A DNA stretch of 64,000 nucleotides, taken from assembly GCA_964057225.1 (NCBI GenBank), contig OZ059899.1, positions 8,370,001 to 8,434,000 on the forward strand, written 5' to 3'. This DNA is from Auanema rhodensis (taxonomy: Eukaryota > Animalia > Nematoda). This document shows positions 1 to 64,000 of the stretch, in pieces (position 1 is the first letter of the stretch; every line of letters begins with the position of its first letter). Under the pieces are notes generated by a model. The model was not told where the DNA came from. It ran no database searches and was given only the letters and a program-made list of their open reading frames with translations. A program made the position numbers and the translations under genes.

Positions 1-1027
1 ATATTACGAATTTAGTGACAAAATAACAGGTGTGAGCATTGTTGTTCTTTATTGATATATTCGAGAACTTTTCAATATGTTGAAATAATTGAATTATAGG
101 TTGATATAGGAAAGATTCGAAAAACATAACTTTCAACAAAATATATAAAAAAAACTTTATATCAGTTTATAGTGGCCATTATTTTGTTTTGAGATAAGAC
201 TTAAAGAAGATAACTTTGAAAAATACACGTGTATTCTGGCAAGTGTGAAGAAAAGACAATTGAGCACCTTTGCCCGTGCCCATGAAACTCTTTTTCATAC
301 ATATGTAAGCTAAATATATTACTATAGTACTAAGCAAACAAGGAAATTATATACCACATTTCCAAGGAAATAAGAACTTTTCAAGTTTCATGCTAATTGG
401 TTTACATGTTTCCTTTGATAAGAAGGCTGAATAAAACCAATGACCTTGGGAGAAAATGATGTCCAGAGACGACTTCTACATCTTGTGAAGGCTATGGCAA
501 AAAATTGGAAATTTTTGGGTTTAATCAAAAAGTCTGACATATGTTTCCTGCCTGCAAGCTCTTCCGCGATTTAATAATGCAACTGACACTCTCGAAATAG
601 AAAATAATTTGGGAAATGGTCGATATGTATTGGAGATCACGTATGTCAAGTACAATTGTAACAGAGCGAAAAGTCTTTTGCTCGGTTGGGAACTCATTTT
701 CATTTCTTTCTACTTTGGTGGAAATATTTAGAATTATGTTTTATTTTGTATTTCATCAAATTCGTAATTTTGAGAGAGAAGAAAAGTTTGAACTTTGTTG
801 TTTCTTTGTGATAAAGATATCAGAAAATAAACTGCGCTCGCTCTTTTTCTATCGATTTTAGTGGGTGTACGTGTCTTTGTGAGAATAGACGCAGTTCTTG
901 CACACGTACCGCCAGTTTCGGAGAAATTAGACTTATTTGTTTTTAATGTTATCGTTTGACCAGAAAATATTTAGCATGATTTTGTATAATACTTTTGGTG
1001 CTTCAGGTATATTTCTCCGGTGACAAA

Positions 1028-3159
<2,132 letters not shown>

Positions 3160-3441
3160 TTCATCCTGAATATGTGCGCTGAAAATTGTTCATTTATATA
3201 ATTCTGTTGCATTTTATTACGTCAAGTTTCAGAGAATTTAAAGTTTGTATATATGGCATAAGTGTGCTTGAGAAAGCTACTGATGACTTAAGTGTTTTTA
3301 TAGATTGTTATGAATAGCTCAAATTTTATATTTGTTTTTTTTTGCCGAGAAATTAATGATTTATTAAATTGAGGTAATTTTTCTCTGTACAGATATGTAG
3401 CATTATTATTATTATTATCAAACTAGATGGAAATCCGTTTC

Positions 3442-5056
3442 TTACAAAACTCCAAAGAATTTTGCAATATTTGTTAAAATAGCTTTTTGCATTGGGGGGA
3501 TCACATTTTCCACGTCTTCTACAGAAGGAATTTCGAATTTGGGTAAATCTTCTAATTTTGGAAGAGTAATTGGAGGGAGTGTTGGAAGTGGTGTTACGCC
3601 AAGTTGGCTTAAGTCAAGCATTCCTGAGTTTGGAGCACTTGGAAGTGCTGTACGTTTGTCATCAGCTGGCTTAGCTTGATCTCCTTGCTGATAGTTTTGT
3701 TGATAACCTTAAAAAGTTCTTGTTTAGGTTATAGAGAATTAGAGATTATAAAGGATACCGTTCATATTTTGTTGATTGTATTGCTGATAGTTATATGGCT
3801 GTTGTTGATAGGCCTGTTGGCTGTATTGCGCTTGAGGCTGTTGCTGGGGCTGATAATTTTGTTGATTATACTGGTTGGGAGCTTGCACATATTGTTGATT
3901 ATTTGAACTCTGTGTATGAAAATTATATAAAAAATGAAGATAAATACGAAAAACATACAATATCGGAAGGATTAGCTGCGACTTGAACAGAATTTGGTAC
4001 ACCAAATGCCTTACTTTTGATCTAAAAATGATGCTTGTTCAACTACAATCTTTAATAAGTAACATACGTCCTTTGAATGAACTACCACATCTCCATCAAG
4101 ATTTCTCAGTACAGCGCTGTTCGATACAGTCAAGTCTGCAAGGAACAGAAATTGTGAAACGAATGTATACTTATTCACCTTCTCCATCTGAACTATCAGA
4201 GCATGTAAAACGTCTAACATAAACGGAATATTCAATTCTAAAGTTAGAAAACATTTGAGAAAAAGACCGGTAAATATAACGAACGTTCCATTATTATACA
4301 CATTTTTTTTAATATTCGAGATATAGTCAAAGGCTAGAAGACGATCATTCTCAATTACTTCTCCTCCAATGAATATTTGACCCTACACATTTAAATAATT
4401 TAGAGCTAGAAGGTGTATCTATACCTGTTGAATAGGGGCGATTCCTCTATCTTCAGAGTCGGATAAGGGAGCATACGAGCAACACCGAACCTAAAAGTAT
4501 GAAAGATTAAAAATAGCTACTCTAGAAAATCGAATAAATTCTTTTTCAGTTTTCTTTTATTGTTAACAATCTATTTGTTCAAAATGTTCCGATTTCATTA
4601 AGCATTCGGAGAGCGGAAACTCTTACTTGGAAATCAGGTCGGTACGCATTGGTTTGTGGAGAAATACCTCCAATCCATTCTCCAGTTTCGCATCCATTTG
4701 ATCGGTAATGTTCAGAACATTGCTGAAATATAGTTCATTCTAAATATTTTAGAGAAAATTAGTGAATACAGCTATTTGTGGTTCATCGTTAATCAAATTG
4801 GCTGGTCTAACTAGTTGATCTGATCTTCTGAGATACCTGGAGATGATGATACACAGTTAAAGAATTACCAATTTTTTAAACTAACCCGTCTTCTTTTCCA
4901 TTTATACTGTAAAATTGAGCAGTATCAGATGCACGAGTACCGTTTTTGTTCCAACCAAAGCATCGTGGTCGAGCACAGCCGAGCACAGGATGACCTGATC
5001 TCAAACTCTGGAATATAGTCACTGATGTATGAGAGATTACAATAAATATATGAATT

Positions 5057-5155
<99 letters not shown>

Positions 5156-5274
5156 CTTGAAAAGAATAATACCTGGAAAGTGAAAGGAATTGCTGATTGT
5201 CCACAATAAGAGGCTGATGTGTAAGTAATAACACAAGTAATTGCTAATATTATGAGAATCTTGCAGTTAGACAT
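3442..5274 (-). CDS. Hedgehog-related Warthog (Wart-domain) secreted protein without a Hint/Hog domain, with a Q/N/Y- and Pro-rich C-terminal half; closest recalled match is wrt-9
   Basis: Signal peptide [21 protein letters not shown]. Spliced exons then give [13 protein letters not shown]|[41 protein letters not shown]|YLRRSDQ...[22 protein letters not shown]...VRCCSYAPL...GQIFIGGEV...AFDYISNI, the typical Wart Cys pattern. The protein ends [28 protein letters not shown] (stop 3442-3444). Internal exon boundaries in 3600-4300 are less certain. Confidence 0.9.
5062..5151. repeat. (TA)n microsatellite, about 90 bp, in intron 1 of the wrt gene
   Basis: Perfect AT dinucleotide run; it explains the spurious YIYIYI ORFs in the track. 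Confidence 0.97.
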
Positions 5275-7306
5275 CTGAAAATATAATATTCCAAGTGATT
5301 AGAATATTTATTTGTAAAGAGAAATAAAGAATCAAATTAAATGTATATGATCGAAATAGTGCTAGTTGGGGATGAAATGTTAGAAGTGGTGCTCGATTTT
5401 TTGTGAATAGTTATGTAAAATCATAAAGCTCATTGACAGTTTTATTTCTCGAGAACCAGCGTAGTGCTGGCCTGGAAGTTCCAGTGAAAAGAAAAGACCG
5501 ACGATAGAGACGACTACCATGGATAAGAGGAGAAAGTTGAATGAAATGGAGAGCCGTTCAATTGGGTCACTTTGAACCAGAATTCGTCGATAAGCCCAAT
5601 CCTAGAAAGCGCTCCTTCTTCCGTTCATCTGACCGTCAGTCTGTCTGGACACGCACCACATCCCAAGCATTCAGCAATCTGAATCTACCTTATCTTACTC
5701 AGTGAAAAAGAGCGTGAAAAAAACACTAAGTAGTCTTTACACACCAACTAATATATTCTGCAGCATATTTCAGAAAGAACAGAATAGGTTTTCTGATCTT
5801 TCAGATTCAGATAATATCTGAATATCAGCAAAAAGGTTTTGATAAATTCAATATATATATCCTATTAAGGGTATTGGAACAAAACATTTTGATTAAAAAC
5901 GGATATGATATGTTCTCAAGTTGATTTACAATTCAAGAATTTCATGATTTTTATATAGTTTTCAATAACGAAGATTTGTATCAAATACATTTGCGAGATC
6001 TGAAATAATTTATCCCGAAAATGTTCAGATCGCGTTCAACAAAGTCACATAAATTTCATCTTATTCTGTTGCATTACAATTAACCCTCAGGGAAGATTAA
6101 CGTTTGGTATGAATACGAAGACAACAATTGACGTTTTTATGGAAATCACTGGGTACTAAACTCTTTGAATTGTAGCCGATGCGTGTTCAAAATCTTTTCC
6201 CCCCTTTCCAACGATTCCAACGTTGTTTCGAGCTTGGGAAAGTAGGCAGATGCTAAAAGAATAATTGAGAGATATGAGGTGAATTAAATGTTCGTTTTTC
6301 CCGTGTTGGCGTTGTAAAGCATTGTGAAACGTTGAAGAATTGAATGTTAGTCAGAGGGTGAGATTAATAAAGAAAGACAAAGACATCCTAAAAGAGATGA
6401 AACCCATATTGAGAGATAGAGAATATAAGAAAACTTCGAAGTGATGGGTGATGGAGAGATGTTGCATAGAGAGTCAGCTGAAACATTGAAAAGAAATTGA
6501 TAATCGGAGAAATAGACTGAAGCCGTTAGCAGAATACTGGAGACCACAGACCGAGCCAGGAATAGTTCTAAAGACATCTTAGACAGAGGTAGCTAGGTAA
6601 ACCGGCTTTCCCCTTGTCTCGAACAATGAAGAGTAACAGTGCGTTGACTACATCGATCAAAATCCGAAATCTTTCTTTCGATCTCACAAGATAACGCTTA
6701 CAGCTTACTGGATATCTAGGTGAACAATACTATTTATGTTCGTTGAAATTGTTATTATTGAATGGAAATGAATTCTCAAATTAAGTAGTCAAATGAGAAA
6801 TAATGCGTTTCTAGAACAAAACACCTTATAAGGAAATAAATAGCAAGATTTGGAGATCATAGGGTTGTACTGGAAAGTGAAGTCGTTCATTAACTTTTAT
6901 CAATTTCAATCCTAAGCTGTTTGAACGGTGATCAAAACTGACTATAATTCATTACGTAATATTTCAATTTTTGAATAATAGTAATATATTCAAACATGAA
7001 TTAAAACTCTTCAAAGTCTTGGAACTTTTTGCACTTTTTCGCATGTTTTTCATAAAAAATCTTTTTTTTTCAATCAGAATTTCGTTGTATTGGATTTTAG
7101 TTTGAAAATCTTACCCGAATCAAAAGTTCTATCTTTCCCATTACAAACCCTTACTCTCTATTTTAGGCACTATTTTTCGTCAAATATGTTGGAGGGTGGG
7201 GTAGAAAAACTGCGCTGACGACGCGTTTTTCTGAATGTTTCAGTTTTTGTATGCAAAATCCACCAACTCATAGCCAGTTTTTTCAGGTGGTCATGTGAAA
7301 AAAGAA

Positions 7307-7313
7307 TATAAAA
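7307..7313 (+). promoter_or_regulatory. Candidate TATA box of the collagen gene
   Basis: TATAAAA 36 bp upstream of the collagen ATG. The context is AT-rich, so a chance match is possible. Confidence 0.4.
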
Positions 7314-7342
7314 AGAGATGAAAAAAAAATTCAGCTAGAAGA

Positions 7343-8369
7343 ATGACTTACTTCGGTTACGCTAGTGCCGGCATCTGCTGCGTCGGTGTGTTTGCAGCTT
7401 TAATTGCTGTTGGCAACATTGTCAGCGATATCAACGAACTCCGTGATGAGGTTTGTTAAGCTTTCTGTTTTTTCCAGAAGCAAAAGATATATTCATATTT
7501 AACGTATACTCTGATTAGGTCGAGCACAGAATGGATGAATTCAAAGTTATGGTGGATGATACTTGGGATCGCCTCTTGATTCTTCAAAGCCCAAGTGGAA
7601 AGTCTGATAACGCTATGCCTAGCATTTTCAGAAAGAAGAGGTAAAAATTTACTAAAAAAAAACAGAAAACATAGTTCTGTTTAGATATGTCTACCCAGGA
7701 ATGTGCAACTGCAATGCTAACAGCAACGGATGCCCAGCTGGACCTCCAGGACCACCAGGACCACCAGGACCACGTGGAGACGAAGGACTTTCTGGTGACG
7801 ATGGAAAACCAGGAGCCAGCGGAATTTCTCTTTTGGCTACCCATGATCTCCCAGGAGGTTGCATCAAGTGCCCACCTGGACCACAAGGACCACAAGGATC
7901 ACAAGGACCAGCAGGACCACAAGGATTCCCAGGATCCGTTGGAAAGGTTGGACCAGCCGGAGATGATGGTGAACAAGGACCACAAGGACCACTCGGAGAG
8001 CAAGGGCCACAAGGAAACCCAGGATTTGATGGACCCACTGGTCCAGACGGACTTCCAGGAACCATCGCATTCCCAGGAGCTCCAGGACAACCAGGAGAGC
8101 CAGGATGGCCAGGAGAGGCTGGACTTCCAGGACTTGCTGGTGTCCCAGGACTCGATGGAGCTGACGGACCACAAGGACCACCAGGAAACGCTGGAACTCC
8201 AGGACACGATGGATTCCCAGGACTTCCAGGAGGTGTTGGATTGGCCGGAAAGCCAGGAGCCGACGCTAACTACTGTCCATGCCCACAAAGACAAGACTCT
8301 GGACCATCTCCAGCTGTTACTGGAAACGATGGCAATGGAAACAGCGGATACAGAAACAGACGTCTCTGA
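7343..8369 (+). CDS. Nematode cuticular collagen; 3 exons (approx. 7343-7450, 7519-7640, 7685-8369)
   Basis: N-terminal hydrophobic Col_cuticle_N-type segment ([36 protein letters not shown]) and an RKKR furin/BLI-4 site. Cys cluster CNC...GCPAGPPG, then Gly-X-Y blocks interrupted by GGCIKCP, and C-terminal ANYCPCP. Strong GGA/CCA codon bias. Confidence 0.97.
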
Positions 8370-11300
8370 ACAAAGCAAAAATTTTAAATCTCCAACAAAA
8401 TATAATAAATGTTTTGTTCTTATTCTATTTGCTTATAATATTTATTTGTACTTCAAAAAAACTCATAACAGTAGTTTGAAAATTGAAAAGTATTAATTTT
8501 TGCTACTCTAGAAAGGAGTCGAGTCACCTATGTTCTTTCAAAGAAAAATCAAATAAAAAAACAACAGAAATTCGATTCAACTTCACTTCAGAATTACAAA
8601 CAAAAAAATGGAAAGCTATGATATATAATCACATTTTGCGTGTTTTTCATTTTAATATTTTATATTTCTTAATTAGTTTTAAATCCATTTAGTTAAAAAT
8701 CTTCAAGCCCTCTCTATTGTTTCAGCTGATCATATTGTGTTTGATGTTTCGTCATATGGAGATTTAGCTTTGGTCGTTATATCTGCATCTTATTCTGCAA
8801 CAGCTGCAGTAGCCCAGAGCACGATGATCGCACGTGTATGATGACAGAATAAGAACATAGCAGAAGAAGTCCACGAAAAGCTAGCCGTTGATCTGACATT
8901 GTCGTCCTTCCACTCTTGTCAACAGGACATTTCATTTTGTCACCGTTGAGAGCATGCTTGACGTGGCACTAATGAGCTCTGTAGACCCACATTTCATGTC
9001 AAAACCCAGTGTTTGATAATTGCCAATCCTTCATGGCACGTCCTGTCTGAAATCCATTTTCTTTTCTACGATTCGGCCCAGAAACGAAGACGATCACGGG
9101 TTTCGATATGTGCCGGCTTTTTTTTTAACAGATTTCTTCCAGTTATTGATGTCTTTACTGCCATTTTAGTTCTTGCTTCTTGTTTTAAGTCGCTTCGTGC
9201 TCAGAGCATCCTTCCCGTTCTCTAGCTCATCATTATTCCTTGGCTCTCAACAAACCAACATCAGCGGTTTAAGTTTTTTTGTTTATACGTTACACCAAGA
9301 ACACAAGCCGGTTCTGGAAGATTTTTTTTAAAATTTACCTGAATAGTCTTCTCCTTGTTTTTAGCGTCTCAGATGATTCAAAGACAACAGCGTTAACTTT
9401 TGCAACCCACTTGAATACAACTATATATTATAAATACAAAATGTGATAAACGTATTTAATAAATATACAAATAATATATATTCATACATAGTATCTCTTT
9501 ATGAATAAAACCAATACCTCCAGTTTTTGCTTCAAATTGTTGTGGTGATGTTTACACCGCACATATCATTCCTGCCTAGTTCTGTCTATTTATGGAAAAA
9601 AGTGACTTCTGTTCGTACTCTTCGTTTCATTCTCCTATAAGCCAAAATAAATGTCTTTTGTATTCAAAATGAGTGAAGAGTAGACGTCTCACAGCCCTGG
9701 GATCTGCATATTTTTGCTTTTTGCTTTTTTTCGTTTGCTTGCTTCTTTGCCTCTTAATAACTTATTTTAAAATGTTCTATTCAGTGAATAAAAGAAAATG
9801 TTCTGAAAAAATTCTTTTTCTATGTTCTGTTAAAATCGTTTTCATTCAATATTTGGTACAAATTACAAATTAATTGCACTTCTACTCCTATTATCATTAG
9901 TACTCTACCTAAGTTCGTACTGATCTTTCACATTTAATATTAAAAGAATAAAGTAGATGGCCAAAAAAATTGCAATTTAGTTTACAATTCGGATTTACGA
10001 AATCCCTGATTTGCACTTTCTTTAGAAGCTTTTCAGAGTTTCAAACTAGTAAATCGAATATTTAGCTTGTTGAGGCAACTATATGAGGTAATAGATACAT
10101 TAAGGACTAGCGATTTTACAATTAGGCATGACCCAAAATGCTTTTTCTGCTTGAAAACGACGTCGTAAAGTCAGTTTCACAGGATTTTTATGTTCAGACA
10201 AAACAAAGATGGAAATCTATGGCAACTTATAGCTGACATCGAAACTGATATGTCAACGACTACGATGTATGAAATCATCTAAGCAAATATTAATATTGTG
10301 GATGAGAGGAGATGACTAAAAGAACCTAGTAATCGCCTACTGAAATTGAACAAGAAGAAGGTTTTTTCATATTGTTTTTACAACGATTTTCAATATGCAT
10401 TTATGAATTGCGAAGTGCAGAAAATGACAAACAAACCTTAATCCTTATGCAGTTTGAGATTAATGTATCTCTTCAGTGGCTTAAGATTGTCCATTACTAT
10501 GCAAAGAGATCTATATAAAGGTAGAAGGTTATAGAAAAAGGTTGGAATATTTTGTAAGCATATGGCTATAGCACAATTAGGAAACAGCTTGCAAGGTCAA
10601 AGGTAAGAATTTTTTGTTTACATTCAAATTCATATTGGAAGACATTACTTATCTTTTTTTTTCGCATTTTTCATTTTACATGAATATATACATATTTCAC
10701 AAAAAAATGATCAAAGAATTATTGACATTGTTTTTATTTCCCAAATGCAACTCAGTTATTATGCAATTCTTCGGTCTATGCACAATGAACCATAATATGT
10801 TAGGATGATGGAATTTTTGATCATTACTAATGTGATAATAAAAGAAAAAAATCGTTTTTTATAGCTTCAGCTAGAAACTTCTGAAAAAAATTGAATTTAT
10901 GTTTAATTTATTTATTCCATAACTTTTCTGACAGGTTTCCTTTTCTAGTACATATAGGGGTTTTTTGAATCTAAGTGTCTTCTCTTCTCTTTTGATGCCC
11001 TAATGAAAGCATATTTCTCTTTTCATTCCACTTTTCATATTCATCTATTTCTTTTGAATAATTAAGAAACATGATGACAATTAAGATAAAAGAAATTCAA
11101 AAGCTTATGATTATTAAACAATGTGCCATGTCCTTAAGTGTTGTCAGTTTTAAGTTAATAGAGTTTCTGGTGATTCGTAATTAATCAAGAAAAGATTTCT
11201 TTTCATGATTCTTATTTCAAAGTCCTTATAAACACATTCAATACAAACCCTTTTTCCCTCTCTTTTTAAAAAATTTATTTTTAATATTTGAATACATAAT

Positions 11301-14183
11301 ACGCAAATTTATTATATTCTCTAATATTTTTTCCAACATAAATCTTGCCTTGTACTCTAAGCTGAATAGTTCAGCAGCCTATATAGAAATTCATCTCTCG
11401 GCTCTCTTTTTCGATTTTCATATTTTTTTTTTGGTATTTTCAATCTCTATTCGACAACCCTATTGAATATTGTGGTTCAAAACTATTAGAATTTGCGGAA
11501 ACTATGAAACTTTCTTTTTTATTTCGGAACATTCGAAACTTTGTTGAAAATGCCTTTCATCTCTATTACATTACGTTTTTTTTGTTGAATTTTGGATGAA
11601 TTTTATTTTCTAACATATAAGATAATCTTAGAAAACGGAAAAGAAAATTCAAATTCTATCTGGTTAACTTTGTTAGTATGTTCCAATTATATAAGCTATT
11701 GTTTTCTGATAGTTTATTTTTTTTTACTTCGCTTTTCAAAATATATTTTTTAGCTTTGTCTACTTTATATAATCTAGCAAACTATTATTGTTCATTATTT
11801 ATAAAAACATGTTTAGAAATATTTATAAAATTAGTTAACCACGTCTTAAACATACAAAATGAAATACTTTCATATAATGTGAATTTTAAAAAGAAGAAAG
11901 CTCTAAAGTGAATTGTTGTGTACTTTGAAGATGACTACTTGCACTGAAATTTTCCACAACATATGATACTCAAGAATATTTAATGAGGAATCGTGTAACA
12001 AATTCTTAATGGAATCTAAATCAACAAAGACTTGACTGTGAAACATCTCCTTGAAGTATTCTATGAAACCTGCTCGTTAGAACGAATTTTCATATTCTCA
12101 ATAAAAAGAATAAAACTATATTTCATTCGCGAAATATCAATTTTTGTTATTCTAATCAAGCTTATTCAATCTTCTTTGATGCTTTAGCTGTTAAAATCTT
12201 AGTTTTCGTCAGCCAAAAACTTAAATTTCTTCCGGGCTATGATTGTAAGCGTATCCAATTCGCTTTTCAAACTTTTCTAGCTAAGCTTTTCACAAACTCC
12301 TGGGCTATTTTGTTTTGACTTTTAATATTTTTTTATGATCAGACGTCTTGTTTTTCGAATGGATTATTATGTCATTCAGAGAAATTCAACAAACTTCTTC
12401 ATATGAAAATCTTTCTATAATATTTCCGTAGTAGTTGAATCCTTATCGCTTAGAACAACTACACTTTAGGAATATTCTCTTCCTTTATTTTCTGGTATTA
12501 TATATTATGTGATTTGTACGTGGAAGTTCACGTGTAACAAGCTAACTCATAAACCTCATTTTTTCTATGCTGGAGGCACTGAATGGTTGCTATTCATATC
12601 TCTAACTCTCTTCAACTTTAAGTATCTTTTCGTATCTCTTTATTTCTCTCAATCTCACTAGACCTCGCAGTTCCTCATTTTTCTCATTTTTCTAAATTTC
12701 TTCTCCAACTTGTTCATCCCTCTTTCATGTAATTTAATTCAAAGCTTCAAAACAATTTATTTCCTGTAAAATCAAATCTCGAACGCAATTATCTCACCTG
12801 AGGCGAAGTTAGCAGGCAGATGAAAAAACAGAATGGCATGCTACTCCCCATAGTGAAGAGCTGAAGCGGTATGATGAAAAGGGTTCATCCATCCGTTCGT
12901 TGTAGTTGTTGTGTTGTCGTAGTTGTAACTATTGATATGTGGCACGTCTCTATACATATATGTATGAAAGTGTGTGTGTGTATATGTATGCGATGGAGAT
13001 GAAGCGTATGACCCACATCAAGTTGCTAAGGATGCCATTGGTGTTGGCTATAATCATCATGTAAAATGTACAAAACTATCTCATAAATGATGTGTTCTAA
13101 ATCATCTGTACTTTATGTTTTCTGTTCTTAAACTAAAGAATATTATTTGTTTCATTCTTATCGCATCTTCTGAAATTACATGTCCACATCATGTATATCA
13201 TTCAGCCAGGAAGTTGACAACGATCCTGACCTCCATGAATATGAGCAAGCATCTTATCCTCATTATAAATGTTCTTTATTCAGTCTGTTCCTTATGTAAC
13301 TTTACTCATTTTAATGTTTTACTTGCTACAGCAGCAAAATAAAGGATTTTCTTAATATATATTTTTCTCATCAACATTTTTTCCTCGTTGATCACGTTCT
13401 GAATACTAAAGAAAAAAATAATTATATGGATTTAGCTGTTATTAGAAGAATGTACATCACACACATTCTTGCAGCAACATATGAACATATGTATGTATGT
13501 TCTGCTCATTTTCAAACTTATATAGTTTTACTATCGCCTCTATAACATATTTTTTTTATGATTGTTCGGTATTGCCGTTATTCTCTTCATCATTAATTCA
13601 CGTATCGTCTTTTTTACTCTCTTATTCCTACCCAATATTTCGGTTGTTGTGCTTTAAATTAGCCTCAATGCTACCTTGACAAATGTTTTTTAGCGGCTCT
13701 TCTTTTTACCAGTGTTAAACTCTCCAATCTCTCATTTTCATGCATTCTGCTTTACCATCTCTTTTTAGACTCCAATGTAGTTGCTTTTTTTCTTTCGAAT
13801 TTTTTCTTTGCCGTATTTCATGCTTTGTGCTTCTGCCCCACAGGTCACAACAGCATCCCTATTCAGATAGTTGACAACATTGCAGTAATGCTTTCACCTA
13901 GCCGCCAGAACATTTTTCATTTCAGTAGTTTTGCTCTTTCTTTTTCCGTTCTCAAATCAAAAAATACACAAGAGATTTAGGTTATATTTTCATCATTTTG
14001 GTATTTTTTGTTTTTTTAACCGTGTTTTTGCTTTCCAACTGTCATACATATGTACGTATTATTTTTATATTTGTTTTTGCCTCATTAAGATTTGATTTGC
14101 TATTACAATGCTTTCAGTATGTTTCAGAAAACGACTATAAGAACATTCACGTATCTTCCCATCTGGTAAATCTTCCAGTTCTC

Positions 14184-17100
14184 ATGAATCGTTTTGACTC
14201 TTGTCGAAACTCACGGTATTCACGACGCGGCAGCTTATTTCATGGTGATCAATGTAAGTAGCATTATTATAATCAATGTAATTGCATTATCGTTGTTGCA
14301 ATATTGTATTTCATCCTTTTATATTATTAAAAAGGGCAATACAACTTTTGTGCTTAGATATGAATCATATTCCGACGAGAGAAGCTCTTGAAAAATCGGA
14401 TATTGGAAAACATTCAAAAATACAGCTATTTAACAGTAACATAGCATGTTACTTTAATCCAAAATGTATAAATGCTAGAAAATTCAAGAATATACCAAAA
14501 TGTTTGAACTATTCCAGTAACAACTAAGTCTACGTTAAACTACTTTTGATATACATCTAAAACAGTGAAAATAAGTTTAGTTCTCTTACTTGATAATCAA
14601 CATTCTTCCAGTTCTTTTGCTTTTCTTACTTCTTCCATTTAGGCAGTTTTTTCAACCTGATGTACAAAGTCTCATTTCATTCACAGTAGAACCTTGAACC
14701 CCTTTTAGAAAGTTTGTTTTTTATTTTTGTTTTCGAAGGGTCTTTGAAACGCTGGATGATCAGATCCGTTCATTAGCTTATCAACCTTAAACCGACTGAT
14801 CAAAATACGTAAGAATATAGTCATGTATTATGTGTATATAGCAAATTATATTAATAATCTTAGAACTTTTGGTTATAATAACGTTTTACAGTTTCTTTCG
14901 CGTGAATAGGTGTCAGCATGAAGGAATACATAATTTATGAACTAAAAAACCAGAGAAGCTCTAAAAAAAGCTCCAGCCTATAGTATATATATGTATATAT
15001 AGTATATATATATATATATATATGTATATATACTATATATAATTTGATTTTTTTTCTTACACACACACACACACACATACACATACATACACGCACATAC
15101 ACGTAAAGTTAACAGAATGAAATAATAACATATCCTACTATTGAGAGTATATACTATGTAAAAGCAAGAAAAAAAAGAAAAAGAAAATGTCTACTATTCC
15201 CAACAACATTTTTTTTTTTCAAAAAGGAGCTCCTTTCCTTCTCTTTTTTTTGTTCATTTTTTTACTATTTGCTACTGGTAATGAAACGTGAATACGGATT
15301 TCCTCATTACGAGCAAAAATCATATTGGAATAGAGATAGAACTTTAAAGAAGAAACAATAATAATAGTTTCTATATAACTACCACTTGCTTTGAGTTCTA
15401 ATTTTTTTTAATTTCACACTTTTGCATCGATGAAGTTCTATCTTTTTTTGAATCTATGGTATGTTTCAGCTATATGCTGAACCAAGTTGCGTTTTAGAAA
15501 ATTCAACCAAAAAAGGCGGGCATATGAGAGGAAGATAGAGTCGCAGCTAAGTTTAAGGAAGTCATTTCCATTTCCTTAACTTTTCAACCTCTATCATTTC
15601 CCTAAGTCTTTGAGAGAATTTTATTCCTAATTTACTCTCTCGTTATTTCCTCAATATATATAGATAAATGGAAAAATTCATCTTCTCGTTTCACTTTAAA
15701 CATTCAAAACAGTTCAATCTTTTTATTCTTTACCAAATTAAACATTTTATGTGCCAAAAAGGAAGTCTTTCTCGCTTTTTGAATTTAAACTATTCCTTCG
15801 AGAACTAGAAATAAAAAGTATAATTGAAACATTTTATTTTCATTAAATGATAACTATTAATTTAATCTAACTATATGATTCAAATCTTTTTTTTTCTTCT
15901 AAAAATACCACATCAATACAATATATTTTTTTCACATATTTACGTACTTAATGTAGTATTTGTCTCGTTTTTTTCTCATTCATCAATTATTTCATTCAAA
16001 TTAAAAAAAAACTATGTTTTTTTTCGAATCATATATATATATATATATATTTATATAATATCTGTTATGTATGTAGACTCGTGTGTTTATGTTGCTTAGC
16101 ACCTAAGGAAATCTCTTTGGTTTTTTCTGTTCCTACACTTTTCCTCCTCATTTTCTCACTCACTCACTCATATACATATGTATATATGGATGTATATATT
16201 TATTTTATGTCTAACAATATTTAAAAAAATTCTAATAATTTTTATCAAATTCATCTTTTTCTTCTTATACGATCATGCTCTGTATTTGAGTTAGAACTTG
16301 AGATTCAAACGTTCATGAGGAAGAATATGTGTTCACGTGAAAACCCTACCTAGTACACGTAATACATAACTTCAGGTTTTGGTTGTGTATGCAAAGAAAA
16401 TGATTGTGCAATGCTTTTTCTTATTCTTATTCTTATTCTTTCTGTTTTTTCTTCTATCGTTTTCAATCTTTTTCTCTCAATCTCTCTTTATTTTTCATTC
16501 AAGTCTCTCATACACGCCTTTCTTCCAGTCTTCCCTTTAACGATCAATGTAATAGGATAGTCGTGTACCTGTGAGTAATGCTACTTCCCAAAGTGTTCCC
16601 ATATACTACGCACTCTCAAGCTCTATTTTAGTTTCCGCTCTGTCATCAAGAAACAAGAAGTTTAATAAACAAAACTAAACCTAAAAATCTTAAATTTACA
16701 AATATATTTTTTTAATTATTTTATTTTTTATACTGATTTAATCTTATATACCAGTTTGAGTAAACATTTCAATAAGTTAATTTAATAATGTTAAGTTTGA
16801 ATTATACTTTTACCTGAACCAATAACATCAAAAATCAATTCAGTAATTGAAAATATTTTATTAAACTTCTTTGATATAATAGGAAATGTCTGGGGAAGAT
16901 TAGATTTTCGTTACAAAAAAAGAAAAAACATATATAATATTTTGGACTTCCATAAATATCTCTTTTCCTGATAATCTTATGTGAAAAAATTGGATAACTA
17001 TTCCAAATTTATATAAATTGCTTCACGAAATATGCCAGAGAATATTATTCACTTGAGCTATATGTATAAAACGACTTTTTATAGAATCTTCCTAAGAATG

Positions 17101-17321
17101 TAGTCATCTTTCTTTAACAGGAAATGTTTTCTTATGATTTTCATTTTGATATATTCGTCTCCTCTATGTTCTTTTCCATATATATATATTTTGAAATTCT
17201 GAATTTTTAAGTTTTTTTCATTGCTGTATGAAAATATAACAAATAAGAAAAATTACGTTGTGAAAATCTATCAAAAACACCGAGCAAAGTTAATGTACAT
17301 ATGTATTATGTGATACTGATT

Positions 17322-17375
<54 letters not shown>

Positions 17376-20300
17376 TATATATATAGATATATATATCATT
17401 CATATTCCAGAAGTCGTCTGTATATATTTTTTAATTTTGAAATTTGTGGATCGAAATCATGTAAATGACAGAAATATTTTCAAGCTCTAGCTTTAGCTAA
17501 TAGAGACAGAACTATTGTTCAGCTGCTTCTCAATACCTTGCTTTACGAATTTTTTTTTCATTCGGAAACTTAACCGTTTCCATGCAATGTCGTGAAAAAA
17601 GTTTCAAATATTTTTTCTTAACTGCACAACAACCTCAAATTAAACTAAATTATGCGTTACTCTACCATTGGATTCGAAGAACCACGACGATTACCTGGTG
17701 GGTTTAACCAGATTTATATATAATTTTTCAATTTATTGAATAATGGTTTTGATAAAGTAATTCAACTTTTTTAATGATATTTTTTGGTTTTTTTTTCTTC
17801 CCATAATTCACAATTATTTAAATTTATTTTGATGACAGAAAGTGGATAAAATGATATTTTCATATATACATTTTCTGTTTCTGTATGAATAATGTTTATT
17901 TCACCCAATGAGATTAATAAAAGAAAATTTCAAAAGAATATTCAGTTTTTTCGGCAGTGGAATGGATTATTATGAGTTTATTTTTACTATTCCTGAAAGA
18001 TTTATACCTAATTTTTCATGAATTCAAAAGAAAGTATCTATTGAACCAGACCAGTTTTGTTTTCAGGTTTTGTTGAACTACCTAAGTTTGGTCAAAAAGG
18101 TTTTTTTTGGAAAACCCCTTTTTTCAAATAAAATATTCTGTTCATGTTCAGTTTTCAAGCAAAAGCTAAATAATGTGTGATAATGTTCTAAATAAAATCG
18201 AGACAATCTTAAAAAATTCAATTGTTTTTCTTTTGAAAACGTTTTATGATCCAAGCAAAATAAAGAAAAAATAATCATGGAAACTGCTATTTTGTATTCC
18301 AAAAAAGAAAATATTGTTCTAGTATTCAACTTCATATCCTATATTCTAGAATTTTTAAGTTTGAAAAGAAAAGATACAGAGGGATGTAGATATTCGGAAG
18401 CTTTTCGATAAATAAAAGACTTTCTTTTTATTATAATGTGGCCATTTGATACAATTTTTTGTTGTTTATCCTGTTTTTTGAATGTTTGATAATAATAATA
18501 TTCATAAGCGATAACTTTTACAATTGAAAAAATCATGAAATTAAACAAGAAGCTGTAAATGGATTAAATTTGGTTCAGGTATAGGAATTTCATTTAATTA
18601 ATTTAATAAATATTTAATAAATTACATAATTTTTATAAAAATTTGTTCTATAATTGTAAATTTATTTGTAATGTACATGGACTCATTAGATATCTTCTGC
18701 TCGTTCTCATAAATCTTTTGACTGATTGAAGATGTCATTAAACAATTTAACCAATACACACTTTGTTACATTCATTTTTTTTTCAAAATTACAATAGAAC
18801 TTGAACAGAAGAAGTTCTCTCGAGATTATTGGAAAAAAAAATGAACATTATATGAATATATTATAGTCGATGTATGTATCTTTGTCATAGCTTCAAGAAC
18901 TTTATGTCTTTGTTCATTTATTTTTAATAATTGAGTTTGTAATAATATAAGATAAAGTGATTTCAAAGAATATTAATCAATATTCTGTTTTTTTCTGTTA
19001 ATATTATATGTATTTTCAGGTATTCAAATGGATGAACGGGTTGTGTTGAATGTGGGAGGTGTTCGACATGAAACGTATCAAGCAACACTCAAAAAAATTC
19101 CAGCTACACGATTAAGCAGGTTTACAAAATTTTAATAAATATAAAATAAATATAATTAAATTTAACAATTTTAGGCTGACACCTTCATTAGCAAATTTTG
19201 ATCCACTGCTAAATGAATATTTTTTTGATAGGCATCCTGCGGTATTTGCACAGGTTTTTACTAGTTGTTTCCATTCTAAAATATATGCATTACTTGATAC
19301 TATTTGATATCAGAAGCTCTTTCAAAGATCAAAAGTTCATTTTCTTACCATAAAACATTTTTTTCAGGTTCTTAATTACTATAGAACTGGAAAGTTACAT
19401 TATCCGACTGACGTATGCGGCCCATTATTTGAAGAAGAGTTACATTATTGGGGTTTAGATGCATCAGATACTGAGCCATGCTGTTGGATGCAGCTTTTAC
19501 ATGCAAAGTACTATTAAACGTTTCTTTTATTTCTTGTCATTTTACAAAGAAAAAATCCGATAACTTTTAATTGTTTGCTCTTGCTTTAGAGACACACAGG
19601 AGACTTTAGCTGTGCTAGATAGAATGGATGTTGATAATCGAGAAGAAGATCCGCAATTAAGGGAACAAGATGTGATGAAAAAGTTTGGATGGGAAGAAGA
19701 TTATTTCCAAGTAAATTAAAATCATGACAACAATTAATTAATATGTTATATTATTAAGGGAAAACGAACAAAGTGGATGCATCTTAAACCTAGGATATGG
19801 GGATTATTCGATGAACCATACTCATCACAATCAGCAAAAGTATGTGTGATTAGTTTTAGTAAATTAATCTTATTGATACAATATATATTCAGATTATAGC
19901 TGGCATTTCTGTTTTCTTCATATTTATCTCAATTTTATCATTTTGTTTGAAAACACATCCAAGATTTCGTATACCGATTCTGGAAAACGTCAATGGTACA
20001 TACAAGGGACAGTCATATCAGGGAGTACTAAGACAAACAACGGAACCTCATATAGCTTTTAGTCAAGTAATCAATTATTTTTTTTTTAAAATAAATAAAA
20101 TATTAATAAAATATATTTTAGATAGAATTAGTATGTAATATATGGTTTACATTTGAGCTAATTGTTCGATTTGTCTTCTGTCCAAGTCGTTGTGGTTTTT
20201 TAAAATCTCCTTTAAATATTATAGATTTAGTAAGATATCTTTTTTTCTACTTTTAAATTTTCATTTTTATTCTTCAGGTAGCAACTCTTTCATTTTATGC

Positions 20301-21394
20301 TGATGCTATTTTCATTCGATTATGGGCAGATGCTCCTAAAGATGTTATGGAATTTCTATCAATGATTCGGCAAGTTCAACAAATTTTCATATGAAGTTAT
20401 ATAGTATATATACCATACATATACATATATGACAAACGAATTCAATACAAATTGACTGAAAATGTTATTTTCAGCATATTCCGATTGTTCAAGTTAACAC
20501 AACATCATAGAGGACTTCAAATTCTCATACATACATTTAGAGCTAGTGCCAAAGAATTAATTCTTTTGGTATGAAAAAGTGGTTTTTTCAATACTTGAAA
20601 AGTCGAATTTTCAGGTTTTCTTCTTAATTCTTGGTATTGTTATATTTGCTGCCTTGGTTTACTATGCTGAAAAGCTAGAAGTCAATCCTGATAATCAATT
20701 CCAGTCTATACCAATCGGCCTATGGTGGGCTATTTGTACAATGACAACTGTAAGTTTATAGAAATTACTAGCAATAATTAGATTAAAATAATTTGGTATA
20801 GGTTGGATACGGTGACATGACTCCACACACATCGTTTGGCCGACTTGTTGGCTCTCTATGTGCTGTTATGGGTGTACTTACTATAGCTTTACCGGTTCCA
20901 GTTATTGTTTCCAATTTTGCAATGTTCTATTCTCATACTCAAGCTAGGGATAAACTACCAAAAAAGAGAAGACGTGTATTAGGTGTTGACCAGGTATTAC
21001 AAGATATATATTTGAAAATAAACAAATAAACAATTAGATTCGATTACAAGCTAGACGTCATGCACAAGTTATGGATACAAATCCTGTTGGTATACGAAGA
21101 AATAATTTACCTGTGGTTATGGGTATTATTTTAATTAGTAAACACATAATTATTTCTTTAAGCTATTCCAGATCGTTTGAATAGTGATGATTTAGCTGAT
21201 TCACCACCGAAACAAAACTCCCCTCCTTGTTGCAGTGATAAAGAAAAGCTTGTGGAGACGTCATCGAGTAGTAGATTATATTTCTTGGATATATCAAATA
21301 ATATGTAATTTAAGGTTCTGAATCCAATGGAGTTGATACTGTAGTAAAAATGGATGGGCGATCGTTGAATGCAACAACAACCGTAATCGCATAA
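14184..21394 (+). CDS. egl-36: Shaw (Kv3) voltage-gated K+ channel; first coding exon 14184-14253, a 4.77-kb intron, then about 14 exons from 19020 to 21394
   Basis: T1 domain [30 protein letters not shown]...FFDRHP...[22 protein letters not shown]...EPCCW. S4 [13 protein letters not shown], pore TMTT|VGYGD, S6 [10 protein letters not shown]. The upstream exon [23 protein letters not shown] joins in frame (phase 1) and resembles the recalled EGL-36 N-terminus. Confidence 0.93.
14979..15101. repeat. Compound (TA)n and (CA)n microsatellite in egl-36 intron 1
   Basis: Imperfect TA run at about 14979-15040, followed by a CA/CATA run at about 15058-15101. Confidence 0.9.
17326..17396. repeat. (TA)n microsatellite in egl-36 intron 1
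   Basis: TA run with two GA interruptions. Confidence 0.95.
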
Positions 21395-22033
21395 AATATT
21401 TATTTTATGAAGAAGATGTGATTTTATTGTTATAAAAGGTATGATTTATATAAATTTAATTATAATTCATATCACGTTGTATGTAAAGAATAATATGAAT
21501 AAATCAACCGTTCAGGAAAGCTGCAAAATGCAAATGATGAGAAGTTTACTCGTAACACGTGGAATTGACGCGAAATTCTAATTTCAACACGTTAAATAGA
21601 GAAAAAAAAACTGAAATAGAAGGTTTATATATTTATTACAAATTTATTTACTGTTATTTTTTCTTTGAAATTTATTTAATAATTCATTTATTTTTTTTGT
21701 TTGATAGAAAATGAGAGAGAGAGAGAGAGTATTTAAGAGATTTGAAGAAAAAATATCAATTGATGATTATAATAATAGTGAATACATAATCATGAATGTA
21801 TAGATAGTATAATCAAAATTGCTCAATTTGTCATCAAAATTTTGTGTCTTTTGAACAGATTTCTCAAAAATCATTTTTTTCCTATGAAAAGGTTGTGACT
21901 ATGAATTTCATGAAAAAACTTCTTTCAGTGTCTTTTACTTCATAAAATATCTAAATTGTGATTTTTTAAAAGTTTTATTTGAATAGTAATATATTAAAAT
22001 TAAATTTATTATTACTATTACTATTATTAAATA

Positions 22034-22064
<31 letters not shown>

Positions 22065-22607
22065 ATTTTTTAAATTCTTGTTTGTTTTTTGTATTTAAAA
22101 ATTAGAATAATATTATGCAAACAATCAGAGCATAAACATATCGTTCCGATGGTTCTGAGAGACATTTATTTATTATTAATTTAATTTTTTATCAAACTTA
22201 TTAACATACGACTTCTTTGACCTTTATATTTTTTTAATTTAATTATTTAAGAACAAAATTAATTTCTCATTTGAATTACTTTTTTGCCTTTATTTTACTG
22301 GTAAAACTTCATGTCTCTGAAGTATTTAATGATGATTAACTATTAAAATTGTGTTATATAATACTTCTTTTTATAAATGTATATATGTTTTGTGAGATAA
22401 ATGAAAGATATATGCCATAATTATAATAATTATATCAATTATACTTGAATAAATGGTTTTTTATCATAATATTTCCCGTAACTTTATTAGCAAGATTATA
22501 GCAATTTTTTTGAGCATAAAGTTGAAGAAAAAGTAAAATTACAATAAAAAAACATCTATGCGTTCACATTTTTCTTCTTCCTTCATATAACTTGTGAATG
22601 AGATTCT

Positions 22608-23319
22608 TTAAAAACGCGAATCAGCATCCCATCGCTTCTTACAATCCCATGCATAAGCAGCTGTTGCCCAAAGTGAAAAGAACTGCAAAAATGAATATAT
22701 TAAAATAGTAATTTAGAATAATAAAAAATCAGGATATGCTGGATGATTTAGTGATAATATATAACAAATTACTGATTTACCATTGGAAGTAGCCAACTAG
22801 CTATGAATTGTGATGTCATAAGTGCCACAAATATAAGAATGGAACTGATAGCATACATCAAAGATGCTAAGGAAGTTAGGAATTTCTCCTAAAAATAGGA
22901 TTGTTATAAATCGTTTTCTCCGAATCTCTCACCAAAAGAGGAAAGTTGTACTTGTAATACGAATCCATGATGCCTAACAAATTGCAGAACGCTAATAAAG
23001 TAGTTGTGACAACAAAGAACACATTGACACATATGATGGAGAAAATTTGGGGAAACGCATGTATTCTAGAATCTTATGATAAAAATCAAAATTTCACTTT
23101 GAAACAATTACCTATATGTGCAATATCCCCACAGTGAATTGGGAAAACAATAGGAATTGAAGAATGCTGTGGCGATTCCAAAGAACTTAAATTGGTAACT
23201 TAGCTTAAATTCAAGGAAAATGATGAACTCACAATTTGAACAAGCTTCAAACGATTGGACCAATCTTCTAAAAATCCCCGATTAAGACGAATTGGAGGTC
23301 CACTATAATCTCCGGACAT
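22608..23319 (-). CDS. Small (about 150 aa) four-transmembrane protein, MARVEL-domain-like; 5 exons
   Basis: Spliced translation: MSGDYSGPPIRLNRGFLEDWSNRLKLVQI|FFGIATAFFNSYCFPNSLWGYCTYR|IHAFPQIFSIICVNVFFVVTTTLLAFCNLLGIMDSYYKYNFPLL|EKFLTSLASLMYAISSILIFVALMTSQFIASWLLPM|FFSLWATAAYAWDCKKRWDADSRF*. It has four hydrophobic segments, an N-terminal FL..xxxLKLVQI pattern and a C-terminal AAY.D pattern, as in MARVEL proteins. Not shown in the ORF track because all exons are short. Confidence 0.75.
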
Positions 23320-25591
23320 GTTGAAATCCTGAATGATTCATGAGAATTCAATTTACAATAAAACACATTACTACACAGAGCAGAAATGAAATAAAAACAT
23401 TTTTTTTTCGAAAAAAAAAACAAAAAATTAGAAAATAGTTATGAATGAATACTGAAGCTTCAAATTACGTAGTGTAAGCTTCGGTGAGCTGGTTTGGAAT
23501 ATATGAGAAAATGTGCTTATTTGAAAATGGCTATAAGAAGATGAAGAAAGAAGTAGACAGAGAGAAAGAGAAAGAAATAGAGAAAGAAAACAATGAGATG
23601 GAGGGTGAGAACGATTGAGAGAAACAATGAGCTAAGAAGGAAAAAAAACGATCGGATGTCATGAGAAATGGAATTTTCAAAGTTTGGGTATCATAAGGCA
23701 CTTAAGATTGGCTGTTGATCCGTTATTTAAGAAGATGTGAAGACATACGATTCATTTCTTATTTTAGATGATAGACAGCAAGCGGAATTGGATAAGCAAT
23801 GACCAGGAAAAGAGTAATTAAGTAGCTCGAAGATGGTGTGAGTGATGGGAGGAGAATGAGGCTATGCCTTAATGGCCATTATTGAATCTTGATAGGATTT
23901 ACGAAAAATTTTATTAAAATATTATATAATCTATTACTTCTTATAAATAAACAAAAATCTTGATTTATATTATTTTCATATTAATAGTTGTTAAGTTCAT
24001 TTCAAAAGAAATTAAATTAAAAAATTATATTATGATATTATCACAAAGAAACAACTGCAATAATCACTAATAAGTTAATTATATCTATTGATAAGAAATA
24101 TATTTTTGAACAAAAACTTGAAAGATAGGCACGAAGTATCAGAAAATATTTACATGATATGGGTCATATGGTTTTTTTTCTTAAGAAAGTAAAAAAAAGT
24201 AGCTCTTTGATATGAAAAGAGCAACGTTTTCTAAATATTAAGGAAATAATCGATACTGCTTTAGCTAGGTTGAGAAAAAAAGTTGCAAATCACTGTCCAA
24301 GCATCTCATATAACTTCCGGATGCTGATCAGCTATATGCTGAAGTGTATGAAATGAATTTGTAGAGAAAATTATGAATGCGGATATATAAGTATGTACAT
24401 TTACATAGTTTATGTAGGTGCCATAAACTAATGTTCAAAAATACTTAACTATTTGAATAGTTAGAAAAAGAAATCAATATCTATTATATTATTTTGAAAC
24501 CTTATTGCTATCTGTTTTAGGCATGATAAGGACGATAACCCTTAATAGATGAACAGCTGGCAGCTATTATATGCTTCTTGAGCTATAACTGAATTGACCG
24601 AAAAGAATAGGATAAGCATTAGAACGATTATAAAATAATTATTTATATTGATAATTAGATGAAATATTGAATATATGTAACTGATTTATTATTTATATTT
24701 GGTTATAAGAAGATAACCATTTTAAATACATACTATATGATATAAAAATGGTTATTTCACAATGTGAAACATACATACTTCATAAAATAGAACAGAGAAA
24801 TCGCAACAATGTATAAGTATATAGAACCAACGTAGACTATAACTACACATGCATACCTAATAAGCTAAGTTATACACGGCTATGACCATGTATGACCAGA
24901 GGGCAAACTGGCCAAAAGAGGGGGGGCATAAAGATATAGAGTATAAGTAGATAGAGCTCGGAAATATGCGAGAATGAGAGAATAGAATGAGTTCGGAAGA
25001 AAGGATGGGGTCGAGTGGAACAACCTTCATGCTTGATGTTAGTTGGTTGGAAGCTAACCCTGCAACTATTGCTTCCTATAGCTGGTCATAATGAATTAGT
25101 GATGAGCACGTGTATGCAATTTGATGAAACGGACCTCATTTCACATATATGTGTATATATAGTATATATGTATAATCCATAGAATGGCAAGCGTTATAAT
25201 ATAAATTTATGTTAATGGCAGGGAAGAAGCAATTATTTAATTAAATTTCTCAATGTGTTACTACTTTTAATATAATTAGAAAAAAAAGTAGTAAACATAC
25301 ATACATGTATGCAAATGACAGAAATATTATTAATTAAAACTTATGAAGTTTTAAATTTTAAATTTATAACTTTAATTCTTTATTTTTTAAAATTTATATA
25401 TCTTTATATATTTTATTTAATGTTTCGGAAAAAATTATATTTATATTTGAATAAAAAAATATTTATGGAACAGCTCTTATGAATGAATGTAATTAGTAAA
25501 TGAATGATTGAGTGAGAGAACGAATGATAAGAAAAACAAATAAATTACTTTCTAATGATAAAATATTTATTTTATTTACATTAATATATAC

Positions 25592-25622
<31 letters not shown>

Positions 25623-26639
25623 TATACATTTTTCAAAATATATAATTATATTCTATTAACATAATATATGAATATAATATTTGTTTTAATTGAAAATGAA
25701 ATGAAAATGATATTTATTAAGAACATAATATCTTGATATTATAAAATATTTTTATATTTGAATCAATACGCAATAAATATGAAAATATACGTCTTCCTTA
25801 TACAAATAGATGACTAAGTTTTATATTTGAAGGAAAAAAAGGAAAGATCACCATCTGAATCATATTCAATCATTTGTGAGGTCTTTTCACAGCTTCTTCT
25901 ATCAACAGAGGTCGAACATGTGTAAATGAATGTGGATGATATATTTCTTTTTATAATCAAACTCAATAAAAATAGTTTTTCTTTGATATGTTTGTCATGA
26001 ATATGTATTATTCAATGATAAATACTATATTTCTTAATATTATTATTATTTTTTGTTATATTCCTTAACAAATTTTCAAATAATAAAAATCAAATAATAA
26101 ACTATCAAAAGTATATTCAATATACGTTCATATAATATGTAATATTATGTTCTGATTAATATTCAGATAAATCTATCAAAAACGTGAATGAAAAATCAAA
26201 ATTGACGTCATAGATACTTATAAATATCATTTACTTATTATTTTCATTTCATTAATAGCATTTGCATTTTATTTCCAAGTAATTTATTTTTACGGAAAAT
26301 TTCCTAATATTGTTAGAATTTAATTAAGATTCATACAAACATAATTTAAGGTATTTCATAAACATACATACATAGATGTATATGCATGAAGTTGAAAACG
26401 TAGCCGTAATTTTCCAAATACTGCAACCTTCCAAACGGAAAGATGATGGAAAAAGAATGATGAATATAAAAAAATATGTAAAACAATGATAATCGTATAA
26501 TCGGATTGATAGTTGATGAGAGTTATATGAAACCTTCTATATACATAGCTATTTTCTACCATTTTATCATTTTAACATAGTTATAAATATATTTTTCATT
26601 TCTTTCTTTAAGGTATTCTATATTTAGATTAGTGATCTT

Positions 26640-26641
<2 letters not shown>

Positions 26642-26676
<35 letters not shown>
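26642..26676. repeat. (TA)n microsatellite just upstream of an SLC4 exon acceptor
   Basis: Perfect TA run. Confidence 0.93.
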
Positions 26677-26679
<3 letters not shown>

Positions 26680-26686
26680 ACAGGAA

Positions 26687-29600
26687 ATGTTCTCCCTCAT
26701 ATATCGAGAAGAAAATACGATTCCTTTAAAAAACTTTCAAACTGAAATTCGAGGTCTTTTGGATGTGAAACATCTCATAGCGGATGCTGTCATCCATACG
26801 AAGGTAGAAGAAACTGATCTTCAATCAATAATAAGACAGTAACTTAAAATGTAATTTCAAAAGCTTAAATCTGAAACTTTGAGCTTGCTGGAAGATATTA
26901 ACGAACTTAGATCATTTGAAAACATAACCATTTCTGGTGCTCAAGAGCTGCTTTTTTCTTCAAACAATGAACGTCAGTTAATTTTAAACTCAGAGTTTTG
27001 TTTTTATATTTATATATTTAGAAAAATTGAAAAAAATTATTCAAGGATACGAAAAAGATAACTTTCACGATATTGTTCCTACTTGGTTCACAACTTTGTA
27101 ACATCATTAACATATTTTTTCAAAAAATTAATAAAATTTTATTCAAGCTGCCAATTAGAGGGATTAAAGCATCGTCAAGTTGGTATAGCTTTTTTGAAGG
27201 AGCCAACAAATTTTGGCCTTAATTTGGAAGAAATTTCCGTCATCATTCTAGTATTATCTCCACCTAACCAGGTTTTTTTACTTTTATTTATTTTTTATTT
27301 CATTCTGTTACATTTCTATAGAAAGAAACAAAGACAGCTTATGAAACTTGTAGAACGTTTGCTACGATTATTCGTGATGATAAACTTCGACTCGAATGCT
27401 CATCAACACACGATGTTATTAAAATCAAAGTAAATTTTTTTATTTGTTTATCTATATTAATTGAAATTTTCAAATAAAGGAACGGTTCTTAGAAAAAGCT
27501 AATGATCTTCGTGTAGAGGAATATCAGAATTCATTAGAGTTAATCGAAGAGGAGAAACCATCGGTTAATTCATTTTCGTAGATGTAATTCAATGTTTTTT
27601 TTAGAAAGGGAGTTGTTATTTTCCTGGCAAAGGAATAATAAAAGATTTTCGAGGAAGACTAGAACATTATAAATCAGATTTTACAGATGGTTTGTTCAAT
27701 TTTATTACTTTATATTAACAAACTTGTTCAGGTTTTAAAGATGCACGTACAATTTCCAAAGTTATTTCAACAGCTATATTTCTTGTATTTACTATTCTAC
27801 CAACGTCGATAGCATATGGAATGCTTAATGATGAAAATACAAATGGAATGATAAGTATAATAAACTGAAAACGTATAAAACTAATCTTAAAATTTATTAC
27901 TAAGGTGTTCAAAAAGTAATACTTGGACAGTGGATTGGAGGTTTAGTTTTTGGAATATTGGGAGGCCAAGCACTGTTGATCATCACTACTACTGCGCCAT
28001 TAAGTATTTATATATCAGGTATCAATATATACTATAAATGATAATATATATATACTTTTTAAAATCAGTTATATATGAAATTGCTCTTCAAAATGGATAC
28101 GACTTCTTGACTTTCTACTGTTATATAGGAATTTGGGCACAAATCTTGCTTATTCTGTATGCCATATTTCAAATTGCAGATCTTATATCAATAATTAAAA
28201 GGTTTTTTTCAAAACTTAAATCTTTTTGAACTTTTTATATTATGATAGATCTACTGAAGAAACTTTTGGATTATTTATTGCGGGTGCACTTACATATAAG
28301 GCTTTTAAAGCAGTTATAACAAGTATAAAATCAGGAAATATTATACTAATATCAAATAAAATTCTATATTTCAGATCATATTAACAGCTATTCAGGATGT
28401 TTAATAAGCAATAATACAAATATTAGCGATGATTTTGGTATAATTATGATTGAAACATGCATACATAATGAAAATAATCATATATTTTAAGATTGTAACC
28501 CATCATCCAGCTTATTATTCATTATTCTTGTATTTGGAACATTATGGCTTAGTTTAACATTTTCATCAATTCGTAAAAGTATTTTTCTTAATAAGTACAT
28601 GATTACTTGAACTAATTTTTTATTTTAAAAATGAATTCAGGATAGTACGAGAGGTTATATCTGATTATGCATTACCATTAGGTGTATGCATCATGGCTGT
28701 AATTGGAAACTTAATGTTTTATAACGTTGAAAGTAAGATTATATTCATATTTTTGGATGAAAATATATTTTTAAAATTTCAGCAACAACTTTTCCATACT
28801 ATTCGGATATGAATGATTTTCAGTTGGTTAATTTTAATGGAATTCCTAAAGAAGCTATTTTAACATCATTCTTACTTTCAATTCCGTTATCACTGCTCTT
28901 TCTCATAGATCAAGTTCTTGTTACAAAAACAGTTGATAACAAACAGCATAAGTTTGTTAATTATATTATTTCAATCTAAATTCATAAACTTAGATTGAAG
29001 AAAGGATCGGCATATCACTGGGATCTTGTTATTACAGCAATTTTAAATATTATTTTATCTCTGCTCGGATTACCATGGATGCATGCAGCTTTACCTTCAG
29101 CATTTCTTCATTTAAAGGTTTATATTGTTATTTGATATAACTATATACATATCTTAACATATGTTTATATAAAAGGACTTTTTAGGCTTTATCCGATGTA
29201 GAGGATCGGCATCATAATGGATATATTCAGGAAATGTACGTTTTTTATATTCTGAATAATTTTATTTAAAAATTAATTAAGAATTGTTAATGTACGTGAA
29301 ACACGATTGGCTGTTCTCTTAGCTCATATACTGATGATACCTATCTATTTCTGGCTTGTTCCATTCATCTCTCTTTATATTCCTACAGCTTTATTCCATG
29401 GTGGATTTGACATTTCTTTCAAATTATTACAATGATGTATTTAAGGTTTATTCTTATTTATGGCTATGAGTTCTTTAACTGGTAATGAATTTTGGGAACG
29501 AATTCTCTTGGTTATTACTGATCAAGTTCATTTTCATTTTATTTCAATTATTAACATATTATTGTTTCAGAGATCATATCCTCCGACTCATTACATTAGA

Positions 29601-29848
29601 TTAATTCCACAAAAAATAATTCACATATTCACTATTGTTGAATTGATTCAGTTAATAATATTATTTGTTGTTGGATTCTATCCTGTACCTTATGTGGAAA
29701 TGGCTTTTCCAATAGTTATCGTCTCATTCATTCCCATACGGTAGTATTTCTTATAATTAATTTTACAATTTTATATAATTTTAGTTTATTCATATTACCA
29801 TTATTCTTCCGTCGTTCATATTTGGATGTTCTTGATGGTAAACACTAA
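26687..29848 (+). CDS. SLC4-family anion transporter, SLC4A11/BTR1-like (nematode abts-2/abts-3 type); about 20 short exons, 5' end possibly incomplete
   Basis: Exon translations include [136 protein letters not shown] and SYPPTHYIR, ending DVLDGKH*. These are SLC4A11-class motifs. Confidence 0.9.
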
Positions 29849-30083
29849 TGATTGTTGTGAAAGAACTATTTGAATCAATATTAATATTTTTAGTAGTTTA
29901 GTATTATTCTTAAATATGTTGCAGCCTTTAAAAATATATTTTCTATATTATTCGAGAATGAACTCGATTCATTATTCATAGTGATGGTTTAGATGATTAT
30001 TTGATATCAGATAACATTATTGTTTTAAAAAATGGACAAAACACGAAATATTCTGCTTGTAATTTATTTGCCAATAAACCATA

Positions 30084-33000
30084 TTAGACACAAACAATTT
30101 TACCACTAACAATCTTTCTGGTATATCCTGGGCAGCATGGTGGTCGAGGTGCCATACATACTGCTTGGGCACATGGACGATCCTCGAAGAATGGTCCGCT
30201 ACAAAATATTTAAAAACATTTAAAAATGAATAGACAATATATTGGTACCTGCACTGACATCCGGAAGGCCAGCAATATCTGAAGGAAGTGATTTTCCCAC
30301 ACATTCCACATGTATCATTGCAATATGCAGCAGCTTGCGGCATCCAATCAGTCCATTTTCCTGGACAAGTCATTGGCTGAATAGACAAACAGAGATATAT
30401 AATATGATCTAGATGACTTGAGCTTACTTTTTCATTTTGACAAAATTCTGTGCCGTCATATGCTACAGCTAAGAATTTTCCTGCACAGCATTTTGATCCA
30501 GATGAGCACACAGGCTGTCCACATGATCTTGTTTCAAGAACATTTCCGCTGAAATTTAATAACAATAGTTGTGAATCATAAGAGAAGATACGTACACACA
30601 AGGGCAGCCGTAAGGAGCAGAAGCACATGTTCTATTGCGAGTTTGTGTACCACACAATCCACAGCTTCCACTACATGCAGTCCAATCCTTCCATTCATTC
30701 CATAATCCAGTTTTTTCTTAAACAGCAGTTTGATAAAAATGGAATTTTCTGATACTATAAGTATACCAGGATCGCAACATGTTGTTTGCTCAGGATTGAA
30801 AGCAGGATCAGCTGGTACTGGTCCGCATATGATTTGCTTAGTAGCAGGATCAATTCTCTTAGTGTAAGGAGCGCAACAAGGAGGCTTTGGATACATACAA
30901 GTTTGTGTTCCACACACACTTGTTTTCGTATTATCTCCACTAAATTAAAATATATGAATGAAAGTCTTATTTTTAAACATGACGTACGAGCATGAGCATC
31001 CATATCTCATTGACAAACATTTTCTTTCCCTTTTCATTGTTCCACATGAACCACATGTATCAGTGCACGGTATAACAGTATACCATTCACCCCATATTCC
31101 TGCTGTAGGGCAACATTCAACTCCGCAAGTATTCAGATAAGGGACTTCGTTTGGTTGTATAGCCTGATTGCATTATTTGTTTCATTGAAAATTAGAAAAC
31201 AGATCATGATACCACAGGTCCACAGACATGCTTTCCATTGATGGCTGTTGATTCGTATCCTGGACAACATTGTAAACGTGGGAAGTAGCACAAACCAATA
31301 TTACATTGACTAATTTCTATTGAATGACCTCTGAAACATATTTTATATATTTGAAAAAGTTACAATACAAAATATTTCATATGAATGCAAGCACTTACTG
31401 GCATGGGCATCCATCGTCTTCAGATATACATATTCTGGTTTTTGTCATATTACCACATGATCCACAATAATCTGTACATTGATTAGGTGTTAATGTCCAT
31501 TCACTCCATACTCCAGTTTCAGCGCAGCAAGTAGCATTACAGTATGGATCGTATTGCCTTATAGGTGTTGTATAGTTTGGCTGAAAACGATGAAACGTGA
31601 AATTTATTAGATTTGACGTGCCCTACTAATGGTCCACAACTATGCTTTTCGTTAATAACCATGGATTCATATGGTGAACAGCATACATCTCGTGGGAAAT
31701 AGCAAACTCCTGGATTACAAACAACCTTTCTTGTATCGTTCCCACTGAAAAACATTAAAAATTGCTTATTATCGACAGATGAATCCAGCATACTTGCAAT
31801 CGCAACCATATATGTCCGTTAAGCATAAACGTTTTTGAGTGAAGGTACCGCAACTTCCGCAGGTGTCAGAACACGTATCAACATCATACCATTCTGACCA
31901 ATATCCTCCAGGCTTGGGGCAGCAGTCAGTCCAACAAAGATCAGAAGGATCTGGTTGAACAATATCCTAAATTTAAAAGTTTCTATTGTTGTATAGGGGT
32001 TTTTACGTACAGAAGAAGCACACACTAGAGCTCCGTTCATTATTATTGGATCTTTTCCATTACAACAAGGTGTTGTTGAATTGCATGCAATAGGAGCACA
32101 ATCACCAGACTTTGTTGATTCACCACTAAATTTTTCATTTCCAGATATAATCTAATATTAATATCAAACTCACGCGCATTCACATCCCCAGTCTTTTGAA
32201 ATACAGAAGCGAGTTCTTGTGGTATCACCACATCGTCCACATGTTGCGGTACATGCATCTCCATTTGACCATTCTGACCATATACCTCCCATAACACAAC
32301 ATTCTCCAGTTTCGGGACATGTTTCCATTACTTCTTCTATGTGGTTATCAATCTATAAGTATTATTTGGAAAATGATATTTTATGAAATATATTGGCACC
32401 AAAGGTCCACAGAATGTTACACCTCCAGGTAATATAGTCATCTTACTGAATCCAGAACAACAAATTGTACCGTTACAAGGTGAAGTATTACAAACTTCGG
32501 TTTTTATATCGGAGCCACTGAAAAACATCGTTTTGTGTTTGTACTCTAGTAAAGATATACATGCAGTAACATCCATTGCTTCGATCGCAAGTCCTTGTCA
32601 GAACACGATAATCGCATGAGCCGCAAGTTGCATTATTACAGGATACTGTTTCCTAAAACAACAATTGGAAGCTGTAACAAAAAATGATACTGACTGTCCA
32701 TTCACTCCAACTGGCTAGAACACGACAACTCTTGGCTTCCGTATCTTCTCCTTCATCACAAGAACAACCAAATTTATCTGAGAAACAAGTTCGGTTTCTC
32801 GTGGCAGTTCCACACTGTAAAAGTTGATAGAGTTTTGAGGAGTGAAAATAAAAAATATTAAACCATGCCACACTGTCCATTTTCACATGAACTCCATTCA
32901 CCCCAAAGAGACCAGAAACCACCTGGTGGACAACATGTTGTATCGGAAGGCTCCTCCACTTCTTTTGGCTGTAAAAACAATTAACATACGCCAACAATTT

Positions 33001-33300
33001 AAACAAACCTGTGGTCCACAGATAAAATCACCCTGATCAAAAACAAGCTTAAAACCAGGACAACAATCATCTCGCGGATAGTCGCAAACGTTCAAATTAC
33101 AATTTCTAACAACTACGTCAGTTCCACTGAAAATGAAAACAATATTTTTTTGGAACCAGGTTTGCAACCTACTTGCATGAACATCCAGACTCTTCGGAAA
33201 CACATCTTCTTCTCAACGTCTGTTGAGCACACGAGCCACATGGAGAAGAACATTCTCCTTCAGCCAGCCATTCAGACCACAATCCGTTTTTAGGACAACA
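30084..33300 (-). other. C-terminal array of about 9 nematode-type thrombospondin type-1-like modules of the giant mucin
   Basis: Modules begin CCPKNGLWSEW, CCPPGGFWSLWGEW, ASWSEW, CCVMGGIWSEW, CCPKPGGYWSEW, CCAETGVWSEW, CCPTAGIWGEW, GLWNEWKDW and CPGKWTDW. Each is followed by a C...CGxC segment and then (T/K)RxC...GCxC.G, and most end in C....C.(Y/F)P...CC....CGP. Confidence 0.88.
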
Positions 33301-36300
33301 ATTGGGCCGTGATGAAGTCGTTGGAATTTCTGTAATCGAATTCGTGAACGAGTCAGTTGCTGTTGTAGATGGTGTAGTCGTTGATGTTGTCGTTGTCGTC
33401 GTAGATGGAGTCGTGCTCGTAGTTGTAGATGGAGTTGTCGTTGACGTCGTAGATGTTGTTGTAGATGGAGTCGTCGTTGATGTTGTAGATGTTGTTGTAG
33501 ATGGAGTCGTGCTCGTTGTTGTAGATGGTGTCGTCGTTGACGTCGTAGATGTTGTTGTAGATGGAGTCGTGCTCGTTGTTGTAGATGGTGTCGTCGTTGA
33601 CGTTGTAGATGTTGTTGTAGATGGAGTCGTCGTTGACGTTGTAGATGTCGTCGTAGATGGAGTCGTGCTCGTTGTTGTAGATGGAGTCGTGCTCGTTGTT
33701 GTAGATGGAGTCGTGCTCGTTGTTGTAGATGGTGTCGTCGTTGACGTTGTAGATGTTGTTGTAGATGGTGTCGTCGTTGACGTTGTAGATGTTGTCGTAG
33801 ATGGAGTCGTGCTCGTTGTTGTAGATGGAGTCGTCGTTGAAGTTGTAGATGTCGTCGTAGATGGAGTCGTGCTCGTTGTTGTAGATGGAGTCGTCGTTGA
33901 CGTTGTAGATGTTGTTGTGGATGGTGTCGTCGTTGACGTTGTAGATGTTGTTGTAGATGGAGTTGTGCTCGTTGTTGTAGATGGAGTCGTCGTTGACGTT
34001 GTAGATGTTGTCGTAGATGGAGTCGTGCTCGTTGTTGTAGATGGAGTCGTGCTCGTTGTTGTAGATGGAGTCGTCGTTGACGTTGTAGATGTTGTTGTGG
34101 ATGGTGTCGTCGTTGACGTTGTAGATGTTGTTGTAGATGGAGTTGTGCTCGTTGTTGTAGATGGAGTCGTCGTTGACGTTGTAGATGTTGTCGTAGATGG
34201 AGTCGTGCTCGTTGTTGTAGATGGAGTCGTGCTCGTTGTTGTAGATGGTGTCGTCGTTGACGTTGTAGATGTTGTCGTAGATGGAGTCGTGCTCGTTGTT
34301 GTAGATGGAGTCGTCGTTGACGTTGTAGATGTCGTCGTAGATGGAGTCGTGCTCGTTGTTGTAGATGGAGTCGTCGTTGACGTTGTAGACGTTGTTGTGG
34401 ATGGTGTCGTCGTTGACGTTGTAGATGTCGTCGTAGATGGAGTCGTGCTCGTTGTTGTAGATGGAGTCGTGCTCGTTGTTGTAGATGGAGTCGTGCTCGT
34501 TGTTGTAGATGGTGTCGTCGTTGACGTTGTAGATGTTGTTGTAGATGGTGTCGTCGTTGACGTTGTAGATGTTGTCGTAGATGGAGTCGTGCTCGTTGTT
34601 GTAGATGGAGTTGTCGTTGACGTTGTAGATGTTGTTGTGGATGGAGTCGTGCTCGTTGTTGTAGATGGTGTCGTCGTTGACGTCGTAGATGTTGTTGTAG
34701 ATGGAGTCGTGCTCGTTGTTGTAGATGGTGTCATCGTTGACGTTGTAGATGTTGTTGTAGATGGAGTCGTCGTTGACGTTGTAGATGTCGTCGTAGATGG
34801 AGTCGTGCTCGTTGTTGTAGATGGAGTCGTCGTTGACGTTGTAGATGTTGTTGTAGATGGAGTCGTCGTTGACGTTGTAGATGTCGTCGTAGATGGAGTC
34901 GTGCTCGTTGTTGTAGATGGAGTCGTGCTCGTTGTTGTAGATGGAGTCGTGCTCGTTGTTGTAGATGGTGTCGTCGTTGACGTTGTAGATGTTGTTGTAG
35001 ATGGTGTCGTCGTTGACGTTGTAGATGTTGTCGTAGATGGAGTCGTGCTCGTTGTTGTAGATGGAGTTGTCGTTGACGTTGTAGATGTTGTTGTGGATGG
35101 AGTCGTGCTCGTAGTTGTAGATGGAGTTGTCGTTGACGTCGTAGATGTTGTTGTAGATGGAGTCGTCGTAGATGTTGTTGTAGATGGAGTCGTCGTTGAT
35201 GTTGTAGATGTTGTTGTAGATGGAGTCGTGCTCGTTGTTGTAGATGGTGTCGTCGTTGACGTCGTAGATGTTGTTGTAGATGGAGTCGTGCTCGTTGTTG
35301 TAGATGGTGTCGTCGTTGACGTTGTAGATGTTGTTGTAGATGGAGTCGTCGTTGACGTTGTAGATGTCGTCGTAGATGGAGTCGTGCTCGTTGTTGTAGA
35401 TGGAGTCGTGCTCGTTGTTGTAGATGGAGTCGTGCTCGTTGTTGTAGATGGTGTCGTCGTTGACGTTGTAGATGTTGTTGTAGATGGTGTCGTCGTTGAC
35501 GTTGTAGATGTTGTCGTAGATGGAGTCGTGCTCGTTGTTGTAGATGGAGTTGTCGTTGACGTTGTAGATGTTGTTGTAGATGTTGTTGTGGATGGAGTCG
35601 TGCTCGTTGTTGTAGATGGAGTCGTGCTCGTTGTTGTAGATGGTGTCGTCGTTGACGTTGTAGATGTTGTTGTAGATGGTGTCGTCGTTGACGTTGTAGA
35701 TGTTGTTGTAGATGGAGTCGTCGTTGACGTTGTAGATGTTGTTGTAGATGGAGTTGACGTTGTAGATGTTGTTGTGGATGGTGTCGTCGTTGACGTTGTA
35801 GATGGTGTCGTCGTTGACGATGTAGATGTTGTTGTAGATGGTGTCGTCGTTGACGTTGTAGATGTTGTCGTAGATGGAGTCGTGCTCGTTGTTGTAGATG
35901 GAGTCGTCGTTGACGTTGTAGATGTTGTTGTGGATGGTGTCGTCGTTGACGTTGTAGATGTTGTTGTAGATGGAGTCGTGCTCGTTGTTGTAGATGGTGT
36001 CGTCGTTGACGTTGTAGATGTTGTTGTAGATGGAGTCGTCGTTGACGTTGTAGATGTTGTTGTAGATGGAGTCGTCGTTGACGTTGTAGATGTCGTCGTA
36101 GATGAAGTCGTGCTCGTTGTTGTAGATGGAGTCGTGCTCGTTGTTGTAGATGGAGTCGTGCTCGTTGTTGTAGATGGTGTCGTCGTTGACGTTGTAGATG
36201 TTGTTGTAGATGGTGTCGTCGTTGACGTTGTAGATGTTGTCGTAGATGGAGTCGTGCTCGTTGTTGTAGATGGAGTTGTCGTTGACGTTGTAGATGTTGT

Positions 36301-39300
36301 TGTGGATGGTGTCGTCGTTGACGTTGTAGATGTTGTTGTAGATGGAGTTGTGCTCGTTGTTGTAGATGGAGTCGTCGTTGACGTTGTAGATGTCGTCGTA
36401 GATGGAGTCGTGCTCGTTGTTGTAGATGGAGTCGTGCTCGTTGTTGTAGATGGTGTCGTCGTTGACGTTGTAGATGTTGTTGTAGATGGAGTCGTCGTTG
36501 ACGTTGTAGATGTTGTTGTAGATGGTGTCGTCGTTGACGTTGTAGATGTTGTTGTAGATGGAGTCGTGCTAGTTGTTGTAGATGGAGTCGTGCTCGTTGT
36601 TGTAGATGGAGTCGTCGTTGACGTTGTAGATGTTGTTGTGGATGGTGTCGTCGTTGACGTTGTAGATGTTGTTGTAGATGGAGTCGTCGTTGACGTTGTA
36701 GATGTCGTCGTAGATGGAGTCGTGCTCGTTGTTGTAGATGGAGTCGTGCTCGTTGTTGTAGATGGAGTCGTGCTCGTTGTTGTAGATGGTGTCGTCGTTG
36801 ACGTTGTAGATGTTGTTGTAGATGGTGTCGTCGTTGACGTTGTAGATGTTGTCGTAGATGGAGTCGTGCTCGTTGTTGTAGATGGAGTTGTCGTTGACGT
36901 TGTAGATGTTGTTGTGGATGGAGTCGTGCTCGTTGTTGTAGATGGTGTCGTCGTTGACGTTGTAGATGTTGTTGTAGATGGAGTCGTCGTTGACGTTGTA
37001 GATGTCGTCGTAGATGGAGTCGTGCTCGTTGTTGTAGATGGAGTCGTCGTTGACGTTGTAGATGTTGTTGTAGATGGAGTCGTCGTTGACGTTGTAGATG
37101 TCGTCGTAGATGGAGTCGTGCTCGTTGTTGTAGATGGAGTCGTGCTCGTTGTTGTAGATGGAGTCGTGCTCGTTGTTGTAGATGGTGTCGTCGTTGACGT
37201 TGTAGATGTTGTTGTAGATGGAGTCGTCGTTGACGTTGTAGATGTTGTTGTAGATGGTGTCGTCGTTGACGTTGTAGATGTTGTTGTAGATGGAGTCGTC
37301 GTTGACGTTGTAGATGTTGTTGTAGATGGAGTTGACGTTGTAGATGTTGTTGTGGATGGTGTCGTCGTTGACGTTGTAGATGGTGTCGTCGTTGACGATG
37401 TAGATGTTGTTGTAGATGGTGTCGTCGTTGACGTTGTAGATGTTGTCGTAGATGGAGTCGTGCTCGTTGTTGTAGATGGAGTCGTCGTTGACGTTGTAGA
37501 TGTTGTTGTGGATGGTGTCGTCGTTGACGTTGTAGATGTTGTTGTAGATGGAGTTGTGCTCGTTGTTGTAGATGGAGTCGTCGTTGACGTTGTAGATGTC
37601 GTCGTAGATGGAGTCGTGCTCGTTGTTGTAGATGGAGTCGTGCTCGTTGTTGTAGATGGAGTCGTCGTTGACGTTGTAGATGTTGTTGTAGATGGTGTCG
37701 TCGTTGACGTTGTAGATGTTGTTGTAGATGGAGTCGTCGTTGACGTTGTAGATGTTGTTGTAGATGGAGTCGTGCTCGTTGTTGTAGATGGTGTCGTCGT
37801 TGACGTTGTAGATGTTGTTGTAGATGGAGTCGTCGTTGACGTTGTAGATGTTGTTGTAGATGGAGTCGTGCTCGTTGTTGTTGATGGAGTCGTCGTTAAC
37901 GTTGTAGACGTTGTTGTGGATGGTGTCGTCGTTGACGTTGTAGATGTTGTTGTTGATGGAGTCGTGCTCGTTGTTGTAGATGGAGTCGTGCTCGTTGTTG
38001 TAGATGGAGTCGTGCTCGTTGTTGTAGATGGTGTCGTCGTTGACGTTGTAGATGTTGTTGTAGATGTTGTCGTAGATGGAGTCGTGCTCGTTGTTGTTGA
38101 TGGAGTCGTCGTTGACGATGTAGACGTTGTTGTAGATGGTGTCGTCGTTGACGTTGTAGATGTTGTCGTAGATGGAGTCGTGCTCGTTGTTGTAGATGGA
38201 GTCGTCGTTGACGTTGTAGATGTTGTTGTAGATGGAGTCGTGCTCGTTGTTGTAGATGGTGTCGTCGTTGACGTTGTAGATGTTGTTGTAGATGGTGTCG
38301 TCGTTGACGTTGTAGATGTTGTTGTTGATGGAGTCGTCGTTAACGTTGTAGACGTTGTTGTGGATGGTGTCGTCGTTGACGTTGTAGATGTTGTTGTTGA
38401 TGGAGTCGTGCTCGTTGTTGTAGATGGAGTCGTGCTCGTTGTTGTAGATGGAGTCGTGCTCGTTGTTGTAGATGGTGTCGTCGTTGACGTTGTAGATGTT
38501 GTTGTAGATGTTGTCGTAGATGGAGTCGTGCTCGTTGTTGTTGATGGAGTCGTCGTTGACGTTGTAGACGTTGTTGTAGATGGTGTCGTCGTTGACGTTG
38601 TAGATGTCGTCGTAGATGGAGTTGTGCTCGTTGTTGTAGATGGGGCCGTCGTTGACGTTGTAGATGTCGTCGTAGATGGAGTCGTGCTCGTTGTTGTAGA
38701 TGGAGTCGTGCTCGTTGTTGTAGATGGAGTCGTGCTCGTTGTTGTAGATCTAGTCGTGCTAGTTGTTGTAGATGGAGTCGTGCTCGTTGTTGTAGATGGT
38801 GTCGTCGTTGACGTTGTAGATGTTGTTGTGGATGGTGTCGTCGTTGACGTTGTAGATGTTGTTGTAGATGGAGTTGTGCTCGTTGTTGTAGATGGAGTCG
38901 TCGTTGACGTTGTAGATGTCGTCGTAGATGGAGTCGTGCTCGTTGTTGTAGATGGAGTCGTGCTCGTTGTTGTAGATGGAGTCGTGCTAGTTGTTGTAGA
39001 TGGAGTCGTGCTCGTTGTTGTAGATGGAGTCGTCGTTGACGTTGTAGATGTTGTTGTGGATGGTGTCGTCGTTGACGTTGTAGATGTTGTTGTAGATGGA
39101 GTTGTGCTCGTTGTTGTAGATGGAGTCGTCGTTGACGTTGTAGATGTCGTCGTAGATGGAGTCGTGCTCGTTGTTGTAGATGGAGTCGTGCTCGTTGTTG
39201 TAGATGGTGTCGTCGTTGACGTTGTAGATGTTGTTGTAGATGGAGTCGTCGTTGACGTTGTAGATGTTGTTGTAGATGGTGTCGTCGTTGACGTTGTAGA

Positions 39301-42300
39301 TGTCGTCGTAGATGGAGTCGTGCTCGTTGTTGTAGATGGAGTCGTCGTTGACGTTGTAGATGTTGTTGTGGATGGTGTCGTCGTTGACGTTGTAGATGTT
39401 GTTGTAGATGGAGTCGTGCTAGTTGTTGTAGATGGAGTCGTGCTCGTTGTTGTAGATGGTGTCGTCGTTGACGTTGTAGATGTTGTTGTGGATGGTGTCG
39501 TCGTTGACGTTGTAGATGTTGTTGTAGATGGTGTCGTCGTTGACGTTGTAGATGTCGTCGTAGATGGAGTCGTGCTCGTTGTTGTAGATGGAGTCGTCGT
39601 TGACGTTGTAGATGTTGTTGTGGATGGTGTCGTCGTTGACGTTGTAGATGTCGTCGTAGATGGAGTCGTGCTAGTTGTTGTAGATGGAGTCGTGCTCGTT
39701 GTTGTAGATGGTGTCGTCGTTGACGTTGTAGATGTTGTCGTAGATGGAGTCGTGCTCGTTGTTGTAGATGGTGTCGTCGTTGACGTTGTAGATGTTGTTG
39801 TAGATGGAGTTGTGCTCGTTGTTGTAGATGGAGTCGTCGTTGACGTTGTAGATGTCGTCGTAGATGGAGTCGTGCTCGTTGTTGTTGATGGTGTCATTGT
39901 TGACGTTGTAGATGTTGTTGTAGATGGAGTTGTGCTCGTTGTTGTAGATGGAGTCGTGCTCGTTGTTGTAGATGGTGTCGTCGTTGACGTTGTAGATGTT
40001 GTTGTGGATGATGTCGTCGTTGACGTTGTAGATGTTGTTGTAGATGGTGTCGTCGTTGACGTTGTAGATGTCGTCGTAGATGGAGTCGTGCTCGTTGTTG
40101 TAGATGGAGTCGTCGTTGACGTTGTAGATGTTGTTGTGGATGGTGTCGTCGTTGACGTTGTAGATGTTGTTGTAGATGGAGTCGTGCTAGTTGTTGTAGA
40201 TGGAGTCGTGCTCGTTGTTGTAGATGGTGTCGTCGTTGACGTTGTAGATGTTGTCGTAGATGGAGTCGTGCTCGTTGTTGTAGATGGTGTCGTCGTTGAC
40301 GTTGTAGATGTTGTTGTAGATGGAGTTGTGCTCGTTGTTGTAGATGGAGTCGTCGTTGACGTTGTAGATGTCGTCGTAGATGGAGTCGTGCTCGTTGTTG
40401 TTGATGGTGTCATTGTTGACGTTGTAGATGTTGTTGTAGATGGAGTTGTGCTCGTTGTTGTAGATGGAGTCGTCGTTGACGTTGTAGATGTTGTCGTAGA
40501 TGGAGTCGTGCTCGTTGTTGTAGATGGAGTCGTGCTCGTTGTTGTAGATGGTGTCGTCGTTGACGTTGTAGATGTTGTTGTAGATGGTGTCGTCGTTGAC
40601 GTTGTAGATGTTGTCGAAGATGGAGTCGTGCTCGTTGTTGTAGATGGAGTTGTCGTTGACGTTGTAGATGTCGTCGTAGATGGAGTCGTGCTCGTTGTTG
40701 TAGATGGAGTCGTCATTGACGTTGTAGATATTATTGTGGATGGTGTCGTCGTTGACGTTGTAGATGTTGTTTTAGATGGAGTCGTGCTCGTTGTTGTTGA
40801 TGGAGTCGTCGTTGACGTTGTAGACGTTGTTGTGGATGGTGTCGTCGTTGACGTTGTAGATGTCGTCGTAGATGGAGTCGTGCTCGTTGTTGTAGATGGA
40901 GTCGTGCTAGTTGTTGTAGATGAAGTCGTGCTCGTTGTTGTAGATGGAGTCGTCGTTGACGTTGTAGATGTCGTCGTAGAAGGAGTCGTGCTCGTTGTCG
41001 TAGATGGAGTCGTGCTCGTTGTTGTAGATGGAGTCGTCGTTGACGTTGTAGATGTTGTTGTGGATGATGTCGTCGTTGACGTTGTAGATGTTGTTGTAGA
41101 TGGAGTTGTGCTCGTTGTTGTAGATGGAGTCGTCATTGACGTTGTAGATGTTGTCGTAGATGGAGTTGTGCTCGTTGTTGTAGATGGTGTCGTCGTTGAC
41201 GTTGTAGATGTTGTTGTAGATGTTGTCGTAGATGGAGTCGTGCTCGTTGTTGTAGATGGAGTCGTCGTTGACGTTGTAGACGTTGTTGTGGATGGTGTCG
41301 TCGTTGACGTTGTAGATGTCGTCGTAGATGGAGTCGTGCTCGTTGTTGTAGATGGAGTCGTGCTAGTTGTTGTAGATGGAGTCGTGCTCGTTGTTGTAGA
41401 TGGTGTCGTCGTTGACGTTGTAGATGTTGTTGTGGATGGTGTCGTCGTTGACGTTGTAGATGTCGTCGTAGATGGAGTCGTGCTCGTTGTTGTAGATGGA
41501 ATCGTCGTTGATGTTGTTGATGTTGTTGTAGATGGAGTCGTCGTTGACGTTGTAGATGTTGTTGTAGATGGTGTCGTCGTTGACGTTGTAGATGTTGTCG
41601 TAGATGGAGTCGTGCTCGTTGTTGTAGATGGAGTCGTGCTAGTTGTTGTAGATGGAGTCGTGCTAGTTGTTGTAGATGGAGTCGTGCTCGTTGACGTTGT
41701 AGATGCTGTCGTAGATGGAGTCGTGCTCGTTGTTGTAGATGGAGTCGTCGTTGACGTTGTAGATGTTGTTGTGGATGGTGTCGTCGTTGACGTTGTAGAT
41801 GTTGTTGTAGATGGAGTTGTGCTCGTTGTTGTAGATGGAGTCGTCGTTGACGTTGTAGATGTCGTCGTAGATGGAGTCGTGCTCGTTGTCGTAGATGGAG
41901 TCGTCGTTGACGTTGTAGATGTTGTTGTGGATGGTGTCGTCGTTGACGTTGTAGATGTTGTTGTAGATGGAGTCGTGCTAGTTGTTGTAGATGAAGTCGT
42001 GCTCGTTGTTGTAGATGGAGTTGTGCTCGTTGTTGTAGATGGAGTCGTCGTTGACGTTGTAGATGTCGTCGTAGATGGAGTCGTGCTCGTTGTCGTAGAT
42101 GGAGTCGTCAATGACGTTGTAGATGTTGTCGTAGATGGAGTTGTGCTCGTTGTTGTAGATGGTGTCGTCGTTGACGTTGTAGATGTTGTTGTAGATGTTG
42201 TCGTAGATGGAGTCGTGCTCGTTGTTGTAGATGGAGTCGTCGTTGACGTTGTAGACGTTGTTGTGGATGGTGTCGTCGTTGACGTTGTAGATGTCGTCGT

Positions 42301-45300
42301 AGATGGAGTCGTGCTCGTTGTTGTAGATGGAGTCGTGCTAGTTGTTGTAGATGGAGTCGTGCTCGTTGTTGTAGATGGTGTCGTCGTTGACGTTGTAGAT
42401 GTTGTTGTGGATGGTGTCGTCGTTGACGTTGTAGATGTCGTCGTAGATGGAGTCGTGCTCGTTGTTGTAGATGGAGTCGTCGTTGATGTTGTTGATGTTG
42501 TTGTAGATGGAGTCGTCGTTGACGTTGTAGATGTTGTTGTAGATGGTGTCGTCGTTGACGTTGTAGATGTTGTCGTAGATGGAGTCGTGCTCGTTGTTGT
42601 AGATGGAGTCGTGCTAGTTGTTGTAGATGGAGTCGTGCTAGTTGTTGTAGATGGAGTCGTGCTCGTTGACGTTGTAGATGCTGTCGTAGATGGAGTCGTG
42701 CTCGTTGTTGTAGATGGAGTCGTCGTTGACGTTGTAGATGTTGTTGTAGATGGAGTTGTGCTCGTTGTTGTAGATGGAGTCGTCGTTGACGTTGTAGATG
42801 TCGTCGTAGATGGAGTCGTGCTCGTTGTCGTAGATGGAGTCGTCGTTGACGTTGTAGATGTTGTTGTGGATGGTGTCGTCGTTGACGTTGTAGATGTTGT
42901 TGTAGATGGAGTTGTGCTCGTTGTTGTAGATGGAGTCGTCGTTGACGTTGTAGATGTCGTCGTAGATGGAGTCGTGCTCGTTGTTGTAGATGGTGTCGTG
43001 CTAGTTGTTGTAGATGTTGTTGTAGATTTTGTCGTAGATGGAGTCGTGCTTGTTGTTGTTGATGGAGTCGTCGTTGACGTTGTAGATGTTGTTGTGGATG
43101 GTGTCGTCGTTGACGTTGTAGATGTTGTTGTAGATGGAGTTGTGCTCGTTGTTGTAGATGGAGTCGTCGTTGACGTTGTAGATGTCGTCGTAGATGGAGT
43201 CGTGCTCGTTGTTGTAGATGGTGTCGTCGTTGACGTTGTAGATGTTGTTGTAGATTTTGTCGTAGATGGAGTCGTGCTTGTTGTTGTTGATGGAGTCGTC
43301 GTTGACGTTGTAGACGTTGTTGTGGATGGTGTCGTCGTTGACGTTGTAGATGTCGTCGTAGATGGAGTCGTGCTCGTTGTTGTAGATGGAGTCGTGCTAG
43401 TTGTTGTAGATGGAGTCGTGCTCGTTGTTGTAGATGGTGTCGTCGTTGACGTCGTAGATGTTGTTGTAGATGGTGTCGTCGTTGACGTTGTAGATGTTGT
43501 TGTAGATGGTGTCGTCGTTGACGTTGTAGATGTTGTTGTAGATGGTGTCGTCGTTGACGTTGTAGATGTTGTCGTAGATGGAGTCGTGCTCGTTGTTGTA
43601 GATGGAGTCGTGCTAGTTGTTGTAGATGGAGTCGTGCTCGTTGTTGTAGATGGTGTCGTCGTTGACGTTGTAGATGTTGTCGTAGATGGAGTCGTGCTCG
43701 TTGTTGTAGATGGAGTAGTCGTTGACGTTGTAGATGTTGTTGTGGATGGTGTCGTCGTTGACGTTGTAGATGTTGTTGTTGATGGAGTCGTGCTCGTTGT
43801 TGTAGATGGTGTCGTCGTTGACGTTGTAGACGTTGTTGTGGATGGTGTCGTCGTTGACGTTGTAGATGTCGTCGTAGATGGAGTCGTGCTCGTTGTTGTA
43901 GATGGAGTCGTGCTAGTTGTTGTAGATGGAGTCGTGCTCGTTGTTGTAGATGGAGTCGTCGTTGACGTTGTAGATGTTGTTGTAGATGGAGTTGTGCTCG
44001 TTGTTGTAGATGGAGTCGTCGTTGACGTTGTAGATGTCGTCGTAGATGGAGTCGTGCTCGTTGTCGTAAATGGAGTCGTCGTTGACGTTGTAGATGTTGT
44101 TGTGGATGGTGTCGTCGTTGACGTTGTAGATGTTGTTGTAGATGGAGTTGTGCTCGTTGTTGTAGATGGAGTCGTCGTTGACGTTGTAGATGTCGTCGTA
44201 GATGGAGTCGTGCTCGTTGTTGTAGATGGTGTCGTCGTTGACGTTGTAGATGTTGTTGTAGATGTTGTCGTAGATGGAGTCGTGCTCGTTGTTGTTGATG
44301 GAGTCGTCGTTGACGTTGTAGACGTTGTTGTGGATGGTGTCGTCGTTGACGTTGTAGATGTCGTCGTAGATGGAGTCGTGCTCGTTGTTGTAGATGGAGT
44401 CGTCGTTGACGTTGTAGATGTTGTTGTGGATGGTGTCGTCGTTGACGTTGTAGATGTTGTTGTTGATGGAGTCGTGCTCGTTGTTGTAGATGGTGTCGTC
44501 GTTGACGTTGTAGACGTTGTTGTGGATGGTGTCGTCGTTGACGTTGTAGATGTCGTCGTAGATGGAGTCGTGCTCGTTGTTGTAGATGGAGTCGTGCTAG
44601 TTGTTGTAGATGGAGTCGTGCTCGTTGTTGTAGATGGAGTCGTCGTTGACGTTGTAGATGTTGTTGTAGATGGAGTTGTGCTCGTTGTTGTAGATGGAGT
44701 CGTCGTTGACGTTGTAGATGTCGTCGTAGATGGAGTCGTGCTCGTTGTCGTAGATGGAGTCGTCGTTGACGTTGTAGATGTTGTTGTGGATGGTGTCGTC
44801 GTTGACGTTGTAGATGTTGTTGTAGATGGAGTTGTGCTCGTTGTTGTAGATGGAGTCGTCGTTGACGTTGTAGATGTCGTCGTAGATGGAGTCGTGCTCG
44901 TTGTTGTAGATGGTGTCGTCGTTGACGTTGTAGATGTTGTTGTAGATGTTATCGTAGATGGAGTCGTGCTCGTTGTTGTTGATGGAGTCGTCGTTGACGT
45001 TGTAGACGTTGTTGTGGATGGTGTCGTCGTTGACGTTGTAGATGTCGTCGTAGATGGAGTCGTGCTCGTTGTTGTAGATGGAGTCGTCGTTGACGTTGTA
45101 GATGTTGTTGTGGATGGTGTCGTCGTTGACGTTGTAGATGTTGTTGTAGATGGAGTTGTGCTCGTTGTTGTAGATCGAGTCGTCGTTGACGTTGTAGATG
45201 TCGTCGTAGATGGTGTCGTGCTCGTTGTTGTAGATGGTGTCGTCGTTGACGTTGTAGATGTTGTTGTAGATGTTGTCGTAGATGGAGTCGTGCTCGTTGT

Positions 45301-48300
45301 TGTTGATGGAGTCGTCGTTGACGTTGTAGACGTTGTTGTGGATGGTGTCGTCGTTGACGTTGTAGATGTCGTCGTAGATGGAGTCGTGCTCGTTGTTGTA
45401 GATGGAGTCGTGCTCGTTGTTGTAGATGGTGTCGTCGTTGACGTTGTAGACGTTGTTGTGGATGGTGTCGTCGTTGACGTTGTAGATGTCGTCGTAGATG
45501 GAGTCGTGCTCGTTGTTGTAGATGGAGTCGTGCTAGTTGTTGTAGATGGAGTCGTGCTCGTTGTTGTAGATGGTGTCGTCGTTGACGTTGTAGATGTTGT
45601 TGTAGATGGTGTCGTCGTTGACGTTGTAGATGTTGTAATAGATGGTGTCGTCGTTGACGTTGTAGATGTTGTTGTAGATGGTGTCGTCGTTGACGTTGTA
45701 GATGTTGTCGTAGATGGAGTCGTGCTCGTTGTTGTAGATGGAGTCGTGCTAGTTGTTGTAGATGGTGTCGTCGTTGACGTTGTAGATGTTGTTGTAGATG
45801 GAGTCGTCGTTGACGTTGTAGATGTTGTTGTAGATGGTATCGTCGTTGACGTTGTAGATGTTGTTGTAGATGGAGTCGTCGTTGACGTTGTAGATGTTGT
45901 TGTAGATGGAGTCGTGCTCGTTGTTGTTGATGGAGTCGTCGTTGACGTTGTAGACGTTGTTGTGGATGGTGTCGTCGTTGACGTTGTAGATGTTGTTGTT
46001 GATGGAGTCGTGCTCGTTGTTGTAGATGGAGTCGTGCTCGTTGTTGTAGATGGAGTCGTGCTCGTTGTTGTAGATGGTGTCGTCGTTGACGTTGTAGATG
46101 TTGTTGTAGATGTTGTCGTAGATGGAGTCGTGCTCGTTGTTGTTGATGGAGTCGTCGTTGACGTTGTAGACGTTGTTGTGGATGGTGTCGTCGTTGACGT
46201 TGTAGATGTCGTCGTAGATGGAGTCGTGCTCGTTGTTGTAGATGGAGTCGTGCTCGTTGTTGTAGATGGAGTCGTGCTCGTTGTTGTAGATGGTGTCGTC
46301 GTTGACGTTGTAGATGTTGTTGTAGATGGTGTCGTCGTTGACGTTGTAGATGTTGTTGTAGATGGTGTCGTCGTTGACGTTGTAGATGTTGTTGTAGATG
46401 GTGTCGTCGTTGACGTTGTAGATGTTGTCGTAGATGGAGTCGTGCTCGTTGTTGTAGATGGAGTCGTCGTTGACGTTGTAGATGTTGTTGTGGATGGAGT
46501 CGTGCTCGTTGTTGTAGATGGAGTCGTCGTTGACGTTGTAGATGTTGTTGTAGATGGAGTTGTGCTCGTTGTTGTAGATGGAGTTGTCGTTGACGTTGTA
46601 GATGTCGTTGTGGATGGCGTCGTGCTCGTTATTGTAGATGGAGTCGTCGTTGACGTTGTAGATGTTGTTGTGGATGGAGTCGTGCTCGTTGTTGTAGATG
46701 GAGTCGTCGTTGACGTTGTAGATGTTGTTGTAGATGGAGTCGTGCTCGTTGTTGTAGATGGAGTCGTCGTTGACGTTGTAGATGTTGTTGTAGATGGAGT
46801 TGGGCTCGTTGTTGTAGATGGAGTCGTCGTTGACGTTGTAGATGTCGTCGTAGATGGAGTCGTGCTCGTTGTTGTAGATGGAGTCGTCGTTGACGTTGTA
46901 GATGTTGTTGTGGATGGAGTCGTGCTCGTTGTTGTAGATGGAGTCGTCGTTGACGTTGTAGATGTTGTTGTAGATGGAGTCGTGCTCGTTGTTGTAGATG
47001 GAGTTGTCGTTGACGTTGTAGATGTCGTTGTGGATGGCGTCGTCGTTGACGTTGTAGATGTTGTTGTAGATGCAGTTGTGCTCGTTGTTGTAGATGGAGT
47101 CGTCGTTGACGTTGTAGATGTTGTTGTAGATGGAGTCGTGCTCGTTGTAGTAGATGGTGTCGTCGTTGACGTTGTAGATGTCGTCGTAGATGGAGTCGTG
47201 CTCGTTGTTGTAGATGGAGTTGTGCTCGTTGTTGTAGATGGAGTCGTCGTTGACGTTGTAGATGTTGTTGTAGATGTTGTCGTAGATGGAGTCGTGCTCG
47301 TTGTTGTAGATGGAGTCGTGCTAGTTGTTGTAGATGGTGTCGTCGTTGACGTTGTAGATGTTGTTGTAGATGGAGTCGTCGTTGACGTTGCAGATGTTGT
47401 TGTGGATGGTGTCGTCGTTGACGTTGTAGATGTTGTTGTAGATGGAGTCGTCGTTGACGTTGAAGATGTTGTCGTAGATGGAGTCGTGCTCGTTGTCGTT
47501 GATGGAGTCGTCGTTGACGTTGTAGATGTTGTTGTGGATGGTGTCGTCGTTGACGTTGTTGATGTCGTCGTAGATGGAGTCGTGCTCGTTGTTGTAGATG
47601 GAGTTGTGCTCGTTGTTGTAGATGGAGTCGTCGTTGACGTTGTAGATGTCGTCGTAGATGGAGTCGTGCTCGTTGTTGTAGATGGAGTCGTGCTCGTTGT
47701 TGTAGATGGAGTTGTCGTTGACGTTGTAGATGTTGTTGTGGATGGTGTCGTCGTTGACGTTGTAGATGTTGTTGTAGATGGAGTCGTGCTCGTTGTTGTA
47801 GATGGAGTCGTGCTCGTTGTTGTAGATGGAGTTGTCGTTGACGTTGTAGATGTTGTTGTGGATGGTGTCGTCGTTGACGTTGTAGATGTCGTTGTGGATG
47901 GCGTCGTGCTCGTTGTTGTAGATGGAGTCGTCGTTGACGTTGTAGATGTTGTTGTGGATGGAGTCGTGCTCGTTGTTGTAGATGGAGTTGTGCTCGTTGT
48001 TGTAGATGGTGTCGTCGTTGACGTTGTAGATGTTGTTGTAGATGGAGTCGTGCTCGTTGTTGTAGATGGAGTCGTGCTCGTTGTTGTAGATGGAGTTGTG
48101 CTCGTTGTTGTAGATGGAGTCGTCGTTGACGTTGTAGATGTTGTTGTGGATGGAGTCGTCGTTGACGTTGTAGATGTTGTCGTAGATGGAGTCGTGCTCG
48201 TTGTCGTTGATGGAGTCGTCGTTGACGTTGTAGATGTTGTTGTGGATGGTGTCGTCGTTGACGTTGTTGATGTCGTCGTAGATGGAGTCGTGCTCGTTGT

Positions 48301-51300
48301 TGTAGATGGAGTCGTCGTTGATGTTGTTGATGTTGTTGTAGATGGAGTCGTGCTCGTTGTTGTAGATGGAGTCGTGCTCGTTGTTGTAGATGGAGTTGTC
48401 GTTGACGTTGTAGATGTTGTTGTGGATGGTGTCGTCGTTGACGTTGTAGATGTTGTTGTAGATGGAGTCGTGCTCGTTGTTGTAGATGGAGTTGTGCTCG
48501 TTGTTGTAGATGGTGTCGTCGTTGATGTTGTAGATGTTGTTGTGGATGGTGTCGTCGTTGACGTTGTAGATGTTGTTGTAGATGGAGTCGTCGTTGACGT
48601 TGTAGATGTTGTTGTGGATGGTGTCGTCGTTGACGTTGTTGATGTCGTCGTAGATGGAGTCGTGCTCGTTGTTGTGGATGGTGTCGTCGTTGACGTTGTA
48701 GATGTTGTTGTAGATGGAGTTGTGCTCGTTGTTGTAGATGGAGTCGTCGTTGACGTTGTAGATGTCGTCGTAGATGGAGTCGTGCTCGTTGTTGTAGATG
48801 GAGTCGTCGTTGACGTTGTAGATGTTGTTGTAGATGGAGTCGTGCTCGTTGTTGTAGATGGTGTCGTCGTTGACGTTGTAGATGTTGTTGTAGATGGTGT
48901 CGTCGTTGACGTTGTAGATGTCGTCGTAGATGGAGTCGTGCTCGTTGTTGTAGATGGAGTCGTCGTTGACGTTGTAGATGTTGTTGTGGATGGTGTCGTC
49001 GTTGACGTTGTAGATGTTGTTGTAGATGGAGTCGTGCTCGTTGTTGTAGATGGAGTTGTGCTCGTTGTTGTAGATGGTGTCGTCGTTGACGTTGTAGATG
49101 TTGTTGTGGATGGTGTCGTCGTTGACGTTGTAGATGTTGTTGTAGATGGAGTCGTCGTTGACGTTGTAGATGTTGTTGTGGATGGTGTCGTCGTTGACGT
49201 TGTTGATGTCGTCGTAGATGGAGTCGTGCTCGTTGTTGTGGATGGTGTCGTCGTTGACGTTGTAGATGTTGTTGTAGATGGAGTTGTGCTCGTTGTTGTA
49301 GATGGAGTCGTCGTTGACGTTGTAGATGTCGTCGTAGATGGAGTCGTGCTCGTTGTTGTAGATGGAGTCGTCGTTGACGTTGTAGATGTTGTTGTAGATG
49401 GAGTCGTGCTCGTTGTTGTAGATGGTGTCGTCGTTGACGTTGTAGATGTTGTTGTAGATGGTGTCGTCGTTGACGTTGTAGATGTCGTCGTAGATGGAGT
49501 CGTGCTCGTTGTTGTAGATGGAGTCGTCGTTGACGTTGTAGATGTTGTTGTGGATGGTGTCGTCGTTGACGTTGTAGATGTTGTTGTAGATGGAGTCGTG
49601 CTCGTTGTTGTAGATGGAGTTGTGCTCGTTGTTGTAGATGGTGTCGTCGTTGACGTTGTAGATGTTGTTGTGGATGGTGTCGTCGTTGACGTTGTAGATG
49701 TTGTTGTAGATGGAGTCGTCGTTGACGTTGTAGATGTTGTTGTGGATGGTGTCGTCGTTGACGTTGTTGATGTCGTCGTAGATGGAGTCGTGCTCGTTGT
49801 TGTGGATGGTGTCGTCGTTGACGTTGTAGATGTTGTTGTAGATGGAGTTGTGCTCGTTGTTGTAGATGGAGTCGTCGTTGACGTTGTAGATGTTGTTGTA
49901 GATGGAGTCGTGCTCGTTGTTGTAGATGGAGTTGTCGTTGACGTTGTAGATGTCGTTGTGGATGGAGTCGTGCTCGTTGTTGTAGATGGTGTCGTCGTTG
50001 ACGTTGTAGATGTTGTTGTGGATGGTGTCGTCGTTGACGTTGTAGATGTCGTTGTGGATGGCGTCGTGCTCGTTGTTGTAGATGGAGTCGTCGTTGACGT
50101 TGTAGATGTTGTTGTGGATGGAGTCGTGCTCGTTGTTGTAGATGGAGTTGTGCTCGTTGTTGTAGATGGTGTCGTCGTTGACGTTGTAGATGTTGTTGTA
50201 GATGGAGTCGTGTTCGTTGTTGTAGATGGAGTCGTGCTCGTTGTTGTAGATGGAGTTGTGCTCGTTGTTGTAGATGGAGTCGTCGTTGACGTTGTAGATG
50301 TCGTCGTAGATGGAGTCGTGCTCGTTGTTGTAGATGGAGTCGTGCTCGTTGTTGTAGATGGAGTTGTCGTTGACGTTGTAGATGTTGTTGTGGATGGTGT
50401 CGTCGTTGACGTTGTAGATGTTGTTGTGGATGGTGTCGTCGTTGACGTTGTAGATGTTGTTGTAGATGGAGTCGTCGTTGACGTTGTAGATGTTGTCGTA
50501 GATGGAGTCGTGCTCGTTGTCGTTGATGGAGTCGTCGTTGACGTTGTAGATGTTGTTGTGGATGGTGTCGTCGTTGACGTTGTTGATGTCGTCGTAGATG
50601 GAGTCGTGCTCGTTGTTGTAGATGGAGTCGTCGTTGATGTTGTTGATGTTGTTGTAGATGGAGTCGTGCTCGTTGTTGTAGATGGAGTCGTGCTCGTTGT
50701 TGTAGATGGAGTTGTCGTTGACGTTGTAGATGTTGTTGTGGATGGTGTCGTCGTTGACGTTGTAGATGTTGTTGTAGATGGAGTCGTGCTCGTTGTTGTA
50801 GATGGAGTTGTGCTCGTTGTTGTAGATGGTGTCGTCGTTGATGTTGTAGATGTTGTTGTGGATGGTGTCGTCGTTGACGTTGTAGATGTTGTTGTAGATG
50901 GAGTCGTCGTTGACGTTGTAGATGTTGTTGTGGATGGTGTCGTCGTTGACGTTGTTGATGTCGTCGTAGATGGAGTCGTGCTCGTTGTTGTGGATGGTGT
51001 CGTCGTTGACGTTGTAGATGTTGTTGTAGATGGAGTTGTGCTCGTTGTTGTAGATGGAGTCGTCGTTGACGTTGTAGATGTCGTCGTAGATGGAGTCGTG
51101 CTCGTTGTTGTAGATGGAGTCGTCGTTGACGTTGTAGATGTTGTTGTAGATGGAGTCGTGCTCGTTGTTGTAGATGGTGTCGTCGTTGACGTTGTAGATG
51201 TTGTTGTAGATGGTGTCGTCGTTGACGTTGTAGATGTCGTCGTAGATGGAGTCGTGCTCGTTGTTGTAGATGGAGTCGTCGTTGACGTTGTAGATGTTGT

Positions 51301-54300
51301 TGTGGATGGTGTCGTCGTTGACGTTGTAGATGTTGTTGTAGATGGAGTCGTGCTCGTTGTTGTAGATGGAGTTGTGCTCGTTGTTGTAGATGGTGTCGTC
51401 GTTGACGTTGTAGATGTTGTTGTGGATGGTGTCGTCGTTGACGTTGTAGATGTTGTTGTAGATGGAGTCGTCGTTGACGTTGTAGATGTTGTTGTGGATG
51501 GTGTCGTCGTTGACGTTGTTGATGTCGTCGTAGATGGAGTCGTGCTCGTTGTTGTGGATGGTGTCGTCGTTGACGTTGTAGATGTTGTTGTAGATGGAGT
51601 TGTGCTCGTTGTTGTAGATGGAGTCGTCGTTGACGTTGTAGATGTCGTCGTAGATGGAGTCGTGCTCGTTGTTGTAGATGGAGTCGTGCTCGTTGTTGTA
51701 GATGGAGTTGTCGTTGACGTTGTAGATGTTGTTGTAGATGGAGTCGTGCTCGTTGTTGTAGATGGTGTCGTCGTTGACGTTGTAGATGTTGTTGTAGATG
51801 GTGTCGTCGTTGACGTTGTAGATGTCGTCGTAGATGGAGTCGTGCTCGTTGTTGTAGATGGAGTCGTCGTTGACGTTGTAGATGTTGTTGTGGATGGTGT
51901 CGTCGTTGACGTTGTAGATGTTGTTGTAGATGGAGTCGTGCTCGTTGTTGTAGATGGAGTTGTGCTCGTTGTTGTAGATGGTGTCGTCGTTGACGTTGTA
52001 GATGTTGTTGTGGATGGTGTCGTCGTTGACGTTGTAGATGTTGTTGTGGATGGTGTCGTCGTTGACGTTGTAGATGTTGTTGTAGATGGAGTCGTCGTTG
52101 ACGTTGTAGATGTTGTCGTAGATGGAGTCGTGCTCGTTGTCGTTGATGGAGTCGTCGTTGACGTTGTAGATGTTGTTGTGGATGGTGTCGTCGTTGACGT
52201 TGTTGATGTCGTCGTAGATGGAGTCGTGCTCGTTGTTGTAGATGGAGTCGTCGTTGATGTTGTTGATGTTGTTGTAGATGGAGTCGTGCTCGTTGTTGTA
52301 GATGGAGTCGTGCTCGTTGTTGTAGATGGAGTTGTCGTTGACGTTGTAGATGTTGTTGTGGATGGTGTCGTCGTTGACGTTGTAGATGTTGTTGTAGATG
52401 GAGTCGTGCTCGTTGTTGTAGATGGAGTTGTGCTCGTTGTTGTAGATGGTGTCGTCGTTGATGTTGTAGATGTTGTTGTGGATGGTGTCGTCGTTGACGT
52501 TGTAGATGTTGTTGTAGATGGAGTCGTCGTTGACGTTGTAGATGTTGTTGTGGATGGTGTCGTCGTTGACGTTGTTGATGTCGTCGTAGATGGAGTCGTG
52601 CTCGTTGTTGTGGATGGTGTCGTCGTTGACGTTGTAGATGTTGTTGTAGATGGAGTTGTGCTCGTTGTTGTAGATGGAGTCGTCGTTGACGTTGTAGATG
52701 TCGTCGTAGATGGAGTCGTGCTCGTTGTTGTAGATGGAGTCGTCGTTGACGTTGTAGATGTTGTTGTAGATGGAGTCGTGCTCGTTGTTGTAGATGGTGT
52801 CGTCGTTGACGTTGTAGATGTTGTTGTAGATGGTGTCGTCGTTGACGTTGTAGATGTCGTCGTAGATGGAGTCGTGCTCGTTGTTGTAGATGGAGTCGTC
52901 GTTGACGTTGTAGATGTTGTTGTGGATGGTGTCGTCGTTGACGTTGTAGATGTTGTTGTAGATGGAGTCGTGCTCGTTGTTGTAGATGGAGTTGTGCTCG
53001 TTGTTGTAGATGGTGTCGTCGTTGACGTTGTAGATGTTGTTGTGGATGGTGTCGTCGTTGACGTTGTAGATGTTGTTGTAGATGGAGTCGTCGTTGACGT
53101 TGTAGATGTTGTTGTGGATGGTGTCGTCGTTGACGTTGTTGATGTCGTCGTAGATGGAGTCGTGCTCGTTGTTGTGGATGGTGTCGTCGTTGACGTTGTA
53201 GATGTTGTTGTAGATGGAGTTGTGCTCGTTGTTGTAGATGGAGTCGTCGTTGACGTTGTAGATGTCGTCGTAGATGGAGTCGTGCTCGTTGTTGTAGATG
53301 GAGTCGTCGTTGACGTTGTAGATGTTGTTGTAGATGGAGTCGTGCTCGTTGTTGTAGATGGTGTCGTCGTTGACGTTGTAGATGTTGTTGTAGATGGTGT
53401 CGTCGTTGACGTTGTAGATGTCGTCGTAGATGGAGTCGTGCTCGTTGTTGTAGATGGAGTCGTCGTTGACGTTGTAGATGTTGTTGTGGATGGTGTCGTC
53501 GTTGACGTTGTAGATGTTGTTGTAGATGGAGTCGTGCTCGTTGTTGTAGATGGAGTTGTGCTCGTTGTTGTAGATGGTGTCGTCGTTGACGTTGTAGATG
53601 TTGTTGTGGATGGTGTCGTCGTTGACGTTGTAGATGTTGTTGTAGATGGAGTCGTCGTTGACGTTGTAGATGTTGTTGTGGATGGTGTCGTCGTTGACGT
53701 TGTTGATGTCGTCGTAGATGGAGTCGTGCTCGTTGTTGTGGATGGTGTCGTCGTTGACGTTGTAGATGTTGTTGTAGATGGAGTTGTGCTCGTTGTTGTA
53801 GATGGAGTCGTCGTTGACGTTGTAGATGTCGTCGTAGATGGAGTCGTGCTCGTTGTTGTAGATGGAGTCGTCGTTGACGTTGTAGATGTTGTTGTAGATG
53901 GAGTCGTGCTCGTTGTTGTAGATGGTGTCGTCGTTGACGTTGTAGATGTTGTTGTAGATGGTGTCGTCGTTGACGTTGTAGATGTCGTCGTAGATGGAGT
54001 CGTGCTCGTTGTTGTAGATGGAGTCGTCGTTGACGTTGTAGATGTTGTTGTGGATGGAGTCGTGCTCGTTGTTGTAGATGGAGTCGTCGTTGACGTTGTA
54101 GATGTTGTTGTAGATGGAGTTGTGCTCGTTGTTGTAGATGGAGTTGTCGTTGACGTTGTAGATGTCGTTGTGGATGGCGTCGTGCTCGTTGTTGTAGATG
54201 GAGTCGTCGTTGACGTTGTAGATGTTGTTGTGGATGGAGTCGTGCTCGTTGTTGTAGATGGAGTCGTCGTTGACGTTGTAGATGTTGTTGTAGATGGAGT

Positions 54301-57300
54301 CGTGCTCGTTGTTGTAGATGGAGTTGTCGTTGACGTTGTAGATGTCGTTGTGGATGGCGTCGTCGTTGACGTTGTAGATGTTGTTGTAGATGCAGTTGTG
54401 CTCGTTGTTGTAGATGGTGTCGTCGTTGACGTTGTAGATGTCGTCGTAGATGGAGTTGTGCTCGTTGTTGTAGATGGAGTTGTCGTTGACGTTGTAGATG
54501 TTGTTGTGGATGGTGTCGTCGTTGACGTTGTAGATGTTGTTGTAGATGGAGTCGTGCTCGTTGTTGTAGATGGAGTTGTGCTCGTTGTTGTAGATGGTGT
54601 CGTCGTTGACGTTGTAGATGTTGTTGTGGATGGTGTCGTCGTTGACGTTGTAGATGTTGTTGTAGATGGAGTCGTCGTTGACGTTGTAGATGTTGTTGTG
54701 GATGGTGTCGTCGTTGACGTTGTTGATGTCGTCGTAGATGGAGTCGTGCTCGTTGTTGTGGATGGTGTCGTCGTTGACGTTGTAGATGTTGTTGTAGATG
54801 GAGTTGTGCTCGTTGTTGTAGATGGAGTCGTCGTTGACGTTGTAGATGTCGTCGTAGATGGAGTCGTGCTCGTTGTTGTAGATGGAGTCGTCGTTGACGT
54901 TGTAGATGTTGTTGTAGATGGAGTCGTGCTCGTTGTTGTAGATGGAGTCGTCGTTGACGTTGTAGATGTCGTCGTAGATGGAGTCGTGCTCGTTGTTGTA
55001 GATGGAGTCGTCGTTGACGTTGTAGATGTTGTTGTAGATGGAGTCGTGCTCGTTGTTGTAGATGGTGTCGTCGTTGACGTTGTAGATGTTGTTGTAGATG
55101 GTGTCGTCGTTGACGTTGTAGATGTCGTCGTAGATGGAGTCGTGCTCGTTGTTGTAGATGGAGTCGTCGTTGACGTTGTAGATGTTGTTGTGGATGGTGT
55201 CGTCGTTGACGTTGTTGATGTCGTCGTAGATGGAGTCGTGCTCGTTGTTGTGGATGGTGTCGTCGTTGACGTTGTAGATGTTGTTGTAGATGGAGTTGTG
55301 CTCGTTGTTGTAGATGGAGTCGTCGTTGACGTTGTAGATGTCGTCGTAGATGGAGTCGTGCTCGTTGTTGTAGATGGAGTCGTCGTTGACGTTGTAGATG
55401 TTGTTGTAGATGGAGTCGTGCTCGTTGTTGTAGATGGTGTCGTCGTTGACGTTGTAGATGTTGTTGTAGATGGTGTCGTCGTTGACGTTGTAGATGTCGT
55501 CGTAGATGGAGTCGTGCTCGTTGTTGTAGATGGAGTCGTCGTTGACGTTGTAGATGTTGTTGTGGATGGAGTCGTGCTCGTTGTTGTAGATGGAGTCGTC
55601 GTTGACGTTGTAGATGTTGTTGTAGATGGAGTTGTGCTCGTTGTTGTAGATGGAGTTGTCGTTGACGTTGTAGATGTCGTTGTGGATGGCGTCGTGCTCG
55701 TTGTTGTAGATGGAGTCGTCGTTGACGTTGTAGATGTTGTTGTGGATGGAGTCGTGCTCGTTGTTGTAGATGGAGTCGTCGTTGACGTTGTAGATGTTGT
55801 TGTAGATGGAGTCGTGCTCGTTGTTGTAGATGGAGTTGTCGTTGACGTTGTAGATGTCGTTGTGGATGGCGTCGTCGTTGACGTTGTAGATGTTGTTGTA
55901 GATGCAGTTGTGCTCGTTGTTGTAGATGGTGTCGTCGTTGACGTTGTAGATGTCGTCGTAGATGGAGTTGTGCTCGTTGTTGTAGATGGAGTTGTCGTTG
56001 ACGTTGTAGATGTTGTTGTGGATGGTGTCGTCGTTGACGTTGTAGATGTTGTTGTAGATGGAGTCGTGCTCGTTGTTGTAGATGGAGTTGTGCTCGTTGT
56101 TGTAGATGGTGTCGTCGTTGACGTTGTAGATGTTGTTGTGGATGGTGTCGTCGTTGACGTTGTAGATGTTGTTGTAGATGGAGTCGTCGTTGACGTTGTA
56201 GATGTTGTTGTGGATGGTGTCGTCGTTGACGTTGTTGATGTCGTCGTAGATGGAGTCGTGCTCGTTGTTGTGGATGGTGTCGTCGTTGACGTTGTAGATG
56301 TTGTTGTAGATGGAGTTGTGCTCGTTGTTGTAGATGGAGTCGTCGTTGACGTTGTAGATGTCGTCGTAGATGGAGTCGTGCTCGTTGTTGTAGATGGAGT
56401 CGTCGTTGACGTTGTAGATGTTGTTGTAGATGGAGTCGTGCTCGTTGTTGTAGATGGTGTCGTCGTTGACGTTGTAGATGTTGTTGTAGATGGTGTCGTC
56501 GTTGACGTTGTAGATGTCGTCGTAGATGGAGTCGTGCTCGTTGTTGTAGATGGAGTCGTCGTTGACGTTGTAGATGTTGTTGTGGATGGAGTCGTGCTCG
56601 TTGTTGTAGATGGAGTCGTCGTTGACGTTGTAGATGTTGTTGTAGATGGAGTTGTGCTCGTTGTTGTAGATGGAGTTGTCGTTGACGTTGTAGATGTCGT
56701 TGTGGATGGCGTCGTGCTCGTTGTTGTAGATGGAGTCGTCGTTGACGTTGTAGATGTTGTTGTGGATGGAGTCGTGCTCGTTGTTGTAGATGGAGTCGTC
56801 GTTGACGTTGTAGATGTTGTTGTAGATGGAGTCGTGCTCGTTGTTGTAGATGGAGTTGTCGTTGACGTTGTAGATGTCGTTGTGGATGGCGTCGTCGTTG
56901 ACGTTGTAGATGTTGTTGTAGATGCAGTTGTGCTCGTTGTTGTAGATGGAGTCGTCGTTGACGTTGTAGATGTCGTCGTAGATGGAGTTGTGCTCGTTGT
57001 TGTAGATGGAGTCGTCGTTGACGTTGTAGATGTTGTTGTAGATGGAGTTGTGCTCGTTGTTGTAGATGGAGTTGTCGTTGACGTTGTAGATGTCGTTGTG
57101 GATGGCGTCGTGCTCGATGTTGTAGATGGAGTCGTCGTTGACGTTGTAGATGTTGTTGTGGATGGAGTCGTGCTCGTTGTTGTAGATGGAGTCGTCGTTG
57201 ACGTTGTAGATGTTGTTGTAGATGGAGTCGTGCTCGTTGTTGTAGATGGAGTTGTCGTTGACGTTGTAGATGTCGTTGTGGATGGCGTCGTCGTTGACGT

Positions 57301-60300
57301 TGTAGATGTTGTTGTAGATGCAGTTGTGCTCGTTGTTGTAGATGGAGTCGTCGTTGACGTTGTAGATGTCGTCGTAGATGGAGTTGTGCTCGTTGTTGTA
57401 GATGGAGTCGTCGTTGACGTTGTAGATGTTGTTGTAGATGGAGTTGTGCTCGTTGTTGTAGATGGAGTTGTCGTTGACGTTGTAGATGTCGTTGTGGATG
57501 GCGTCGTGCTCGATGTTGTAGATGGAGTCGTCGTTGACGTTGTAGATGTCGTTGTGGATGGCGTCGTCGTTGACGTTGTAGATGTTGTTGTAGATGCAGT
57601 TGTGCTCGTTGTTGTAGATGGAGTCGTCGTTGACGTTGTAGATGTTGTTGTGGATGGAGTCGTGCTCGTTGTTGTAGATGGAGTCGTCGTTGACGTTGTA
57701 GATGTTGTTGTAGATGGAGTTGTGTTCGTTGTTGTAGATGGAGTCGTCGTTGACGTTGTAGATGTTGTTGTGGATGGAGTCGTGCTCGTTGTTGTAGATG
57801 GAGTCGTCGTTGACGTTGTAGATGTTGTTGTAGATGGAGTCGTGCTCGTTGTTGTAGATGGAGTCGTCGTTGACGTTGTAGATGTTGTTGTAGATGGAGT
57901 TGTGCTCGTTGTTGTAGATGGAGTCGTCGTTGACGTTGTAGATGTCGTCGTAGATGGAGTCGTGCTCGTTGTTGTAGATGGAGTCGTCGTTGACGTTGTA
58001 GATGTTGTTGTGGATGGAGTCGTGCTCGTTGTTGTAGATGGAGTCGTCGTTGACGTTGTAGATGTTGTTGTAGATGGAGTCGTGCTCGTTGTTGTAGATG
58101 GAGTTGTCGATGACGTTGTAGATGTCGTTGTGGATGGCGTCGTCGTTGACGTTGTAGATGTTGTTGTAGATGCAGTTGTGCTCGTTGTTGTAGATGGAGT
58201 CGTCGTTGACGTTGTAGATGTCGTCGTAGATGGAGTTGTGCTCGTTGTTGTAGATGGAGTCGTCGTTGACGTTGTAGATGTTGTTGTAGATGGAGTCGTG
58301 CTCGTTGTAGTAGATGGTGTCGTCGTTGACGTTGTAGATGTCGTCGTAGATGGAGTCGTGCTCGTTGTTGTAGATGGAGTTGTGCTCGTTGTTGTAGATG
58401 GAGTCGTCGTTGACGTTGTAGATGTTGTTGTAGATGTTGTCGTAGATGGAGTCGTGCTCGTTGTTGTTGATGGAGTCGTGCTAGTTGTTGTAGATGGTGT
58501 CGTCGTTGACGTTGTAGATGTTGTTGTAGATGGAGTCGTCGTTGACGTTGTAGATGTTGTTGTGGATGGTGTCGTCGTTGACGTTGTAGATGTTGTTGTA
58601 GATGGAGTCGTCGTTGACGTTGAAGATGTTGTCGTAGATGGAGTCGTGCTCGTTGTCGTTGATGGAGTCGTCGTTGACGTTGTAGATGTTGTTGTGGATG
58701 GTGTCGTCGTTGACGTTGTTGATGTCGTCGTAGATGGAGTCGTGCTCGTTGTTGTAGATGGAGTCGTGCTCGTTGTTGTAGATGGAGTTGTCGTTGACGT
58801 TGTAGATGTTGTTGTGGATGGTGTCGTCGTTGACGTTGTAGATGTTGTTGTAGATGGAGTCGTGCTCGTTGTTGTAGATGGAGTTGTGCTCGTTGTTGTA
58901 GATGGTGTCGTCGTTGACGTTGTAGATGTTGTTGTGGATGGTGTCGTCGTTGACGTTGTAGATGTTGTTGTAGATGGAGTCGTCGTTGACGTTGTAGATG
59001 TTGTCGTAGATGGAGTCGTGCTCGTTGTCGTTGATGGAGTCGTCGTTGACGTTGTAGATGTTGTTGTGGATGGTGTCGTCGTTGACGTTGTTGATGTCGT
59101 CGTAGATGGAGTCGTGCTCGTTGTTGTAGATGGAGTCGTCGTTGATGTTGTTGATGTTGTTGTAGATGGAGTCGTCGTTGACGTTGTAGATGTCGTCGTA
59201 GATGGAGTCGTGCTCGTTGTTGTAGATGGAGTCGTGCTCGTTGTTGTAGATGGAGTCGTGCTCGTTGTTGTAGATGGAGTTGTCGTTGACGTTGTAGATG
59301 TTGTTGTGGATGGTGTCGTCGTTGACGTTGTAGATGTTGTTGTAGATGAAGTCGTGCTCGTTGTTGTAGATGGAGTTGTGCTCGTTGTTGTAGATGGAGT
59401 CGTCGTTGACGTTGTAGATGTCGTCGTAGATGGAGTCGTGCTCGTTGTTGTAGATGGAGTCGTGCTCGTTGTTGTAGATGGAGTTGTCGTTGACGTTGTA
59501 GATGTCGTTGTGGATGGCGTCGTCGTTGACGTTGTAGATGTTGTTGTAGATGCAGTTGTGCTCGTTGTTGTAGATGGAGTCGTCGTTGACGTTGTAGATG
59601 TCGTCGTAGATGGAGTTGTGCTCGTTGTTGTAGATGGAGTCGTCGTTGACGTTGTAGATGTTGTTGTAGATGGAGTCGTGCTCGTTGTAGTAGATGGTGT
59701 CGTCGTTGACGTTGTAGATGTCGTCGTAGATGGAGTCGTGCTCGTTGTTGTAGATGGAGTTGTGCTCGTTGTTGTAGATGGAGTCGTCGTTGACGTTGTA
59801 GATGTTGTTGTAGATGTTGTCGTAGATGGAGTCGTGCTCGTTGTTGTAGATGGAGTCGTGCTAGTTGTTGTAGATGGTGTCGTCGTTGACGTTGTAGATG
59901 TTGTTGTAGATGGAGTCGTCGTTGACGTTGTAGATGTTGTTGTGGATGGTGTCGTCGTTGACGTTGTAGATGTTGTTGTAGATGGAGTCGTCGTTGACGT
60001 TGAAGATGTTGTCGTAGATGGAGTCGTGCTCGTTGTCGTTGATGGAGTCGTCGTTGACGTTGTAGATGTTGTTGTGGATGGTGTCGTCGTTGACGTTGTT
60101 GATGTCGTCGTAGATGGAGTCGTGCTCGTTGTTGTAGATGGAGTTGTGCTCGTTGTTGTGGATGGTGTCGTAGTTGACGTTGTAGATGTCGTCGTAGATG
60201 GAGTCGTGCTCGTTGTTGTAGATGGAGTCGTGCTCGTTGTTGTAGATGGAGTTGTCGTTGACGTTGTAGATGTTGTTGTGGATGGTGTCGTCGTTGACGT

Positions 60301-63300
60301 TGTAGATGTTGTTGTAGATGGAGTCGTGCTCGTTGTTGTAGATGGAGTTGTGCTCGTTGTCGTAGATGGAGTCGTGCTCGTTGTTGTGGATGGTGTCGTC
60401 GTTGACGTTGTAGATGTTGTTGTAGATGGAGTCGTCGTTGACGTTGTAGATGTTGTCGTAGATGGAGTCGTGCTCGTTGTCGTTGATGGAGTCGTCGTTG
60501 ACGTTGTAGATGTTGTTGTAGATGGAGTCGTGCTCGTTGTCGTAGATGGAGTCGTGCTCGTTGTCGTAGATGGAGTCGTGCTCGTTGTTGTGGATGGTGT
60601 CGTCGTTGACGTTGTAGATGTTGTTGTAGATGGAGTCGTCGTTGACGTTGTAGATGTTGTCGTAGATGGAGTCGTGCTCGTTGTCGTTGATGGAGTCGTC
60701 GTTGACGTTGTAGATGTTGTTGTGGATGGTGTCGTCGTTGACGTTGTTGATGTCGTCGTAGATGGAGTCGTGCTCGTTGTTGTAGATGGAGTCGTCGTTG
60801 ATGTTGTTGATGTTGTTGTAGATGGTGTCGTCGTTGACGTTGTTGATGTCGTCGTAGATGGAGTCGTGCTCGTTGTTGTAGATGGAGTCGTCGTTGACGT
60901 TGTAGATGTTGTTGTGGATGGTGTCGTCGTTGACGTTGTTGATGTCGTCGTAGATGGAGTCGTGCTCGTTGTCGTTGATGGAGTCGTCGTTGACGTTGTA
61001 GATGTTGTTGTGGATGGTGTCGTCGTTGACGTTGTTGATGTCGTCGTAGATGGAGTCGTGCTCGTTGTTGTAGATGGAGTCGTCGTTGACGTTGTAGATG
61101 TCGTCGTAGATGGAGTCGTGCTCGTTGTTGTAGATGGAGTCGTGCTCGTTGTTGTAGATGGAGTTGTCGTTGACGTTGTAGATGTTGTTGTGGATTGTGT
61201 CGTCGTTGACGTTGTAGATGTTGTTGTAGATGGAGTCGTCGTTGACGTTGTAGATGTTGTCGTAGATGGAGTCGTGCTCGTTGTCGTTGATGGAGTCGTC
61301 GTTGACGTTGTAGATGTTGTTGTGGATGGTGTCGTCGTTGACGTTGTTGATGTCGTCGTAGATGGAGTCGTGCTCGTTGTTGTAGATGGAGTTGTCGTTG
61401 ACGTTGTAGATGTTGTTGTGGATGGTGTCGTCGTTGACGTTGTAGATGTTGTTGTAGATGGAGTCGTGCTCGTTGTTGTAGATGGTGTCGTCGTTGACGT
61501 TGTAGATGTTGTTGTGGATGGTGTCGTCGTTGACGTTGTAGATGTTGTTGTAGATGGAGTCGTCGTTGACGTTGTAGATGTTGTTGTGGATGGTGTCGTC
61601 GTTGACGTTGTTGATGTCGTCGTAGATGGAGTCGTGCTCGTTGTTGTGGATGGTGTCGTCGTTGACGTTGTAGATGTTGTTGTAGATGGAGTTGTGCTCG
61701 TTGTTGTAGATGGAGTCGTCGTTGACGTTGTAGATGTCGTCGTAGATGGAGTCGTGCTCGTTGTTGTAGATGGAGTCGTCGTTGACGTTGTAGATGTTGT
61801 TGTAGATGGAGTCGTGCTCGTTGTTATAGATGGTGTCGTCGTTGACGTTGTAGATGTTGTTGTAGATGGTGTCGTCGTTGACGTTGTAGATGTCGTCGTA
61901 GATGGAGTCGTGCTCGTTGTTGTAGATGGAGTCGTCGTTGACGTTGTAGATGTTGTTGTGGATGGAGTCGTGCTCGTTGTTGTAGATGGAGTCGTCGTTG
62001 ACGTTGTAGATGTTGTTGTAGATGGAGTTGTGCTCGTTGTTGTAGATGGAGTTGTCGTTGACGTTGTAGATGTCGTTGTGGATGGCGTCGTGCTCGTTGT
62101 TGTAGATGGAGTCGTCGTTGACGTTGTAGATGTTGTTGTGGATGGAGTCGTGCTCGTTGTTGTAGATGGAGTCGTCGTTGACGTTGTAGATGTTGTTGTA
62201 GATGGAGTCGTGCTCGTTGTTGTAGATGGAGTCGTGCTCGTTGTTGTAGATGGAGTCGTCGTTGACGTTGTAGATGTTGTTGTAGATGGAGTTGTGCTCG
62301 TTGTTGTAGATGGAGTCGTCGTTGACGTTGTAGATGTCGTCGTAGATGGAGTCGTGCTCGTTGTTGTAGATGGAGTCGTCGTTGACGTTGTAGATGTTGT
62401 TGTGGATGGAGTCGTGCTCGTTGTTGTAGATGGAGTCGTCGTTGACGTTGTAGATGTTGTTGTAGATGGAGTCGTGCTCGTTGTTGTAGATGGAGTTGTC
62501 GTTGACGTTGTAGATGTCGTTGTGGATGGCGTCGTCGTTGACGTTGTAGATGTTGTTGTAGATGCAGTTGTGCTCGTTGTTGTAGATGGAGTCGTCGTTG
62601 ACGTTGTAGATGTCGTCGTAGATGGAGTTGTGCTCGTTGTTGTAGATGGAGTCGTCGTTGACGTTGTAGATGTTGTTGTAGATGGAGTTGTGCTCGTTGT
62701 TGTAGATGGAGTTGTCGTTGACGTTGTAGATGTCGTTGTGGATGGCGTCGTGCTCGTTGTTGTAGATGGAGTCGTCGTTGACGTTGTAGATGTTGTTGTG
62801 GATGGAGTCGTGCTCGTTGTTGTAGATGGAGTCGTCGTTGACGTTGTAGATGTTGTTGTAGATGGAGTCGTGCTCGTTGTTGTAGATGGAGTCGTCGTTG
62901 ACGTTGTAGATGTTGTTGTAGATGGAGTTGTGGTCGTTGTTGTAGATGGAGTCGTCGTTGACGTTGTAGATGTCGTCGTAGATGGAGTCGTGCTCGTTGT
63001 TGTAGATGGAGTCGTCGTTGACGTTGTAGATGTTGTTGTGGATGGAGTCGTGCTCGTTGTTGTAGATGGAGTCGTCGTTGACGTTGTAGATGTTGTTGTA
63101 GATGGAGTCGTGCTCGTTGTTGTAGATGGAGTTGTCGTTGACGTTGTAGATGTCGTTGTGGATGGCGTCGTCGTTGACGTTGTAGATGTTGTTGTAGATG
63201 CAGTTGTGCTCGTTGTTGTAGATGGAGTCGTCGTTGACGTTGTAGATGTCGTCGTAGATGGAGTTGTGCTCGTTGTTGTAGATGGAGTCGTCGTTGACGT

Positions 63301-64000
63301 TGTAGATGTTGTTGTAGATGGAGTCGTGCTCGTTGTAGTAGATGGTGTCGTCGTTGACGTTGTAGATGTCGTCGTAGATGGAGTCGTGCTCGTTGTTGTA
63401 GATGGAGTTGTGCTAGTTGTTGTAGATGGTGTCGTCGTTGACGTTGTAGATGTTGTTGTAGATGTTGTCGTAGATGGAGTCGTGCTCGTTGTTGTAGATG
63501 GAGTCGTGCTAGTTGTTGTAGATGGTGTCGTCGTTGACGTTGTAGATGTTGTTGTAGATGGAGTCGTCGTTGACGTTATAGATGTTGTTGTGGATGGTGT
63601 CGTCGTTGACGTTGTAGATGTTGTTGTAGATGGAGTCGTCGTTGACGTTGAAGATGTTGTCGTAGATGGAGTCGTGCTCGTTGTCGTTGATGGAGTCGTC
63701 GTTGACGTTGTAGATGTTGTTGTGGATGGTGTCGTCGTTGACGTTGTTGATGTCGTCGTAGATGGAGTCGTGCTCGTTGTTGTAGATGGAGTTGTGCTCG
63801 TTGTTGTAGATGGAGTCGTCGTTGACGTTGTAGATGTCGTCGTAGATGGAGTCGTGCTCGTTGTTGTAGATGGAGTCGTGCTCGTTGTTGTAGATGGAGT
63901 TGTCGTTGACGTTGTAGATGTTGTTGTGGATGGTGTCGTCGTTGACGTTGTAGATGTTGTTGTAGATGGAGTCGTGCTCGTTGTTGTAGATGGAGTTGTG
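30084..64000 (-). CDS. Giant secreted mucin-like protein (5' end outside the window): more than 10,000-aa Thr/Ser/Pro repeat domain followed by about 9 TSP1-like Cys-rich modules
   Basis: The minus-strand frame ending at 33169 stays in register to base 64000: every 60-nt line begins on a Thr/Ser/Pro codon, and I found no in-frame stop. A donor at 33172 and a 46-nt intron lead to exon 33126. Many short exons follow, encoding WxxW/CxxTCGxC/RxRxC modules, with the stop at 30084-30086 after ...KIVSGKIVCV. Confidence 0.9.
33361..64000 (-). repeat. Coding tandem-repeat array (over 30.6 kb) of 24-bp (TTPSTTTS) and 36-bp (TTSTTTPSTTTS) units with higher-order repeats
   Basis: Plus-strand motifs gttgttgtagatggagtcgtgctc (24 bp) and gttgttgtagatggwgtcgtcgttgacgttgtagat (36 bp) are interleaved up to the window edge. 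Confidence 0.98.

What the first reader, a model, noticed from the sequence alone, without database searches (positions are those of the whole stretch)
33173..64000. A single coding exon of at least 30.8 kb, missed by the ORF track, in a genome of ~100-nt exons
The track reports only 33169-42111 because 42109-42111 is the first in-frame start-like codon (TTG); I found no stop upstream of it. Base 63961 is in the same codon phase as 33169, and all length variants seen are multiples of 3. No AT-rich intron-like island interrupts the array, so the exon is at least 30,828 nt (about 10,276 codons). Neighbouring exons, including those of the same gene, are about 50-700 nt. This exceeds the largest vertebrate exons I know of (roughly 17-22 kb in TTN and MUC16).
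Basis: seen in the sequence. Interest (0 to 1): 0.8.

Follow-up and report, generated by a model that had tools for sequence, protein, structure and literature searches.

The report
Nematode mucin gene, 100-kb coding exon

Summary
On the minus strand the frame has no stop from the window edge down to 33172. With 90 kb more of the same contig fetched, it stays open for 33,228 codons. Canonical nematode splice sites with matching phases bound one exon, window 33173 to 132815 in continued coordinates (G000:C7:8403173-8502815), 99,643 nt.

It encodes about 3,260 units of two peptides, PSTTTSTT and PSTTTSTTSTTT. Composition is 99.5% Thr/Ser/Pro, with no frameshift and no intron-like island or splice motif. 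Variation is 96% at third codon positions. Every variant in more than 50 copies is synonymous. A paralogue on another contig encodes the same peptides with different codons. These points argue for protein-level selection.

The gene has a signal-peptide exon, a small Cys-rich head and a tail of about nine thrombospondin type 1 (TSP1)-like modules. The tail is collinear (63-64% identity) with a partial Cooperia oncophora protein. The family occurs across nematodes, always next to mucin arrays of 0.3 to more than 3.6 thousand residues.

Verdict: an extreme member of a known kind, a mucin repeat (VNTR) exon, of about 34,000 residues. Transcription, and array length against reads, are untested. The scan had already noted this frame in the adjoining window.

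The parts
33173..64000 (-). The part of the giant PTS (Pro/Thr/Ser) exon that lies inside the window (30,828 nt). The whole exon is G000:C7:8403173-8502815, i.e. window 33173 to 132815 in continued coordinates, 99,643 nt and 33,213 whole codons plus two split codons.
   Evidence: No in-frame stop; 99.5% T/S/P; about 3,263 P-to-P units, of which 1,537 are PSTTTSTT and 1,521 are PSTTTSTTSTTT; acceptor ttttag|TA at continued coordinates 132816/132815; donor AA|gtaggt at 33173/33172.
33175..33300 (-). First TSP1-like half-module (CC..G.WSEW...C...CG.C....R.R.C....GC.C), encoded at the 3' end of the giant exon itself, in frame with the repeats.
   Evidence: Alignment A2 of seven such modules has 12 invariant columns; weak Pfam TSP1_CFP_C hit; 63% identity to residues 16-70 of Cooperia oncophora KAK6055772.1.
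33127..33172 (-). 46-nt intron (gtaggt...ttttcag) that holds the TAG read by the ORF track as the end of the frame.
   Evidence: Read from the sequence. Splicing AA|T restores the frame into the next exon (...GCSC-N-GTDVVVRNC...). The same position is a module boundary in the orthologue P0004.
33009..33126 (-). Next exon: the end of the first TSP1 domain plus a 4-Cys 'C..CCPGF....CGP' module (B1).
   Evidence: alignment A1 of eight B modules, with invariant G and five Cys.
30087..32968 (-). Remaining tail exons: about eight more TSP1-like modules, each split by a short intron and followed by a B module. The last residues are ...GKIVCV.
   Evidence: Three-frame ORF map and module coordinates. 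Pfam TSP_1 scores 27.1 bits against a cut-off of 21.6 for window:30559-30717:-. Collinear with P0004 to its C-terminus.
30063..30086 (-). Stop codon TAA (30084-30086) and AATAAA signal (30063-30068).
   Evidence: Read from the sequence printed. The orthologues P0004, P0007 and P0010 end at the equivalent ...F(V/I)C(A/S) position.

Best explanation
This is a real nematode gene for a secreted giant mucin. The predicted protein has four parts. (1) A signal peptide. (2) A small head of about 110 residues with six Cys. (3) One uninterrupted PTS domain of about 33,150 residues, made of two alternating peptides (PSTTTSTT and PSTTTSTTSTTT) and encoded by a single 99.6-kb exon. (4) A tail of about nine divergent thrombospondin type 1 repeats, each followed by a 4-Cys module. 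The total is about 34,000 residues and about 3.3 MDa before glycosylation.

Shown here: the open frame, the splice-site phases, the codon-level constraint, the paralogue and the orthologous family.

Inferred from general mucin knowledge: the Ser/Thr residues (about 90% of the domain) are densely O-glycosylated, giving an extended bottle-brush several micrometres long, and the Cys-rich head and TSP1 tail anchor or cross-link it in an extracellular matrix or surface coat.

The array most likely grew by unequal exchange between 24/36-nt units and multi-kb higher-order blocks, while selection removed variants that change the peptide or break the frame.
For: Open frame: 33,228 codons without a stop, against 66 and 31 stops in the other two frames. 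The genome search independently reports an open frame of 33,228 aa.

Exon ends: the acceptor and donor at the two ends fit the phases of the flanking exons.

Nothing intron-like inside: no splice-like motifs, no AT island and no N in the array.

Codon constraint: differences from the unit consensus by codon position are 45/83/3161. Variants present once are spread 8/10/6 over codon positions, but variants in more than 50 copies are 0/0/10. Rare versus common, non-third versus third position, gives Fisher p = 6e-6.

Paralogue: G000:C6:4580439-4589078 is an 8.6-kb PTS frame with the same two peptides but different codons. In the commonest nucleotide variant of the 12-residue unit in each array, 7 of 12 codons differ, all synonymously, including TCT versus AGC for Ser. 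At least seven TSP1 modules follow it.

Orthologues: the tail is collinear with Cooperia KAK6055772.1 at 63-64% identity. Mucin arrays lie next to the tail in Cooperia, Strongyloides papillosus and Pristionchus entomophagus; in Pristionchus at least 9.2 kb is open and the annotated neighbour has 3,655 aa.

Assembly: the array looks natural. Its edges are more diverged than its centre, 48% of 300-mers are unique, and the largest near-identical duplication is 6.1 kb x 2. A 59-mer typical of the array occurs 171 times in the genome, all inside this array, so no stray contigs hold copies.
Against: There is no RNA, protein or read-level evidence. Two word searches for annotated or transcript-derived proteins spanning the 3' junction found nothing.

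Repeat units whose lengths are multiples of 3 stay in frame automatically under slippage and unequal exchange. The paralogue's other frames are also nearly stop-free. An open frame alone is therefore weak evidence.

Variant counts are copies, not independent events.

The 5' gene model is tentative: joining the signal-peptide exon to the head needs a 7-nt micro-exon. The head matches no Pfam family exon by exon and is barely similar to the paralogue's head.

Copy number in the 6.1-kb duplicated block, and the total length, could be mis-assembled.
Confidence: 0.74

Rival explanations
1. The gene and its mucin exon are real, but the assembled length is wrong by a large factor. The assembler expanded, collapsed or mis-joined a tandem array, so '99.6 kb' is not the true allele size.
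For: The array is built from 24/36-nt units. 52% of its 300-mers recur, up to 15 times. It contains a 6,158-nt exact repeat at a lag of 6,132 nt. Such regions are where assemblies most often fail.
Against: Only one large near-identical duplication exists (6.1 kb x 2), short enough for HiFi or ONT reads to span. The rest carries frequent distinguishing variants. There are no N's and no other contig holds the array's typical 59-mer. The diverged-edge, homogenised-centre pattern is what natural arrays show. Not one frameshift occurs in 99.6 kb, so base-level quality is high.
Confidence: 0.12
2. The array is largely not part of the mature mRNA or protein. Either most of it is removed by non-canonical or cryptic splicing, or transcription ends early, or the locus is an unexpressed, recently hyper-expanded allele of a gene whose working copy is the 8.6-kb paralogue.
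For: There is no expression evidence. A transcript above 100 kb and a 34,000-residue product are at the known limit for cells. A smaller paralogue with identical peptide units exists.
Against: Splice sites and phases are intact at both ends and the tail is intact down to the stop and AATAAA. There are no donor- or acceptor-like motifs inside. Common variants are exclusively synonymous, which a decaying or non-coding array would not maintain. If first and second codon positions varied as much as third positions do (about 10%), I estimate from the 2,008 TCA codons that more than 100 stops would have arisen at them; none is present. Titin shows that mRNAs of this size are workable (own knowledge).
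Confidence: 0.1
3. It is a non-coding satellite that happens to lie between two separate small genes: a secreted Cys-rich protein upstream and a TSP1-repeat protein downstream.
For: Gene models in other nematodes are often split or 'partial' at this point: Cooperia, Pristionchus and Mesorhabditis proteins are flagged partial.
Against: The array runs in frame, without any break, into the first TSP1 module inside the same open frame. The S. papillosus orthologue is annotated as one protein with head, mucin domain and tail. The codon-position signal and the synonymous divergence from the paralogue also argue against it.
Confidence: 0.04

Closest known systems
Vertebrate mucins with one giant central VNTR exon (MUC12, MUC16, MUC4, MUC5AC/B)
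   Same: One very large exon made of in-frame tandem repeats rich in Pro/Thr/Ser, flanked by small exons for Cys-rich or other globular domains, in a secreted or surface protein. Length variation comes from unit gain and loss. Human MUC12 alleles predict up to 23,080 aa and MUC4 VNTR alleles reach 27.8 kb (PMC13345508).
   Different: There is no homology outside the low-complexity part. The flanking domains here are a 6-Cys head and TSP1-like modules, not VWD/CysD/SEA/EGF. The exon is about 1.4 times the size implied by the longest reported MUC12 allele. The repeat is far simpler (8- and 12-residue units, 94% identical at the peptide level).
Chironomus Balbiani-ring secretory protein genes (BR1, BR2.1, BR2.2, BR6)
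   Same: Invertebrate genes of about 40 kb with only four introns and an internally repetitive core, encoding giant secreted proteins (PMC4192438). They set a precedent for repeat exons above 30 kb and very long mRNAs.
   Different: Different phylum, and a different repeat chemistry (own knowledge: Cys-containing constant and subrepeat regions of silk-like proteins, not PTS mucin). They are about 2.5 times shorter. Their transcription has been seen directly; this gene's has not.
Uncharacterised nematode TSP1-tailed proteins: Cooperia oncophora KAK6055772.1, Strongyloides papillosus A0A0N5C1A9, Pristionchus entomophagus GMS79559.1 and others
   Same: The same tail of 6-9 'CC..G.W.EW...C...CG.CG...R.R.C...GC.C' TSP1 variants, each followed by a 'C..CC.G(F/Y)...CGP' module. 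The tail is collinear at 63-64% identity with Cooperia. A Thr-rich mucin array lies directly upstream.
   Different: Repeat peptides differ in every lineage (PTSTTTV, TTSEELTTI..., TTSTTEEPTTTVI, versus PSTTTSTT here). Known array sizes are about 0.3 to more than 3.6 thousand residues, against 33 thousand here. Several database entries are truncated at the array.
Toxocara canis TES-120 surface-coat mucins (nematode PTS + SXC/ShK domains)
   Same: Nematode secreted mucins that combine a Ser/Thr-rich O-glycosylated domain with small Cys-rich modules (own knowledge; the review PMC3611597 was listed but not read).
   Different: Those are small proteins with ShK/SXC domains. No ShK domain was found here, and the size differs by two orders of magnitude.

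Membership tests
Mucin / PTS-domain glycoprotein | Long tandem-repeat domain dominated by Pro, Thr and Ser | tested here: met
   T 21,452, S 8,344 and P 3,268 of 33,228 residues in the open frame. About 3,263 repeat units, 94% of them exact copies of two peptides.
Mucin / PTS-domain glycoprotein | Enters the secretory pathway (signal peptide or membrane anchor) | tested here: inconclusive
   An exon about 870 nt upstream of the giant exon starts MKIWLGSLVILQVFITLALSQ, which looks like a signal peptide by inspection. No signal-peptide predictor was available, and linking it to the head needs a 7-nt micro-exon. The orthologue P0007 has an N-terminal hydrophobic leader.
Mucin / PTS-domain glycoprotein | Dense O-glycosylation of the repeat domain | not testable with these tools
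   Needs biochemistry (lectin or PAS staining, mass spectrometry after deglycosylation).
Thrombospondin type 1 repeat (Pfam PF00090 TSP_1) | Match to the family profile above its gathering score | tested here: met
   Exon window:30559-30717:- scores 27.1 bits against a cut-off of 21.6. The other modules score below cut-off because an intron splits each domain. The spliced orthologues P0004 and P0007 score 58.3 and 64.5 bits over profile positions 2-49 of 49.
Thrombospondin type 1 repeat (Pfam PF00090 TSP_1) | W-x-x-W motif, Arg layer and conserved Cys framework | tested here: met
   In the alignment of seven modules, W8, W11, C17, C21, G22, C24, R31, C33, G39, C40 and C42 are invariant. The variant CG-x-CG replaces the usual CS-x-TCG-x-G.
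Nematode TSP1-tailed mucin family (unnamed; e.g. KAK6055772.1, A0A0N5C1A9) | Collinear tail of TSP1-variant plus 4-Cys modules ending ...F/I-V-C-A/V | tested here: met
   The first, sixth and last modules match P0004 at residues 16-70, 538-598 and 771-808, in order, at 63%, 64% and 45% identity. The profile search puts nematode proteins with full-length module matches at the top.
Nematode TSP1-tailed mucin family (unnamed; e.g. KAK6055772.1, A0A0N5C1A9) | Thr-rich repeat array directly upstream of the tail | tested here: met
   Seen here, in the paralogue on C6, in S. papillosus P0007, on the Cooperia contig and at the Pristionchus locus.
Single coding exon | No stop, frameshift or intron signal between one acceptor and one donor | tested here: met
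Single coding exon | Continuous representation in mature mRNA | not testable with these tools
   No transcript data could be reached. Word searches for junction-spanning products were blank.

The most novel reading that the evidence does not exclude
The locus is correctly assembled and fully expressed. It would then hold the longest protein-coding exon I could find any record of (99.6 kb) and one of the longest polypeptides predicted in any animal (about 34,000 residues, in the range of titin). That would show that a nematode cell can transcribe, export and translate an mRNA above 100 kb that is a near-perfect 24/36-nt repeat, and that selection can hold an 8/12-residue peptide constant over about 3,260 copies.
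Probability: 0.55. Interest if true: 0.75.

Novelty: new member of a known kind. Interest (0 to 1): 0.6.

Why it matters
If confirmed by reads and RNA, this exon pushes the known upper limit of coding-exon size. The largest figures I found in the searched literature are about 40-kb genes in Chironomus and a roughly 69-kb-equivalent exon in the longest human MUC12 alleles; this one is about 100 kb. It would also give a very large mucin in a nematode.

It provides a clean natural case for three questions: how huge, nearly perfect coding repeats are kept in frame and homogenised; how such transcripts are made and translated (65% Thr codons); and what a micrometre-scale glycoprotein does in a worm's matrix or surface coat.

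Practically, it shows that ORF tracks and gene models systematically truncate this family. Several database orthologues are 'partial' at the array, so nematode mucin content is probably under-annotated.

Tried and rejected
- Pfam on every tail and head exon by reference. Only weak or borderline TSP1 hits, because introns split each domain. Nothing for the head or for the 4-Cys B module.
- Word search with the 66 non-repeat C-terminal residues of the giant exon, in two length classes (550-1,750 aa and 89-283 aa), to find annotated or transcript-derived products. No hits. This is uninformative about expression.
- Automatic splice-path enumeration for the tail with strict donor rules failed, because it missed GTTTG donors. 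I replaced it with a manual module map.
- Head-domain homology to S. papillosus P0007 and to the paralogue. Not significant or marginal (E = 0.6; E = 5e-4 over 20 residues; no alignment). The 'C6-like head' idea is therefore left as a pattern only.
- Literature searches for a longer coding exon or a described nematode giant mucin. None found; the searches were not exhaustive.
- Hidden introns in the array: rejected.
- Stray or haplotig copies of the array: rejected.
Joined translations were only printed inside scripts to check reading-frame continuity.
- The contig is not human: nematode cuticle collagen, introns of about 47 nt and nematode orthologues.
Full report
**Observation**

The ORF tool lists a single long ORF in the window, 33169..42111 on the minus strand, starting at TTG. 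That tool needs a start codon and ignores frames that run off the source. Translating the reverse complement directly shows that the frame ending at 63999 has no stop until 33171-33169. That is 10,276 codons inside the window, with T 64.6%, S 25.1% and P 9.6%. GC (0.47) and strand skew are constant from about 33.4 kb to the window edge. Tandem Repeats Finder sees one array with periods of 36/60/96 nt.

**Extent**

The genome search places the window at G000:C7:8370001-8434000 and showed repeat matches as far as about C7:8.5026 Mb. I fetched the next 90 kb and continued the window numbering.

- The composition stays the same up to about 132.6 kb.
- The frame stays open for 33,228 codons: T 21,452, S 8,344, P 3,268, all other residues together 0.5%. 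The other two frames have 66 and 31 stops.
- The genome search independently reports an 'open_frame_aa' of 33,228 at this place.
- At the 5' end the sequence reads ...ATTTGCGACG|gtaaaac...(intron of about 44 nt)...attttag|TACAAGGTCAAGTTCCAACTACA. The upstream exon ends after one base of a codon and the giant exon supplies the other two, which keeps the frame.
- At the 3' end it reads ...TCATGCAA|gtaggttgc...ttttcag|TGGAACT. This again keeps the frame into the next exon.
- The predicted exon is therefore 33173-132815 in continued coordinates (C7:8403173-8502815), 99,643 nt.

**Anatomy of the array**

- Splitting at each Pro gives 3,263 units. Of these, 1,537 are PSTTTSTT (24 nt), 1,521 are PSTTTSTTSTTT (36 nt), and the rest are minor variants.
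- Non-T/S/P residues occur as 105 singletons and one pair, so there is no frameshifted segment anywhere.
- There is no donor-like or TTTYAG acceptor-like motif. The lowest GC in any 60-nt window is 0.37.
- There are no N's.
- The array has higher-order structure. The longest exact repeat is 6,158 nt at a lag of 6,132 nt.
- 48% of 300-mers are unique. The two ends are much more unique than the centre.
- Only one pair of large blocks (6.1 kb x 2) is near-identical.
- A 59-mer typical of the array occurs 171 times in the 181-Mb assembly, and all 171 copies lie in this array. No unplaced contig or haplotig carries it.
- This is the pattern expected of a natural array evolving by unequal exchange. 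The largest ambiguity is within the span of long reads. Length still cannot be verified without reads.

**Is it coding?**

An open frame alone is weak evidence here. Units of 24/36 nt stay in frame under slippage, and in the 8.6-kb paralogue the other two frames are nearly stop-free as well. The stronger evidence is threefold.

1. Differences from the unit consensus fall 45/83/3161 on codon positions 1/2/3.
2. The copy-number spectrum of variants behaves like a selection test.
   - Variants seen once are spread 8/10/6 over the three positions, as new mutations should be.
   - Variants in 6-50 copies are 2/2/13, and those in more than 50 copies are 0/0/10.
   - Rare versus common against non-third versus third position gives Fisher p = 6e-6. 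Finding 23 of 27 common variants at third positions has a binomial p of 4e-8.
   - So changes that alter the peptide do not spread through the array.
3. The paralogue on contig C6 encodes the same two peptides with different codons. In the commonest nucleotide variant of the 12-residue unit in each array, 7 of 12 codons differ and all the differences are synonymous, including TCT versus AGC for one Ser.

One caveat applies throughout: the counts are copies, not independent events.

**The rest of the gene**

*Downstream (tail).* The frame runs from the repeats straight into ...ATDSFTNSITEIPTTSSRPN and then a TSP1-like module, still inside the giant exon. About eight further modules follow in short exons separated by introns of roughly 45-90 nt.

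- Each unit has an 'A' part, CC..G.W.EW...C...CG.CG...R.R.C...GC.C, with 12 invariant columns.
- After an intron comes a 'B' part that finishes the TSP1 domain and adds a 4-Cys C..CC.G(F/Y)...CGP module.
- One A exon passes Pfam's TSP_1 threshold on its own (27.1 bits against 21.6).
- The coding sequence ends ...GKIVCV, followed by TAA at 30084-30086 and AATAAA at 30063-30068.

*Upstream (head).* Two firm exons encode a head of about 106 residues with six Cys. An exon about 870 nt further up starts with a signal-peptide-like MKIWLGSLVILQVFITLALSQ. The link between the two needs a 7-nt micro-exon in the best open path, so the extreme 5' model is tentative.

*Size.* The total is about 34,000 residues. 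The PTS domain alone is about 3.2 MDa of peptide. At about 0.25 nm per residue (my own figure for glycosylated mucin domains) it would extend about 8 micrometres.

**Relatives**

*In the same genome.* The A-module profile finds a second locus with at least seven modules on C6 and a three-module locus on C4. The C6 gene has an 8.6-kb PTS frame of 2,880 codons directly upstream of its modules, and a Cys-patterned head. No PTS array was seen upstream of the C4 modules.

*In other species.* A profile search of the 1.84-billion-protein library gave 1,291 hits. Those matching the whole module are nematode proteins. By the sources' own names they include:

- Cooperia oncophora KAK6055772.1 ('thrombospondin type 1 domain protein, partial');
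- Strongyloides papillosus A0A0N5C1A9;
- Rhabditophanes, Steinernema, Caenorhabditis auriculariae, Pristionchus entomophagus, Auanema, Mesorhabditis, Ditylenchus and Acrobeloides.

The Cooperia protein is collinear with this tail from the first module to the C-terminus, at 63-64% identity in the first and sixth modules. It begins exactly where the repeats would end. Its 18.7-kb contig has a PTSTTTV repeat at the contig end, 1.3 kb upstream.

The S. papillosus protein is a complete model with a leader, Cys-rich head repeats, a TTSEELTTI... mucin domain of about 330 residues and nine tail modules.

In the chromosome-scale Pristionchus assembly, the tail gene (flagged 'partial') is preceded by a TTSTTEEPTTTVI array that is open for at least 9.2 kb. 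The annotated 3,655-aa gene holding it runs off the fetched locus.

This is therefore an old, nematode-wide family of TSP1-tailed mucins. The repeat peptide and array length turn over quickly, and gene models are often cut at the array. I found no functional study of it.

**Comparison with what is known**

Giant in-frame repeat exons are the hallmark of mucins. [quoted passage not shown] Chironomus Balbiani-ring genes are about 40 kb with four introns (PMC4192438). What stands out is the size. The exon is about 1.4 times the size implied by the largest MUC12 allele and about 2.5 times a whole BR gene. The predicted protein is in titin's range. My literature searches found nothing longer, but they were not exhaustive.

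**Mechanism**

*Shown:* architecture, frame, constraint and family.

*Inferred from general mucin and TSP1 knowledge:*

- The protein is co-translationally secreted.
- Its roughly 29,800 Ser/Thr residues are densely O-glycosylated, giving a stiff, hydrated filament.
- The disulfide-rich head and TSP1 tail attach it to matrix or to other molecules. The WSEW motifs are the type of site that C-mannosyltransferases modify in TSP1 repeats.
- Likely locations are a surface coat or a luminal lining. Nothing here discriminates between them.
- The array probably expanded by unequal sister-chromatid or homologue exchange. The multi-kb duplicated blocks show that recent steps were large.

**Limits**

- No reads, RNA or protein data were available.
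- The species is not known to me. It is a nematode, judged from the cuticle collagen at 7701-8369, the short introns and the orthologues.
The joined protein was not searched or folded. Joined translations were printed only inside scripts to check frame continuity.
- The contig is not human.
- Earlier notes of this scan had already flagged the same frame in the adjoining window (a frame of at least 64 kb) and the TSP1-tailed architecture here. I re-derived both independently.

Noticed in passing
G000:C6:4580439-4592276 (loci L019, L020): Paralogous gene on another contig: an 8.6-kb open PTS frame (2,880 codons) with the same PSTTTSTT / PSTTTSTTSTTT peptides but different codon choices, followed by at least seven TSP1-like modules. 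Here the first TSP1 module lies in a separate exon rather than fused to the array.
   Followed up: partly
G000:C4:16961971-16962824 (loci L022, L023): Third locus with three TSP1-like modules of the same variant. No PTS array was seen in the 20 kb upstream.
   Followed up: no
L025:1-9240 (Pristionchus entomophagus BTSX01000001.1): A TTSTTEEPTTTVI mucin array, open for at least 9.2 kb, lies directly upstream of a 'partial' TSP1-tail gene. The two annotated genes are probably one gene split by the annotation.
   Followed up: partly
L024:1-716 (Cooperia oncophora MU915094.1): The contig end carries a PTSTTTV repeat. Its outer part reads as the reverse complement of the inner part (VVVDVGT...), so the contig end looks palindromic. 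This is probably an assembly artefact at a collapsed mucin array.
   Followed up: no
window 7701-8369 (+): Nematode cuticle-collagen-type gene: Gly-X-Y blocks flanked by Cys clusters, Pfam Collagen 85.8 bits.
   Followed up: partly
window 1000-3050 (+): Exons of a carboxyltransferase-domain protein (Pfam Carboxyl_trans), of the propionyl-CoA / methylcrotonyl-CoA carboxylase beta-subunit type.
   Followed up: partly
window 20579-21029 (+): Exons of a voltage-gated K+ channel pore region (Ion_trans, just below the Pfam cut-off per exon; ...[10 protein letters not shown]... then ...[12 protein letters not shown]...).
   Followed up: partly
window 28800-29750 (+): Exons of an SLC4-type bicarbonate/anion transporter (Pfam HCO3_cotransp, 50.9 bits for one 46-residue exon). 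It converges on the 3' end of the mucin gene.
   Followed up: partly
window 5050-5230, 14950-15100, 17300-17400: Long (TA)n / (TATG)-type microsatellites in very AT-rich intergenic DNA (GC 0.25-0.28), in sharp contrast with the GC 0.47 of the mucin exon.
   Followed up: no
continued coordinates 133289-133295 (L015:9289-9295, minus strand): The only open splice path I found from the signal-peptide exon to the Cys-rich head uses a 7-nt micro-exon (AGAGACG). Either this is a real micro-exon or the 5' model is wrong.
   Followed up: partly
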